The position numbers and the translations under genes were made by a program. Positions 1-64,000 of a stretch of 64,000 nucleotides of DNA are shown here, in pieces. This stretch comes from Mustelus asterias (Eukaryota), in NCBI RefSeq assembly GCF_964213995.1, contig NW_027590164.1, positions 496,001 to 560,000 of the forward strand. The letters are read 5' to 3'. Numbering within the stretch: the first letter of the stretch is position 1; each line of letters starts with the position of its first letter. The notes beneath the pieces are model-generated. The model was not told where the DNA came from, made no database searches, and was given only the letters and a program-made list of their open reading frames with translations.

Positions 1-14
1 ATGATATGAAAATA

Positions 15-98
15 GTAAGAAGTCTCACAACACCAGGTTAGAGTCCAACAGGTTTATCTGGAACCATGAGCTTTCGGAGCGCTGCTCCTTCATCAGGC
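15..98 (-). mobile_element. Short Penelope-like element terminal fragment with a minimal hammerhead ribozyme motif, flanked by a 12-bp direct repeat
   Basis: GATATGAAAATA at 3-14 and 99-110 (TSD-like). The minus strand reads CTGATGA-A-GGAGC-AGC-GCTCC-GAAA-GCTC (HHR core plus helix II). Related ends occur at ~11593-11643 and ~43190-43265. Confidence 0.7.
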
Positions 99-244
99 GA
101 TATGAAAATACAAGCTGGACTGCAGTGAATGAACCTGAGTGAAGTGGTTCTGATCATGTTGAGGGTTTGTTGGGTGATTCACTCTCCTTTGTTCAGACAC
201 AACATGCCCCAACATCCAACTGCAAGACTTCTTTTCTGCACTGC

Positions 245-420
245 CAGCGCAAGCGCAGTTTTCCCTTAGGTGACGTCATTAGAACAGCCTGTCAACGTGT
301 TCGCGCACGTGCAGATTCTGAGCTAATCGCGCAGTCGCAACCATGCGGTGACGCCATCACGCACACACCATTGTGGTGTCATCACGCCCACTTCCGGGGT
401 TCCCACAGTGGCGGGAGTTT
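245..420 (+). promoter_or_regulatory. CpG-rich promoter, probably of the downstream ZNF (pseudo)gene
   Basis: Local CpG enrichment; NRF1-like GCGCAAGCGCA ~247-257; CRE TGACGTCA 271-278; E-box CACGTG ~306-311; ETS CACTTCCGG 390-398. Confidence 0.55.
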
Positions 421-608
421 TGAAATCTCTCTCTGGTTTCTGATCTTTCCAGCTGCAGCTCCCAGAAGCAGATTTATCTTTAAAACAGCGGCATTGTTTC
501 AGAGGCGAGTGCTTGTGACCATTCCTCTGAAACTGAGAGTTTTTAGTGGTGTGTTCTGTTATCTGAGAGAGGTTCCACGTGTGGCTGGTCTGACTTCTTT
601 ACTGTGGA

Positions 609-796
609 TCATAGAATCATAGAAACCCTACAGTGCAGAAGGAGGCCATTCGGCCCATCGAGTCTGCACCGACCACAATCCCACTCAGGCCCTACCCCCA
701 CATATTTTACCCGATAATCCCTCTAACCTACACATCTCAGGACTCTAAGGGGCAATTTTTAACCTGGCCAATCAACCTAACCCGCACATCTTTGGA
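609..796 (-). mobile_element. HE1-type SINE, 3' half
   Basis: Reverse complement of the SINE tail ...GACTCGATGGGCCGAATGGCCTCCTTCTGCACTGTAGGGTTTCTATGATTCTATGA; matches the other copies in the window. Confidence 0.85.
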
Positions 797-983
797 TCTG
801 AATCCATGTCCATCCATTGCTCAGTTTTACCTCTGCCCTCCCTGATCACCTTTCTGTCATTGTCTAACTTCCCTCTGTCTCTAATGCTGGGTATGTTTTA
901 ACTGTGTTTAATATTTTACTGTTAGATTGTCGAAATGAAGTTTCCACTGTTGTCCCTCCCCCGACTATGTATTGATGGTGATA

Positions 984-1256
984 TTTGAATGCAGTCAAAA
1001 AATCTGGAATTTAAAGTCTACTGATGACCATGAAACCATTGTCGATTGTTGTAAAAAACCTATCTGGTTCACTAATGTCCTTTCGGGAAGAAGATCTGCT
1101 GTCCTTACCTGGCCTGGCCTGGCCTACATGTGACTCCAGATTTTCAGCAATGTGGTTGACTCTTATCTGTCTTCTGGAATGGCTGAGCAAGCCACTCAGT
1201 CCAAGGGCAGTTAGGGATGGGCAATAAATGCTGGCTCGTCCTTCTTCTGTGAATGA
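984..1256 (+). mobile_element. Second SINE family fragment (tRNA-like head family; 3' end AGGGATGGGCAATAAATGCTGG)
   Basis: Related sequence at ~2190-2520 (-), ~2523-2745 (+), ~17150-17420 (+), and a shared 3' end at ~7440-7560. Confidence 0.6.
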
Positions 1257-1292
1257 CTTTTTTAAAAAATTACTAGCTTTATCTTCCCACAG

Positions 1293-1617
1293 CATAGAAT
1301 CATGGAATACCTACAGTGCAGAAGGAGGCCATTCAGCCCATCAAGCTTGCACCAACAATAATCCCACCTAGGCCCTATCCCCATAACCTCACATATTTAC
1401 CCTGCTATCCCCTCTGACAGTAATGGGCAATTTAGCTTGACCAATCCATCTAACCTGCACATTTTTGGAGTGTGGGAGGAAACCGGAGCACCCGGAGGAA
1501 ACCCATGCCAGCACAGGGAGAAGGTGCAAACAGCACACTGACAGTCACCCAAGGCTGGAATTCAACCCGGGTCCCTGGTGCTGTGAGGCAGCAGTGCTAA
1601 CCACTGTGCCACCGTGC
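1293..1617 (-). mobile_element. HE1-type SINE, full length
   Basis: tRNA-derived head (GCACGGTGGCACAGTGGTTAGCACTGC, with A/B boxes), central GTGGGTTTCCTCCGGGTGCTCCGGTTTCCTCCCAC core and CR1-like tail, all on the minus strand. Confidence 0.88.
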
Positions 1618-3282
1618 ATCTTTCAGCATCAGGACGTTTTTTTTTCCTGTAGTCAATTTCTCTTCCACTTCTGAGCTGATTGACCATCAAATCCTGCACC
1701 ATTTTTATTCTCCAAATTTCATTCTGCAGTACCTTCCTGAATTGTTCATTCTGTCTCTTTCTCTCGCCACAGGCAGTACCCGGCCTGCTGAGTTAACAAT
1801 TAACAATCAGCCATGGTCGGAAATATTTGGGCAGATATCTAAAAGCTTGGTCAAAGAGGTAGATTTTAAAGAGGAAAGGGAGGTGGACAGCTGTAGAGAG
1901 CGAGGAGACCAGAATTAGAGGAGTGGCGATTTGTCAGCATTGTGCATCTGGAGGAGATTATAGAGATCATGAGAGTCAAGGCCATGAAGAGATTTGAAAA
2001 ATCATTTCAACAATTAAGGTGGTGTCTTAACCAGAAGCTTGTGAGGGTAAGATGAGGGTTTCAGTGGACAATGAGATGAGGCAAAGGTGAAGTTTGATGA
2101 TACTCTGACCAAAATAGGATTCTAATGATGACATGGAAATGTGGTCAGAAACTCATCTTGGGGTCCAATATGAGGGAAGGTGGTGGTGTTATTATTCATT
2201 CATGGGATGTGGTCATTGCTGGCTGACCAGCATTTATTGCCCATCCCTAATTGCCTGAGGGCAGTTGAGAGTCAAGCACATAGCTGTAGCTCTGGAGTCA
2301 TGGGTAGGCCAGACGGAGTAAGGATGGCAGATTTCCAAACAGGTTTTTACAACAATGGTTACATGGTCATCGGTAGATTCTTAATTCCAGCTAATTTTTT
2401 GTTTATTGAATTCAAATTCCATCACTTTCCGTGGTGGGATTCGAACCCGGGCCTCCAGAACGTTGGCTGAGTTTCTGGATTGATAGTCTAGTGACAATAC
2501 CACTTGGCCATCAACTCCCCGTAATGGTATTGTCGCTGGACTAGGAGCCCAGAGACCCAGGCCAAGATCTGGGGGCCATTTGAATTCAATAAAAATAAAA
2601 TTTAAAAAGGCTAATGACAATTGTCGTAGCAACCCATCTTCGTTCACTGATATCCTTTAGGGAAGGAAATCTGCCATCCTTATTTGGCAATATGGTTAGG
2701 GATGGACAATAATCATTGGCAATGCTCACATCCCATTAATTAAAAAAAACACACAATGATACAGATTGGTTCTGCCACAGTTGTCAGGAAGAGTCAGCAG
2801 CCAGGAATTGGACAATGTCTTCAGATTTCCCAGTTTATTATTGGAGGACTGGTGTCAGACAAATTAAACATCAGGCTGATGTGCAGGGCAACTTGGAGGT
2901 GATGTTCACATATAGCTGCTTACCCTAGTCATTCTAGACTGTGGAGATTGAGGGTTTGGGATATTCTGTCACTGTTCCTGTCAAGTTGTACATATAAAAA
3001 ATCTCTACTTCGCTCTGCCTCTCTCACCTCTTTCTCTCTCATCCCATTGCTGTGGCAAGTTTCCTGCCCTCATGTTGGTTCCATAAACCAGCAGATCCAT
3101 TCCGTTCAATTTTACAAACTGCCTTTGTGATCTTGTGGGTTTTCTCATTCTCTCTTTTTTTCTGTTTTAAATCTCTCAGAATATTTGAAGAGAAGGATTT
3201 GCAGCCGGGACATTCAAACCCACAGCAGAATCTGACAGAATTACCCAATTTATCGTAACCCGACTATCATTTTACTTTGAAC

Positions 3283-4329
3283 ATGGATGAAAAAAGCACC
3301 ATTCACAGTGGAGAGAAACCGTTTATGTGTGCTGTGTGTGGACAGGGCTACAGTCGATCATCTGGCCTGTCGAAACACAAACGCAGTCACACTGGAAAGA
3401 AGTTGTGTAAATGTGGGTCTGTGGGAAGGAATTTAATTTCCCATCTGAGCTGGAAATGCAGTGACGCTGTCACACCGGGGAAAAGCTGTTTAACTGTTCC
3501 GAGTGTGGGAAGGGATTTAATCGCAATGCGCATCTGCACCAACACCAGCGCGTTCACACGAGGGAGAGACCATTCACTTGCTCAGTGTGTGAGAAGGGAT
3601 TTACTAGTTCATCTATCCTGCTGAGACACAAGCAGGTTCATACAGACGAAAGACCTTTCAAATGCGCAGAGTGCGGGAAATGCTTTAATAGTTCGAGGGA
3701 ACTGATGAGCCATCGGGGCGGCACGGTAGCACAGTGGTTAGCACTGCTGCTTCACAGCTCCAGGGTCCCGGGTTCGATTCCCGGCTCGGGTCACTGTCTG
3801 TGTGGAGTTTGCACATTCTCCTCGTGTCTGCGTGGGTTTCCTCCGGGTGCTCCGGTTTCCTCCCACAGTCCAAAGATGTGCAGGTTAGGTTGATTGGCCA
3901 GGTTAAAAATTGCCCCTTAGAGTCCTGAGATGCGTAGGTTAGAGGGATTAGCGGGTAAAAATATATGTGTGGGGGTAGGGCCTGGGTGGGATTGTGGTCG
4001 GTGCAGACTCGATGGGCTGAATGGCCTCCTTCTGCACTGTAGGGTTTCTATGATTCTATGAACTCATTCACTCTGATGAAAGACCGTTCAGGTGCTCTCA
4101 CTGTGAGGCTGGGTTCAAGCATTCGTATCAACCCTCTCTCCACCAGCGCACTCACACTGGGGAGAGGCCGTACACCTGCTCCCAGTGTGGGAAGAAATTC
4201 ACTCAGCCATCCCATCTTCGGTTACACGAACGAGTTCACTCTGGGGAGAAACCATTCACTTGCACTGTCTGTAAGAAGAAATTTGCTCATTCATCCCATA
4301 TGTTGAAACACCAGCGAGGTCACAAGTAA
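3283..4329 (+). pseudogene. C2H2 zinc-finger pseudogene (~8 fingers, no KRAB seen)
   Basis: [19 protein letters not shown]..., with TGEKP-type linkers. Disabled by a 1-bp frameshift ~3419, TGA at 3462-3464 and a SINE inserted in finger 5. Ends ...HQRGHK-TAA at 4329; acceptor ~3179; AATAAA 4454-4459. Confidence 0.88.
3715..4060 (+). mobile_element. HE1-type SINE inserted in the ZNF coding exon
   Basis: Full head-core-tail. Removing it restores GAA CTG ATG AGC CAT C|AA CTC ATT CAC (ELMSHQLIH). Confidence 0.93.
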
Positions 4330-5702
4330 TTGCAATGATTGGATATTGTTAATCACGTCCAGGATTGAACTGTGTTCATTTGGGGTCTGTTTTTGCTGAT
4401 GTTACTAACCTCCAGTCCAGTTATACAAGTGCTAATCTCCTGGCTAAAAGTCAAATAAACTGGCTTTGTGTTAAACAATGTGAGTCGCCTGAATATCTGA
4501 CACAAGTTAATTCCTTCTGAAGGATTCTCCGTCTTTCTATCTGCTCCATCCTCACCTCCAAGTGAGAGGAACTCATGGATCTTCTTTGATTGGAAGATTT
4601 CAATCTTAGTGACAGCTGCTTCTGCCGTGTCCATCCCATGCACTAGCCCACCGAGCTAAAATACCCCTTATCTGAGTCCTGCATCTGTATCTTTCTCTAG
4701 ATTCTCCCACCTCCCCTCATGACCTCTGCCCTCAAGACCCACTTCCTGCACCTTCTATCCTATTCTCGCCGAACTGCTGACTACACAACATCCCCATGTG
4801 AGCTTACATTGTTAATGGTTCGCTTCTTTCTTCGGGTATTGTCCCTCTTTCCTTTAAATCTGTTGTCATCTCCCCCCACTCCCCCCAAAATAACAAACAC
4901 ATCACTCCTGCATCAGTCCCTGGTTAAGCAGCACCCTTGTTTTAAAATTTCTATCCTTATTTTCAATCACTGTATGGCCTCGCCCTTCCCTATCTTTGTA
5001 ATCTTCTCCAGCCCCACAACTCTCAAACATCAGATCATTTACAATTCTGGCCTCGTGTAGTGACCATATTTCATTTGCTCGACCAACAGTGGCAGTGCTT
5101 TCAGCGTCATCACCTGTAAGCTCTGGAAATCCCTCCATAAGCCTCTCTACCTCTTTCTCTTTCTTTACGATGCTTCTTAAATGCTTCCTCAAAACTTTGT
5201 AAGTGCAGAGGATTGCTGTAAAATGAGCCATGCTGCAGAAGCTTTTTCACTTAACATGACACATACAAGAATAGCAAATTTCAAAGGGAACAACAATTTA
5301 TTCTGTATGGAAAGAGTTTGCTGATGGGTTGGGAAGTTGATTCTGGCTGAGTCATTGCAATGTGGAATGCTCCAGAGAACAGTTTGTTCCTCCGTGCTTT
5401 TATTTAATTGGAAAATTGAAAGGAGGGAGATGGCAAGTCGCTCACACCAATTGCTGGGAATTGTAGAAAGAATGAAGCTTGTTCTCAGAAAAGAAGTGGA
5501 CAGAACAGCACAGGAAGTGGAATGAAGAACTGGTTCTCATGAGTATCTGGAGTAGGTCTCTATTAGCCCCATCCAACCACATGAGTGTCATATTGGAGAC
5601 CAAGTGAGGGTAAGAAATTGTGCAAAGGGAGATGTGTTTGGACCCCTGTATAAGGGACCATACACTACAGTGGATAAGGTCAGTTGTATTGAAAATGCAA
5701 AC

Positions 5703-5990
5703 GGGCGGCTTGTACAGTGGTTAGCATTGCTGCCTCACAGCGCCAGCGACCTGGGATCACTTCCTGGCTTAGGTCACTATCTATGTGGAGTTTGCACGTT
5801 CACCCTGTGTCTGCATGGGTTTCCTCTGGGTGCTCCAGTTTCCTCCCAGTCCGAATGACATGCTGGTTAGGTGCAAAATTCTCCCCCAGTGTACCTGAAC
5901 AGGCACGGAGTGTGGCGACTAGGGGATTTTCACAGCAACTTCATTGCAGTGTTAATATAAGCCTATTTGTGGCACAAATAAAATAATAAA
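5703..5990 (+). mobile_element. V-SINE variant with HE1 head/core and an alternative 3' tail
   Basis: Same head and core as HE1, but tail ...GGGGATTTTCACAGCAACTTCATTGCAGTGTTAAT...AATAAA. The same tail occurs at 26871-27165 and 45107-45402. Confidence 0.75.
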
Positions 5991-6087
5991 AGTTTTTACT
6001 AAAAAGTCAAATGGTTTTCTCATAACTCGGTGAAGCTCAGAGTCCCAGATAACGGAAGAAGCTGAGAAGGATCAGGACTGTTAGGTA

Positions 6088-6667
6088 CATAGAAATCATA
6101 GAAACCCTACAGTACAGAAAGAGGCCATTCGGCCCATTGAGTCTGCACCGACCACAATCCCACCCAGGCCCTACCCCCACATCCCTACATATTTACCCAC
6201 GAATCCCTCTAACCTACACATCCCAGGACACTAAGGGCAATTTTTAGCATGGCCAATCAACCTAACCCCCACATCTTTGGACTGTGGGAGGAAACCGGAG
6301 CACCCAGAGGAAACCCACGCAGACACGAGGAGAATGTGCAAACTCCACACAGACAGTGACCCAAGCCGGGAATCGAACCCAGGTTCCTGGAGCTGTGAAG
6401 CAGCAGTGCTAACCACTGTGCTACCGTGCCACCATGGTGAAGAATATGCTGCGGACCTCATAGAAATCATAGAAACCCTACAGTACAGAAAGAGGCCATT
6501 CGGCCCATCGAGTCTGCACCGACCACAATCCCACCCAGGCCCCACCCCCATATCCCTACATATTTACCCACTAATCCCTCTAACCAACGCATTCCAGGAC
6601 ACTAAGGGCAATTTTTAGCATGGCCAATCAACCTAACCCGCACATCTTTGGACTGTGTGACTGTGGG
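6088..6667 (-). mobile_element. Two tandem HE1-type SINEs (6088-6433 full; 6458-6667 3' part)
   Basis: Two near-identical CATAGAAATCATAGAAACCCTACAGTACAG starts, both on the minus strand. Confidence 0.88.
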
Positions 6668-7161
6668 ACAATGATGAAAAAGAAGTGAAAAGTGCACCTG
6701 TACCATGGCTATTGTATCAGGAGGACGTTAAGATGGAAGCTCAATCCCCCTCAGCATCTTCATCTGGATGTTATCCAAAACCACATTAGGAAGGGGAATA
6801 ATATCCAAAATGTCAGACAGTAATGGGGTATAATGAATGATGCTGCAACAGCTTTTAACACCAGGGTTGTTAATACCATTAACTTAGCCACTCTTAAGAT
6901 CAGATCTTAACCATACATTTACAACATATGGTCAGGCCCTAAAGTCTCACGTACAAATGATCAATCAAATTATTAAAGAAAGTAAAATTGTATTAAGTGA
7001 ATCTACTGAATGTATAATGTATGGATCTTGGTTGGTGGAACAAGCCAGAGAGATGATATAGTATATTGCTAAAGGAAGATGCACTGCAGCAATTCACCAA
7101 GGCTCCTGAGGCAGCACCTTCCAAACCCACGACCACTTCCATCTTAAAGGACAAGGACAGA

Positions 7162-7295
7162 AGATAAAAGCAAAATACTGTCGATGCAGGAATGTGAAAC
7201 AAAAACAGAATATGGTGGAAAATCTCAGCAGGTCGGACAGCATCTGGGGGGAGAGAATAGACCCAATGCTTTGAGTCCAGATGACCCTTCATCGG
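7162..7295 (-). mobile_element. Penelope-like terminal repeat fragment with a degenerate HHR, nested in an older LINE/SINE 3' fragment
   Basis: Minus strand CCGATGA-A-GGGTC-ATCTG-GACTC-AAAG followed by CAGATGCTG..GACCTGCTGAGATTTTCCA. Imperfect flanking repeats AAGGACAGAAGATA / AAGGGCAGAAAATA. Confidence 0.6.
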
Positions 7296-7917
7296 AAGGG
7301 CAGAAAATACATGGGAATACCACCACCTGCAAGTTCCCCTCCAACCCATTCACCATCCTGAATTGGAAATGTATCACCATTCCTTCACAGTCACCGGGTC
7401 ATAATCCTGGAATCCCCTCCCTAACGGCATTGTGGGTGAACCCACAGCACATGGACTGCAGGGTTTCAAGAAGGCAGCTCACCACCACCTTCTCAAGGGC
7501 AGCTGGGGATGGGCGATAAATGCTGGCCAGCCAGCGCTGCCCATGTCCATGAATCAATTAAGAAAATGGTTCCCTTGTAGTTAACAGACCAACACCTAAA
7601 GGCTATGCCCACTTATCCATTTAATATGACTATGTGTCAGGTTAGAGAGCTGGTACAGGTACAGTCAGTGAGACATCAGTGTGAATGGTTCAATAGGAGG
7701 AATACTACTCCATTCAATCCAGAGACAGTTTCTGATTTTGCTCACTTCTTTGTCATTCTTGTTGAGCCAGTGTGACGGCCTGAGCAATTCAAACCCGATG
7801 AGCTGAGTGGGTGTTCACTGCATCACAGATCTGATCTTGTCCCAAAGCCTTTCCACACTGTCTTCACTGGAGTCTGTGAGAGTGAGGTGGGAAGAAAGCC
7901 ACACCTGCAATTGGTCT

Positions 7918-8500
7918 GAATCATAGAATCCCGACAGTGCAGAAGGAGGCCATTTGACCCATCGAGTGTGTACCGACCACAATCCCACCCAGGCCCTATT
8001 CCCATAACCCCACATATTTACCCTGCTAATCCCCCTGACACTAAAGGGCAATTTAGCATAGCCAATCAGCCTAGCCCACACATCTTTGGACTGTGGGAGG
8101 AAACCAGGGCACCTGGAGGAAACCCACGCAGACACGGGGAGAATGTGCAAACTCCACACAGACAGTGACCCGAGGCCAGAATTAAACCTGGGACCCGTGT
8201 GTGTGGAGTTTGCACATTCTCCTCGTGTCTGTGTGGGTTTCCTCCGGGTGTTCCGGTTTCCTCCCACAGTCCAACAATGTGCGGGTTAGGTTGATTGGCC
8301 ATGCTAAAATTGCCCCTTAGTGTCCTGAGATGCGTAGGTTAGAGGGATTAGCGGGTAAATATGTAGGGATAAGGGGGTAGGGGTGGGGTGGGATTGTGGT
8401 TGGTGCAGACTCGATGGGCCAAATGGCCTCTTTCTGTACTGTAGGGCTTCTATGATTTCCCTGATGCTGTGAGGCAGTGGTGCTGAACACTGTGCCGCCC
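7918..8500. mobile_element. Nested inverted HE1 SINE pair (minus copy 7918-8195 plus 8461-8500; plus copy ~8197-8457)
   Basis: A plus-strand SINE body interrupts the head of a minus-strand SINE, giving ~250-bp imperfect inverted arms. Confidence 0.82.
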
Positions 8501-9109
8501 GTTCTCTTGCCCCTCTATCCTGGAGAATGTGAATGTGAAATCTTCTCCTGAGTAGCACAGGAGTGAAGGGGACTTTTAAAGAAAAGACTTCAAAACAGTC
8601 TGAAGCTCTGTTTGAAATGCAGCGACCTTACCAGCGATACATATATTCAATATTGAAATCAGAAACAGGGTTTTGAACTTTGCGTGTGTAAATCCTTCCC
8701 TTCTAACCCAGACAAAATTAATTTACAAAATCCATCCCTGTCAATCCAGGATAGGAATTCACAACATTCTCTCCTGTTGACAGGGAGCACCGTGCACACG
8801 CACTGCTCTGCATTAAACAATGAAAGATGTGTTGGGTTTGCATGGACAGAATATCCTGCAGATGTTTCAAATCTGAAATAAAAATAGTCAAAGCCCCAAA
8901 TAGTGAACAGACCCGGCAGCTTCTGTGGAGACAGAAACAGAGTGAAACATACAGTCAAACACACACATGAATCCGGAGCAGCAGTGGCCCCTCTACTCCA
9001 GCATTTGATAAGATCCCGGCTGATCTGATTGTGATCACAACTCCACTTTCCTGTCTACCCCAACACCCGCCCCCCAAAAAAACCCTTAGACTCTCTTGTC
9101 AATCAAGAA

Positions 9110-9513
9110 TCCATCCATCCTTTCCATACCTTTTCTCCCCCTTTTATTTCCCTTTCCCCTTTTCCCATTTTACCTCTCTCCCACCCATTCCCTCTCCCCC
9201 TCCCCCCACATCTTCATCTGTCACAGTTGATTTTAGTTTCCCTGCCGTTGGCCATTCACACCCTTTATTCTCTCGATGGACAGCCATTAGCAGCTCTTTA
9301 CCCGAGTTTCTGTAGCTGTGACTCATTTTTTATTCCCTCACCCTGCAGTGTAAATATCTCCCACTTTCTATGCCTTTTAGCTTTGACAAAGAGTCGTCTG
9401 GACTCGAAACGTCCACTCTTTTCTCTCTTTACAGATGCTGCCAGACCTGCTGAGATTTTCCAGCATTTTCTCTTTTGGTTTCAGATTCCAGCATCCGCAG
9501 TAATTTGCTTTTA
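9110..9513 (+). mobile_element. Penelope-like terminal repeat with a hammerhead motif (9379-9417)
   Basis: Pyrimidine-rich segment, then AGCT-TTGACAA-A-GAGTC-GTCTG-GACTC-GAAA-CGTC, then the recurring CAGATGCTGCCAGACCTGCTGAGATTTTCCAGCATTTTC...GCAGTAATTTGCTTTTAT end. Confidence 0.7.
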
Positions 9514-11642
9514 TCCACTTAATCAGTCTTAAAAACATTCAATGACTCTGTCTTCACTGCTCTCTGGGGAAGAGAAACCAAAGACCTTCTGAGAGAAAAA
9601 AACATTTCAATCTCTCTGTCTCAAACGTCTCAAGTCTAGCTCGCTCTCCAGTGCCACACAGAGAAAGCCAGGCCTGTGAAGGAGGGAGAGAGGGAGATGG
9701 AGAAGAACAAAATGGAAGGTCTGCAAACTGACAAAATGATTCACGGCTCAATACCAAAGCGAGTGGTAATGGGACAAGTAAAGTCACAAAAGATGTTCTG
9801 GATGAGGTGTGAATAGCAGCAGTCTGAATACGAAGTAAATAAAACAAAAGGTGAAGATAGCAACAACGAAACACAGAACGCAAAGGGGGCAGAGATTGTG
9901 GTGTAAAATTGTTGAACTCAGTTTTGTTCCGAAGGTTGTAAGATACCTCTTTCAGTTGCGGGAAATATATTTCCCAGTTCGATGACAGGTCACAGTCAGT
10001 CTGTTTCTCTCTCCACAGAGGCTGCCTGACTTGTTGAGTGTTTTCAGCCAAAAGAGAAAATGCTGGAAAATCTCAGCAGGTCTGGCAGCATCGGTAAATA
10101 GGGAAAAGAGCTGAGGTTTCGAGTCCAGGTGACTCTCTTGACAAAAGCAACAATTTGCTTTCATTCATGAGTATTTCCAGCGTTTTCTGTTTTATGTCAC
10201 AGAGAATGTGTAAGAATTGTCACACCCGGAACAGATGTCTCTTCCTCGGGACACTCCAGCTCGGGTCAGGGTGGGGGGATAATGTTCACTGTTTTATATT
10301 TGTGTCTGGTGTGAATAATATCTTAGATTAAACGGAGAAGTTTTTTAAACTGAAGAGAGTAACTGCATTTGGGCGCTGACTTTAAACAACATTAACAAGC
10401 CCGGGCTGCTGGAGAAACATTTAGGGATTTGTGAGCAGTCAGTTCCGGCTGGTTTGAAGTGAAATCCTGTCGGTGCTGCGGCAAATCTGAACTCAAACCA
10501 GACAAACTGGAACCGCTGGGTTAGAGATTCCGGGTGTTGGGATGTGGGAGCTGGGGGAGGGGGAGATGGCGGTAAAACTCTGAGCCTGACTTCAGACAGG
10601 GTGAGCGGGGTAAAGGGGAGGAATGACAGAGTTAATGTGGGAGTCAGGGACAATAGCAGAAGGTGGGAAGCTCTGGAAAGGAGCACGGAGGGTAAAGGCC
10701 ATCAAAGAATGCTTGTTTAAATGAAGATAAAAGCAAAACACTGCGGATGCTGGAATCTGAAACATAAACAGAAAATGCTGGAAAATCTCAGCAGGTTTGA
10801 CAGCATCTGTGTAGAGAGAATAGAGTTAATGCTTCCAGTCTGGATGATCACAGATGTGATCAGACCTGCTGAGGTTTTCCATGACTTTCTGTTTTTGATT
10901 AACTGAAGGTTCAGCAGGGAAAGAAGCAGCGAACTGAACACACTGAACCCAGGGGGAGGGGGTGACCCAGGATAAGCTCAGTGAGGCTCTGCAATGTCCA
11001 TCAACACACCCACATTGAGAGCTGAGAGCGCCAAGGGGGAGGGGAAGGAGAAACTATTTGGGGCACAGCAGGAGGTCACCCCTCCCCCACTCTGTGGTTC
11101 CACAGACCCTCCCACACCTGGGCAGGGTTGGCTCAAGGTGCAGGAAGCTGCAAGCTGAGAGGCTGAGCTGTAAACTGGGCCGGGTTGGGGGTTTGAGTGA
11201 CAGCCCTGGGGCTATATCAGGACAGGAACTGCCACAGATTCCCTCTTTTTCCTGGGACGTTTCACTGGAGCTGTGTTGGTGAGTGTTTGTAATCTCTGTC
11301 TCACTGTCTCGGTAATGGGGGTGGGTTGTAGATTGCTGTGAGTGTTAGACTAAATAACCTCTCCTCATGCTGCCAGTTCCAGTCTGCAGACTCCATTTCT
11401 CAGTCCAGTCTGCTGCTCTGTCTCTCTGTACTTTGCTGCAGTGCTCCACATTCTGAGCAACATCCAGCCCATTGTTATCACCCGAAATTTGAGGCAAACT
11501 CCCTTCACTGTGGCACAGCGGTTAGCACTGCTGCCTCACTGAGTCTGGGTTCGATTCCAGCGGTGGGTGACTGTCTGTGTGGAGTTTGCACAGTAAGAAG
11601 TCTCAGAACACCAGGGTAAATTCCAATACATTTATGTGGAAT

Positions 11643-11802
11643 CAAAGCAAATTACTGCGGCTGCTGGGATTTGAAACCAAAAGAGAAATTGCTGGAAAAT
11701 CTCAGCAGATATGGCAGGATCTGTAAGGAGAGAAAAGAGCTGATGCTTTGAGTCCAGATGACGCTTTGTCAAAGCTTTGAGAAAGGGTCATCTGGACTCG
11801 AA
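11643..11802. mobile_element. Penelope-like terminal repeat with an inverted partial second copy (palindromic HHR pair)
   Basis: 28-bp arms 11747-11774 / 11775-11802 (3 mismatches) centred on AAAGCTTT. Confidence 0.68.
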
Positions 11803-12260
11803 ATAGAACATAGAAAAGCTACAGCACAAACATGCCCTTCGGCCCACAAGTTGCGCCGAACATGTCCCTACCTGCTAGGCTTACTATAATCCTCTATCTT
11901 ACTAACTTCCATGAACTTATCCAAAAGTCTCTTAAAAGACCCTATCGAATCCACCTCCACCACCACTACCGGCAGCCGATTTCACGCACCCACCACCCTC
12001 TGAGTGAAAAACTTACGCCTAACATCTCTTCTCTACCTACTCCCCAGCACCCTAAAACTGACCTCTTGTGGCAACCATTTCAACCCTGGGTAAAAGCCTC
12101 TGAGAATCCACTCTATCAATACACCTCAACATTTTATACACCTCTATCAGGTCACCTCTCATCCTTCGCTTCTCCAAGGAGAAAAGACCTAGTTCTCTCA
12201 ACCTATCCTCATAAGGCATGCCACCGAATCCAGGCAACATCCTTGCAAATCTCCTCTGCA
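11803..12260 (-). mobile_element. CR1/HER1 LINE 3' fragment
   Basis: Translation QRRFARMLPGFGGMPYEDRLRELGLFSLEKRRMRGDLIEVYK; (TTCTATG)n tail. Confidence 0.85.
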
Positions 12261-12397
12261 GGTTAGGTAAATTTGTCCCTTGGTGTCCCAAGATATGCAG
12301 TGTCTAATTTGATTTATTATTGTTGCATGTTCTGGGATACAGTGAAAAGTATTATTTCTTGCGTGCTATACAGAAAAAAACTAAATTGATAGAGCCC

Positions 12398-13430
12398 ATG
12401 GATGGAACATTTTCGGACTGGAGGCAGGTTGCTAGTGGAGTGCCACAGGGATCAATGCTTGGTCTCTGCTCTTTGTGATTTTTATTAATGACTTAGAGGA
12501 GGGGGCTGAAGGGTGGATCAGTAAATTTGCAGATGACACCAAGAATGGTGGAGTAGTGGATGAGGTGGAGGGCTGTTGTAGGCTGCAAAGAGACATAGAT
12601 AGGATGCAAAGCTGGGCTGAAAAATGGCAAATGGAGTTTAACCCTGATAAATGTGAGGTGATTCATTTTGGTAGGACTAATTTAAATGCGGATTACAGGG
12701 TCAAAGGCAGGGCTCTGAAGACTGTGGAGGAACAGAGAGATCTTGGGCTCCATATCCACAGATCTCTAAAGGTTGCCACTCAAGTGGATAGAGCTGTGAA
12801 GAAGGCCTATCGTGTGTTAGCTTTTATTAACAGGGGGTTGGAGTTTAAGAGCCGTGGTGTTATGCTACAACTGTACAGGACCTTGGTCAGACCACATTTG
12901 GAATATTGTGTGCAGTTCTGGTCACCTCACAATAAGAAGGATGTGGAAGCGCTGGAAAGAGTGCAGAGGAGGTTTACCAGGATGCTGCCTGGTTTGGAGG
13001 GTAGGTCTTGTGAGGAAAGGTTGAGGGAGTTAGGGCTGTTCTCTCTGGAGCGGAGGAGACTGAGGGGAGACTTAATAGAGGTTTATAAAATGATGAAGGG
13101 GATAGATAGAGTGAATGTTCAAAGACTATTTCCTCGGGTGGATGGAGCGATTACAAGGGGGCATAACTATAGGGTTCATGGTGGGAGATATAGGAAGGAT
13201 ATCAGAGGTAGGTTCTTTACGCAGAGAGTGGTTGGGGTGTGGAATGGACTGCCTGCAGTGATAGTGGAGTCGGACACTTTAGGAACATTTAAGCGGTTAT
13301 TGGATAGGCACATGGAGCACACCAGGATGATAGGGAGTGGGATAGCTTGATCTTGGTTTCAGATAAAGCTTGGCACAACATCGTGGGCCGAAGGGCCTGT
13401 TCTGTGCTGTACTGTTCTATGTTCTATGTA
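12398..13430 (+). mobile_element. CR1-clade LINE, 5'-truncated (RT C-terminal part, ORF 12475-13350)
   Basis: FINDL..KFADDTK RT motif, CR1 C-terminal LERRRLRGDLIEVYK and GTTCTAT tail. Near-identical to 37466-38190. Confidence 0.92.
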
Positions 13431-14199
13431 CATAGGGGGGAAGGAAAAGAGTAGGGTGCAGAATATATTGTTGCCGTTGCAGGCAGGGTGAAGAAAAAGA
13501 TCAGGAGGAGGATCAGCAGGGTAAATCCGTAGGTTTACGGGGATGGGGGTGTGCCTGGGAAAGATGCTCTATGTCATAGAGTCAGTACAGACTCGATGGA
13601 TCGAATGGCCTCTTTCTGCACAGTCAGGATTCTATGATTTGTGAATTGCGGTGACCAACCGTTGAATGGAGGGGTTTCTGAGGTGCAGAGCATTGTGGCA
13701 ATTGTGACCGCCATTAGTCAGTGACTGACTATACATATTTAATTGCAGACTGAGGGCAGGTCAGCAACCTGAACCCTCAATTCTGTTTGTGACTCTCACA
13801 GGCTGCCTGGCCTGATGAATATCTCCAGTATTTATTTTCTTTGTCCCAGAAACAGTCTCGACAGAGTTTTGTTTCTGTGTTATTGTTTTATAGGTTCGAG
13901 TTTAGAAACACAGTTCGGAGCTGGCATGATTCAGGCTGTCTGTTGGATGTAGAACTCAGTTCCTGGCCCCCCGTGTGCGTTTTTTTATTGTTGCTTCAGT
14001 CTGAACTCTATTCATAACTTGCCTCTGTGGGTTCTCTCTCAATCCTGCTGCGTTTTACCAGCATCTTTTCTTTTAATTTTAAGTGGAACCTTAATATATG
14101 CTCAGTACACAGGCCAATTCATCACAAATTCAAAGGAATGTATTTTTAAAAATTAATTAATCTCAATTGCACAAGATAGTTTTCTATTATGTCTTTGAT

Positions 14200-14650
14200 T
14201 GACAATGGCGCCGTTAATTCCCAGGTGCCCCTGCGGGTTTAAAAGTATCCTATTCATTCCACCGGAGCCTATTGCGCAGGTGCAGTGCTCTATCTGGAGT
14301 GTGCGCAGTGCCACTTTGCTCGGAGCCCTGCGAGTGCGGGGGACGTTTTTTCAGCGGGTGAGAGTCAGTGTGGCGGAGGGAGGAATGGAGTCGGGGTGGG
14401 GAGGGAGCGGAGGCTTCACAAATACCCGCTCCAGGTCGCAAGGCCCGAATAAGACCATGCGAGTTCCGGATTTGCAGCTCCCGGGTTTTTTTCCCCGGGA
14501 ACAGGCCCCGGTTTTCGGCCGCCATCTTGTTCCAGCGGGGAAGGAGAGCGCATGCTCTCGGGCTGGTCACAATGGGCGTGGTTTCAGGGGCTGGTTCAGA
14601 ACCACGATCATCAGAGGGACAATATGTTGCAGGGCGCATGCGCAACTATC
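14200..14650. promoter_or_regulatory. CpG-island promoter / first exon region (probably of a ZNF gene)
   Basis: GC/CpG-rich; YY1-type GCCGCCATCTTG 14518-14529; NRF1 GCGCATGCGCA 14634-14644. The ORFs here have no recognisable domain. Confidence 0.6.
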
Positions 14651-14747
14651 CAAGACCATCGGAAGAAGAACATAAGAATTCGGAACAGGAGCCAGTCATT
14701 CGGCCCATCGAGCTTGCTGCATCATTCAATAAGATCATGTCTACTTT

Positions 14748-16040
14748 GGAGAGGCTGGATAGACTGGGACTTTTTTTCTCTGGAGCACAGGAGACTGAGG
14801 GGTGACCTTATAGAGGTCTATAAAATAATGAGGGGCACAGATCAGCTAGATAGTCAATATCTTTTCCCAAAGGTAGGGGAGTCTAAAACTAGAGGGCATA
14901 GGTTTAAGGTGAGAGGGGAAAGATACAAAAGTGTCCAGAGGAGCAATTTGTTCACACAGAGGGTCATAGAGTCAGAGAGGTTTACAGCATGGAAACAGGC
15001 CCTTCGGCCCAACTTGTCCATGCCGCACTTTTGTAAAAATCCCAATTGCCTGCATTTGGCCCATATCCCTCTATACCCATCATACCCATGTAGCTATCGA
15101 AATGCTTTTTAAAAGACAAAATTGAACCCGCCTCGACTACTACCTCTGGCAGCTTGTTCCAGACACTCACCACCCTCTGTGTGAAAACATTGCCCCTCTG
15201 GACACTTTGTATCTCTCCTCTCTCAATTTAAACCTATGCCCTCTAGTTTTAGACTCCCCTACCTTTGGGAAAAGATATTGACTATCCAGCTGATCTATGC
15301 CCCTCATTATTTTATAGACCTCTATAAGATCATCCCTCAGCTTCCTACGCTGAAGAGAAAAAAGTCCCAGTCTATCCAGCCTCTCCTTATAACTCAATCC
15401 ATCAAGTCCCAGTAGCATCCTAGTAAATCTTTGCTGCACTCTTTCTAGTTTAATAATATCCTTTCTATAATAGGGTGACCAGAACTGTACATAGTATTCC
15501 AAGTGTGGCCTTACCAATGTCTTGTACAACTTCAACAAGACATTCCAACACCTGTATTCAATGTTCTGACCGATGAAACCAAGTATGCCGAATGCTTTCT
15601 TCACCACTCTGTCCACCTGTGGCTCCACTTTCAAGGAGCTATGAACATGTACCCCTAGATCTCTTTGTTCTGTAACTCTCCCCAACACCCTACCATTAAC
15701 TGAATAAGTCCTGCCCTGGTTCAATCTACCAAAATGCATCACCTCGCATTTGTCTAAGTTAAACTCCATCTGCCATTCGTCAGCCCACTGGCCCAATTGA
15801 TCAAGATCCCGTTGCAATTAGATAGGGTGGTGAGTATTTGGAACAAGCTGCCAGAGGTAGTAGTAGAGGCGGGTACAATTTAGTCTTTTAAATAGCATTT
15901 AGATAGTTACATGGGTATAGAGGGATATGGGCCAAATGTGGGCAATTGGGATGAGCTTAAGGGTTTAAAAAAAAAGGGCAGCATGGACAAGTTGGGCCGA
16001 AGGGCCGTTTTCCATGCTGCAAATCTCTATGAATCTATGA
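14748..16040. mobile_element. CR1 3' fragment (+; 14748-14963 and ~15821-16040) interrupted by an inverted copy of the same subfamily (-; 14964-15818)
   Basis: Both copies encode RGDLIEVYKIMRG.DQLDSQYLFPKVGESKTRGHRFK. The host breaks at CACAGAGGGT and resumes at ATAGGGTGGTGAG. Confidence 0.82.
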
Positions 16041-16280
16041 CTTTGCTACCCCCACCCCATCCATACCCATGACTTTCTTGTGGATCAGAACCTCAGCTTT
16101 GAATATATTCAATGACCTGCCTCCAATCCTCACTGGTGAAGACAGAGTTCCAAAGATCAACAACCCGCTGAGAGAAAAGATCTCTCTTCATCTTAATCTT
16201 GAATCCTTTATTTTTATTTGATTCCACACCAAAGGAAACATCCTCAGCATCTACATTGTCAAGCACCTTATATCATATGA

Positions 16281-16593
16281 ATCATAGAATCCCAACAGTG
16301 CAGAAGGAGGCCATTCGGCCCATCAAGTTTGTACCAACCACAATCCCACCCAGCCCCATCCCCACAACCCCCTGCATTTACCCTGCTAATCCCCCTGACA
16401 CTTGGGTCAATTTAGCATGGTTCATCCACCGAATCCATACATCTTTGGACTGTGGGAGGGAACTGGAGCACCCTGAGGAAACTCACAGACAAGGGGAAAA
16501 TGTGCAAACTCCACACAGACAGTGACCCAACGCTGGAATTGAACTTGGGATCCTGGTGCTGTGAGGCAGCAGTGCGAACCATTATGCCACCCT
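16281..16593 (-). mobile_element. HE1-type SINE (older, diverged)
   Basis: Head, core and tail recognisable on the minus strand. Confidence 0.8.
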
Positions 16594-17420
16594 GAAATTC
16601 CCAGATGTTTCAATAAGATTACTTCTCAGTCTTCTAAACTCCAAAGAGTACAGGCCCCAGCTGCTCAACCTGAAAGATAAAACTCCTCATTTCAGGAATC
16701 AACCAACTGGATCTTCTCTGAACTGCCTCCACTGCAATTTTGTCCCACTAAAGTAATTCTGTGCAGGTAACAGGAGAGAATGTTTTGAATTTCTGTTCTG
16801 GACAAATGCTGATGGATTTTGGAAACTCCTTTTACAGGGGGTTAGAAGGGGAGGATTTACTCACAGCAAACTCAGACCAAAATAAATGTTTGTCTGTCCT
16901 GAATTTCTAACCTTGAATTACACCTATAACTTTCCTCATTTACAGGGACAAGATTTGAAGATTGCAACATTTTTCCCAGACACCAATCTCTCTGAGATCT
17001 TTGCAGACGTAGACTCCAGCAGATTTAAAACGTTGAAAACAGTGAAATTGTTTTGGGGTGAGTGTGAGTGAGCATTAATTTAAATTTAGAGCATGCTCTG
17101 ATTCCATGGATCTCAGGCTATTGTGACTCCTTTACCATGGATGGGCAGGCAATGGTGCAGTGACAGTGTTATTGGATTAGTAATACAGGGATCCAGGGCA
17201 ATGCACTGTGAACCCTGGGTTCGAATCCCACAGTGGCAGATGTTGAAATTTGAATTCAGTAAAAATCTAGAATTAGAAGTCCATTGATGACAATTGTTGT
17301 AAAAATCCATCCAATTTAATAATGTCCTTTAAAGAAGGGAATTACCACATCCCCCAGCAATGCAAACCACTCAGTTCAAGGGCAATGAGTTATGGGCAAT
17401 AGCTGCTGACGCAGCCAACA

Positions 17421-18650
17421 CATAGAGTCATAGAGCAATACAGCACGGAAACAGGCCCTTGGGCCCAACTGATCCATGCCAACCATGGTGCCCTCCCAGC
17501 TAGTCCCAATTGCCCATGTTTGGCTCATATCCCTCGAATCCTTTCCAATTCATGTACTTATGCTTTTTAAATGTTTAAACCTGTCTCAACCACTTTCTCT
17601 GGCAGTTCATTCCATGTACACACCACCCTCTGCATGAAGAAGTTGCCCCTCAGGTCCCTTTTAATCTTTTCCCTCTCACCTTAAACCTAGGCCCTCTAGT
17701 TTTCAATTCCCCATCCCTGGTAAAAAGACAATGTGGGTTCATCCTATCTATGCCCCCCATGATTTAATACACCTCAACATAGTCACCCCACATTCTCCTA
17801 CATTCGCAGGAATACAACCCTAGCCTGTCCAACCTCTCGTGATCACTCAGGCCCATTAGTCCCGGCAACATCCTCATAAATCTTCTTTGCACTCTTTCCA
17901 GTTTATGAATGTCTTTCCTATAACAGGATTACAAAACTGTACACAATACTCCAAGTGCAGCGTCACCAACAACTTATACAACTATAACATAATGTCCCAA
18001 CTCCTATACTCAGTGCCCTGACTGATGAAGGCCAGTGCGCTAAATGCCTTCTTCACCACTCTGTCTACCTGTGCCGCCACTTCCAACAAACTATGTACTT
18101 GTACTCCTGGGTTCCTCTGTTCCTCAACACTCCCCAGGGCCTTACCATTCACTGTACAAGTCCTCCCCTGGTTTGACTTTCCAAAATGCAACACTCACAC
18201 TTAAGACCTTAAGACATAGGAGCAGAATTAGGCCACTTGGCCCATCGAGTCTGCTCCGCCATTCAATCATGGCTGATATTTTTCTCATCCCCATTCTCCT
18301 GCCTTTTTCCCATCACCCCAGATCCCCTTATTCATCAAGAACCTATCTATCTCTGTCTTAAAGACAGTCAATGACCCGGCCTCCACAGCCTTCTGCGGCA
18401 AAGAGTTCCACAAATCACCACTCTCTGGCTGAAGAAATTCCTCCTTATCTCTGTTTTAAAGGATCGTCCCTTCAGCCTGAGGTTATGCCTCTGTACTCTG
18501 TATTATCTGTACTGAAATCCATTTGCCAATCATCGGCCCACTTCCCTAACCGATCAACTGATCAAGATCCCCCTGTAATTTTTGATAACCTTCTTCACTA
18601 TCAGCGATACCTCCTAATTTAGTATCGTCTGCAAACTTGCTAACCATGCT
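17421..18650 (-). mobile_element. Degenerate CR1 fragment with a nested second CR1 3' end (~18201-18490)
   Basis: ORF 17982-18194 HFGKSNQGR..QVDRVVKKAF; tail repeats at 17421 and 18201. Confidence 0.75.
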
Positions 18651-20611
18651 TTTTATGAATTTTTAAACGGCCATCCATTTCTCTGTTCCACCTCTGCCCT
18701 CCCTGATCAGCTCTCTGCCATTGTCTACCTTCCTCTACCTCTAATAATGGGTGTATTTTAACTATTATTTCCGCAAGCTATGTCTTGATGAGGTTTTTAC
18801 CACTTCACAACTCTATTCACTGCTGATTTACCAGCTTAGTCCTACAATGTTCAGGAATTGTTTCTCTTCCACTGGAGATCATTTCCCTTCCACTTCTGAG
18901 CTTATATTGACCAACAAAATCTGATACATTTTTATTTCCTGTAATTCATTCTGCCCACCCTGAAACGTTAATCTTCTTTCTGTCTAAAAGGATGGTCTCT
19001 TTCCCAATGTTCACAATTAAAGGGCAGGAGATGGCTGACATTTAAGGGGACAGTAAATTAATATAGGACAGAGATATGTCTAGTGTTATTATATGGTACC
19101 CAGATTAGATAAATTATTTATGTTTCTGTAATAAAATATATTTATTATTATTTCTTGCATTGTAATATAATACTGTAGCGATGTTATACATTTCCAGTCA
19201 TAAAGTCATTACAGCACAGAAGGAATCCATTCGGTAACTCGAGTCCATGCTGACTCTCTGTATAACATTCCAGTCCCATTCCCACTCTATATCCTCATTC
19301 TCCTGAAAGTTTATTTCCTTCAAGAGCCCATCCACTTTCATTTTTAAATAGAGTCCATAGATATGGATGGAGATTTACAACTTTTTGGGAATGAAATAGG
19401 AAAGAATGTTCCATAGAAACTAGAATTGTCTGCTCTGAATTTCTATCCTATACTGACTGTGATGACTTTTGCAAACTCGTTTCACAGGATATTGAATGAG
19501 GAATCACAGGCAAAAATTTCAACTGTCACGTCTAGACAGAGTCATATTTCTTGGGATCTGAATATCTTGTAATATGGAACTGTAGCTACGTTATATATTT
19601 CCAGACATCTCTTCCCTCAGAGGGTTGTGAGTCTTTTGGATTTCTCTTCCACAGGGACCAGTGGAGGCTGAGGATCATTGAATATATTCCAGTTAGACAG
19701 ATCTTTGATTGACAAGGGTGTCAAGGGTTATGGGGAACAGACAAGAAGATGGAGCAAAAGCTAATACGTGGGGGGATTTCTTCACTCAAGGATGTGGGAA
19801 AGCTTTGGAATTCTCAACCCCTGAGGACAGTGGAGCCTCAGTCATCAACTATTTTCAAGAGTTTGATTGATTGGTTTCTGGATATTGAAGAGATCAAGGG
19901 ATATGGGTTTAGTGTGGGGAGAATGATGCTGAGGTAGATGAACGAATTATCTCATTGAATAGTTTAAAAGGCTCGATGGGCCAAATGGCCGACTGCAGCT
20001 CCTATTTGTTATGGTCTCTGTGTCCAGGACAGGAAGCAGTGAGCATGGATCTGTCAATCAGCCTCAATCAGCACCTTCAAGAGAATTGGGAGGGTGAATA
20101 TTAGATACAGCAGAGTGAGAATGGAGGGAGACTGTGTGGGATGGAGATTTACAGCTTTTGGGGACTGAAATAGGAAAGAATGTTCCATAGAAACGAGAAT
20201 TGTCTGTTCTGAATTTCTATCCTGTACTGACACTGATGACTTTTGTAAACTTGTTTTACAGGATATTGGAAGAGGAATCACAGGCCGAAATCTCAAACGT
20301 CACGTCAGATCTGACAGAGTCATATTCCTTGGGAGCTGAATATCATCGGCCATTGAATCGAGAAGGAGAAATGATTGTCCAGTTTGTCGATTTGAAAAGA
20401 TTTCAAACATCAGTGTGACTGGAAAAGCACCAACACACTGCCACACGCGAGTGAGAGTCTTCCAGTGCACTGACTAAAGAGCTTTAACCAGTTACACAGC
20501 CTGAATAAATATCACACCATTCACAGCGGGGAGAGACTGTACCCGTGTTGTGAGTGAGGACGAGGCTTCAACTGATTGTCCACCCAAGAGAGCGGCAAGG
20601 ACACCTGCACC

Positions 20612-21202
20612 ATGGAGAAACCATGGAAATGTGGGGACTGTGAGAAGAGATACAGATCTCCATCAGAGCTGGAAGCTCATCGGCGCAGCCACACTGGGGA
20701 GAGACCATTCATCTGCTCTCAGTGTGGGGAGGGATACACTCTGTCATCCAGCCTGCAGTCACACCAGCGAGTTCACACTGGGGAGAGACCATTCATCTGC
20801 TCTCAGTGTGGGGAGGGATTCACTCGGTCATCTGACCTGCTGAGACACCAGCGAGTTCACACTGGGGAGAGACCATTCACCTGCTCTCAGTGTGGGGAAG
20901 GATTCACTCAGTCATCCAGCCTGCGGACACACCAGCGAGTTCACAGTGGGGAGAGACCGTTCAGCTGCCCTCAGTGTGGGAACGGATTCACTCAGTCATC
21001 CAGCCTGCGGACACACCAGCGAGTTCACAGTGGGGAGAGGCCATTCACCTGCTCTCAGTGTGGGAAGGGATTCAGTCATTCGTCCAACCTGCAGACACAC
21101 CAGCGAGTTCACACTGGGGAGAGGCCATTCACCTGCTCTCAGTGTGGGGAGGGATTCACTCGGTCCTCCCACCTGTTGAGACACCAGCGAGTTCACGAGT
21201 GA
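20612..21202 (+). CDS. C2H2 zinc-finger protein, 7 fingers, no KRAB/BTB/SCAN seen (196 aa from ATG 20612)
   Basis: Open frame [10 protein letters not shown]...HQRVHE*, with 28-aa repeats C-x2-C-x12-H-x3-H and TGERPF linkers. Upstream acceptor TTTTACAG at ~20261 and degenerate finger relics at ~20440-20600. Confidence 0.85.
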
Positions 21203-21439
21203 TTCCAGGGGTTGGATTCTGCTGTTATTGTTTCTGCTCTCAATTACATCCAGGACTGCATTTTGTTCATTCTCACAGTTGGTCAATGGGGAGGGTCGGA
21301 GGGTTTCTTTCTGCTGGACTGGCCGATCTCATGACTTTGCTTCCAGTGGCTGGTGCTCTTTGAGTCTTGTTGCGAATACCTGGTTTCAAATTTCACACGG
21401 ATCACAGAGTGACAGGGTGTGAGGAAGAGATAGTCACTA

Positions 21440-21745
21440 TTTCTGTTTTAAACTCCCCCAGATGCCCATCCAATTTCCTTTGTAATTGTTTATTGTCTCC
21501 ACTTCCTCCACCCTCGTAGGCAGCGAGTTCCAGGTCATTACCATTCGCTGCATCAAAATATTCTTCCTCACATCCCTCCCTACATCTCTGACCCCAAACC
21601 ATAAATCTGCGCCCCCTCGTCCTTGTCCCTTCAGCTAATGGGAACAGCTTTTCTTTGTCCACCTTATCTAAACCTGTCAGAATCTTGTCCACCTCTATCA
21701 AATCTCCCCTCAACCTCCTTTGCTCCAAGGAGAACAACCCCAGCC
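21440..21745 (-). mobile_element. CR1 3' fragment
   Basis: RLGLFSLEQRRLRGDLIEV in ORF 21402-21767. Confidence 0.8.
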
Positions 21746-22238
21746 TGACTTCGACAATAAAGAACAAACTAACAGAATATGTTAATACCTGAAATCAAAT
21801 GGGAATGTTTAATTTCTGTTTTAATGATATTGTGAATATATTGTCCTGGACAATAAAGGAATTGGAATAACTCACCTTGGGTGTATTTGAATGGAATATA
21901 TCAATCTGATATCCACCTGCAGTCTAATGAAAGTCTGGAATGTGTAGCTGGAAATCCCTCCCTAACAGCACTGTGGGTGTACTTACACCTCAGGCATTGT
22001 AGCAGTTCAGGAAGGCAGTGTTGGGGTTGACCATGGCCGAGGCAACTACATACAGCCACATATTCTGTTATAATTGAAGGACAGCAGATTGAATGTGAGG
22101 CATTATGGGACTGGACTATCTTGACCACATTCCTGTGACTGCTCAGTTTCTGCAATCACGGACCAATAAAGCTGCTTAGCAGGGCCCCAACAGAGGAGCT
22201 GGTGAGAATATTTACTCAGAATGAGTTAGAATTTAACT

Positions 22239-22560
22239 GGGGCGGCACGGTGGTACAGTGGTTAGCACTGCTCGCTCACAGCGCCAGGGACCCGGGTTCG
22301 ATTCCCAGCTTGGGTCACTGTCTGTGTGGAGTTTGCAGCTTCTCCCCGTGTCTGTGTAGGTTTCCTCCGAGTGCTCCAGTTTCCTCCCACAGTCCAAAGA
22401 TGTGTGGGTTAGGTGGATTGGCCATGCTAAATTGCCCCTTAGTGTTAGGGGGACTAGCTGGGGTAAATGCATGGGGTTATGGGGATAGGGTCGGTGGGAT
22501 TGTGATTGGTGCAGACTTGATGGGCTGAATGGCCTCCTTCTGCACTGTAGAGATTCTATG
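22239..22560 (+). mobile_element. HE1-type SINE, full length
   Basis: GGGGCGGCACGGTGGTACAGTGGTTAGCAC head through to the GATTCTATG tail. Confidence 0.88.
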
Positions 22561-22931
22561 AGATTGTTGCAGGACCGGCTGGTGTTCAGCAGCTGAGAAA
22601 CCTGGAATCTGTGAAAAAGGGCTCTGACTAATCAACAAACGGGGGTAGGAAGCTGACTAAGAAGTTAAGAAGCGTTCTCAGGCATGTTTAAATTATTTTA
22701 TCAGAAATTTGTGATAAGAACTGTGAGGGACTTGTGACCTGATAGTTGGTGAAGTGACGGTATACTCCAAGTAGCACTGGACTGAAAAGCAGATCTCTGA
22801 GAGTAGATTCTAACAGTTATAATCTTACCCAAGCATGGCCAGTGAAAAATCAGAGCTCGAGTGGGGACTGGACAGGTCTCTTACCTGCCATTTGGAAACT
22901 AGGAACAAGAAACCTATCGATTAAAATGATT

Positions 22932-23112
22932 AGAGAATAGAGCCAACCTTTCGAGTCTGGATGACATTTCATAAGAGCTCTTATAAAGGGTCATCCAGAC
23001 TCAAAACATTGGCTCTATTCTCTCTCCACAGATATTGACAGACCTGCTGAGATTTTCCAGAATTTTCTGGGTTTTTTTCAGATTCCAGTATCCGCAGTAT
23101 TTTACTTTTATG
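22932..23112. mobile_element. Penelope-like terminal repeat with an inverted partial copy (46-bp-arm palindrome)
   Basis: Arms 22932-22977 / 22978-23023 (6 mismatches) centred on GAGCTC; each arm holds a degenerate HHR (…TATGAA..GTCATCCAGACTCGAAA). Confidence 0.68.
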
Positions 23113-24024
23113 ATAAAATGATTCGGTCTGATTGGAATCCCCACGACCTTCCCGCAAAACAGAGGGAGTGGTGGCAAAGGGAGAAAAAGGATAAGGATGA
23201 TGAAGTCTGAGTTCTGATTCTCCACTAAGAGGCAATTTAGCATGGCCAATCCACCTAACCCGCACATCTTTGGACTGTGGGAGGAAACCGGAGCACCCGG
23301 AGGAAACCCATGCAGACACAGGAAGAATGTGCAAACTCCACACAGACAGCAACCTGAGCCGGGATATAACAAAAAAAAATTAATAGATGAAGTTTAAAAT
23401 CATTTGTTTTGTTTTAAACTTGTGTAAAGTGATGTAATTGTGTGCCAAGTTTTTTCTGCTCCCTCCCCACCCCTTTAGGTTCTGTAGAAAAGTTAACCCT
23501 TTCAGCAGACAGTTCATTTGTTTTTAAATCGCCTGAAAACTCGTGTATATTTTAGTTTATAATTGAAGATTTCTGGGAATTGGCTAAGATGGGCTTTTGA
23601 CATTTTTAAAGTATAAAAAAGTGATCTTGAGAAGGCAATTTGGTAGGGAGAGGTGGAGGGAGAGATGTTTACAGAGAGGTGTTGAGGGCTGTTGGTTTTA
23701 CAAGTTATCCATGTTTTTGGAGCGGTCACTTCATGTCCTGGTCTGAGAGGGATGGAGAGAAGTCTGTTCAATTGTTAAAGTTAAACTTTCTCCATTAACT
23801 GTTAATCGACACTCTGTTTTTTATCTCTCTGACTTGTTACATTTTTAATGATTAATAAACTTTCTGAATTCACCATTTAAAGTATTCTTTCTTGCCACAT
23901 GGTTAAGACACTGGAACCTGGTGTGATTTACTATTAGGGAGGTTCTTGTAAACAAGAGAACCCTCATAAATCTTAGTTCAAATAAATCAAAGTTCTGACA
24001 AATGGAATGTTATCCTTTATTATT

Positions 24025-24765
24025 CCGGACAAATGAGAGGTAATGCATTTTGGAAGGTCTAATACAGATAGAAAATATACAGTAAATGGCAGAACCCTTA
24101 AGAGTATTGATAGGCAAATGGATCTGGGGTACAGGTACACAGGTCACTGAAAGTGGCAATGCAGGTGGAGAAGGTAGTCAAGAAGGCATACGGCATGCTT
24201 GCCTTCATCGGCCCGGGTATTGAGTTTAAAAATTGGCAAGTCATGTTGCAGCTTTATAGAACCTTAGTTAGGCCGCACTTGAAATATAGTGTTCAATTCT
24301 GGTGCCACACTACCAGAAGGATGTGGAGGCTTTGGAGAGGGTACAGAAAAGACTTACCAGGATGTTGTCTGGTATGGAGCGCATTAGCTCTGAGGAGAGG
24401 TTGGAGAAGCTTGGTTTGTTCTCACTGGAGTGACAGAGGTTGAGGGGGGACCTGATAGAAGTCTACAAGATTGAGAGGCATGGATGGAGTGGATAGTCAG
24501 AAGCTTTTTCCCAGGGTGGAAGGTTTAAAGGAGATGTTCGAGGCAGATTTTTTACAGAATAGCGGGTGTTTGGAACTCGTTGGCGAGGGAGGGAGTGGAA
24601 GCGGATACAGTAGTGACTTTATGGAGCGTCTTGACAAATACATGAATAGGATGGGAATATATATGGTCCCCGGAAGGGTAGGAGGTTTTAGTTAAGTTGG
24701 GCAGCATGGTCGGTGCAGGCTTGGAGGGCTGAAGGGCCTGTTCCTGTGCTGTAATTTTCTTTGTT
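24025..24765 (+). mobile_element. Degenerate CR1 3' fragment
   Basis: QVEKVVKKAYGMLAFI..LYRTLVRPHL; 3' end GAAGGGCCTGTTCCTGTGCTGTA. Confidence 0.82.
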
Positions 24766-26244
24766 CTATTACGAGAGAAATTAAAGATGTTGTACTTCAG
24801 TTATGCAGGGCATTGCTGAGACTGCATCTTGAACACTGGGTGCAACTTTGTCTCCTATTTATGAAATGATACAAATGCATTGAAAGTGGTTCAGAGGAGG
24901 TTTAATAATTGCTTTCCAATTCTTGACCCTCACAGGATAAATTTTGTCCAATTTTTCTTGTCTTCATCTTTGACAAAGAGTAATCCTGACTCAAAATTTT
25001 GTCTCTATTCTCTCTCTACAGATGCTGTCAGACTTGCTGAGATTGTCCAGCATTTTTTGTTTTGTTTCAGATTCCAAAAACAGCAGAATTTTGCTTTTAT
25101 ACCAGTTCTTGTTGGATAAGGGCATCAAAATTATCGGGTATAGCACGAGAACGCAACACAAAAAGATCAGCCATGATCTAAATAAATGGTGGAGCCGACT
25201 CAAAGGGCCAAATGGCCGACTTCTGCTCCGATGTTGAATGTTGATCACAAATTCCTGAGGATTGTGAAACAAGGCTGGAAGATTTGCCTTGCTTGTGTTA
25301 GTGGGAAAATGTCCAGGAGAACCATCACTGTGAAGGACAGTTCTGGGATTAAAGGTTGCCCGACTGGAAAAGGAAAACAATGGAAATAAACCCTTGAGGA
25401 GTGAAGAATCACTTTGGGCTGGTTTTTGGAGAAAGTGTCAACATTCCAAGGCAGAGTAAAATATATTCATTGAGTGGATATTTAATGGTGTTAAGACTAA
25501 AAGGGCAAAGTTTAATTTTACAGTTTAAGGGCTATGTTCCCTATAAAAAAGTGTTTAATCATTGTTGCCTCCAGTTTGTTGGAATAAACATCAGAAAACT
25601 TGAAGTTTTGTCATGTGATTCTTTAATTTGTTTACCGAACAGTTCATTTAAAGCCACATGTTTCGATGTCCCATTTGAGCCTGGGGCACCTTTCTGTCTC
25701 TATTGCTCGTGTCAATGACAGCCAGGCGACGGAGCTGAGGGCTGAATTTAGCTGAGAATAATGGGGCCTGTGCCCCAGTTGGGAAACTGCCCTGGGCGTT
25801 GCACTAATAGAGAGACAGGGAAGTGCTGGAGGACTGAGTGGGAAATGGGCCTCCAACCAATTGTTATATCTGTCACTCAGAGCTAAAGAGAAACCTGTCT
25901 CTTTAAATACATATACAGGGAAGTGGCTGCAATGAAATCTGTCCCTTTTAACCTGCAAAAAGCAGGAGGCTGAGATTGACGGGCTGCAGGAGTCCATTCA
26001 GCCCATCATGTCCCTGCTATCTCTTTGCAAGAACTCTCTGATTCATCTAACTGCTCTGATCTGTCCCCACAGCCCTGCAAATTCCTCCCTTTCAAGTCTT
26101 TACCCTTTGGAAAGATTCTATTGAATCTGCTTTCAGGCAGATCAGAACAACTCGCTGTGTCAAAAAATAAAATCTCATCTCCCCCTCTGACCCCTTTGCC
26201 AATTACCTCAGAGGGACTCAGTTTCTGTTAAAGAGCCTGCCAAG

Positions 26245-26580
26245 GGTGGCACGGTAGCACAGTGGTTAGCACTGCTGCTTCACAGCTCCAGGGTCCCGGG
26301 TTCGATTCCCGGCTCGGGTCACTGTCTGTGGAGTTTGCACATTCTCCTCGTGTCTGTGTGGGTTTCCTCCGGGTGTTCCGGTTTCCTCCCACAGTCCAAA
26401 GATGTGCAGGTTAGGCTGATTGGCCAGGTTAAAAATTGCCCCTTAGAGTCCTGAGATGCGTAGGTTAGCGGGTAAATATTTGGGGGTCGGGCCTGGGTGG
26501 GATTGTGGTCGGTGCAGACTCGATGGGCCGAATGGCCTCCTTTTGCACTGTAGGGTTTCTAGATTTCTATGATTTCTATG
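26245..26580 (+). mobile_element. HE1-type SINE, full length (young subfamily, similar to 3715-4060)
   Basis: Shares the diagnostic GGCCAGGTTAAAAATTGCCCCTTAGAGTCC with the 3715-4060 copy. Confidence 0.9.
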
Positions 26581-26870
26581 AACCCCTCTCACCCACTTTC
26601 CCTAAAGTGCATCAATCTCATCAGAAAAAGTCCAGAAAAATCAAATATTTTTACTGATAAAAGTTTATTAATGAAACAGAACATGGTTAAAACAAACAGA
26701 AAATGACTTGAGGATCAAAGACAATCAGAGTAAAAGGATGTTCACAATGTTCTGGACACAAATGGTTTCTCTCTATCTGTTCCCTGACCTCTTTGTGGTA
26801 AAGGCAGAATTCTCTGGACAGTAAATTTAAAAAGAAGTTTATTGAATGAAAAAGGTTTACTGAACAACTG

Positions 26871-27165
26871 AGCACGGTGGCACAGTGGTTACTGCTGCCT
26901 CACAGCACCAGGGACCTGGGTTCAATTCCCGGCTTGGGTCACTGTCTGTGCGGAGTCTGCACATTCTCCCCATGTCTGCATGGGTTTCCTCCGAGTCCTC
27001 CGGTTTCCTCCCACAGCCAATGATGTGCAGGTTCGGTGGATTGGCCATGCTAAATTCTCATTCAGTGTACCTGAACAGGCGCCAGAGTGTGGCAACTCGG
27101 GGAATTTCACAGTAACTTCATTGCAGCGTGAATGTAAGCCTACTTGTGACTAATAAATAAACTTT
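26871..27165 (+). mobile_element. V-SINE variant with the alternative tail
   Basis: HE1 head/core followed by CTTCATTGCAGCGTGAATGTAAGCCTACTTGTGACTAATAAATAAACTTT. Confidence 0.78.
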
Positions 27166-27641
27166 AAGACATTGACTTTTACAGCTTCATGCGGGTGATC
27201 AGTCTGTAGAAGAGTAACCCTCTCTGGCTCCTTCTTTCACAGGAATTCTTGTGGAATTCAGCTTTGGGAGTCTGGCTCCTTCTTTGACAGTAATTTCCTT
27301 GGAACTTGGCCTTGGGAGGCTTCAGAATTTGGTTCACAAGGAAAACCTTCAGAACCTCTACTTTTATCCCCAAAGTGACCATTACCACACGTCAGAGTTG
27401 GGTCTGTTGGAACATGACAATTGGTCAATTTGGTCTCCAGATTAATTGAATTGGATCTGCAATTACTGACACCACTTTCTCTCATTATCTTAGACAGGAA
27501 TACAAGAGAACGGGTTCATGCTCTCCCTTTATCTGATTCTATACAATCCCTTATTCACACAGTTTCAAATGTTGAGGCTAATCAGAGCTTGAAGATCTCT
27601 CTCGCCAGTACACTACGCCAGCTGCGGCACGGTGGCACAGT

Positions 27642-27986
27642 GAACAAACAACAAGAACAAAGAACAATACAGCACAAGAACAGGCCCTTCGGCCCTCCAA
27701 GCCCGCGCCGCTCCCCGGTCCAGGATTGAATCCTGAATCCAGGATCCCCGCCCAATTTTCCAGCCTATCTACATACCAATATCCTATCCACCGAGCTGTC
27801 CCTCACAGCTACGATGCTTTGTTCATTACAACCTATTAACTCACCCCCACCCCCCCATTCCAGACCATGTGATCTCCAGGGAGAGGCGAAAACCCAGAGT
27901 GAAAAACCCCAGGGCCAATATGGGGAAAAAAAATCTGGGAAATTCCTCTCCGACCCCCTGAGGCGATCGAAACGAGTCCAGGAGAT
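27642..27986 (-). mobile_element. CR1-tailed retroelement 3' end abutting the ZNF 3' UTR
   Basis: Minus-strand end GAAGGGCCTGTTCTTGTGCTGTATTGTTCTTTGTTCTTG is typical of the CR1 3' termini in this window. Confidence 0.6.
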
Positions 27987-27999
27987 CCAACCCTTGGAA

Positions 28000-28842
28000 T
28001 CACTCGTGAACTTGTTGGTGTCTCAGCAGCTGGGATGAAAGACTGAATCCCTTCCCACACTGAGAGCAGGTGAACGGCCTCTCCCCAGTGTGAACTCGCT
28101 GGTGTGTCCGCAGGGCGGATAAATCAATGAATCCCTTCTCACACTGAGAGCAGGTGAACGGTCTCTCCCCAGTATGAACTCGCTGGTGTCTCTGCAGTTT
28201 GGATAACCGAGTGAATCCCTTCCCACACTGAGAGCAGGTGAATAGCCTCTCCCCAGTGTGAACTCGCTGGTGTGTCAGCAGGCTGGATGACTGAGTAAAT
28301 CCCTTCCCACACTGAGAGCAGGTGAACGGCCTCTCCCCAGTATGAACTCGCTGGTGTCTCTGCAGTTTGGATAACCGAGTGAATCCCTTCCCACACTGAG
28401 AGCAGGTGAATAGCCTCTCCCCAGTGTGAACCCGCTGGTGTCTCTGCAGGCTGGATGACTGAGTGAATCCCTTCCCACACTGAGAGCAGGTGAAGGGCCC
28501 CTCCCCAGTGTGAACTCGCTGGTGTCTCTGCAGGGTGGATAACTGAGTAAATCCCTTCCCACACTGAGAGCAGGTGAACGGTCTCTCCCCAGTGTGAACT
28601 CGCTGGTGTGTCTGCAGGTTGGATAACCGAGTGAATTCCGTCCCACACTGAGAGCAGGTGAATGGTTTCTCCCCAGTGTGAACTCGCTGGTGTGTCTGCA
28701 GGCTGGATAACTGAGTGAATCCCGCCCCACACTGAGAGCAGGTGAATGGTCTCTCCCCCGTGTGGCTGCGCCGATGAGCTTCCAGTTCAGAGGGGTATTT
28801 GTATCTCTTCCCACAGTCTGCACATTTCCATGGTTTCTCCAT
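28000..28842 (-). CDS. C2H2 zinc-finger protein, 10 fingers, no KRAB seen (280 aa from ATG 28842); paralogue of 20612-21202
   Basis: Open frame [10 protein letters not shown]...HQQVHE* with ten 28-aa fingers. Upstream exon/acceptor region is homologous to 20170-20610. Confidence 0.87.
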
Positions 28843-29833
28843 GGTGCAGGTGTTCTTGCCTCTCTTCAGTTGAAGACTCGTCCACACCCCTGCTGTGAAT
28901 GGTGTGATATTTATTCAGGCTGTGTAACTGGTTCAAGCTCAGTGCACTGGAACACACTCACTCCAGTCTGGCAGTGTGTTGGCGCTTTTCCAGTCACACT
29001 AATATTTGAAATCTTTTCAAGTCATCAGGCCGGACAACCATTTCTCCTCGATTCAAAGGCCGATGATATTCAGCTCCCAAGGAATGTGACTGTCAGATTG
29101 AGATGTGACGTTTGAGATTTCAGCCTGTGATTCCTCTTTCAATATCCTGTAAAACAAGTTTACAGAGATCATCAGTGTCAGTGCAGGATGGAAATTCAGA
29201 ACACACAATTCTAGTTTCTATGGAACATTCTTTCCTCTCTCCAGACTCGAAACATTGGCTCTATTCTCTCTCCATCTGGGGGATAGTGTGGGAAATGATG
29301 CTGCACTAGATCAGCCAATTCTCAATGAATGGTTGAGGCAGTTCGATGGGCTGAATAGCCAACTGCAGCTCCTGTTTCTTATGATTTGTGTGTGGTGGAC
29401 AGGAAGCAGTGAGCATGGATCTGTCAATCAGCCTCAATCAGCACCTTCAGGAGAATTGGGAGGGTGAATATTAGATACAGCAGAGTGAGAATGGAGGGAG
29501 AGTGTGTGGGATGGAGATTCACAGCTTTTGGGGAACGAGAGAGGAACGAATGTTCTTTAGAATCATAGAATTCTTACATCTTATCAACCGTCCCTGAGCC
29601 TTCACAATGAATCTCTCTTCTCAGGACACTCTTATCTCTGACTTGTCTGTACTGCTCGCAGTCTCACAAAGCAGCTGCCTGTGTGTCGATACGAGGGGCC
29701 CTGCGAGGCAAGTTTAATGCTCCATGACTGTGTCTTTAATGACTGAATAACTATAGGAATATGGTCAAGTCAGCTAAACCACATGATGCTTTATATTTCG
29801 GTTAGTAACTGTTGATTTTGTTAACGTAGCACG

Positions 29834-30411
29834 TCAGAGGATGACCTGGGTCCCGCCCCCTCCTCCCACCACTCCCCCCCCCCCCCCCCCGATCAGAGGA
29901 TGACCTGGGTCCCGCCCCCTCGTCCCACCCACTCCCCCCACTGATTAGAGGATGACCTGGGTCCCGCCCCCTCGTCCCACCCACTCCCCCCACCGATCAG
30001 AGGATGACCTGGGTCCCGCCCCCTCCTCCCACCCACTGATCAGAGGATGACCTGGGTCCCGCCCCCTCGTCCCACCCACTCCCCCCACTGATCAGAGGAT
30101 GACCTGGGTCCCGCCCCCACCACCCACTCCCCCCACTGATCAGAGGATGACCTGGGTCCCGCCCCCTCCTTCCACCAACCCCCGCCCCCCCCCCCGATCA
30201 GAGGAAGACCTGGGTCCCGCCCCCTCCTCCCACCCACTGATCAGAGGATGACGTGGGTCCCGCCCCCTCCTCCCACCCACTCCTCCCACCGATAAGAGGA
30301 TCACCTGGGTCCCGCCCCCTCCTCCCACCACTCCCCCCCCCCGATCAGAGGATGACCTGGGTCCCGCCCCCTCCTCCCACCAGCCCCCCCGATCAGAGGA
30401 TGACCTGGGTT
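29834..30411. repeat. GC-rich minisatellite/VNTR, ~12 units of ~43-59 bp
   Basis: Unit core TCAGAGGATGACCTGGGTCCCGCCCCCTC(C/G)TCCCACC followed by a variable poly-C tract. Confidence 0.93.
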
Positions 30412-30749
30412 CTTTTTCTGTAACATCAGAACCACTTGCGGGACAGCTGCACAGGGTTTCTCCTTGTGCACAAGTCATTAAAGGCCCCACATTGGATTAT
30501 GCCTGGTGTCCAGTGCTGTTTGTACTCAAGTCGACGAAGAATGCCTAAAGTTGCTGGTACCCAGGATCTCTGACAACTCTCCCTAACCGGACCTTGATTA
30601 TCCAAAGGTTGGTCAGAATCCTCTCCAGTAACTTACCCGCCACTGTTGTCAGGTTCACCGGCCTGTAATTACCAGGCTTCTCTTTGCAATCCTTCTTAAA
30701 CAGCGGAACAACATGAGCCACACTCTCGTCTTCCAGAACTTCCAGAACT

Positions 30750-30975
30750 CGTCATCGCGGAAGAGACTGATTCCTATTGGCTGATTCAGGCAGGGCTCCA
30801 TTGTGATGTCACAATGCGGAAGTTGTCCAATGAGCTTCAGAGTGAAACTTCCTCCTCTGAGCAACATCTGGGAGGAAATCAATGTTTCCCCCTTTCCATT
30901 TCTTTTCTCATTCTGGGGGAAATTGGGGACTTGCAGCAACTGAAGGGAAAGGAAGTGAATTCGGTCTGTACATTC
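30750..30975 (+). promoter_or_regulatory. Promoter / first-exon-like segment at the edge of the ZNF block
   Basis: ATTGG ~30776-30780, palindrome CATTGTGA-TG-TCACAATG 30799-30816 (CRE-like), ETS GCGGAAGT and CCAAT ~30827. Confidence 0.45.
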
Positions 30976-33900
30976 CACACATTTTTACTCCAGTAATGTA
31001 GACATTTATCTGTCTGGCAGCCTGCATGGAAATTTTTAATTTTTGGTCCAGCTTCACGCATAGAGCCAGGAGCCATTCTTTCGGTTTTTGTTAACATGTT
31101 TTTTTTAATGTTTAACAAAGAAGTAAAGATCAGAAAGTGAAATAAATTATTTTAAAATATTTTTTTCAACTTTGTCATGATAACTTATTGCACTAAAATA
31201 TTTGTTTGCATGTAACAAAGCTAATGTCAGCGTCTGGAATGAATTTCAGCATTTGGATTTTGTAACGTATTTTAAGCAGTTTTTAATCCTATTTTAAGAC
31301 TTGAAATTCTGTGGAGTTTCGAAGAATGGAAAACGATCTCAGTGAAACCTATACAATGCTGAATGGGTTAATACGATGGACGCATTGAGACTGTTTCTGC
31401 TGGTCGGAGGAATGTAAAACACGTTGCACGGTCTCAGGATGAGGGCTGAGTTGATAAATTACGACACTCAAAATAATTGTGAATTTTTGGAATTCTGTCG
31501 TCTAGAGGATTCTAGATTCTCTCCCATTGGACACATTTCAGTCTAGGATGGACAGAATCGTGGTCCGTCCGAGAATTACGATTGTGGACTGAAAAAGGAA
31601 ACTGCAACCCAAGGCCTGCCACTAATTAAAGTTTCGAGATCAATCATTATGTTTAATAGTATATTTGAAACCTAGATGTTATCAAATATCAAGTATCAAA
31701 ACATTAAATTTTAATGTTGGCAACATAGTATGACAGCAGAGCAGGGAGCATTTATCAGATATTTATTGTTGTTACTCAGGTGCTCTGAACTATGACAATG
31801 AATACTGATGGGGGGAGAATACAAATGCACAGCCGAACGCGCTCGCCGAGACTGAGACGACTGACCAATCACATCGCATCCTAAATCAGGGTGTCAGCGA
31901 GTTCTCTGATATTCCGATCGCATTTTCATTTTGACAAAACCTGATCTATAACGACAGCGATTATATTTCAAAGCAAGTCGCGTGGCTATATAGCCCCCTT
32001 ACAGTTGTTGTGGTTTACTTGTTACCCCCGAGTGCTAAGATGGGAAAAGCGCCGTTGAATACAGCAAATTTGGGAAAAAAACTGTTTCAACAAGGAAACA
32101 ACCACCTGCATATTTGTAATAGTTTGAATGTTCGATCAAATTCACTTCCTTTTATATTTCTGTTGATTTAAAACGTCTGTTTATGTATCTATTTGTGTGG
32201 GGAAAATAGCAGCAGGACTCGCAAAGTTGGGACGATATGTTCTTGTCGCCAAAGGACGCAGAACAGAACTATGTCGGAATATAAGTAGAATCAGGAGCAG
32301 ATTAGTTAACCCTCGCGGGTCACAACCCTCCAGCATTTCGGTATCTTACTACTTCGCTAAACACGTTTACTACAGAAGAGCTCCTGTGGGTGGGATTCAT
32401 TCCTTCAGCTTCCATTTCAATGTTATGCTCATTGACGTTACTCATAACTGGTTTGAAAAATAATCGTATTGGACACGGAACTTTAAATCTGTTTTTCGCT
32501 TCACATTTGCTGCTCGACCTGCTGAGAAGAAAAGACAAAGACAAGTACAGCACGGGAACAGGCTCTTCGGCCCTCCAAGCCTATGCTGATCGTGATGTTC
32601 TAACTATACAAAAATAACTTTTGCCCTTACTCGGTCCTTCTCCCTCTATTCCCTTCCTATCCATGTACCAATCCTGATGCCTTTAAATGTTGCTAATGTG
32701 CCTGCTTCCACCAGCTTCTCCAGCAGCGCGTTCAGGGCACCCTCTACTCCCAGCAGAAGCAAAAACCATGCACAACGCCCTTCCAGCACTTTCTGTTTTC
32801 ATTATCACATGAATTACTGGCTTTGTCAGATACATGAACACAAGAAATAGGAGCAGGAGTAGGCCATGCAGCCCAAGGATCCAGCTCTGTTTGCAGTCAC
32901 TTTGCAGCGTTTGCATAGTTGAAATTACGATGTGTAACTTGCGATCATTAACTGAAGTTAAAAAACAATCTCCAACGAGAATTGAACGCGTTAATTACGG
33001 GAACACTGTTCTGCCCACTGAAGTATGGAGCCAATCATTGGCTACAAGGCTGCAACAAGTGTATAATAATCAGTGGACAGAGTTCATTTTCAGCTACATG
33101 ATATTTGAGGGAGGCGGATATGTCTGAGCTGGAGTGCAGGGAGTTAAAAGATGTGGTTTAAAAGGAAGATAATTTGATAGGTGCCAGTTACTTGGAATGA
33201 TCAGTGACTGCCGTGTGTTTGCCCTGTGATTCTTCTTCCGAGATTATTCTTGTGACATTTCTGAATTTTCCAGCTCTGATACAAATTCATCCAGCTGGAA
33301 GAGTAACCCTGTTTCTCCCTCATAGACGCTGTGAGGCGTTGTTTCATTTAATGAATAATTAAATAAAAATATATTCACTCCGCGCTGGGAATCAAAACCC
33401 AACGAATCCAACTGAGACACCCGCCCAGGGAAGCTGATATTAGAGATTTGCAACTAGTCGAAAAGCTACGCTTTTATCATTACTTAATTTCAGGTGATTG
33501 TCTAATACACAAGCTCTAAAATAATGTTAGGAGTCCAATGGTGAAGGAGAAAATCGGGTTAAAAATGACAGCCCATGAGTTGAAGCTTCAACATGACTGA
33601 AGAATTTCCCTAGTTCCATTCTGTGGACTTCACCTGCCTTCTATATTTGTCGAATTGTGGGTTTTTTAACGTCTCATTGAGTGTCGCAAATCTTCTGAAG
33701 ATGTTAAATGGATCGGGAATGAAGTGCCTTTGTGAACTCCTCATGTAGATTTGTTGTTTTAAATTGCGGCGAATCAAACTTTTATTGTAACAGTGCAGTC
33801 GTTAATTTCCTAAAGCCGCTGCTCTATATTAACGTGGTCGTGTACAGCCATAAGGTAAATAAAATGTGTGGATCTTAATGCAGCAATGGGTAAACAAAAT

Positions 33901-35586
33901 TGGCCATTAGAGTTGTCCCAAGGGAACAATTCGCAACGCTCATTACAACTTTATCGACAGTGTAAACCTTGGTCTACACGGGGAAGCCTAGCATTGGGCA
34001 AGTACAGCAGCATCTCTCCTCTGCCCAAAGACGAATTGAAAATTATTGCTAGCGCACCTTCTTTGTCCTCGCTGGCCTCACTCATCAGTCCTGGAAATAT
34101 TCTTTTCTAATTTTAATGCTGTCAAAACACTTAGAACTACCTATCTGTTTTGTGAAGGTCTTCAATTGAATCACAGTCCAATCTGATTTTGAAACCAACA
34201 TCGTCTGTCACAGAAATGGACACCAACACAAAGCTTTCATGTGGAACCCTTCCTATGTCATCCAGCTCTACATTAAAAAAATACCATGATTGTCCTTAGT
34301 GAGCCCGACTCTTTCCGAGTTATATTTATAATATCAATCTGCATGCAAAGGAAATTACCATTTTCCTTTCTTTGATCTGTCAGGTTCTTTTCGGAGTCCT
34401 TTCCTGGTCTCATATTTTCCCCTTTGAAGGCCCCTCTTGCCCATTCTATATAATTCGAGGGATTCTGCTGTTTTAAGCCCTCGTTGGCTGCCATTAGCTA
34501 CCCTTTCCCTCTGTGTACAATGTTGTATATCCCTCGATATCCAATGTTCAGTGGATTTGTTGGTCCCATGCTTTTTCTTTATTGGAGAATGTTGACCCTG
34601 TCATCGCCCTATTTCCTTCTTCAATGCGTCCAACTGCTCTGTGACAATTTAATGTAAAAGTGTCTGCTCCCAGTCAAATCTGGCCAGATCATACCTGATC
34701 TTATTAAAATCAGTCTTCATAGAAATATGATCGCTGGGCCATCCTTGTCATTTTCCATAACAATCTTGTATCTAAATATGCTACGATTGTTATCTGTAAA
34801 ATGCTCCCCCACTGCTAATGCAACCACTTGTTCGGCTCTATTAACTAAAATTCTGAAGTTCTCCCCATTCTCTGATTTATTTCGTTTTCTTTCGAAGCTC
34901 CTACTTTTTTTCTTTTTTCTGTATTACAATTCTAACTCCCTGTGTTCGCCATGTCTCGTTCACTTCTCATTTCATCATTTTGCATCTTAATGGACATAAT
35001 TCGTGAATGAATGTAATTTTTGTAAGTGGCTTGTTATATATGCAAATACTTGGCAAAGTATCGTTTTAACTTTGGCCTTTCTTTCCCATCCAGATGTCAA
35101 TTTCCCGCCTCATATCTTAATTGCTTCTGTTCTTTATATTTAAAATCAACATTTCAGACTGAACATAATCGTTTTCAAAGTTAATGAACAATCTATATAT
35201 GGATGGACGCTGTTCCCTTGCTAACTAGACACTATTAATGCTTGATACCTGGTATAAAATAATTTGTTCTTTGGTTGGTTCCGCAACATAATGCAGTAGA
35301 ACTGCATCTGGTACCTACTGCAGAAATTCCTCACACACAGCATTGGTGCTCATCACATTTACACAATGTATATATAGATTGATTATATGGAATTGCTGAA
35401 TACATTAAAGGTGGGGATAAGACCGATTATTTCCCAAATTACACCTGTATTGGCCTGTACAAAGACAACGACAGCGACATAGGCGTGAGATAAATAGGCT
35501 TGGCTGTTTTTGTGAACCCGGGATCAAACCATTCCTGGAGGCAACGGCAGGAAAGCAAATTTCGTGGAGCTGCAAATATTGGTTGA

Positions 35587-35625
35587 GGTTTTTGTACGGG
35601 GTTTTAGCGATAATCTCACGCTGTG
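35587..35625 (-). promoter_or_regulatory. Recombination signal sequence, 23-bp spacer
   Basis: CACAGCG + 23 nt + ACAAAAACC (consensus nonamer). Confidence 0.92.
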
Positions 35626-36125
35626 TCTCAATGCACAGTAATAGACCGCCCTGTCCTCCATACAGAGGGCCCTTATATTGAGGTAACCATTCTGTTTAGA
35701 CTTGTCAACAGCCGCAAGATATTGTCCTGAAACCTCATCTGTCGTCAGTGCTAAGACTTTGGTAATAATCCATCTCGAGGGTTGTGACGGTTTCTGCTGA
35801 TACCATTGCATGTAGATCATATTGGGGTCTGTATGCATACAATCTAACTGCACCGAACGCTCTTCTGACGCAGCTATTGTCACTGGTGACTGAGTTACTG
35901 GATCGGTGCACAACCCACCTGTAAAGTTAGAGGAATGAAATATCAAATGTTTGAACAGAATTGATCTTAATTTGTTTTCAAATGCGTGGACTCTACCCAT
36001 CATATCGATATTTCTGACAGTTAGTGATGCCAAATATTATTGCAATTTATAATCTGCTAATCTGGCAGGATGAACATCATCCACCACTTACCATCTAACA
36101 GCACCGACAGTGTGATCAGAAGCAT
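35626..36125 (-). CDS. TCR alpha/delta-type V gene segment, apparently intact (leader 36092-36125, V exon 35626-35918)
   Basis: Leader MLLITLSVLLD-G|gtaagt and acceptor ctttacag. Spliced frame of 109 codons with Cys(VQLDC), WYQQKP and YYCALR, followed directly by a 23-RSS. Confidence 0.88.
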
Positions 36126-36312
36126 TTCTGATTGAAACTCTCTCAGTGAATGGGAAGGAGTGAGTCAGAGACTGAGACGGAGAGAGGGAACCCGGGCTCT
36201 GTTCAACTGGATTGTTCCACCCACACGCTGCATTGTGACTTTATTCAGGGAACCATCCCTATTGGCTTTGAAGATGCCACCGCGTGACTTCCTCGCGCTG
36301 ATGCTTGAATAT

Positions 36313-36327
36313 GGCGCCCTCTGGTGC
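36313..36327 (-). promoter_or_regulatory. CTCF-like motif upstream of the V leader
   Basis: GCACCAGAGGGCGCC, ending 188 bp upstream of ATG 36125. Confidence 0.6.
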
Positions 36328-37465
36328 GAGATTCTGTTTAATCCGGTTTAGAATGCGGCCATTAAGTGCATTCAGAGTGTATTGAAATGCACATAAAGAC
36401 GCGAATGTTTCCCATTGGAGCTGCTTGGACACAGTTTTTGTTACTCTCGATGTCAGAAAGTTCAGCTGTTTCTGTATATCGCGACCAGAAAGTTAACCGT
36501 CTCCATCTACGTCCTGCACATGACCAAATAGGAACAATGGTATACTCGGAGAAAGGGCGGCTGTTATGTATCAGAATGTGCAAAGGGATAAGGAACGTTT
36601 ATACAAATCTGTAAGGAAACTTCTTGAAACAAAGATGGTACCATGGAGACTCAATTGATGTGTTGAAATATTGCCCTCTCCTCTCGGCGGTAATTACTTT
36701 CATGAGCAAAAGATTCAATGCCAAAATCATTCCAATTGTATAGACAAGTGAAATATGAATTTTATTTATTACATTGCGATACGTTGGCATCTGGAATAGA
36801 GCGCCTAAAATGCCGAAGGAATAGGATTCAATAGCAATTTTCAAAAGAGGAATATCACAGCGTGGAAAATGCGCGGTGTGAAAGACAATAGACAGCATTT
36901 TGAAACAGGTATGGTAATGCGAATGCGCATTTCGTACCCTAACTTCCGATGACTCTTGGCTGTTCATGCCACTCCCAGACTATTTCTTAATCACTTGAAC
37001 ACTGAGCAAGTGCAGGATGGTGACTGAAGTCTGAAGGTTCAACCGAGGCTAATTCCGCTCCGTCATTTGCGTCGGCAGCTGATAGCAGCGGCACACTTTT
37101 ATCAGTTTTTAGCCTGCAGTGCCTCGGCAGCAGCTTCCGTTTGCTCTGCACGCTCTGAACCGATGCTGCTGTTGGAGTCACGACTGCCTCTGGCCCATTC
37201 CTATCATTAGTCAGGTCAGCAGGGCAGGAATAGGGAACCTGTCTGTCTGCTCTGAAAGAACATTTCTGCTTCCAAGAGCGATGTACAGCAGAATTGATGA
37301 TCTAGCGTACAAGAAAAAAATGCCGTGCCTGTTTTCATCATTAAAACACGAACAGTGTATGAAACGAGGAAGGAACTAAACAGTCAATATAGTTCAAATG
37401 AGCCAAAGATGAGATTTCAGTATTCAGGTGCAGAAAATGAGTAACACGCTGCTGATGATGTTAAA

Positions 37466-38190
37466 TAGGGTTCTGAAGACTGTGGAGGAACAGAGAGATC
37501 TTGGGGTCCATATCCATAGATCTCTAAAGGTTGCCACTCAAGTGGATAGAGCTGTGAAGAAGGCCTATAGTGTGTTAGCTTTTATTAACAGGGGGTTGGA
37601 GTTTAAGAGCCGTGGGGTTATGCTGCAACTGTACAGGACCTTGGTGAGACCACATTTGGAATATTGTGTGCAGTTCTGGTCACCTCACTATAAGAAGGAT
37701 GTGGAAGCGCTGGAAAGAGTGCAGAGGAGATTTACCAGGATGCTGCCTGGTTTGGAGGGTAGGTCATATGAGGAAAGGTTGAGGGAGCTAGGGCTGTTCT
37801 CTCTGGAGCGGAGGAGGCTGAGGGGAGACTTAATAGAGGTGTATAAAATGATGAAGGGGATAGATAGAGTGAACGTTCAAAGACTATTTCCTCGGGTGGA
37901 TGGAGCTATTACAAGGGGGCATAACTATAGGGTTCGTGGTGGGAGATACAGGACGGATATCAGAGGTAGGTTCTTTACGCAGAGAGTGGTTGGGGTGTGG
38001 AATGGACTGCCTGCAGTGATAGTGGAGTCAGACACTTTAGAAACATTTAAGCGGTTATTGGATAGGCACATGGAGCACACCAGGATGATAGGGAGTGGGA
38101 TAGCTTGATCTTGGTTTCAGATAAAGCTCGGCACAACATCGTGGGCCGAAGGGCCTGTTCTGTGCTGTACTGTTCTATGTTCTATGTTCT
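37466..38190 (+). mobile_element. CR1 3' fragment, young (near-identical to 12706-13430)
   Basis: ORF 37428-38108 is nearly identical to ORF 12475-13350; (GTTCTAT)n tail. Confidence 0.92.
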
Positions 38191-38687
38191 AGTCAAATGA
38201 CCCAGATATAATGCACAGCGACGCTGATTTCAGAATAGAAAGAAATATAAATATGTGGAATTGTTGCGGAAGACTGTTTCAACACAAAGATCGATTCCGT
38301 GACTCCTCTTTTGTTTGGTTTAATCTCAAAGACAGAGTATTGGAGGGAATGGGAAAGGTGAAGCAGGGGGGAGAGGGACGATTGTCCTGAGCAGAGACTT
38401 GAGTAACTCTAGGTCTTTCCACCACAGGAGGGAAAGTCCCGAATTCAATCAAATTTGTTACGCAAGACTTACCCTTCACAAATCCATGTTGACTATCCTG
38501 GATTAAGCTGCATCTTTCCAAATGGTCATGAATTCTATCCCTCAGGACCTTTTCCATGAACTTACCGACCACTGAAGTAAGACTAACCGGCCTATAATTA
38601 CCAGGGTCACTCCTATTTCCTTTCTTGAACAGAGGAACAACATTCGCCACTCTCCAGTAATCTGACACTATCTCCGTGGACAGTGAG

Positions 38688-41600
38688 GAACATAAGAACA
38701 TAAGAAATAGGAGCAGGAGTAGACCATCTGGCCCTTCGAGCCTGCCCCGCCATTCAGCAAGATCATGGCTGATCTGAAGCGAATCAGTTCCACTTCCTCG
38801 CCTGCTCCCCATAACCCCTAATTCCCTTATCGATCAGAAAACTATCTACCCGTGATTTAAACATATTCAACGAGGAAGCCTCCACCACTTCAATGGGCAG
38901 AGAATTCCAGAGATTCACTACCCTCTGAGAGAAGAAGTTCCCCCTCAACTCTGTTCTGAACCGGCCCCCCCTTATTTTGAGACTGTGCCCTCTAGTTCTG
39001 GTTTCCCTTCTAAGTGGAAAGAATCTCTCCACCTCTACCCTATCCAGCCCCTTCATTATCTTATATGTCTCTATAAGATCACCCCTCATCCTTCTGAACT
39101 CCAACGAGTACAGGTCCAATCTGTTTAATCTCTCCTCATAAGCCACACCCCTCATCTCCGGTATCAACCTGGTGAACCTTCTCTGCACTCCCTCCAAGGC
39201 CAATATATCCTTTCGCAAATAAGGGGACCAAAACTGCACACAGTACTCCAGTTGCGGCCTCACCAGTGCCTTGTACAGTTGCAGCAAGACCTCCCTGCTT
39301 TTATATTCTATCCCCCTCGCGATAAAGGCCAACATTCCATTCGCCTTCTTGATCACCTGCTGCACCTGCAGACTGAGTTTTTGCGATTCGTGCACAAGGA
39401 CCCCCAGGTCCCTCTGCACAGTCGCACGATGTAATTTTTCTCCATTTAAATAATATTCCAATTTACTATTATTTCTTCCAAAGTGGATAACCTCACATTT
39501 GCTAACGTTATATTCCATCTGCCAGATCCTCGCCCACTCGCTCAGCCTATCCAAATCTCTCTGCAGACTTTCCGCGTCCTCCACACAATTCACTTTCCCA
39601 CTCACCTTCGTGTCATCAGCAAAGTTGAATACCCTACATTCAGTCCCCTCCTCCAGATCATCTATGGAAATGGTAAACAATTGAGGCCCCAGCACCGATC
39701 CCTGCGGTACGCCACTGGTCACCAACTGCCAACCAGAAAAGCACCCATTTATCCCAACTCTCTGCTTCCTGTTAGATAGCCAATCCCCAATCCACGCCAA
39801 CTCCGCGTACCCCAATCTTCTGCAGCAACCTTTTGTGAGGGACCTTATCGAACGCCTTCTGGAAATCTAAAAACACGACATCCACTCGTTCCCCTCTGTC
39901 AACCGCACTAGTGACATCTTCGTAAAAGTCCAGTAGATTCGTCAAACACGACTTTCCCTTCATGAATCCATGCTGCGTCTGCTTGATCGAACCATTCTTA
40001 TTCAGGTGCTCTGTTATTTCCTCTTTAATAATGGACTCTAGCATCTTCCCAACTACGGACGTTAAGCTAACTGGCCTGTAGTTACCCGCCTTTTGTCTAC
40101 TTCCTTTGTTAAACAGCGGTGTAACAGTAGCTGTTTTCCAGTCAGCCGGCACTACCCCAGAGTCCAGCGAATTTTGATAAATTACTACTAACGCATCTGC
40201 TATTACCTCAGCCGTTTCTTTCAGTACCCTGGGATGCATTCCAACCGGGCCCGGGGACTTGTCTACCTTCAGTCCTATTAGTCTACCAAGCACCACCTCC
40301 TTAGTAACAGTAATTGTATTAAGGACCTCCCCTCCCACCAACTCTCGATCTCTAATATTCGGCAAACTATTTGTGTCTTCCACCGTGAAGACCGACACAA
40401 AGAACTTATTTAAAGTCTCAGCCATTTCCTCGTTTTCCACTATTAAATCCCCCCTCTCATCTTCCAAGGGTCCAACATTCACTCGAGCCACTCTATTCCT
40501 TTTTATATACTTGTAAAAACTTTTACTATCATTTTTTATATTTTGAGCTAGTTTAGTTTCATAATCTATCTTTCCTTTCTTAATCGCTTTCTTAGTCGTT
40601 CTTTGTTTTTCTTTAAAGCTTTCCCAATCCACTAATTCTCGACTATTTTTGGCCACTCTGTACGCATCTGATTTTATTTTAATACTCTCCTTTATTTCCT
40701 TCGTTATTCACGTCCGATTATCCTTTTTCTTACAGTCCTTCTTTATCACCGGAATATATTTTTGCTAAGGACTTAAAAAAATCTCCTTAAAAATCCTCCA
40801 CTGTTCCTCAGCTGTCCTACTTACCAGTCTGCTCGCCCAGTCTACATTAGCCAATTCCACCCTCATCCTATCGTACTCCCCTCTGTTCAAGCAGAGGACA
40901 CTGGTTTGGGACCCTACTTTCTCACCATCCATCTGTATCAGAAATTCCACCATATTATGATCACTCATCCCAAGAGGATCCTTCACAAGAAGATCCTTAA
41001 TCCGACCTGTCTCATTGCACAGAACCAGATCCAAGATAGCTCGCTCTCTCGTAGGTTCTGTAACATACTGTTCAATGAAACAATCCCGACAGCATTCCAA
41101 GAACTCTTCCTCAAGCCCTCCACGTCCAATTTGAGTCGACCAATCAATATGTAGGTTAAAATTCCCCATGATTATTGCCGTTCCACTTTTGCACGCATCC
41201 ATTATTTGCTTGTTTATAGCCCTCCCCACCTCTAAGTTATTATTTGGGGGCCTATAGACCACGCCTACCAGTGTCTTTCTCCCCCTACTATTGCTTATCT
41301 CCACCCACAACGATTCCACGTTTTGCTCCTTAGAGCCTATGTCGTCTCTCACTACCGTCCTGATATTATCCTTTATTAACAAAGCTACCCCACCTCCTTT
41401 TTCTACCTGTCTATCCTTCCTAAATGCCTGATAACCCTGTATATTCAGTTCCCAGTTCCGGTCACCCTGCAACCACGTTTCTGTGATGGACACTCGATCA
41501 CATTCATTTGTATGGATTTGTTCCCTCAACTCATTTACGTTGTTTCGAATGCTTCGTGCATTCAGGCAAAGTGTCTTTATGCCAGCCTTTATCTGGACCC

Positions 41601-42700
41601 GGTTTGTTGAAGCGCTACTAACGTCTCCCAAGCCCTCTCCTCCTTTAGCTAGTTGTTTATTCACTATACTCCTGGCATTAGAGTAGACACATCTCAATCC
41701 TATGGTCTGACCTCTCCCCTTCTCTGTTCCCAGTCCACCTGCCCTCTTGCACTGCCTATAACCCTTCTCTGTTTGCGAGCTACCTTCCTCACTCTCATTC
41801 ACGTCACTTTGATCCCCTCCCCCCAACCTATCTAGTTTAAACTCTCCCCAGTAGCCTTAGCCAACCTTCCCGCCAGGATATTGGTCCCCCTGGGATTCAT
41901 GTGCCACCCGTTTTTAGTATACAGGTCACACCTGCCCCTAAAGAGGTCCCAATGGTCCAGGAACCTGAATCCCTGCCCCCTGCACCATTCCCTCAGCCAC
42001 ACATTCATCCTCCACCTCACTCCATTCCTTTCCTCACCTTCCCGTGGCACAGGCAGCAATCCCGAGATTACTACCTTTGCTTTCCTCCTTCTCAGCTGTC
42101 TCCCTAATTCCCTATACTCTTTTTTCATGTTCCCTTCCCCCTTCTTACCCACATCAGCGGTACCAATATGTACCGCTACCTCCGGCTCCTCTCCCTCCCA
42201 CCTCAGGATTTCTGGGACTCCCCCAGGGACATCCTGGATCCCAGCCCCAGGGAGGCAGGCCACCATGCGAGACTCCCGCCTGCCACCGCAAAATCGCCTG
42301 TCCGTCCCCCTGACTGTCGAGTCCCCGATTAATACCGCCTTCCTCCTCCTTTCCTTAGCCCTCTGAGTTACAGGGCCGGACTCCACCCCGGAGACGTGGC
42401 CACTGCTGCTTCCCCCAGATGGGCTGTCCCCCCCAACAGTACTCAGACAGGAGTACTTCTTATGTAGGGGCACTTCCACCGGGGTGCTCTTAATCACCCG
42501 TGTTTTACCCTTCCTGGCTGTCACCCACTTGGCCTCCTCCCGTGGCCCTGGTGTGACCACCTGATGATAGCTCTTGTCTATCACCTCCTCATTCTCCCGC
42601 ACCCGCCTAAGATCCTCGAGCTGCAGTTCCAGCTCCCTAACACGGGCCCTCAGGAACCGCAGCTCGACACACCCCTCACAGATGTGGATGTCCGGGAGGA
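38688..42700 (-). mobile_element. Near full-length CR1-clade LINE: ORF1 (Zn-finger/coiled coil + SGNH esterase) and disrupted ORF2 (APE + RT), nested in an older CR1 (38440-38687 and ~42700-43190)
   Basis: ORF1 41832-42722: CEGC, leucine-zipper-like RVRELELQLEDL, LIGDS, VHIGTAD, GWHMN. APE motifs LNARS, ITETWL, GVVYRPP, ILDLV, SDH. RT motifs FQKAFDKVPH, GVPQGSVLGP, FADD. (TTCTTATG)n tail at 38688. Confidence 0.92.
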
Positions 42701-43901
42701 CCCACAGATCATCTGCAATCACATCCTTTGCTTCCCAAATAATCCGAGGTTATATCCCATCTGGCCCAGGGGACTTACTGAATCTCAGGTTTTTCAAAAT
42801 TGCTAATACATCTTCCCTCAGAACATCCACCTCCTCCAGCCTATCAGCCTGTATCACACTCTCATCCTCAAAAACATGGCCCCTCTCCTTCGTGAAAACT
42901 GAAGAAAAGGATTCATTCATTGCCTCTCCTATCTCTTCTGACTCCCTGCACAAGTTCCCATTACGATCCCTGACCGCCCTAACCTCACCCTGGTCATTCT
43001 TTTCTTCCTCACATAAGAGTAAAAAGCCTTGGGGTTTTCCTTGATCCGACCCGCCAAGGACTTCTCATGCCCCCTCCTAGCTCTCCTAAGCCCTTTTTTT
43101 AGTTCATTTCTTGCTACCTTGTAACCCTCAAGCGACCCAACTGAACCTTGTTTTATCATCCTTACATATGCTTCCTTTTTCCTCTTGTTGGACTTGTTGG
43201 ACTTTAACCTAGTGTTGTGAGACAACTTACTGCGCCCACCCCAGTCCAACGCCGGCATCTTCACATCATCGATAAACATTTTGCCAGCAAATTAAAATTT
43301 TAAAAAGGTATAAGATATGGAAGCAGATAGATGATTAGGAATAAGTGGATAATTGATTAAGTGAGACAGGACATAAGTAATGGGCCGAACCTCCTCTCCG
43401 TGTGCTGTAAAACACTATGATTCTAAGATAATCAATTGTTCTGTTCAGTTAGAAATACAAAAGAGCACAGAACTTATGAAAGAATTTACTCTGTTACACA
43501 CAGGAAGCAAAGAGATTCAGAAGCAGTGACAGTCCAAGTGGTGTATGGTTTGACAAAAGCCAATTGCTCAGTGGCACCGTGAATAACGTCAGATAACGAC
43601 ATCCCATCATAGTCCATTCGGTGACACTGCCCATCAGCCTCACATTCAGCTCTCGCCTCTCCTTCCCCTTCCCATCATTCACAGTCCCGACCTTGGCTGC
43701 AAGTCCCAGTCTCGAAATCAGACCCGGTATGATCCTGTTGTACACCGTCATCATCATGAAGACAAACCCCCGCAAAGACTTGTTTCCAGTTGGAGCTCAG
43801 ATACAGCTGATATTGTGTGACTTTATGAATTTACTCAGACGCATTATTTTAAAAGTCTCTTAATACCGTGTGGTTTGTGAGTGATTTTGTTTTGTTCACA
43901 G

Positions 43902-44222
43902 CCGTTCAGTGTGAGGATCGGAGCTCCCGCCCTGAGCAGGTGGTGCCTTGGGAAGTGAAACGGGTTCAACTGACCTGCCTGCCCCCCTTTGCTACAGGCG
44001 ATACCATGGTCTGGTACAGACAAGCACTGACAGGGGCTCTGACATTTATCGCCTCCATTTACGAGGAGAATATGACCTCAGGGTGTTACACACTATGCTT
44101 TGACCGAGTAAAGAATTCAAATCCAATCTCTATAGATGACACCACGGTCCAGGACTCAGGGATTTATCTCTGTGCGAAGCAGACGCAGTGAGACAAAGGA
44201 TGGGGCCGGTTGTACAATATCT
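43902..44222 (+). pseudogene. TCR V segment (open V exon 43902-44183) with a defective 23-RSS; no clear leader donor
   Basis: Acceptor ttcacag; VQLTC..WYRQ..DSGIYLCAKQ. Heptamer CGCAGTG 44184-44190 (critical CAC lost), 23-nt spacer, nonamer ACAATATCT 44214-44222. Leader-like MILLYTVII at ~43729. Confidence 0.78.
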
Positions 44223-44677
44223 TATTCACTGTCTTGTCTCCACTGGAATTTTAATCTGTCCCCAAACCAATACCTTTCGAAATGCCGGTGACATTAGAAC
44301 TATTATTTTCCCGTGCTTATACTTCGACCTGGATAGAGTCGCAATGTCCGACAATTGTTGCTACAGATGCAATGTGTCGAAACATATCGAGTAAACTCTT
44401 TTGTTTCGTTGTTCCACACACAAAGTAAAGAGAGTGAGGAAAAATACCTGTTTCTCTGATGCCGAGGCAGATCGATATGCGAGAGAAAGATACCTAAACA
44501 AGGGTGTAGAAAGATGGAAAGAGCGATAATATGTAGATCGGCAGAGTCAGATATACAGAAAGGCAGATAGATGGGTCGATAGACGCATAGATTAGTTAAT
44601 TCCATCTATTTATGGAAACACTTCATTTATTTATTTTTGTATGTATTTTTATGTTAGTTTTGTGTTTGGTTTCACAG

Positions 44678-44845
44678 TTGTTCCTGATCACTCGGAGACA
44701 TTTCAGATTTCGATGCATCGGGTTAAACAAGGACAGACCATCTCTCTTCATCACAATGTTACTGTCGCTGCAAATGACTTTGTGTTCTGGTACCGGCAAT
44801 TCACCGATCAAGCTCCCGAGTATACTTTGGTAATGATGCAGGCGC
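44678..44845 (+). pseudogene. Truncated TCR V relic (5' half only)
   Basis: Acceptor tttcacag; VKQGQTISL..FVFWYRQFTDQAPEY. First Cys absent; 3' half and RSS missing. Confidence 0.6.
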
Positions 44846-45106
44846 GTCAGAAAACTGAGATAAATAATTTTTTATCAATACTCAACAACAAATGAAGCAA
44901 AACCAGAATGACAAAGGCAGCAGATGTTGTAGCAATAACATCGAAGTAATAAAACACATGACAAACTGCAACAATAAAAACCCGTAATACGATGCAGCAA
45001 CATAAAATCGCTGTTTCACAGATGACGTCCCAAGACCTCATCTTTCGCTAAAACCTGCAGAACCGTCAGTTTCCCCAATCACAGGCGACAGCTGGAGTTA
45101 CAGGAA

Positions 45107-45402
45107 ACGGCACAGTGGTTAACACTGCTGCCTCACAGCGCCAGGGACAAGGGTTCGATTCCCGGCTTGGGTCACTGTCTGTCTGGAGTTTGCACGTTCT
45201 CCCAGTATCTGCATGGGTTTCCTCCGGGTGCTCCGGTTTCTTCCCACAGTCCGAAGGACGTGCTGGTTAGCTGCATTTGTCATGCTAAATTATCCCTCAG
45301 TGTACCCGAATAGGCGCCGTAGTGTGGCGACTAGGGGATTTTCGCAGTAACTTAATTGCATTGTGAATGTAAACCTTACTTGTGACTAATAAACGTTACT
45401 TT
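45107..45402 (+). mobile_element. V-SINE variant with the alternative tail
   Basis: Same structure as 5703-5990 and 26871-27165. Confidence 0.78.
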
Positions 45403-45907
45403 AAATATCTGGGCGTCTTGACACCACCACAAAACACAACGCATTTAGTGCAAGAGCCGATGTGTGAATTACGGAAGCTCTGGAACAGATACAGGTCTTC
45501 TGGACCAGAAACTCTGGGATCCATCTCCACTTCATGGCTACAGAGGATGTGTTCCTTACCCGGTCACACAAGTTGATGATCTGCTCGTAAATTCTTCCAA
45601 TCAGCCGAATGACAAGTGAAAAGAACAGGAGAGTTTCTTGGCCAGCCTTACTGCAGGAGGTAATGGAAACAACTGCATGACTTTGTCAGGCATAATCATA
45701 GGGCAATCTAATTGAAGTCTCTGGTTATCGAGCGCCACCTCAGGGCATGGTATCTGGTACATGGTACCTGCCATATTACTGAATGAAATATTTTGCTGAG
45801 TCCAAGTTGTCTGCTTTGTTTTCTACAGTGACGGCGAAAGAGTTTGGGTCATCAAACTCGATAAATATTCTCATATTCATTCTCTAAACTGCCCAGTTGC
45901 TTTTTTT

Positions 45908-47625
45908 ATAGAACATAGAACATAGAAAGCCACAGCACAAACAGGCCCTTCGGCCCACAAGTTGCGCCGATCACATCCCCACCTCTAGGCCTATCTATAG
46001 CCCTCAATCCCATTAAATCCCATGTACTCATCCAGAAGTCTCTTAAAAGACCCCAACGAGTTTGCCTCCACCACCACCGACGTCAGCCGATTCCACTCAC
46101 CCACCACCCTCTGAGTGAAAAACTTACCCCTGACATCTCCTCTGTACCTACCCCCCAGCACCTTAAACCTGTGTCCTCTCGCAGCAACCATTTCAGCCCT
46201 TGGAAATAGCCTCTGAGAGTCTACCCTATCCAGACCTCTCAACATCTTGTAAACCTCTATCAGGTCACCTCTCATCCTTCGTCTCTCCAGGGAGAAGAGA
46301 CCAAGCTCCCTCAACCTATCCTCATAAGGCATGCCCCCCAATCCAGGCAACATCCTTGTAAATCTCCTCTGCACCCTTTCAATGGCTTCAACATCTTTCC
46401 TGTAATGAGGTGACCAGAACTGCGCGCAGTACTCCAAGTGGGGTCTAACCAGGGTCCTATAAAGCTGCAGCATTATCTCCCGACTCCTAAACTCAATCCC
46501 TCGATTAATGAAGGCCAGTACGCCGTACGCCTTCTTGACCGCATCCTCCACCTGCGAGGCCGATTTAAGAGTCCTATGGACCCGGACCCCAAGGTCCTTC
46601 TGATCCTCTACACTGCTAAGAATGGTACCCTTCATATTATACTGCTGCTTCATCCCATTGGATCTGCCAAAATGGATCACCACACACTTATCCGGGTTGA
46701 AGTCCATCTGCCACTTCTCCGCCCAGTCTTGCATTCTATCTATGTCTCGCTGCAACTTCTGACATCCCTCCAAACTATCCACAACACCACCTACCTTGGT
46801 GTCGTCAGCAAACTTACCAACCCATCCCTCCACTTCCTCATCCAGGTCATTTATGAAAATGACAAACAGCAAGGGTCCCAGAACAGATCCCTGGGGCACT
46901 CCACTGGTCACTGACCTCCATGCAGAGAAAGACCCCTCCACAGCCACTCTCTGCCTTCTGCAGGCAAGCCAGTTCTGGATCCACAAGGCAACAGCCCCTT
47001 GGATCCCATGCCCTCTCACTTTCTCAAGAAGTCTTGCATGGGGGACCTTATCGAACGCCTTGCTGAAGTCCATATAGACCACATCCACCGCTCTTCCTTC
47101 GTCAATGTGTTTGGTCACATTTTCAAAGAACTCAACCAGGCTCGTAAGGCACGACCTGCCCTTGACAAAGCCGTGCTGACTACTTTTGATCATACTAAAC
47201 TTCTCTAGATGATCATAAATCCTGTCTCTCAGGATCCTCTCCATCAACTTACCAACCACTGAGGTTAGACTCACCGGTCGGTAATTTCCCGGGCTGTCCC
47301 TGTTCCCTTTCTTGAATATAGGGACCACATCTGCAATCCTCCAATCCTCCGGAATCTCTCCTGTCTCCATCGACGATGCAAAGATCATCGCCAAAGGCTC
47401 CGCAATCTCCTCCCTCACCTCCCACAGTAACCTGGGGTACATCCCATCCGGTCCCGGCGACTTACCAACCTTGATGCCATTCAATAGTTCCAACACATCC
47501 TCTTTCTTTATGTCCACATGCTCGATCCTTTCTGTCCACCGCAAACCAGCAGTACAACCACCCAGATCCCTTTCCACCGTGAATACCGAGGTAAAGCATT
47601 CATTAAGCAGCTCCGCCATTTCTAA
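45908..47625 (-). mobile_element. CR1/HER1 LINE, 5'-truncated, with an uninterrupted RT frame
   Basis: ORF 45991-47700 contains KSPGPDG, NYRPVSLTS, DFSKAFDKVPH, GVPQGSVLGP and FADD with no stops; (TTCTATG)n tail. Confidence 0.94.
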
Positions 47626-47722
47626 CGGTGATATATTTTTAGTATTAAAACATTTATTGTAATTAATGGTTTGAGAATTCACCAGGATTTCAGGTTCCAT
47701 TTCAGACTCACTCGGATCACAA

Positions 47723-49133
47723 TGTTTGCCTAATTCTCTGTTATGTTGAGCGAGGCTCTGACAGTTTTTGTACAGGTTCAGCCCAGCTCTGTGTCTCTGT
47801 GGGACTCAGTGCGCAGTGATAAACCCCGGAGTCTGGCAGCTCTGTTTCAGACACTTTCAACGGGACGGTGCGTGTTGTATCATTGAGCTCCGCTGAAAAA
47901 CGGTCCCCTGGGGACCTCCCTGTGCTCCCGGTGAATTTAACTGTTTGCAGCAGATACTCCATGGGCCCGTTGGGATACAGACGGTACCAGAATAGGAAAG
48001 GGTTTGTTGCTTGTAGCTGTATAATTACAGAACCACTGAACATCATCTCCTTCAGTGACGGTGACTGCAGGTTTCTGCGAAACAGAATCTCCTCGACAAT
48101 GCCCTGTTGCAGCACAAATAAATATTAAACTAAACAATGCGACTTCACTCTGTTTCCCCCAGAATCTTCCCGTCATCCTGAACAATAAACTTAAAGAGAA
48201 ATCAGACAGCAGAACAAGAACATATTTTTCACAGTTCAGTGGTTGGAACGGGAAGGTATTTGTGGTGGTTAAATCAAACTTCTACCGTAAACATTCTGTA
48301 CTTTCTAACGAGATCAGTTCCTCCCCTTCAGTCCCTGTAACTGGAACGGGAAATTGCCCACTGTCTGTTTGTAAGTCTGGTTATTTTTAAAATCATTTAC
48401 TGGTACCAGGGGAGTTTGAATCTCAGCCTAACTCATCCAATCTCATTCCCTGTGGAAAATGTGCCGACTCTCAACAAACAGTTTTCAGTATTGAGACCAC
48501 CGAGATCCAAATCACTATTCGAGGTTGGGATCAATCCGATCACCCAACCCCAGTCCCTTGTACTGAGCGAACAGCCCGTCAGAATATAGTGTATGGTAAT
48601 GGTGTACAACACAAGAATTGAGCAACTTGTGAACTGACCGGGAGTAATCTCAGCGCCAAATGTCACATGTCTCAACAGTGACGATCGTTAACCTCAGCGA
48701 GGGAATACAGTTCAGACGGGCCTGTGTAGTGGCCTTAATTCTCTGTACATGTCGATTAGATGCGACTCTTTTTTTGTACGGAACCATTGATGATGAACTT
48801 GCACCGGTTTTTGTATGAGGTCCGTGGGAGCCTTATTCACTGTGGGTTTCAGTGCACAGTAATACACGGCGCTGTCTGTCATCTTCAAACCTTTCATGGA
48901 CAACTAAAAAGTGCTTTGTTTCAGGTTCAGATTCCCGCTGAAATGCTCAAAGCCGTGAGCCGTCTCGTTAGACCCATAACATCGGCTCTGAGCAGATACT
49001 GAGGAGCGCGGTGTGGATACTGGCGATACCAGAACAGGCCATAGCCTGTAGCTGAACTCGATAGAGAGTAATTGCAGGATATTGCTGAATCTTCACCCTC
49101 TGCTGCTTCAACTCCTGGTTCTGACTGGGACAC
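47723..49133 (-). repeat. Inverted duplication, arm 1 (mirror of 58529-59939)
   Basis: Mirror ORFs have a constant coordinate sum of 107662 (e.g. 47741+59921, 48712+58950); only a handful of substitutions. Confidence 0.96.
47763..48223 (-). pseudogene. TCR alpha-type V pseudogene (V exon 47802-48103, 23-RSS 47763-47801)
   Basis: GDSVSQKP..WFCNY [frameshift] FWYRLYP..DSGVYHCALSP. RSS CACAGAG-23-ACAAAAACT. Leader MFLFCCLISL with the donor apparently mutated (ttaagt). Confidence 0.85.
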
Positions 49134-49324
49134 TGAGTCTCCGCTACTCATCTCTGAAGATAAACAGCAGACACACAGTGGATTAGGATTACGAGGAAGA
49201 CAATAATCAGACAGAGATGGGAAAAGGAAATTGCGCAGGGATCGCGATATATTTTAGGAAAGTTCCAGTTTCACTGACCTGCGATCAGGGCAATAATCAG
49301 AGTTAGAAACATTTTCACCCCCAT
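48806..49324 (-). pseudogene. TCR alpha-type V pseudogene (leader 49279-49324, V exon 48845-49153, consensus 23-RSS 48806-48844)
   Basis: Leader MGVKMFLTLIIALIA-G|gtcagt; GDSVSQSEP..ISCNY..LFWYRQYP [frameshift, TAG] DSAVYYCALKP; CACAGTG-23-ACAAAAACC. Confidence 0.88.
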
Positions 49325-49510
49325 GGTTCCAGTCTGAACTCCAGGAACATAAATACGGATTTCTGGCTGTAACCGACCTGGAATGTGAGAATTTGAAAGA
49401 GCAAGGAAAATGCAATACGATTGGCTGAGTTTTATTTCCCCTCCCATTTTTATGTCGGTAAATAGACACTTTCTGAAGATGGAGGCCGTGATGTTTTGTA
49501 GTGATCTCAG

Positions 49511-49525
49511 AACGCCCTCCCGTGG
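49511..49525 (-). promoter_or_regulatory. CTCF-like motif upstream of the V leader
   Basis: CCACGGGAGGGCGTT, ending 187 bp upstream of ATG 49324. Confidence 0.5.
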
Positions 49526-51233
49526 ACAGTACAACCGCATTTGAAACAGACACAGAACCAAGAGTCCAGATATATACACTCCGTGAAACATAGAGACACA
49601 GAAATATCCAGTATAGCTACAACTCTGGACAAGAGGAAACATCCACTCCACATCCACCCTGTTATTGGACTTCCGGTTTGAAAGGTTTCAATCAAGTTGC
49701 TTCTTTCTCTTCTAAACTTCAGTGGATGCAAACGCAGCATCACCATCCTTTCCTCGTAAAATAACCCGCTCATCCTGGTAATAGTTTAGCAAACCTTCTA
49801 CAAACATTTTCTAAAGCATTACCATCTTTCTTTAGATAAGGAGACAAGTATTGTACACAATGTTCCAAATATGGTCTCACAAATGCCCTGTACAACGGAA
49901 ACATACCCGACCTATTTTCGCAATATATTCCCTCATAATAAGTGATAACATTCTCTGATATTTTCTAATTAATTGCTGTACTTGTACATTAGCCCCTTGT
50001 GATTCCTGGACTAGGACAGCCAAATTCATTTATACCTCAAAATTTCGTGATCGCTCGCCATTTAAATATTAACCTTATTTCATATTCATCATGCCAAAAT
50101 TGACATTTTCACATTTTCCCACATTATACTCAATTTGCTGGAGATTTGCCAATTCACTTGATCTACTTATGTTCTTTTATATTCTCCCTCCGCCCTCTTC
50201 ACAACTTATTTTCCTATCTATCTTTGTGTCGTCAGCAAAGTTAGCATCCATATCTGCTCTGTAACATATCACTGTTGAATCCAACAATCAATCAAGTTCT
50301 CTTGGCTGTCTGCTCTGTAACATTTCATGGTGGGGTCGAAACTGCTCCTCCTGCAGTGAAAACACAAAAACGGTGAGGGAGCACCCTCTTGTGGTGATGT
50401 GAAGTAAATAGCCTCTGCCTGGGAGATCACTGAATCCTCAGATTACAGAAGGATCTTATTGCAGGATATTGCTGCTGCATTTTTCATGTTCATATAATAG
50501 TTATTATAATATACATAAATTCACATGGAACTATGCACGGAACTAATAACAACTTCAATTTGAATCCTTGTCATTTATTTTATTTTTAATAGCCCAGGTT
50601 TTTCTGTTAAACTATGCTCGTGTTACATAATTTGAAACCACAGCAATACTGATACAATTCGAACTCTTAATGAAGTTATCTCCACATCGAAAGGATGTAA
50701 ATTTGACTCGCATATATCTGATATATTGTTGGATTTCATTGCAACTGCTTCGATTTGAAACTTTCTCAATAGTTGTGGTTGTTATGTTTTGTCTAACATA
50801 TCAGCTGTCCGTTAATGGGATTTTGGGGAACTTATTGAAATGGGTGATTGGGAGAAATTGAATGTTCCACATTCTGCTATTTCCTGGAACACGGTTGAGG
50901 GAGAAAGCGGTCCTGAGACACAGAGACGGAGAGGCCAAAAGGTAGAGTGTGGCAGACAGACACTGAGCCGAACAGAGAGCCAGAGATACAGAAAAGGACA
51001 GACAGGAGACAGAGCAACAATCAGATGAAGTAATTGGGCTGCAGCTAACATTGATGGGTGGCCAATTCTTGAGAAAACTGAGGAACCAGCCAATCCTGTA
51101 ATTAGGCAACGCCTCTTAGTTTCCCAATAAATAAAGCCTGCCCATGATGTGAAATTACTTCTTCATGTCAGAGTGGAAGAGTTGAAATATTTTTAAAATT
51201 CTGCTATTTTTGTAGAATTCTGTAGCAGGAAGC

Positions 51234-51671
51234 ATGTTCTTCCAAATTTCTTTACTAATACTGTTGGTTTTGCTGCCCGGTGTTTAAATAGTCACTGTCT
51301 GTTCTCAGCGTTCACTATCAGATATTTAATTGATTCTGTAATTTGTTGCAGGAACCAATGGCAAATATGGTTTCCTCTGAATTAACGGTTCATGAAGGAC
51401 AGGCCATAAAACGGGACTGCAGTTATTCGGGTGCTGATGTTCGAACTCTGTTCTGGTACCTCCAGTGTTCTGGGAAAACTCCGAAATATTTATTGACGAT
51501 ATATGGCACAGAAGCCACGTCTGAAGATTCTCCAGATAGATTTTCTGTTGCTTCCACAAAGAAAACAAAGCAGTTCCTTTAAGTTTCATTGGGGCGCTCT
51601 CTCTGTCAGCGCTGTGTATTTCTGTGCCATGGAGCCACATTGGTGCATAGAGCGAACCACGGACAAAAACC
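51234..51671 (+). pseudogene. TCR alpha-type V pseudogene (leader 51234-51279, V exon 51352-51635, RSS with a 20-nt spacer)
   Basis: Leader MFFQISLLILLVLLP-G|gt; TVHEGQ..DCSY..LFWYLQ..PKYLL..SAVYFCAMEP spread over frameshifts. CACATTG 51636-51642 + 20 nt + ACAAAAACC 51663-51671. Confidence 0.83.
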
Positions 51672-51696
51672 CAAGACTTAGAGTTCCAGGTAGTGG

Positions 51697-51711
51697 TCAG
51701 CAGAGGGCGCT
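51697..51711 (+). promoter_or_regulatory. CTCF-like motif
   Basis: TCAGCAGAGGGCGCT, a close match to the CTCF core consensus. Confidence 0.6.
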
Positions 51712-52001
51712 CACACACTGATAAACATAAGTAATTACTCAGCCTGTGAGAGTCACAGCGTCATTTCTGAAATAACACAACACAACATTCAGCAAGAACA
51801 AGTGAACATCAGCTGAGGAATTGTATTAGGTAGGTTTTGACTTGCATTTGCATTGAACAATAATTTCACAAATCACTTTATTATGGGTTCACTCACCTCT
51901 TCTATTTTCGTGACCTTTTCGTGTCTGAATTAATGAGCAACACTTTCACAATCTGCACTCTCTGCGTCCCATTGACCACAGCCGGTGCATAGTGTCTATT
52001 T

Positions 52002-54791
52002 CAGGGGTCTCCAAACTTTTCAGTACGAGGGCCACATCGTATATTTTACACATTTTCGGGGGCCAGAGAAAAGAATTAGTTTTATAAATGAATGAATAAA
52101 ATTTAAATGAATGAATAAGTTTTATTTGGATCATCTTTGTAATCAGCATGATATGATTCAGGACAAAAGAGAAATGTGACAATTACAAAGAAACAATGCC
52201 GTGTTTACATTGAGAAATGATATATAATGAGTAAAGATGTCAAACATTAGCAAATGCTCTGACAAAATAATCAATTACTTAACGGCAGATGAGAAAAGCA
52301 CGCTATTCATTTTAAAATTAATTTTATTTACTGAAATTTTACAAATGTTTACTTGAATGAGAATTTGCCCAATTATGTGTCACACAATAACAAATATAAA
52401 CACGCACGGAGAAAGAACTTCAGTAAAACAAAGCAAAGAAATTCAAAATAAACTTGAACCATTAATAAAGGTCGAACAAAAATAAGTTCAGTCTGCACCT
52501 TTCTACACAATTCTGGCAATTGGAGTTTTCAATCGTAACCAACAAATCATGAAGTTTTGCACAAGATTAATGGGAATGATGGAACTGCTTTTTTAATTTC
52601 ATAATATTGCTGAACTGAGGTTTCAAGCTTGAGGAGCCAATTATTAGAATGGACTTCAAATGCTCATCAGATAAATTTGCTCGATACTTGGACTTGACAT
52701 ACTTCATTTTTGAAAATGTTTGTTCACACAGGTAAACAAAACCTGATACAAATCCACAAGCAAATCGCTTCAAATTTGGAAACTGCTCAGACTGCAAAGA
52801 TTTATAAAATTGATCAGATTTCCTTCTTTATACTTGTCTTTCAGCATGTCATCTGATTGGAGATCAATAATTTCCATTTGAAACTGACTTGGGAGTGTTT
52901 CAACATTGCAGCCAAATGGATTTTGAAACAACTGTATTTCATCTGTGTTTCCATCAAGATCAGAAAATCGTTCCTGAAATTTTTTTTGCAAGTCCTTAAT
53001 GATTTCTGTTGCAAATGAAGAGGGAAATTCTGCTTCACTTTCTTCATGAAAATTTTCACAACATAGAAAATGAACCAAGTTATGAACTTTCAGCTGTCCT
53101 TGAAATAGCATCAGTTTTGCCCTGAATGCCTTGACATGCGCGAATAGATCACAAATCAAATTTGTTTCACCTTGCAACTTCAGATTCAATTGATTCATAT
53201 GGCCTGTCACGTCCGCAAAAAATGCCAATTTCCAAAGCCAGTCAGTGTTTGATAAAAGTGGTTCGGTCGATTCTTCTCTGTGAGAAAGGAATCAATTTCC
53301 TCTCTGAGCTGAAAGAACAGTGATATAACTTTTCCACAACTAAGCCATCGAACTGCTGTATAATAAGGCAAGTCACCGAACTCAGAATCAGTTTCTTTCA
53401 GAAAATCACGAAACTGGCGATGAATAAGCCCATGAGATTGAATGAAATTCACTGTTGAAACAGCAGGTTTCAGAACGCAAGACATATCCACTTATTTTCC
53501 ACACAATGCTTGTTGATGGATAATGCAATGCAGAAACATGGGCTTCGAGAATCCACCAACCTCACAAGCTTTTGTGATTTGTCCAACCAAACCTTTCTTC
53601 ACCCCAGGCCTGTTCTTTCCTCCATCAGTTGTCACCCATTGCAGTTTATTCCACTCCAGGTTATATTCTAACACAGTTTTTTGCAATGCTTTCAAGATGT
53701 CTTCTCCAGTTACTGTGCTGTGCAAGCTATGCACTGATGCTAATTCTTGTGCCACGTTAAGTGCACTGTCGACGCCACGGATGAATACTAGGAGTTGTGA
53801 TGTGCCAGACACCTCATTCGATTCATCAAGTGCGAGAGAATACAACTGAAAATTTCTTGCTTCGTCTGCAATTTGATGAAATATGTTGCTTCCTATATCC
53901 TCAATTCTACGAGCAACAGTATTTCGCGCAAGACTGATGATTTTGAACAGATTTGCTTTTTCTGGGCATAACTCTTCCATTTCTTCCATTATACACTCTT
54001 TGATGAGATCTCCATTGGTGAATGGCTTTCCTCTTTTAGCCAAGACATAAGCTAGTTTGTAAATGGCCCTGGTTAAAGCTTCATTTTCAGTTATCTTCTG
54101 CGTAATAAAAGCTTGTTGGGAAAGCAACCTGCGTTGCATTGATTCATTTTTTTTCCGAACGCTGTGTTCCTGTAAATTGGGAATAACTTGGTTCATGTTT
54201 GGTCTCATAGTGCCGACGTACATTGTACTCCTTCAAAACAGCAACAGTTTCGTTGCATACGACACACAAGGCTTTATCACCTGCTTGTACAAAGAAGTAT
54301 TTTACACCCCATTCTTCATTAAACAGGTGGCACTCACTGTCCACTTTTCTTTTCTTTTTTCCTTCCATAACTGAATTGCTCTGAATTACCGCCATCATTG
54401 TCATTGTTCTCGCTCATTTCAGACAGATGGAGCTTACGGATTGGATAAAGCAGCTGTCACTCAGTCAATGCAGAGCGGCAATTGGATAGCAGATGTCTCA
54501 ATTGCTGAATCGTTTAATGAACTGTCAGTCACAGGACGGCAGCTCTGATTGGACAATAGGCCGGCAAAGAGGGCAGGATTTTCCATGGGTCCATCAGACA
54601 CCGCGCGGAGCGGCAGCAAATGTCCGGCCTGTGGCTTCCGTTCCCGCGTCCGGATCCTGAGTCAGCGGCGGTGTTCCGGACGCGGGAATGTTTTCGGCAG
54701 CGGGAATCCCGTCCCGCCCCACTGGCTACGGGCCAGATGTAGCCCGCTGGGGGCCGGATTTGGTCCGCGGGCCTTTGTTTGGAGACCCCTG
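52002..54791 (-). mobile_element. hAT-superfamily (Charlie/GTF2IRD2-like) DNA transposon, 2790 bp, with a frameshifted transposase (~54368-52567)
   Basis: Perfect 15-bp TIRs CAGGGGTCTCCAAAC (52002-52016; 54777-54791). BED-like CVVC..RRHYETKH; YSLALDES; TTDGGKN; HCIIHQQALC; VRWLS; C-terminal CEQTFSKMK dimerisation motif. Confidence 0.93.
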
Positions 54792-56099
54792 TTTTAAACG
54801 AAATCAAATATCTTTGAAGGGAAGAGATTTAAGAATGATCAGTTAGTTCTGCTTGATCCCTCTTTATTCTGTGTGTGAAACATTCTGGTGCCTAAATCTC
54901 GTCCATCTCCTGGACGTCCAGCAGGTCGGCACTGATTCTCGATTTCCACATCTGCCTGAATGGATTTTCCTATTTCTTTATCATGAGGAGCAACTGTTAT
55001 AAAGGATGCTTCTGGGAAATGTGCGCTATTCCCTCTGGTTCAGTTACAGTGACACTTGTGTCTGTCTTTTTGCGCACACAATACTATTAGACATGTTTCA
55101 GATGGTGATTAACTATGTTAGTCTGCACCTTTCAATCCATCGAATTCTGTTGTACACTGAGCGAAATACTAATTTGTGCACGATTCTTTCCTGTCAAAAT
55201 ATTTTGCAATTCTTAATTTACAGAAAGCATTTGAGGTCGAGGTCAGAGCAAGGATAATATGGCTGTAACACTGAGATTCCGATAATGTTCTGCAACCAAC
55301 TGAAATATGAATTTCCCTCACGCTGTATGAAAAAGTTTAACGAATGCTTCAGCAGGTTTACGAACCAGGTATTTTTACCGTGTTATGCGAACGTGATAAC
55401 CACGACACGACAGAAACAAGTAACAACCTGGCTGCCCCCATGTTGCCTGAATACAATGTTCAACTCCAATGAGTTGCTGCAAGTTCCAAAGGTTAGATTC
55501 AGAGCCCATGTCACTTAATCCAAGGAGACATCCTTTTTTTTCAACCTGATTTCTCAATTTATGTTGAACTTCAAACGTAAAAAGCGTTCGTCCCGCTAAG
55601 GGAGCAATGAATGTTCCTCATTCATCAAAGCGTCATTGTCATCTTCCTTCGAATAATCGCAACCAATTGTACTCAGTATTTGTTTCCTTATTCAATATTT
55701 AACATCGATACATTATTTAACATGTCCTCATTATGAATTGAATATCTCTGAAATTGAATATCACTGAATTGCAAACATAACTGACCAAGAAAAGGAGTCG
55801 AATCACCGGGTAATACAGATCCCATGGCGTTTGTTTGAGATTGACCATCGTCAGCTTTTAAACAAAGTCAACTATAATTAAATGGAAGAGATTGAAGAAT
55901 TATTTGTTAGGTATACTTGAGCCTTTTTTATTATAAATGTGAAACATTCAGGCGCATAAATTCCGGCCATCTAAAGGAAAGTCCAGTTGATCCGCACTGA
56001 GTCTCTGTTTCCTCGTCTGTTTGAGTGTTCTTTCCGATTTCTATGTTCCGAAACACGATTTTTTAAAAAAGATTATTCTGGAAAATGTGCGCCATTTCA

Positions 56100-57720
56100 A
56101 AGAACAAAGAACAAAGAAAATTACAGAACAGGAACCGGCCCTTCTGCCCTCCAAGCTGTACCGACAATGCTGCCCGACTGAACTAAAACCCCCTACCCTT
56201 CGGGGACCAAATCCCTCTATTCCCTTCCTATTCATGTATTTGTCAAGACGCTCCTTAAAAGTCGCTACCGTATCGGCTTCCACTACTTCCCCGGCAACGA
56301 GTTCCAGGCACCCACTACTCCCTGTGTAAAAGATCTGCCTCGTACATCTCCTTTAAACCTTGCCCCTCGCACCTTAAACCTGTGTCCCCTAGTAATTGAC
56401 TCTTCCACCCTGGGAAAAAGCTTCTGACTATCCACTCTGTCCATGCCTCTGGCTTTGTCAAAGGCAGATCATGCCTAACGAGCCTGATTGAATTAGTTGA
56501 GGATGTGACTGAACACATTGATGAAGGAAGAGCAGTAGATGTAGTATATATGGACTTCAGCAAGGCATTTGATATGGGGCCCCATGCAAGGTTTATTGAG
56601 AAAGTGAGGGGGCATGGGATCCAAGGGGACATTGCTTTGTGGATCCAGAACTGGCTTGCCCACAGAAGGCAAAGAGTGGTTATAGATGGGTCATATTCTG
56701 CATGGAGGTCGGTCACCAGTGGAGTGCCCCAGGGATCTGTTCTGGGACCCTTACTCTTTGTGATTTTTATAAATGACCTGGATGAGGAAGTGGCGGCAAG
56801 GGTTGGTAAGTTTGCTGATGACACAAAGGTTGGAGGTGTTGTGGATAGTGTGGAGGGATGGCAGAAGTTGAAACGAGGCATTGATAGGATGCAAGACTGG
56901 GCGGACAAGTGGCAGATGGACTTCAACCCAGATAAGTGTGAGGTGGTTCATTTTCGCAGGTCAAATAGGATGGCGGAATATAATATTAGTGGGAGGACTC
57001 TTGGCAGAGTGGTAGATCAGAAGGATCTTGGGGTCTGAGTTCATAGGACGCTCAAAGCAGCTGTGCAGGTTGAGGCTGTGGTTAAGAAGGTGTATGGTGT
57101 ACTGGCCTTCATCAATCGACAAATTGAGTTTAGGAGTCGTGAGATAATGTTGCAGCTATATAAGACCCTGGTCAGACCACACTTGGAGTTCTGTACTCAG
57201 TTCTGGTCGCCTCATTACAGGAAAGATGTGGAAGCCATAGAAAGGGTGCAGAGGAGATTTACAAGGATGTTGCCTGGGATGGGGAGCATGCCTTATGAGG
57301 ATAGGTTGAGTGAGCTCGGCCTTTTCTCCTTGAAGAGTCGAAGGATGAGGGGTGACCTGATCGAGGTGTATAAGATGCTGAGAGGTATTGATCGAGTGGA
57401 TAGTCAGAGGCTTTTTCCCAGGGCTGAAATGGTTGCTACAGGAGGACACTGGTTTAAGGTGCTGGGGAGTAGGTACAGAGGACATGTCAGGGGTAAGTTT
57501 TTCACTCAGAGGGTGGTGGGTGCGTGGAATGGGCTGCCAGCAACGATGGTGGAGGCGGATTCGATATGGTCTTTTAAGAGGCTTTTACATAAGTACATGG
57601 AACTTAGTAAGATAGAGGGTTATAGGTAAGCCTAGTCGTCGCTAAGGGAGGGACATGTTCGGCACAATTTTGTGGGCAGAAGGGCCTGTATTGTGCTGTA
57701 GTTTCTCTATGTTTCTATGT
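56100..57720. mobile_element. CR1 3' end (-, ~56100-56449) abutting a 5'-truncated CR1/HER1 copy (+, ~56450-57720)
   Basis: ORFs 56505-57038 and 57063-57629 (RT interrupted by a stop); CR1 tails at both outer ends. Confidence 0.88.
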
Positions 57721-57856
57721 TAGCAACGCAAACAAATAGGTGTCAGAAACCTGCAGAATAATTCTGGATTTATAACGAGGGACGTTAGAATTAATGTCAC
57801 TGTCTGGGCATATATCTATATGGTTATATATCCTTATTCGTGTTGGTCTTTCCACG

Positions 57857-58087
57857 TGACCGTGTGTGTATCTGTTCTCCGCATGTCTGCTGGGTTTCCT
57901 CGAGTGCTGTGGTTTCCTCCAACAGTCCAAAGATGTGCGGATTAGGTGGATTGGCCATGCTAAATTGATCCCTAGTGTCAGGGAGATTATGTGTGCGGTT
58001 ACGGGACTAGGGCCTCGGTGGAATTGTGGTCGGTACAGACTCGCTGGGCCGAATGGCCTCCTTCTGTACTGTAGGGGTTCTATGATT
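57857..58087 (+). mobile_element. HE1-type SINE, 5'-truncated and diverged
   Basis: Core GGGTTTCCTC..GGTTTCCTCC..AGTCCAAAGATGTGCGG and tail TTCTATGATT. Confidence 0.75.
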
Positions 58088-58140
58088 AGATGATCTCTAT
58101 ATGTGTCAGTATTTGCAGGTTGCCGTGTGTGTACCTGTTT

Positions 58141-58155
58141 CCACGGGAGGGCGCT
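58141..58155 (+). promoter_or_regulatory. CTCF-like motif upstream of the V leader
   Basis: CCACGGGAGGGCGCT, ending 188 bp upstream of ATG 58343. Confidence 0.55.
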
Positions 58156-58342
58156 CTCTGATCACTTATGAAAGATCACGATCCCCTTCAAAAGGAAGCG
58201 TCTGTTTGGATATGTAAAAAGGGGCGGAGAGTTGGAGTCACCTTCGATCTCATAACATCCCCCTGACTGTTTCAACTTCTCCAATTGCAGATCTGATGCA
58301 GACAGTGATCAGTCTCTCTGTTCTGGTGTTCAAACTCGAACC

Positions 58343-58856
58343 ATGGGGGTGAAACTCTGTCTCACTCTGGTTATTGTCCTGATTACAGGTCTGTCATTTT
58401 GAACTTCTACGTGAAATCCGCCAGTCCCCATATTCATTCCCCATTTCCATCTCGAGGCGATTATTCCGTTGTTGTTACTCCTTCTAACCCGCTGTTGTCT
58501 ATTTTCAGAGATGAGTAACGGAGACTCGGTGTCCCAGTCAGAACCAGGAGTTGAAGCAGCAGAGGGTGAAGATTCAGCAATATCCTGCAATTACTCTCTA
58601 TCGAGTTCAGCTACAGGCTATGGCCTGTTCTGGTATCGCCAGTATCCACACCGCGCTCCTCAGTATCTGCTCAGAGCCGATGTTATGGGTCTAACGAGAC
58701 GGCTCACGGCTTTGAGCATTTCAGCGGGAATCTCAACCTGAAACAAAGCACTTTTTAGTTGTCCATGAAAGGTTTGAAGATGACTGACAGCGCCGTGTAT
58801 TACTGTGCACTGAAACCCACAGTGAATAAGGCTCCCACGGACCTCATACAAAAACC
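58343..58856 (+). pseudogene. TCR alpha-type V pseudogene (leader 58343-58388, V exon 58509-58817, consensus 23-RSS 58818-58856)
   Basis: Leader MGVKLCLTLVIVLIT-G|gt. V exon almost identical to 48845-49153, including the frameshift and TAG. CACAGTG-23-ACAAAAACC. Confidence 0.88.
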
Positions 58857-59939
58857 GGTGCAAGTTCATCATCAATGGTTCCGTACAAAAAAAGAGTCGC
58901 ATCTAATCGACATGTACAGAGAATTAAGGCCACTACACAGGCCCGTCTGAACTGTATTCCCTCGCTGAGGTTAACGATCGTCACTGTTGAGACATGTGAC
59001 ATTTGGCGCTGAGATTACTCCCGGTCAGTTCACAAGTTGCTCAATTCTTGTGTTGTACACCATTACCATACACTATATTCTGACGGGCTGTTCGCTCAGT
59101 ACAAGGGACTGGGGTTGGGTGATCGGATTGATCCCAACCTCGAATAGTGATTTGGATCTCGGTGGTCTCAATACTGAAAACTGTTTGTTGAGAGTCGGCA
59201 CATTTTCCACAGGGAATGAGATTGGATGAGTTAGGCTGAGATTCAAACTCCCCTGGTACCAGTAAATGATTTTAAAAATAACCAGACTTACAAACAGACA
59301 GTGGGCAATTTCCCGTTCCAGTTACAGGGACTGAAGGGGAGGAACTGATCTCGTTAGAAAGTACAGAATGTTTACGGTAGAAGTTTGATTTAACCACCAC
59401 AAATACCTTCCCGTTCCAACCACTGAACTGTGAAAAATATGTTCTTGTTCTGCTGTCTGATTTCTCTTTAAGTTTATTGTTCAGGATGACGGGAAGATTC
59501 TGGGGGAAACAGAGTGAAGTCGCATTGTTTAGTTTAATATTTATTTGTGCTGCAACAGGGCATTGTCGAGGAGATTCTGTTTCGCAGAAACCTGCAGTCA
59601 CCGTCACTGAAGGAGATGATGTTCAGTGGTTCTGTAATTATACAGCTACAAGCAACAAACCCTTTCCTATTCTGGTACCGTCTGTATCCCAACGGGCCCA
59701 TGGAGTATCTGCTGCAAACAGTTAAATTCACCGGGAGCACAGGGAGGTCCCCAGGGGACCGTTTTTCAGCGGAGCTCAATGATACAACACGCACCGTCCC
59801 GTTGAAAGTGTCTGAAACAGAGCTGCCAGACTCCGTGGTTTATCACTGCGCACTGAGTCCCACAGAGACACAGAGCTGGGCTGAACCTGTACAAAAACTG
59901 TCAGAGCCTCGCTCAACATAACAGAGAATTAGGCAAACA
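58529..59939 (+). repeat. Inverted duplication, arm 2 (mirror of 47723-49133)
   Basis: Reverse complement of arm 1 with a few substitutions. Confidence 0.96.
59439..59899 (+). pseudogene. TCR alpha-type V pseudogene (V exon 59559-59860, 23-RSS 59861-59899)
   Basis: Copy of 47763-48223; frameshift before FWYRLYP; CACAGAG-23-ACAAAAACT. Confidence 0.85.
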
Positions 59940-60034
59940 ATTCTGTTTGTGACTCTCACAGGCTGCCTGGCCTGATGAATATCTCCAAGATTTATTTTCT
60001 TTATCCCAGATACAGTCTCTACAGAGTTTTGAAA

Positions 60035-63000
60035 CATAGAAACCCTACAGTGCAGAAGGAGGCCATTCGGCCCATCGAGTCTGCACCGACCACAATCCCA
60101 CTCAGGCCCTACCCCCACATATTTTACCCGATAATCCCTCTAACCTCCGCATCCCAGGACTCTAAGGGGCAATTTTTAACCTGGCCAATCAACCTAACCC
60201 GCACATCTTTGGATCTGAATCCATGTCCATCCATTGCTCAGTTTTACCTCTGCCCTCCCTGATCACCTTTCTGTCATTGTCTAACTTCCCTCTGTCTCTA
60301 ATGCTGGGTGTGTTTTAACTGTGTTTAATATTTTACTGTTAGATTGTCTAAATGAAGTTTCAACTGTTGTCCCTCCCCCGACTATGTATTGATGGTGATA
60401 TTTGAATGCAGTCAAAAAATCTAGAATTTAAAGTCTACTGATGACCATGAAACCATTGTCGATTGTTGTAAAAAACCTATCTGGTTCACTAATGTCCTTT
60501 CGGGAAGAAGATCTGCTGTCCTTACCTGGCCTGGCCTACATGTGACTCCAGATTTTCAGCAATGTGGTTGACTCTTATCTGTCTTCTGAAATGGCTGAGC
60601 AAGCCACTCAGTCCAAGGGCAATTAGGGATGGGCAATAAATGCTGGCTCGTCCTTCTTCTGTGAATGACTTTTTAAAAAAATTACTAGCTTTATCTTCCC
60701 ACAGCATAGAATCATGGAATACCTACAGTGCAGAAGGAGGCCATTCAGCCCATCAAGCTTGCACCAACAATAATCCCACCCAGGCCCTATCCCCATAACC
60801 TCACATATTTACCCTGCTAACCCCTCTGACAGTAATGGGCAATTTAGCTTGACCAATCCATCTAACCTGCACATTTTTGGAGTGTGGGAGGAAACCGGAG
60901 CACCCGGAGGAAACCCATGCCAGCACAGGGAGAAGGTGCAAACAGCACACTGACAGTCACCCAAGGCTGGAATTCAACCCGGGTCCCTGGTGCTGTGAGG
61001 CAGCAGTGCTAACCACTGTGCCACCGTGCATCTTTCAGCATCAGGACGTTTTTTTTTCCTGTAGTCAATTTCTCTTCCACTTCTGAGCTGATTGACCATC
61101 AAATCCTGCACCATTTTTATTCTCCAAATTTCATTCTGCAGTACCTTCCTGAATTGTTCATTCTGTCTCTTTCTCTCGCCACAGGCAGTACCCGGCCTGC
61201 TGAGTTAACAATTAACAATCAGCCATGGTCGGAAATATTTGGGCAGATATCTAAAAGCTTGGTCAAAGAGGTAGATTTTAAAGAGGAAAGGGAGGTGGAC
61301 AGCTGTAGAGAGCGAGGAGACCAGAATTAGAGGAGTGGCGATTTGTCAGCATTGTGCATCTGGAGGAGATTATAGAGATCATGAGAGTCAAGGCCATGAA
61401 GAGATTTGAAAAATCATTTCAACAATTAAGGTGGTGTCTTAACCAGAAGCTTGTGAGGGTAAGATGAGGGTTTCAGTGGACAATGAGATGAGGCAAAGGT
61501 GAAGTTTGATGATACTCTGACCAAAATAGGATTCTAATGATGACATGGAAATGTGGTCAGAAACTCATCTTGGGGTCCAATATGAGGGAAGGTGGTGGTG
61601 TTATTATTCATTCATGGGATGTGGTCATTGCTGGCTGACCAGCATTTATTGCCCATCCCTAATTGCCTGAGGGCAGTTGAGAGTCAAGCACATAGCTGTA
61701 GCTCTGGAGTCATGGGTAGGCCAGACGGAGTAAGGATGGCAGATTTCCAAACAGGTTTTTACAACAATGGTTACATGGTCATCGGTAGATTCTTAATTCC
61801 AGCTAATTTTTTGTTTATTGAATTCAAATTCCATCACTTTCCGTGGTGGGATTCGAACCCGGGCCTCCAGAACGTTGGCTGAGTTTCTGGATTGATAGTC
61901 TAGTGACAATACCACTTGGCCATCAACTCCCCGTAATGGTATTGTCGCTGGACTAGGAGCCCAGAGACCCAGGCCAAGATCTGGGGGCCATTTGAATTCA
62001 ATAAAAATAAAATTTAAAAAGGCTAATGACAATTGTCGTAGCAACCCATCTTCGTTCACTGATATCCTTTAGGGAAGGAAATCTGCCATCCTTATTTGGC
62101 AATATGGTTAGGGATGGACAATAATCATTGGCAATGCTCACATCCCATTAATTAAAAAAAACACACAATGATACAGATTGGTTCTGCCACAGTTGTCAGG
62201 AAGAGTCAGCAGCCAGGAATTGGACAATGTCTTCAGATTTCCCAGTTTATTATTGGAGGACTGGTGTCAGACAAATTAAACATCAGGCTGATGTGCAGGG
62301 CAACTTGGAGGTGATGTTCACATATAGCTGCTTACCCTAGTCATTCTAGACTGTGGAGATTGAGGGTTTGGGATATTCTGTCACTGTTCCTGTCAAGTTG
62401 TACATATAAAAAATCTCTACTTCGCTCTGCCTCTCTCACCTCTTTCTCTCTCATCCCATTGCTGTGGCAAGTTTCCTGCCCTCATGTTGGTTCCATAAAC
62501 CAGCAGATCCATTCCGTTCAATTTTACAAACTGCCTTTGTGATCTTGTGGGTTTTCTCATTCTCTCTTTTTTTCTGTTTTAAATCTCTCAGAATATTTGA
62601 AGAGAAGGATTTGCAGCCGGGACATTCAAACCCACAGCAGAATCTGACAGAATTACCCAATTTATCGTAACCCGACTATCATTTTACTTTGAACATGGAT
62701 GAAAAAAGCACCATTCACAGTGGAGAGAAACCGTTTATGTGTGCTGTGTGTGGACAGGGCTACAGTCGATCATCTGGCCTGTCGAAACACAAACGCAGTC
62801 ACACTGGAAAGAAGTTGTGTAAATGTGGGTCTGTGGGAAGGAATTTAATTTCCCATCTGAGCTGGAAATGCAGTGACGCTGTCACACCGGGGAAAAGCTG
62901 TTTAACTGTTCCGAGTGTGGGAAGGGATTTAATCGCAACGCGCATCTGCACCAACACCAGCGCGTTCACACGAGGGAGAGACCATTCACTTGCTCAGTGT

Positions 63001-64000
63001 GTGAGAAGGGATTTACTAGTTCATCTATCCTGCTGAGACACAAGCAGGTTCATACAGACGAAAGACCTTTCAAATGCGCAGAGTGCGGGAAATGCTTTAA
63101 TAGTTCGAGGGAACTGATGAGCCATCGGGGCGGCACGGTAGCACAGTGGTTAGCACTGCTGCTTCACAGCTCCAGGGTCCCGGGTTCGATTCCCGGCTCG
63201 GGTCACTGTCTGTGTGGAGTTTGCACATTCTCCTCGTGTCTGCGTGGGTTTCCTCCGGGTGCTCCGGTTTCCTCCCACAGTCCAAAGATGTGCAGGTTAG
63301 GTTGATTGGCCAGGTTAAAAATTGCCCCTTAGAGTCCTGAGATGCGTAGGTTAGAGGGATTAGCGGGTAAAAATATATGTGTGGGGGTAGGGCCTGGGTG
63401 GGATTGTGGTCGGTGCAGACTCGATGGGCTGAATGGCCTCCTTCTGCACTGTAGGGTTTCTATGATTCTATGAACTCATTCACTCTGATGAAAGACCGTT
63501 CAGGTGCTCTCACTGTGAGGCTGGGTTCAAGCATTCGTATCAACCCTCTCTCCACCAGCGCACTCACACTGGGGAGAGGCCGTACACCTGCTCCCAGTGT
63601 GGGAAGAAGTTCACTCAGCCATCCCATCTTCGGTTACACGAACGGGTTCACTCTGGGGAGAAACCATTCACTTGCACTGTCTGTAAGAAGAAATTTGCTC
63701 ATTCATCCCATATGTTGAAACACCAGCGAGGTCACAAGTAATTGCAATGATTGGATATTGTTAATCACGCCCAGGATTGAACTGTGTTCATTTGGGGTCT
63801 GTTTTTGCTGATGTTACTAACCTCCAGTCCAGTTATACAAGTGCTAATCTTCTGGCTAAAAGTCAAATAAACTGGCTTTGTGTTAAACAATGTGAGTCGC
63901 TTGAATATCAGACGCAAGTTAATTCCTTCTGAAGGATTCTCCGTCTTTCTATCTGCTCCATCCTCACCTCCAAGTGAGAGGAACTCATGGATCTTCTTTG
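60035..64000 (+). repeat. Segmental duplication, copy 2 (of 618-4588; runs off the window end)
   Basis: Same SINE insertions, ZNF pseudogene lesions and flanks as copy 1. Confidence 0.97.
62695..63741 (+). pseudogene. C2H2 zinc-finger pseudogene, duplicate copy with a SINE at 63127-63472
   Basis: Same frameshift, stop and SINE insertion as 3283-4329. Confidence 0.88.

Follow-up and report, generated by a model that had tools for sequence, protein, structure and literature searches.

Hammerhead-bearing repeats in a Mustelus asterias locus as pLTR insertions of Penelope-like elements

Hammerhead motifs and the elements that carry them

Short dispersed repeats with a hammerhead-like core raise the question of which elements they come from and whether they could still cut host RNAs. 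We addressed it in a 64,000-nt window of the Mustelus asterias assembly GCF_964213995.1 (NW_027590164.1, positions 496,001–560,000, forward strand). Two motifs quoted in a preliminary description of this DNA, family A at 96–65 on the reverse strand and family B at 9379–9417 on the forward strand, matched the sequence. Both have a bulged A after A9, a helix II of 5 bp, and a palindromic helix III (AGCU or ACGU). A strict fold descriptor returned exactly two sites in the window, namely these motifs, against a mean of 0.02 sites in 100 dinucleotide shuffles (98 with none, two with one), so they exceed chance. An Rfam scan of the window gave no match to the hammerhead family at E ≤ 5; its matches were hairpin look-alikes. 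The copies at 96 and 9383 have the core CUGANGA/UUGANAA and GAAA, with positions 3 and 8 paired, and the family-type motifs show the bulge 9/10.1, the G10.1–C11.1 pair, the palindromic 15.2–16.2 and the NUH triplet of min-HHRs.

The proposal that the repeats carry minimal type I hammerheads from Penelope-like elements (PLEs) held, and RT/GIY-YIG ORFs are linked to their pseudo-LTRs (pLTRs). Locus L078 holds a 732-aa open frame. Its ORF and those of L080 and L085 match Pfam RVT_1 (L080 below the cut-off) and carry YIDD-type, CX2-5CxxC, GIY-YIG-type and CCHH motifs, the CX2-5CxxC linker being present in all three. Pfam did not match GIY-YIG in these ORFs, where the endonuclease was recognised by motif, and a PDB sequence search with the L080 ORF gave 0 matches. 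For family A, the link is to a second PLE ORF, whose C-terminus matches 5 of 30 loci. No intact pLTR–ORF–pLTR copy was found; the hammerhead lies upstream of the ORF in L308, which starts at the hammerhead and continues into the ORF (ATG at +168), and downstream in 26 of the 30 loci selected by the B endonuclease peptide (B1 hammerhead, same strand, 272–536 nt away). A single pLTR-linked ORF with RT followed by a GIY-YIG endonuclease is the organization of an EN+ PLE. The repeats are the pLTR ends of autonomous RT and GIY-YIG PLEs, present in thousands of copies genome-wide, and the stubs are truncated insertions of these autonomous elements, with a 37-nt tail and target-site duplications.

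All seven sites previously assigned to family B hold a homologous repeat, but only those at 9379, 10108 and 11738 belong to the U3–A8 subfamily B1; the four at 7265, 22940, 24968 and 29242 carry diagnostics of its sister subfamily B2, whose core is C3–G8. The family A pLTR stub (14–100, reverse strand) has its core C3 at 96 and a predicted cut between 68 and 67. Its helix I closing pair is broken (C–A, mismatch at 67), its 3' end is short and without tail, and a 12-nt target-site duplication lies at 3–14 and 99–110. The B1 copy at 9119–9515 (forward strand) comprises 3' UTR, the hammerhead at 9379–9417 and a 3' end with tail. Its TATA box is mutated at 9349, and it has a full core, but two of its four helix I pairs (9414–9417) are broken, namely those adjoining the cut (9414–9415). 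At 9995–10145, a B1 arm (10048–10145, reverse strand) is joined to a short opposite arm (9995–10048, forward strand); the 10108 arm was one base out of register in our 12-arm layout, but when read by eye A6 and the palindrome are still changed. A B1 head-to-head pair on both strands (11641–11803) is centred on the helix I tetramer at 11773–11776, with GAAA broken in the left arm and the right arm stopping after GAAA. Its tail is adjoined by a family A fragment (11580–11644, reverse strand) that has no hammerhead core and begins about 1 nt past the predicted cut.

The B2 copies are likewise damaged. The stub at 7162–7299 (reverse strand) has mutated U4 and GAAA, the head-to-head pair at 10725–10900 (both strands), absent from the preliminary list, has no 5' core, and a second such pair at 22932–23111 (both strands, centre 22976–22979, 10-nt target-site duplication) has both cores mutated. 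The copy at 24926–25100 (forward strand) has a U3–A8 core on a B2 background, reached by two transitions, with GAAA, palindrome and helix I all broken, and in the fragment at 29240–29274 (forward strand) the 5' half of the core is absent. A family A 3' fragment at 43192–43268 (forward strand) has a tail and no hammerhead. Core, GAAA, palindrome and helix I were all kept in 0 of 12 window arms (11 B-type and the A copy), and both full-core copies have a mismatched helix I and so do not form a pairable one. As read from their sequences, none of the window copies is intact; they are probably inert and likely do not cut host RNAs.

Lineages and the pairing of core positions 3 and 8

Exact 29-mers of family A number 4,372 genome-wide (reversed controls, 0). 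Core matches number 6,504 for U3–A8 (B1; reversed controls, 0), 3,066 for C3–G8 (B2), 1,155 for C3–A8 and 252 for U3–G8. The difference CUGAUGA versus UUGACAA between families A and B had been read as covariation. Pairing of positions 3 and 8 is indeed kept in the source elements, but the pLTRs of A and B cannot be aligned (best match 12 nt, E 0.08) and their ORFs are 33% identical, so A versus B provides no covariation. On the sequence comparison, the genuine 3–8 covariation is that of B1 (U3–A8) with B2 (C3–G8), sister subfamilies in which both cores are present and whose pLTRs are 82% identical. This covariation is a single evolutionary event and its copies are not independent.

All 30 C3–G8 loci were of B2 type, and all 30 C3–A8 loci read as products of CpG decay, 26 of them on a B2 background. 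Among copies with a B1 background, the extrapolated counts of the two single changes are close to each other (about 100 and 115). The mixed cores (C3–A8, U3–G8) look like decay after insertion. An amplified U3–G8 or C3–A8 intermediate was sought and none was seen.

The family-type helix I can pair, over 4 bp in B1 and B2 and over 3–4 bp with a compensatory change in A. Among 43 A-lineage rows, the closing pair was U–A in 25, C–G in 15, U–G in one and mismatched in two, and N17 was never G; core-selected loci were left out of this tabulation and of that of arm starts.

Insert ends, a proposed life cycle and its rivals

With L269 left out, a downstream 44-mer selected 29 young B1 copies; 20 of them have their first base between −6 and −1, where helix I opens, and none starts at the cut. 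Starts near helix I were also found in 37 of 54 B2 copies (60 loci, with three B1-type and three unaligned left out) and in 19 of 30 A copies. Among 37 long B1 copies, a TATA box lies 30 nt upstream in 23 and 29 nt upstream in two, with exact TATAAA absent in 12; this survey and the arm-start table left out L178–L207, which are largely segmental duplicates. Besides B1, the 30-nt spacing is found in B2 and in two A subfamilies. The TATA box is absent at −35 in two A subfamilies, yet A-lineage copies begin near helix I. Of the 64 arms in a blind 400-kb sample, only 18 start near the beginning of helix I and two at the cut; 17 reach further upstream, and 27 start at other internal points. Since 20 of the 29 young B1 copies start at helix I, 30 nt below the TATA box, and none at the cut, the ribozyme probably lies at the start of the transcript and is copied uncut; we infer the transcription start at helix I from the TATA motif and the insert ends. 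Among 142 A-lineage arms, six start either at the cut or one base past it (p about 0.03 when set against neighbouring positions), so some templates may be cleaved. A non-templated C precedes the 5' tetramer in 12 of 26 cases, some of the rows being misclassed (p 0.015).

The 3' ends lie at +97 and +131–134 in B and at +83–86 and +119–120 in A, giving an optional tail of 30–40 bp, and inverted 5'-truncated arms are present. The two ends, 37 nt apart, agree with the PLE tail and with the pair of RT start sites described in PMC11167929. It is very likely that the repeats are short, mutated pLTR insertions of three PLE lineages (A, B1 and B2), with the hammerhead likely at the RNA start and likely copied uncut. 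Transcription would begin with the first base of helix I, about 30 nt below the TATA box. An element protein would nick the target and begin reverse transcription at +97 or +134 (B), sites 37 nt apart, and RT would then run off the RNA 5' end, which would give the stubs a length of about 100 or 137 nt. Two cDNAs, from both target strands, could join through the self-complementary helix I tetramer into head-to-head pairs. In the source elements the ribozyme would have been selected for and, acting as a dimer or assisted by protein, would cut off about 35 nt of leader; the U3–A8 core was presumably fixed a single time, in the B1 master. Genomic stubs would then decay neutrally and are probably inert.

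The stubs had also been proposed to form a separate non-autonomous, retrozyme-like family with its own short RNA, seeding working ribozymes in ZNF transcripts. Many copies do measure about 100–137 nt, share one sharply defined start and have target-site duplications of their own, and PLE pLTRs are the origin of animal retrozymes (bioRxiv 10.64898/2026.07.22.740005). However, retrozymes are by definition tandem arrays in which every unit has a ribozyme, and the tandem arrays of the window have no motif; of 47 neighbour pairs within 1 kb, 37 lie on opposite strands and 10 on the same strand, 200–700 nt apart. The stubs also form a continuum with copies that include UTR and ORF, they have no TATA box, and with 0 of 12 intact window arms this reading is largely refuted and highly improbable. 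A retrozyme-like nature was therefore not borne out, the stubs being truncated autonomous PLEs without tandem arrays, and seeding of self-cleaving motifs in ZNF introns and UTRs is unsupported since both full-core window copies have a broken helix I. Placement of the stubs in ZNF introns or UTRs is backed by no gene model. Their local density is ordinary (about 14 arms per 64 kb against 64 arms per 400 kb sampled elsewhere). A further reading takes the sharp 5' boundary as a 3' splice site or an RT stop at the ribozyme fold. Acceptor-like sequence is found there in B1 and B2 (a pyrimidine tract and AG at the helix I start in B1), the intron end of D. virilis Penelope maps to helix I (PMC4209133), and TATA is absent in some A subfamilies. 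Against this, copies starting at the boundary have no upstream exon in common, family A has no AG there, an RT moving 3' to 5' would be expected to stall at the 3' side of the fold (+35), and the 30-nt TATA spacing is repeated in B1, B2 and two A subfamilies, which makes the reading very unlikely.

The B1 ribozyme itself might be a weakened or dead relic of CpG decay in a master copy that hitch-hiked, in which case the covariation says little of catalysis. G8A is very frequent (1,155 copies), because the G8 of B2 lies in a CpG, and the U3–A8 change is one event. A cleavage footprint in B1 was rejected: 62 copies start at the cut and 77 at a control position 4 nt downstream, whose count is also raised by comparable junctions and small deletions. 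None of 30 inspected cut-site starts was clean on an unrelated flank, and 0 of 53 arms began at the cut. The 30 comprised 12 junctions to the 5' tetramer of the opposite arm, nine with the ribozyme kept upstream, six other inverted arms and three internal deletions. On the other side, U3 is also fixed in B1, restoring the 3–8 pair; B1 keeps all other core bases and a 4-bp helix I (G–U of B2 to A–U); an amplified C3–A8 subfamily was not seen; and the same swap recurs in Schistosoma PLEs (PMC4209133). The difference in cut-site starts between A and B was not significant (Fisher p 0.18–0.19), and such a relic is unlikely. Monomer and cofold energies were uninformative on the active dimer, which cofolding does not model.

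Returning to the transcript-initial, uncut ribozyme, a dimer-dependent hammerhead in the first 35 nt of a PLE transcript might act as a concentration-sensing decapping switch, an extension that we regard as quite unlikely. Abundant element RNA would then pair, lose its capped leader and drop out of translation and copying; the start-anchored stubs, in their hundreds of thousands, would represent run-off cDNAs, and intact stubs read through by host genes could be partners in trans. If this were true, B1 (U3–A8) and B2 (C3–G8) would be a natural test pair for the effect of the swap.

Relation to known systems

PLE hammerheads and the U3–A8 core are already published and the window copies appear dead, so the finding as first given is ordinary. 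The genome adds two sister elements whose cores differ in one compensated pair, and its insert ends, in their thousands, point to a ribozyme at the RNA 5' end, copied uncut. The role of PLE hammerheads is stated as still unclear in PMC8557442, and their cleavage as dimers was reported by Lunse et al., as cited in the review PMC6765202. Beyond the cited papers, we found no literature on copies starting at the transcription start, on shark PLE hammerheads or on U3–A8 tests, in a search that stopped short of the bioRxiv supplements and of PMC4209133 supplement file 1.

The U3–A8 core is a published PLE variant, known from Cercyon of Schistosoma mansoni (Cervera and De la Pena 2014, PMC4209133). 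The min-HHRs in that paper resemble those described here in being type I, with a helix I of 3–4 bp, a bulge between 9 and 10.1, G10.1–C11.1, a palindromic 15.2–16.2 without loop 3 and U3–A8 as an alternative core, and in occurring mainly as dispersed solo copies of truncated PLEs and opposite-strand pairs. They differ in host lineage and in helix II (7–8 bp versus 5 bp here), and here both cores occur in sister subfamilies. The vertebrate rows in the available part of their alignment are all C3–G8, and shark, skate, Callorhinchus and Leucoraja are absent from the searched part of the supplement.

Neptune/Nematis-type C-terminal EN+ PLEs (Craig et al. 2021, PMC8557442) share the RT, the CX2-5CxxC linker, the CCHH GIY-YIG, and an inverted 5'-truncated arm with a 30–40 bp tail on one end. 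This likeness is one of motifs, and the extreme share of 100–137 nt stubs with one start was not found described in the available part of that paper. Poseidon PAc of Anolis (Frangieh et al. 2024, PMC11167929) likewise has two internal RT start sites that define the tail; both target strands are cut and extended, the template is uncut RNA, and cleavage needs the C3–G8 pair. The PAc ribozyme overlaps the start codon, whereas in B1 about 170 nt separate the ribozyme, at the inferred transcription start, from the ATG downstream of it. Animal non-LTR retrozymes (bioRxiv 10.64898/2026.07.22.740005) are similarly non-coding and PLE-related with a type I hammerhead, but form tandem arrays, whereas the copies here are solo or inverted pLTR stubs.

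Hammerhead motifs and their surroundings in the window

Both hammerhead motifs quoted in the preliminary description, family A at 66-100 (-) and family B at 9379-9417 (+), were present on direct reading of the window. A strict descriptor required a paired 3-8 core, 4 bp or more in helix II, GAAA, a palindromic tetramer and H at position 17. It matched exactly two sites, one with C3 at 96 (-) and the other with U3 at 9383 (+); 100 dinucleotide-shuffled windows gave a mean of 0.02 matches. The feature is real and exceeds chance expectation, and an Rfam scan of the window detected neither motif. The seven sites earlier assigned to a single family B were divided between two lineages: those at 9379, 10108 and 11738 are B1, and the other four are B2. 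Target-site duplications flank the copies at 14-100 (12 nt) and 22932-23111 (10 nt). Core, GAAA, palindrome and helix I were jointly intact in none of the 12 pseudo-LTR (pLTR) copies, or arms, scored in the window, and the helix I pair adjoining the predicted cleavage site (the cut) was mismatched in each of the two full-core copies; most likely, none of the copies in the window is active. An A-family fragment (11580-11644) starts one base past the predicted cut and joins a B1 tail via a 4-nt shared sequence.

The window holds about 14 arms, compared with 64 in a 400-kb sample fetched blind close to contig ends, and there is therefore no enrichment at ZNF genes, whose frames lie at 3259-4330 (+), 20576-21202 (+) and 28000-28914 (-). 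The retrozyme-like reading is largely refuted: no tandem array in the window contains a hammerhead motif, and of 47 close neighbour pairs 37 have their members on opposite strands, so that the copies depart from retrozymes as defined in bioRxiv 10.64898/2026.07.22.740005.

Immunoglobulin V-set frames occur beside the ZNF cluster at 35524-36036 (-) and 47741-48124 (-), both by Pfam, and at 59538-59921 (+); they resemble T-cell receptor V segments. The latter two sit within an inverted duplication of 1,448 nt, whose halves are 99% identical. Positions about 600-4320 and 60030-63730 form a direct duplication (98-100% identical, including a broken ZNF gene), either a recent segmental duplication or an assembly artefact. 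A locus on a different contig (L016) shows 98.8% identity to the 9379 region. Also present are a CR1-like LINE at 38784-42749 (-), with a GDSL esterase (PF13472) as its first ORF; broken frames at 52770-54232 (-), which resemble a hAT/Buster-type transposase and match no Pfam family; and a 52-bp GC-rich minisatellite (29817-30433), which lies upstream of the ZNF frame on the minus strand at a distance of about 1 kb.

Penelope-like elements carrying the motifs

In the 3.68-Gb genome, the exact A 29-mer occurred 4,372 times and the B1 motif 6,504 times (reversed controls, 0 each). The flanks of B copies code for the C-terminus of a GIY-YIG-type endonuclease, with 16,595 first-look candidates for its peptide, and 26 of 30 loci fetched via this peptide had a B1 hammerhead on the same strand, 272-536 nt further downstream. 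Frames in long copies span 732 and 518 aa, match RVT_1 and contain a CX2-5CxxC linker together with endonuclease motifs of CCHH type; in this linker they agree with the Neptune/Nematis definition of PMC8557442. Family A represents a second Penelope-like element (PLE), with an ORF 33% identical to that of B, and 5 of 30 A loci matched its C-terminus. These RT/GIY-YIG-type ORFs tied to hammerhead-bearing pLTRs bear out the Penelope link proposed earlier, and no intact pLTR-ORF-pLTR copy was found among the loci examined.

One B1 copy (L308) has its 5' end at the hammerhead and runs on into the ORF, where an ATG lies at +168 from U3. Its reverse strand bears, at +135 to +168, a branch-point-like sequence, a pyrimidine tract and CAG directly before the ATG, and the sequence at +52 and at about +103 also resembles acceptor sites. 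Possibly the 5' UTR contains an intron whose splicing would take out the RT start region. At G000:C15:80.4-84.5 Mb, duplicated fragments of the B1 PLE number in the dozens (L179-L207, e.g. L183, L182), four of the fetched copies sharing an A9G core change; the frame adjoining L183 resembles a GPCR C-terminus.

Core variants of lineages B1 and B2

The covariation first proposed between the A and B cores did not hold, because their pLTRs do not align and the comparison is between unrelated sequences. Genome-wide counts in B context were 6,504 for U3-A8, 3,066 for C3-G8, 1,155 for C3-A8 and 252 for U3-G8. The two paired classes correspond to sister subfamilies: B1 (U3-A8, GUC, helix I wholly Watson-Crick) and B2 (C3-G8, GUU, helix I with a single G-U pair). 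The two share 82% identity across 168 nt of pLTR and 76% across the 705 nt upstream. Each of the 30 C3-A8 loci has the sequence of the CpG-decay product, 26 in B2 background, and the 30 U3-G8 loci comprised 18 B2 and 12 B1. The core swap is real, yet a single event, and the copies are non-independent. Across 43 A-lineage rows, the helix I closing pair was U-A in 25, C-G in 15 and U-G in 1, the other 2 having a mismatch, and position 17 was never G, which lends further support. The U3-A8 core, bulge and palindrome are already in print in PMC4209133, whose supplementary alignment, in the portion searched, includes U3-A8 in Schistosoma and no rows from cartilaginous fish. The one useful addition is the B1/B2 sister pair, a natural experiment on the core swap.

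Ends of the short insertions

In families A and B alike, 3' ends fall at two positions 37 nt apart, the intervening stretch being the PLE tail, which PMC11167929 relates to a pair of internal RT start sites; the same paper reports that the template is uncut RNA and that cleavage took place solely with protein present. Among 29 B1 copies chosen by a downstream 44-mer rather than the core, 5' ends were sharp, at -6 to -1 from U3 in 20; another 5 reached further upstream, 4 began between +5 and +8, and no copy began at the cut. Start points also clustered in core-picked sets (B1 30/40, B2 37/54, A 19/30), and 23 of 37 long B1 copies had a TATA box 30 nt upstream. Palindromic junctions centred on the 5' tetramer occurred in 14 of 77 B1 arms bearing it. 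The short insertions are probably run-off cDNAs reaching the transcription start, and would have been linked pairwise via the self-complementary tetramer. For rotifer PLEs a predicted TATA and initiator within a pLTR have been described (PMC3846280), whereas Drosophila virilis Penelope has an internal promoter without TATA (PMC2377424). Against a start-site reading, however, the common start was seen in only 18 of 64 arms of the blind 400-kb sample, and two A subfamilies (L284, L301), unlike L027 and L085, have no TATA box at -35.

B1 showed no excess of starts at the cut: there were 62 matches there and 77 at a control position. Of 30 B1 matches inspected, none had a clean cut-site start on unrelated flank. 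Among A-lineage arms from pooled loci, 6 of 142 started at the cut or one base on (p about 0.03), compared with 0 of 53 B1 and 0 of 14 B2 arms; the A versus B difference was not significant. Where a B1 copy starts at the 5' tetramer (e.g. L230, L234, L270, L308), the base before it was C in 12 of 26 cases, compared with T in 34 of 37 long copies (p 0.015), and this C is possibly non-templated.

Follow-up and report, generated by a model that had tools for sequence, protein, structure and literature searches.

Organisation of the locus

The window analysed here, a stretch of 64,000 nucleotides from Mustelus asterias, lies on an unplaced contig of 1.04 Mb (C132). At 35.6–59.9 kb it carries eight TCR alpha/delta V segments or relics between C2H2-ZNF arrays, one of which is intact and seven of which are broken. 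The order and strand of the V exons and relics are 35.6k (–), 43.9k (+), 44.7k (+), 47.8k (–), 48.8k (–), 51.4k (+), 58.5k (+) and 59.6k (+), so that the count, order and strands all match a preliminary description, which had claimed at least eight V segments in mixed orientation. ZNF-family DNA stops at about 31,036 and restarts at 59,938. The 264 kb around the window are free of N gaps and hold 34 C2H2 finger clusters, none of them within the island, with arrays at either flank, as had been claimed for ZNF-cluster DNA. The ZNF genes have tandem C2H2 fingers joined by TGERP linkers (46 clusters read), and Pfam zf-C2H2 was found in 7 and 10 stretches. The features are given below in window coordinates.

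614–11776, + strand: ZNF-array block, directly duplicated from 60031 on (to window coordinate 70666); no V inside
3328–4323, + strand: frameshifted C2H2-ZNF exon within the direct duplication
20630–21196, + strand: C2H2-ZNF exon with 7 fingers in a single open frame
28006–28824, – strand: C2H2-ZNF exon with 10 fingers in a single open frame; nearest ZNF preceding the island
31036–59938, no strand: V island proper, its limits being the ends of ZNF-family homology
35587–36125, – strand: intact TRAV/TRDV segment; leader exon 36125–36092, 173-nt GT..AG intron, V exon 35918–35626, 23-RSS 35625–35587
43729–44222, + strand: V pseudogene; V exon open from 43902, heptamer CGCAGTG (44184), poor nonamer, leader donor not evident
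44719–44860, + strand: truncated V relic, 5' half alone, without RSS; V-set E = 0.051
47723–49526, no strand: left arm of an inverted duplication (partner 58140–59939); 99.5–100% over the first 1.4 kb, ~67% after
47763–48221, – strand: V pseudogene; leader stop, frameshift near CDR1, 23-RSS 47801–47763, leader start approximate
48806–49325, – strand: V pseudogene; frameshift and stop, perfect 23-RSS 48844–48806, leader start approximate
51235–51671, + strand: V pseudogene; leader, stop and frameshift, RSS with 20-nt spacer (51636), leader start approximate
58140–59939, no strand: right arm of the inverted duplication, ending at the junction with ZNF-array DNA
58343–58856, + strand: V pseudogene; inverted copy of the 48.8k V exon with a diverged leader in front, perfect 23-RSS 58818–58856, leader start approximate
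59440–59899, + strand: V pseudogene; inverted copy of the 47.8k segment, 23-RSS 59861–59899, leader start approximate
60031–64000, + strand: right copy of the ZNF block, 99.35% identical to 614–4588 and running past the window
62740–63735, + strand: frameshifted C2H2-ZNF exon, copy of 3328–4323

The intact 35.6k segment has a split leader with a phase-1 intron and a leader exon of 34 nt. Its spliced frame is open over 109 aa with the C-terminus YYCALR, its RSS has 1 mismatch and its V-set domain scores E = 1e-11; at least 101 matches to its family occur across the genome. In several of the other window V's the leader is damaged or weak. The region at 31–37 kb had no match among the RNA data listed, a result that is mute either way on expression.

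Identity of the V segments

Pfam V-set was the top family for all seven V pieces submitted, the 44.7k relic included and the 51.4k relic left out. The V-set exons end right after the second Cys, with no J/G strand, and then run into a 23-RSS. A 23-RSS with two or fewer mismatches lies directly behind five of the eight V exons; simulated windows (n = 40) had a mean of 0.025 and a maximum of 1. Two further RSSs, those at 44184 and 51636, are defective. These data bear out the claim that most of the V's have leaders and/or 23-type RSSs.

We also placed the V's in a tree of 97 columns and 63 rows, the backbone of which is weak. Seven of the eight window V's grouped with V's of C71, C546 or C123, six with starred support and the 51.4k relic, on a long branch with C546:35426 and C123:877646, at 94/83. 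The 44.7k relic was unplaced within the tree, and no window V grouped with the outgroups (TRB, TRG or kappa) taken from the same genome. The window V's are spread over several families; the 43.9k V is the sister of C71:7342912 (100/99), and the 35.6k family lies near the outgroup side without support. In blastp the best partner of all eight was a V of C71, C546 or C123, whereas the best scores against the outgroups were 30–44 bits for six window V's and absent for two. Amino acid identity is 81% between the 47.8k V and an open V at C546:47371, upstream of TRAJ, and 87% between the 48.8k V and an open V at C123:879022. Named database matches of the V profile were TCR alpha V. When one V and then the V profile were searched against the PDB, the top matches were multi-domain antibody constructs, which left the segments unclassified.

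Duplications in and around the window

Two dead V's recur almost unchanged, in inverted orientation, as the last two V's (58.5k and 59.6k). The direct ZNF duplication extends to about 11 kb at 96–97% identity, and its portion inside the window accounts for the right flank having been called a ~99% copy of the window's left end. A V and ZNF composite duplicated as a unit in the window was rejected, as the ZNF duplication carries no V. Recent copying of the island from another place was rejected too, the closest copies of the 47.7–49.6 kb V pair outside C132 being 80–93% identical among the 40 best of 455 candidates scored. On both grounds, the proposal that the V block was carried along by ZNF duplications is without support here. 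At C71:6.507–6.578 Mb, V and ZNF are jointly duplicated at 98.5–99.5% identity.

Search for recombination partners

No 12-RSS with two or fewer mismatches was found in the 264 kb around the window, and tblastn for TRAC, TRDC and J gave no match in the same 264 kb. Genome-wide searches for TRAC, D and TRDC list no place on C132. The preliminary description, which had recognised no D, J, C or 12-RSS, is thus upheld for 264 kb and, as regards D, J and C, for C132. It had also proposed to map the nearest TRAJ, TRDD, TRAC or TRDC on the scaffold; none was found on C132, and TRAJ and TRAC do occur on scaffold C71. Since the searches of the unplaced C132 yielded no D, J or C, the nearest partner lies at least ~0.48 Mb from the island.

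The same arrangement elsewhere in the genome

Scaffold C71 (20 Mb) carries VNAR, 36 TRAJ and TRAC, and its V islands alternate with the ZNF family of the window. Relics are likewise interspersed in these islands, which are megabases away from TRAJ. At C71:6.44–6.64 Mb, 13 ZNF genes are followed by a 59-kb V island and 4 more ZNF genes, with an inverted duplication spanning one ZNF and V's. A block of three genes at 43.3–48.6 kb of the window is collinear with C71:7.342–7.348 and 16.488–16.493 Mb at 74–84% identity, and the 44.7k relic has its collinear counterparts at C71:7.3438 and 16.4894 Mb. On C546, open V's with RSSs are separated from about 100 J's by four ZNF genes (68–94 kb).

A ZNF marker had 1347 matches in the genome (control, 0); among the first 100 listed, 73 were on C71 and 27 on C8, C12, C16 and C23. 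With a narrower marker (n = 189), C23 had 4 matches and C71 had 14 (up to 18.0 Mb), the remaining matches listed being on unplaced contigs. We estimate 4,300–17,000 ZNF copies in the genome, most of them on contigs shared with TCR pieces. Across contigs C87–C122, TCR alpha/delta pieces occur on 15 of the 17 with the ZNF marker versus 2 of the 19 without it (Fisher p = 5e-6), a tally that covers the matches listed (150 best of 750 and 40 best of 455 candidates scored) and ignores the sizes of the contigs. The arrangement of V's within ZNF arrays is the rule in this genome. The earlier proposal of a TCR alpha/delta locus interdigitated with ZNF genes accordingly holds as the general build of the genome, as seen on C71 and C546, and cis-linkage of C132 stays putative. 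Arrays of the same ZNF family are also present on C23, C12 and C16, where the unplaced C132 could belong; this and the death of seven of the eight segments count against its belonging to such a complex.

TCR-delta cassettes and TRAC loci

As counted in the assembly, there are 19 TCR-delta-type constant exons. Eighteen were compared and form 10 groups at 98.5%, with identities down to 88–90%; for 12 of the 18, another C region is at least 98.5% identical, and 14 of the 18 copies have a TM exon within 10 kb. C71 bears three delta cassettes, two of them 89–98% identical block by block. Two C71 cassettes read as full V-D-J-C units, with a NAR-TCR V, a supporting V, IgH-like V's, D's, five J's, C and TM exons; the 12/23-flanked D and J, the C1 exon and the TCR-type TM exon stand in that order. 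Searched against the PDB, the delta-type exon gave generic C1 matches and no TRDC-named match. The C exons are probably delta, judging from the D segments, the TM exon and the cassette V's, which we take to be NAR-TCR-type.

There are two TRAC loci in the genome, one of which is on C71 alongside the three delta C, with ZNF arrays between. On the 5' side of the two J clusters, the stretches screened (C546:90–140 kb, with a 200-N gap at 129.55 kb; C71:18.36–18.37 Mb) showed no delta C frame, and the genome-wide list has none there. It is likely that at least ten delta-chain cassettes alternate with V islands and thousands of ZNF genes in an expanded receptor locus. The nearest 12-RSS partners are likely to be the many dispersed TCR-delta cassettes rather than one D-J-C end.

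Explanation of the island and its alternatives

We read the window as a mostly decayed TCR alpha/delta V island in a C2H2-ZNF array, likely an unplaced piece of a shark antigen-receptor complex in which V islands, delta cassettes and ZNF arrays alternate over megabases (probability about 0.75). The seven broken segments would be birth-and-death debris as part of this explanation. Segmental and inverted duplications may have mixed the V and ZNF blocks. Following the 12/23 rule, RAG would join the intact 35.6 kb V either to the TRDD of a dispersed delta cassette or to a TRAJ of the same chromosome. Orientation would set whether joining occurs by deletion or inversion, with the intervening ZNF genes lost or flipped as bystanders. 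Because V islands, delta cassettes and ZNF genes alternate, T cells undergoing rearrangement would delete or flip ZNF genes.

It is unlikely that the island is a true orphon, carried together with ZNF DNA into a different ZNF array (such as one on C23) and unable to take part in productive rearrangement. The absence of any D, J or C found on 1.04 Mb, the seven dead segments, the sharp junctions with ZNF DNA and the arrays on C23, C12 and C16 would all suit such a history. However, among the matches listed there is no V-family or exact 23-RSS match on C23, C12 or C16, the C71 islands, too, contain relics and are megabases away from TRAJ, and one segment retains leader, frame and RSS. An unplaced piece of the antigen-receptor complex is likelier because V/ZNF alternation and the three-gene block occur on C71 and TCR pieces occur on 15 of the 17 ZNF-marked contigs.

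An assembly artefact, with V and ZNF contigs mis-joined and the many delta cassettes being uncollapsed haplotypes, seems very improbable. Read contigs at both junctions (31.0 and 59.94 kb) break at repeats and none among those listed bridges either junction, the right junction adjoins a 99.5–100% inverted copy, unplaced contigs carry the bulk of the ZNF/V DNA, and two-thirds of the delta C regions compared (12/18) are closely paired. Against this, unique island DNA is present in read contigs at a depth of ~17–26 and the 264 kb have no N gap. The alternation repeats on C71, C546 and many contigs, one scaffold alone holds three delta cassettes that include the 89–98% pair, and ten delta C groups are left after merging at 98.5%. 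We give almost no credence to the idea that the window exons encode V domains of non-rearranging IgSF genes (UrIg-like or NITR-like) and are not TCR segments. The 35.6k family is divergent and has a relative in catshark labelled 'kappa light chain-like', but C546 has a relative at 68% identity upstream of TRAJ, and the exons halt just past the second Cys. Non-rearranging VJ genes of the UrIg type, with a single V+J exon and no RSS, were rejected on the RSS behind the exon and the missing J strand. Clustering with non-rearranging IgSF genes, named earlier as a refuting condition, is contradicted by this anatomy.

Comparison with known systems

Taken alone, the island is unremarkable debris from a scattered field of shark V's, and it is the ZNF setting that is without description in the literature searched; among the matches listed, full-text searches showed neither shark TCR-ZNF interdigitation nor multiple shark TRDC. 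Embedding in one of the genome's largest gene arrays may be the reason why the shark TCR alpha/delta locus resists assembly. The setting predicts Mb-scale V(D)J joins over ZNF arrays and clonal loss of ZNF genes.

A wider reading, for which we judge the odds about even, is that TCR delta, once a single translocon, has become ten or more Ig-like V-D-J-C miniclusters and TCR alpha two loci shorn of their upstream delta C, with ZNF-array duplication driving the expansion of the TCR. All of these would be dispersed, together with V islands, through tens of Mb of ZNF array, and T-cell clones would therefore each carry their own somatic ZNF deletions or inversions. Cluster-type TCR delta would make the textbook contrast of shark Ig miniclusters with TCR translocons less clear, and would alter which gene (TRDC) is removed by alpha rearrangement.

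Ig/TCR orphons are V segments, mainly pseudogenes, with no J or C nearby and outside the parent locus. The island resembles them in being mostly pseudogenes with no D, J or C found nearby; unlike them, it probably does not sit outside its parent locus, against which the genome-wide pattern argues for C132, though it is unplaced. Marsupial TCR-mu clusters are a comparison case for TRA/TRD uncoupling and TRA duplication. Newts show TRA/TRD separation with TRA duplication (PMC12698447), and here TRA is likewise uncoupled from TRD at two TRA loci; the newt loci are on separate chromosomes, whereas one TRAC and three delta C share C71 with ZNF arrays between.

In the elasmobranch AgRC (Flajnik et al. 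2025, PMC12227049), TCR alpha/delta is a translocon, and neither 'zinc' nor 'ZNF' occurs in the main text of that paper. Its Table S1 has TCR alpha/delta V's of the great white shark scattered over 8.2–17.1 Mb in both orientations, and, for catshark and stingray, a single delta C immediately ahead of a single alpha C. In nurse shark, alpha and delta chains draw on the same V's (PMC5931798). As in the AgRC, V exons here are scattered over Mb in both orientations, and one scaffold has them intermingled with NAR-TCR, IgH-like V and IgNAR; in contrast to Table S1 of PMC12227049, we find 19 delta-type C exons, two TRAC and intervening ZNF arrays. The repeated V-D-J-C cassettes of shark delta resemble the Ig miniclusters of cartilaginous fish, which the introduction of PMC12227049 describes for IgH/IgL and not for TCR delta; here there are several V's and J's per cassette, and V islands outside the cassettes. 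In human IGL, ZNF280A, ZNF280B, PRAME and GGTLC2 lie between V genes (PMC9282919), so that non-immune genes, two of them ZNF, are deleted from within a V array on distal V rearrangement, as is predicted here. Human IGL has a handful of such passengers in one translocon (PMC9282919), whereas the shark array has thousands of ZNF copies by our estimate.

V segments of the window

Six-frame and profile scans found eight V exons or relics in the window, and their positions and strands match the mixed-orientation segments (at least eight) of the preliminary description:

35.6 kb, minus strand, intact V segment
43.9 kb, plus strand, broken V segment
44.7 kb, plus strand, broken V segment (relic)
47.8 kb, minus strand, broken V segment
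48.8 kb, minus strand, broken V segment
51.4 kb, plus strand, broken V segment
58.5 kb, plus strand, broken V segment
59.6 kb, plus strand, broken V segment

A 23-RSS with two or fewer mismatches lies at five of the eight (chance mean 0.025, 40 simulated windows). The 35.6-kb segment has a leader exon of 34 nt, a GT..AG intron of 173 nt, a frame open to the YYCALR end and an RSS with one mismatch. Among the other seven, the defects are frameshifts, stop codons, a dead heptamer, an RSS spacer of 20 nt and truncation. The pair at 58.5 and 59.6 kb is an inverted duplicate of the pair at 48.8 and 47.8 kb (99.5–100% identity over 1.4 kb); since the defects are common to both copies, the duplication came after loss of function. 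The near-identical tract (47723–49150 versus 58510–59939) ends at a V exon 5' end, and the 58.5-kb segment retains a diverged leader, resembling conversion or template switching between paralogs.

No D, J, C or 12-RSS had been recognised in the island. Over 264 kb around the window, too, no 12-RSS, J, TRAC or TRDC was seen. Searching the whole genome for TRAC, the D region and delta C, with every candidate scored (57, 21 and 120 respectively), gave nothing on C132, the 1.04-Mb unplaced contig holding the window (C132:496001–560000 of assembly G000).

In a 63-row V tree with a weak backbone, seven of the eight segments group with V segments of C71 (the 20-Mb TRAJ/TRAC scaffold) or of contigs C546 or C123, with starred support for six; the 44.7-kb relic has no resolved place. 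None of the eight groups there with TRB, TRG or kappa V segments of the same genome, outgroups that we label as such from locus anatomy. The named matches in a V profile database search were TCR alpha V. For the family of the 35.6-kb segment, scoring 150 of 750 candidates gave at least 101 matches in the genome, spread over C71 and dozens of unplaced contigs; further relatives occur in two catsharks. P0001, a catshark gene model called 'immunoglobulin kappa light chain-like', apparently comprises two V exons of this family read through the RSS, and its name appears to be a mis-annotation. Two stretches of C71, 7.342–7.348 and 16.488–16.493 Mb, are collinear with the block at 43.3–48.6 kb and repeat its gene order and orientation.

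ZNF surroundings and junctions

As previously described, ZNF-cluster DNA flanks the island on both sides: ZNF-family homology stops at ~31,036 and restarts at 59,938. The 264 kb, a stretch without N, hold 34 C2H2 clusters (~1 per 8 kb), with V segments confined to the window's island. Two of three additional 10-kb samples of C132 contained ZNF and none of the three contained V. The proposed joint duplication of V and ZNF DNA has one case, an inverted duplication at C71:6.507–6.578 Mb (L087–L094) whose ~30-kb arms (98.5–99.5%) cover one ZNF gene and V segments together, but the window's own direct duplication (614–11776/60031–70666) is ZNF DNA only.

At the right junction, which leads into the tail of the duplicated ZNF block, 103 bases (59938–60040) are identical to L011:7339–7441, a stretch at window coordinate ~71.3 kb, and 95% identical to 13778–13871. 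A GC-rich minisatellite (29834–30410; period ~52, 10.6 copies) lies 5' of the 28-kb ZNF exon.

V islands and ZNF arrays at the probable parent locus

On C71, the order at 6.44–6.64 Mb is 13 ZNF, a 59-kb mixed-orientation V island and 4 ZNF; 11 ZNF clusters occupy the 160 kb immediately 5' of the J segments, and at 12.4–12.6 Mb V segments are present and ZNF absent. The parts of C546 that were read (190 + 10 of 249 kb) hold V segments (32–63 kb), four ZNF genes, ~100 or more J-like segments and TRAC, in that order. Both TRAJ clusters start with D/J relics, and the two TRAC exons share 74% amino acid identity:

C71:18419395 (L052), TRAC exon, 36 J
C546:240150, TRAC exon, ~100 or more J

The intron following the C71 TRAC Ig exon contains an ~11-kb short-period minisatellite (18.420–18.431 Mb, L052–L054). 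A tandem array of near-identical minus-strand V segments at C71:19.36–19.38 Mb (L059–L060; ~2.45-kb spacing) sits 3' of TRAC and points towards the J segments, so that these V segments would rearrange by inversion.

A ZNF marker found in 8 of 46 ZNF genes read had 1347 genome matches (control, 0), which scale by that rate to 4,300–17,000 ZNF copies, any uncollapsed haplotypes included. Among the matches listed for C87–C122, TCR alpha/delta pieces (V, exact 23-RSS or delta C) occurred on 15 of 17 contigs with a narrower marker versus 2 of 19 without (p=5e-6), contigs being counted regardless of length.

TCR-delta-type cassettes

A delta-type C exon, labelled TCR delta from its context, is present in 19 copies in the assembly, all stop-free; no reference sequence naming it as delta was found:

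C71:7.085–7.142 Mb, delta-type C exon
C71:11.04 Mb, delta-type C exon
C71:12.223–12.274 Mb, delta-type C exon
16 unplaced contigs (L147–L183), delta-type C exons

The C regions share 88–99.7% identity over 10 kb (18 of 19 compared) and form 10 groups after merging at 98.5%. Both cassettes that were read contain a NAR-TCR-type V together with D's and J, a supporting V whose 23-RSS is stacked, and several IgH-like V's, as well as one or two D, five J, and exons for C1 and a TCR-type TM. Behind the supporting V the 23-RSS is repeated two to four times with a 61-bp period (C71:12229725–12229885, L132), and likewise repeated on C87, C90, C106, C122, C123, C154, C157, C160 and C173. Paralogs of a D-like piece that lies 5' of the J segments on C546 occur at 12 further places, and the two cassettes described above are at two of these. 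No delta-type C exon was found 5' of the TRAJ clusters on C71 and C546, only the D/J relics.

Probable linkage of the island and comparison with known loci

The V island is real, and it is ordinary within the Mustelus asterias genome. Segment anatomy, kinship, V/ZNF alternation and one joint duplication form the observed basis, on which we consider it probable (roughly 0.75) that the window is part of a linked TCR alpha/delta locus. Against this, C132 is unplaced, seven V segments are dead, and arrays of the same ZNF family also lie on C23, C12 and C16. The island junctions are also not bridged by read contigs. A true orphon seems unlikely. An assembly artefact is very improbable; V/ZNF alternation is seen on C71 and C546 too. 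Least probable of all is that the V exons are non-rearranging genes; five of them carry a 23-RSS.

V(D)J joining follows the 12/23 rule. Provided that C132 shares a chromosome with them, a delta-cassette TRDD or a TRAJ could by that rule be joined by the intact 35.6-kb V, and the joining, by deletion or inversion, would remove or flip intervening ZNF genes. Joins between V's and J's that both lie on the plus strand of C546 would remove the four ZNF genes there by deletion. Nurse shark alpha and delta chains use the same V's (PMC5931798).

In sharks, TCR alpha/delta V's are scattered in mixed orientation over ~9 Mb (PMC12227049); the V field here has the same scatter and mixed orientation, and zinc fingers are unmentioned in the main text of that paper. 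In catshark and stingray one delta C directly precedes one alpha C (PMC12227049 Table S1), whereas the Mustelus asterias assembly has 19 delta-type C, none found 5' of either TRAJ cluster. A full-text literature search, with key nurse-shark papers outside its coverage, gave no report of shark TCR-ZNF interdigitation or multiple shark TRDC. In human IGL, the deletion of ZNF passengers during V(D)J joining is already known (PMC9282919), and newts are reported to have TRA/TRD separation and two TRA loci (PMC12698447). Within the literature covered, ZNF interdigitation and many delta-type C would be new relative to the known shark locus.

Follow-up and report, generated by a model that had tools for sequence, protein, structure and literature searches.

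V genes and CTCF-type motifs of the window

The window, a stretch of 64,000 nucleotides of the Mustelus asterias genome (contig C132), carries V genes and V pseudogenes of families F1, F2, F3, F6 and F10 together with CTCF-type motifs, listed here by position:

35587..35625, minus strand: 23-bp-spacer RSS of the F2 V gene, one mismatch
35626..35918, minus strand: intact F2 V exon (Pfam V-set, E 1e-11)
36092..36125, minus strand: F2 V leader exon, MLLITLSVLLD, followed by a 173-bp GT-AG intron
36313..36327, minus strand: CTCF-type motif, promoter site of the intact F2 V, 188 bp to the ATG, 16.6 bits
43756..44222, plus strand: F10 V with open exon and weak RSS, without strong promoter motif
45731..45745, minus strand: weak CTCF match, 8.2 bits, rejected as promoter site, no V gene behind it
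47763..48105, minus strand: F6 V pseudogene with frameshift and 23-RSS, without strong promoter motif, 5' end approximate
48806..49324, minus strand: F3 V pseudogene copy 1 with leader, intron, frameshifted exon (49153-48845) and perfect 23-RSS (48844-48806)
49511..49525, minus strand: CTCF-type motif, promoter site of F3 copy 1, 187 bp to ATG 49324, 12.4 bits
50380..50394, minus strand: CTCF-type motif, core of intergenic element E2 between head-to-head V genes, 17.2 bits
51234..51671, plus strand: F1 V pseudogene with leader from 51234, exon from 51352 and degenerate RSS (51636-51671, 20-bp spacer)
51697..51711, plus strand: CTCF-type motif, RSS-type rather than promoter site, 25 bp behind the RSS nonamer, 20.4 bits
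58141..58155, plus strand: CTCF-type motif, promoter site of F3 copy 2, 188 bp to ATG 58343, 14.8 bits
58343..58856, plus strand: F3 V pseudogene copy 2, frameshifted
59557..59899, plus strand: F6 V pseudogene copy within a 1.43-kb near-identical tract, 5' end approximate

A sequence-only reading of this DNA had described five 15-mers as CTCF-like motifs upstream of V leader ATGs. All five are present in the letters of the window, and their distances to the proposed ATGs were reproduced (188 bp for 36313, 187 bp for 49525, 188 bp for 58141, 172 bp for 51697 and 196 bp for 45731). The bit scores derive from the JASPAR MA0139.1 CTCF matrix. Compared with the consensus CCASYAGRKGGCRS, as printed in PMC6746451, the motifs at 36313 and 51697 have one mismatch each, the one at 58141 has two, and those at 49525 and 45731 have three. 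Over the whole window, this consensus was observed 9 times against 10.8 expected; there is no enrichment, and the signal thus resides only in the position of the motif.

The motifs at 36313, 49525 and 58141 each precede real V leaders. The remaining two did not hold as promoter sites. The motif at 51697 lies exactly 25 bp behind the RSS nonamer of the V pseudogene at 51234-51671, and the ATG at 51883, its supposed leader, matched no V leader among the fetched loci. The motif at 45731 lies in a 3' flank common to two convergent V genes, its homologs score 3.9-7.1 bits, and the ATG at 45535 was rejected as a V start. The 17.2-bit site at 50394-50380 on the minus strand was absent from the earlier motif list.

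The first V gene indeed belongs to a different family (F2) from the other two: the motifs at 49525 and 58141 mark two promoter sub-lineages of the single family F3. The exon plus 3' flank of the two F3 copies (1.43 kb in total) are 98-100% identical and their promoters only about 71%; the two are not independent families. Copy 2 is likely chimeric, with a promoter 92% identical to loci L116/L131 and an exon 98.7% identical to copy 1. A PDB search returned generic antibody V matches only.

Promoter motifs across V families

The survey comprised 206 scorable TCR alpha/delta-type V segments of this genome, from 13 sampled families; sampling was centred on F2 and F3 matches, and many copies are near-identical. 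The promoter zone contained a CTCF-type motif on the sense strand in 57 of the 206 segments and on the antisense strand in 5, in agreement with the proposed orientation along transcription. The motif was family-wide in F3 (31/35), F2 (18/35) and F11 (4/4), and lacked family-wide occurrence in 10 of the 13 families, two of which use an RSS-side site instead. Three such families among 13 correspond to a binomial P of 2.4e-4 with a Markov background and 0.011 with a conservative one. Each of 150 column-shuffled, composition-matched matrices produced at most one family-wide family, and the consensus at up to two mismatches again recovered F2, F3 and F11. Around V clusters, 215 matches were found in 864 kb, and shuffled matrices gave 4-56 V-cluster matches compared with 208 for the actual matrix; there was no motif in V-poor DNA of contig C232 (160 kb) or in 185 kb before and across J-C-alpha. 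The survey supports, at the level of families, an excess over chance of oriented CTCF-type motifs at the TCR alpha/delta V promoters of this cartilaginous fish. The expectation of an enrichment across the V set was borne out for position and orientation in three families, but not for a common spacing.

In the V tree, F2, F3 and F11 do not group together (judged by topology), and F11 pairs with the site-less F10 with a support of 96/88. Furthermore, two V lineages on fish-like metagenome contigs carry a motif of 17-19 bits on the sense strand, 143-168 bp upstream of the ATG. A promoter search without the motif in the query matched 40 loci, 30 of which were fetched: 28 had a 16.3-bit motif, one a weaker motif and one none. 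This result adds little, since identity is at least 98% among 23 of the 30 loci. In a second organism, contigs span both promoters, and among the differences listed none falls inside either motif; we did not count this as evidence.

The motif-to-ATG spacing was 162-191 bp in F3 (mode 188), 180 bp in F11 and 246-277 bp in 15 of the 16 measured F2 sites, the window copy at 36313 being the only F2 site at 188 bp. The strong F2 motifs are kept at 246-277 bp across a variable C/CA-rich block; once this simple-repeat block is left out, 6 of 11 promoters have a spacing of 171-174 bp. The interval had been likened to one nucleosome repeat, a reading that is not supported here: its length is elastic, and it includes TATA-, CRE- and CCAAT-like words, 40-130 bp downstream of the motif, together with an inferred 5' UTR.

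Conservation was uneven among the families. In 12 non-redundant F3 promoters, no upstream 15-mer is as conserved as the motif (0.97; the median is 0.645 and the next best reaches 0.835), and one 15-mer is common to 30 of 32 copies. The F3 motif contains GGGAGGG, a GC-box-like word. Intact F2 sub-lineages carry decayed copies of the motif, and the retention of F2 scores was near neutral in a neutral-mutation simulation (6/9 against 4.9 expected, not significant). F11 promoters are too uniform to show a conservation peak. The motif also persists in pseudogenes and promoter-only relics. Its proposed use for finding V relics worked for one family, with the exact F3 motif (20 of 20 tested).

Sites behind the RSS and between genes

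The motif at 51697 has the fixed distance and direction of an RSS-associated site, 25 bp behind the nonamer and in V orientation. Ten other F1 segments and three F13 segments carry a CTCF-type motif 24-26 bp behind the RSS nonamer, all in sense orientation. A link between a weak RSS and the presence of a site was seen in two families, F11 and F13, but was absent in F6, F10 and F12, and was dropped.

The intergenic element E2 was found in 25 copies of at least 12 bits in the sampled DNA. Nine of nine variants keep at least 12 bits (4.3 expected), including three variants with 5-7 changes. An undetected V gene served by E2 as promoter was also considered and rejected, as neither V nor leader was present in about 1 kb downstream of five copies. 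The F2, F11, RSS-type and E2 sites are closer to the consensus than F3 and vary mostly at positions that the consensus tolerates. The upstream (ZF9-11) module of CTCF sites was not seen at the F2, F3 and E2 sites of the window and matched partially at the RSS site.

Layout relative to J-alpha and C-alpha

Contigs C71 and C546 provided the evidence on the J-alpha layout. The V field extends over more than 12 Mb on one scaffold. A Pfam PF09291 search for C-alpha gave no match; with a white-shark C region as query, two C-alpha copies were found. In a hand tally of C71 upstream of J-alpha, 19 V matches lie on the plus and 18 on the minus strand; in that region the F3 18-mer occurred 4 times plus and 5 times minus. 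Contig C546 carries both the F2 family with its site and, downstream of it, J-alpha/C-alpha, and three open-frame inverted V genes with near-consensus RSSs lie directly upstream of J there. As the V genes are divided about equally between the strands, their sites have no common orientation toward J, and the convergence of V with J RSSs that marks a linear RAG-scanning locus of the IgH type is not the rule here. Linear RAG scanning is therefore excluded as the general mechanism. The proposal that the mammalian architecture already existed in cartilaginous fish thus survives for the oriented V-promoter motifs but not for RAG scanning.

Neither the DNA between the V cluster and J-alpha on C546 nor the 110 kb preceding the first J of C71 contained a reverse site of at least 12 bits; a TEA- or Cer-like anchor was thus not found in these regions. 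Behind C-alpha, a cluster of seven motifs of at least 12 bits (five minus, two plus) lies 30-35 kb away at G000:C71:18,449,161-18,454,581; three of the seven are in tandem-duplicated units.

Discussion

The promoter motifs are probably bound by CTCF. We lean, with somewhat more confidence than doubt, toward a role of these motifs in the three V families as loop anchors that would help to bring the V near J-alpha for joining. Located just upstream of the core promoter, the site would pause cohesin at an active V promoter. Since it would be carried along whenever a V cassette is duplicated or inverted, its orientation would follow the gene rather than the locus. With roughly half of the V genes inverted, short-range diffusion and not linear RAG scanning would complete the joining. 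The candidate loop partner is the motif cluster about 30 kb behind C-alpha. The promoter site would be optional, as 10 of the 13 families do without it, two with an RSS-side site, and some intact F2 genes have decayed copies. Several observations count against the anchor reading: site orientations are mixed (22/20 on C232 and 10/16 on C315), 15 of 31 intact F2 genes have no strong site in the scored zone, the F3 motif deviates from the consensus at two core positions and holds a GC-box-like word, the F2 motif window is unremarkable in conservation (0.76, rank 107 of 388) and near neutral in score retention, and no anchor turned up upstream of J-alpha on C546 and C71.

CTCF might instead bind as a local boundary only, keeping V promoters open and unmethylated in a region rich in repeats and zinc-finger genes without V-J looping. 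We consider this unlikely, though it accounts for a site orientation that tracks the gene and not the J region, for the finding of no anchor upstream of J-alpha on C546 and C71, for the CpG observed/expected ratio of 0.57 in V-centred compared with 0.36 in V-poor DNA, and for the site roughly coinciding with the 5' edge of promoter homology. Against it speak the sites that lie behind the RSS or between genes, a motif cluster behind C-alpha as in mouse, and 7 of 8 sites pointing to J in the J-proximal cluster of C546. Less probable again is that another zinc-finger factor, of the Sp/KLF/MAZ class, uses the F3 motif, and perhaps others, as a GC-box-type promoter element that merely resembles a CTCF site. 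The near-invariance of the F3 motif even at non-consensus positions, its two to three mismatches and the upstream module not seen at promoter sites would suit such an element, but the consensus is matched more closely by the F2, F11, RSS-type and E2 sites, whose variation falls mostly where it is tolerant, and composition-matched shuffled matrices fail to reproduce the signal.

Functionless chance matches in a few ancestral promoters, multiplied by recent duplication, appear quite improbable. The chance-level consensus count of the window, the many copies 98-100% identical, the persistence in pseudogenes and relics and the near-neutral F2 retention are what such a history would leave; three separate families all in sense, the F3 conservation peak, zero sites in 345 kb of control DNA and the similar placement in fish-like V genes are not. 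Hardly credible is the strong form of the sequence-only reading, a general CTCF-to-ATG ruler of about 188 bp (one nucleosome) for linear RAG scanning. The F3 mode, the F11 value, the window F2 copy and the F2 spacing after removal of the repeat block come near it, yet most F2 sites and the site-less families contradict a fixed 188-bp distance as a general rule. Moreover, scanning uses convergent RSSs only, according to PMC11153149, which disagrees with the 19 plus and 18 minus V genes of C71 and the inverted V genes of C546.

Almost all work on how V reaches J over distance has been done in mice. The presence of promoter-type, RSS-type and intergenic CTCF-type sites and a C-alpha cluster in a shark would place this control layer as early as the base of jawed vertebrates. 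The locus also holds a natural test, the usage of sister F2 genes with strong versus decayed sites on both strands. Our search of the openly accessible literature found no account of CTCF sites at the V promoters of shark or fish TCR loci, and the word CTCF is absent from the main text of the shark locus paper and of the salmonid locus paper.

Shih 2012 is reportedly a source on CTCF sites at mouse Tcra/Tcrd V promoters. According to Loguercio 2018 (PMC5859386), the mouse Tcra/Tcrd locus has 144 bound CTCF sites, many upstream of V promoters, and 129 of the 144 point to J-C; the V-promoter sites are reviewed in PMC7696796. The shark locus resembles it in the CTCF motif upstream of V promoters within a TCR alpha/delta V array, in the restriction to part of the V genes, in some intergenic sites and in the cluster behind C-alpha. 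The shark sites are predicted from sequence, whereas mouse occupancy was measured; they point both ways because the V genes do, and no TEA-like site was found. The strong motifs downstream of C-alpha on C71 recall EACBE of mouse, a pair of CTCF motifs located behind the Tcra enhancer (PMC7515734), but there are seven, in both orientations and partly in tandem-duplicated units about 30 kb from C-alpha.

The sites at 51697, in part of F1 and in F13 resemble the CTCF sites that accompany the RSSs of IgH VH segments in mouse and human and lie, according to PMC6746451, at a fixed distance behind the RSS in the orientation of V transcription. The distance is 25 bp here versus about 18 bp in mouse, although measuring conventions may differ; moreover, ours is a TCR locus, and the IgH type does not extend to the promoter sites. 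Diffusional joining of inverted V segments is described for mouse Igk (PMC11153149) and Trbv1 (PMC10772921). With them the shark locus shares mostly strong RSSs and CTCF sites interspersed among V segments of either orientation. In Igk, CTCF orientation does not follow V orientation (PMC5859386) and a Cer anchor precedes J; in the shark, the promoter sites are oriented with their gene, and a search for such an anchor upstream of J-alpha on C546 and C71 gave none. A CTCF orientation code exists in skate (PMC10115646). It is possible, although we regard it as rather doubtful, that the shark system works in two directions: V cassettes lying on either strand and on either side of J-alpha would loop to a bidirectional CTCF cluster behind C-alpha, and such loop-assisted diffusional joining would predate the co-oriented scanning layout of mammalian IgH.

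Oriented CTCF-type motifs at V promoters

The window (G000:C132:496,001-560,000 in the 3.68-Gb genome) contains eight V segments on both strands, surrounded by C2H2 zinc-finger arrays and repeats. One of them, at 35626-35918, is a V-set domain in Pfam terms; its nearest longer matches are catshark proteins with 63-68% identity, which points to a cartilaginous fish, likely a shark, as the host. The sequence-only reading had placed oriented CTCF-like motifs at a fixed distance of ~188 bp before V leader ATGs. Inspection of the window sequence confirmed all five motifs and their distances to the ATGs.

CTCF-type motifs in the window, scored with a JASPAR MA0139.1 matrix
36327-36313, (-): main motif, 16.6 bits
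49525-49511, (-): main motif, 12.4 bits
58141-58155, (+): main motif, 14.8 bits
51697-51711, (+): extra motif, 20.4 bits
45731-45745, (-): extra motif, 8.2 bits

The motif count across the window was ordinary (9 matches against 10.8 expected). V genes were also surveyed by family. The window and 80 fetched 10-kb loci supplied 229 annotated V segments, and 198 kb of contig C232 added another 8. Because the loci were picked mostly around matches of families F2 and F3, proportions counted by gene are skewed, and comparison by family is fairer. Of the 237 segments, 31 were left out because they lacked the 5' end, had less than 700 bp of upstream sequence or were singletons without relatives in the set. 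In the remainder, the region from 250 to 700 bp ahead of the V exon was scored at 12 bits or more, hereafter strong sites. A sense motif was found in 57/206 segments as opposed to an antisense motif in 5/206. Sense sites occurred in F3 (31/35), F2 (18/35) and F11 (4/4), as well as in F4 (2/21), F9 (1/8) and F20 (1/1), and in none of the F1 (40), F5 (18), F6 (10), F7 (10), F8 (7), F10 (5), F12 (3) and F13 (4) segments. Three of 13 families with a family-wide site correspond to P = 2.4e-4 or 0.011, depending on the background; among 150 trials with column-shuffled matrices, 130 gave no such family and 20 gave one. The family picture was unchanged when the printed CTCF consensus replaced the matrix. 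The oriented motif at shark V promoters is a real feature, but confined to some families. In part of F7 (G000:C546:41,748; loci L002, L004, L030, L031 and L033), a 12-bit motif on the antisense strand lies ~400-540 bp ahead of the ATG; in the inverted copy on C546 this motif faces J.

Both the 49525 and 58141 sites belong to F3. The V's of this pair share a frameshift and 1.43 kb of V exon and 3' flank at 98-100% identity; the promoters, by contrast, match at ~71%. This inverted tract (47723-49155 and 58507-59939) begins at the V exon, and the leaders and promoters outside it derive from different sub-lineages. The second copy, with the 58141 site, looks chimeric, and the tract likely arose by gene conversion or chimeric duplication.

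Spacing and position of the sites

The fixed spacing did not survive the wider sample. Of 31 F3 distances measured, 30 were 162-191 bp (mode 188) and one was 367 bp. F11 distances were 180 bp in 4/4, and F2 distances 246-277 bp in 15/16, with 188 bp in the window copy only. The F2 difference arises mostly because a C/CA-rich block varies in length, being 64-86 bp in most promoters and 17 bp in the window copy; without it, the span is 171-174 bp in 6/11 promoters. Together with the F3 and F11 distances, this gives a base spacing near 170-190 bp common to the families, which is elastic and stretches while the motif is kept. TATA-, CRE- and CCAAT-like words within the interval suggest that it represents core promoter and 5' UTR rather than the nucleosome ruler of one repeat that had been proposed.

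Neither extra motif is a promoter site. The one at 51697-51711, previously assigned to the ATG at 51883, where no V leader among the fetched loci matched, lies on the RSS side of an F1 pseudogene, 25 bp past the nonamer; 10 other F1 and 3 F13 segments have the same placement at 24-26 bp. The motif at 45731, taken for a pre-leader site, scores weakly, has homologs of 3.9-7.1 bits and is flanked by the 3' ends of two convergent V's. A fish-like V (L083:2183-2880) has a promoter motif 143 bp before its ATG and another 34 bp behind its RSS, and a GC-rich V from another vertebrate (L091:450) has a motif 35 bp behind a weak RSS.

Conservation, possible turnover and relics

In 12 non-redundant F3 promoters (3 of 15 having been dropped as interrupted or absent), the motif ranked first in conservation among upstream 15-mers, scoring 0.97 where the median was 0.645. 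In F2, it formed no conservation peak (0.76, rank 107 of 388; 11 of 13 promoters), and retention was 6/9 against 4.9 expected. Decayed versions are present in intact F2 sub-lineages (L004, L013, L040 and relatives), where a second strong site is often found further up, either in element E2 (sense, ~1.7 kb) or in E5 (antisense, ~870 bp), hinting at site turnover. A site overlooked earlier, 50394-50380 (-), is the core of the intergenic E2. All nine E2 variants, mutually related and retrieved with a motif-containing query, reached 12 bits or more against 4.3 expected, three of them despite 5-7 changes; of all these motifs, E2 gives the clearest indication of constraint of the CTCF type.

Motifs of this strength are concentrated around V genes. 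The 864 kb of V-centred DNA yielded 215, whereas 160 kb of V-poor sequence on C232 and the 185 kb leading up to and spanning J-C-alpha yielded none. A trio of strong motifs, one plus and two minus, lies upstream of a V cluster (G000:C546:18,095-18,547), and a similar trio (elements E9, E11 and E12) lies ~2.4-2.8 kb before several F3 genes.

The proposal that the motif can find cryptic V relics held up for F3. An F3 18-mer had 127 genome matches against 0 for its reversed control, and the 100 matches listed were all on C71 or smaller contigs, none on C1-C70. Twenty matches were chosen because no V was listed close to them. Every one proved to be an F3 promoter homolog: two with a full but broken V, nine with leader or intron only, and nine with ~110 bp of promoter only.

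Age of the feature

A tree built from 41 V proteins did not group F2, F3 and F11, joined F11 to the site-less F10 (96/88) and did not resolve at its base; both ancestry with losses and repeated gain therefore fit. One metagenome scan gave 14 loci, of which 11 had V genes and ten look bony-fish-like. Among ~7 V lineages there, two (three copies) had a sense-strand motif scoring 17-19 bits at 143-168 bp ahead of the ATG, a third had one of 14 bits at 361 bp, while four lacked a promoter motif. In skate, oriented CTCF motifs are described at TAD borders (PMC10115646).

Locus layout and comparison with known systems

V relatives are dispersed across scaffold C71 and numerous unplaced contigs; in elasmobranchs, TCR alpha/delta V exons are reported to be scattered (PMC12227049). 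C-alpha matches lie at G000:C71:18,419,407 (+), where 34 J motifs precede it, and at G000:C546:240,165, each with a J cluster ahead. No long near-identical alignment was seen between the fetched parts around the two matches, which could represent separate loci or haplotypes that match poorly. Within the window, a direct duplication of ~4 kb (614-4588 and 60031-64000, 99.3% identity) contains C2H2 zinc-finger arrays, and two such arrays, ~86% alike, face each other at 20630-21200 (+) and 28000-28824 (-), with 7 and 10 pattern matches.

Site orientation follows the gene. On C71, a hand tally of the V matches lying upstream of J-alpha gave 19 on the plus strand and 18 on the minus strand, and the two orientations of all strong sites numbered 22/20 on C232 and 10/16 on C315. 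This argues against RAG scanning, which had been proposed, as the general mechanism, as scanning is described as using convergent RSSs only (PMC11153149). Orientation bias was confined to the J-proximal cluster of C546, with 7/8 sites toward J; this cluster includes three inverted open-frame V's with near-consensus RSSs. Inverted V's of Igk and Trbv1 are reported to join by diffusion after CTCF-anchored looping (PMC11153149, PMC10772921), and inverted TRAV genes are expressed in salmon (PMC8559430).

Seven strong motifs lie 30-35 kb behind C-alpha (G000:C71:18,449,161-18,454,581; L113, L114), five facing back and two onward. Three of them sit in tandem-duplicated ~1-kb units with E-box- and CRE-like words, and a divergent motif pair is also present. 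The cluster recalls the mouse EACBE (PMC7515734) and may be the equivalent of the mouse Tcra enhancer boundary. The scanned DNA upstream of J-alpha on C71 and C546 contained no strong site in reverse orientation.

In likely working, the mouse Tcra/d promoter sites come closest. In mouse, 129/144 CTCF sites are reported to face J-C (PMC5859386), a locus-wide orientation that is absent from the shark sites. CTCF binding, looping and an effect on V choice are what we infer for the shark V motifs, which most likely work as the mouse Tcra/d promoter sites do.
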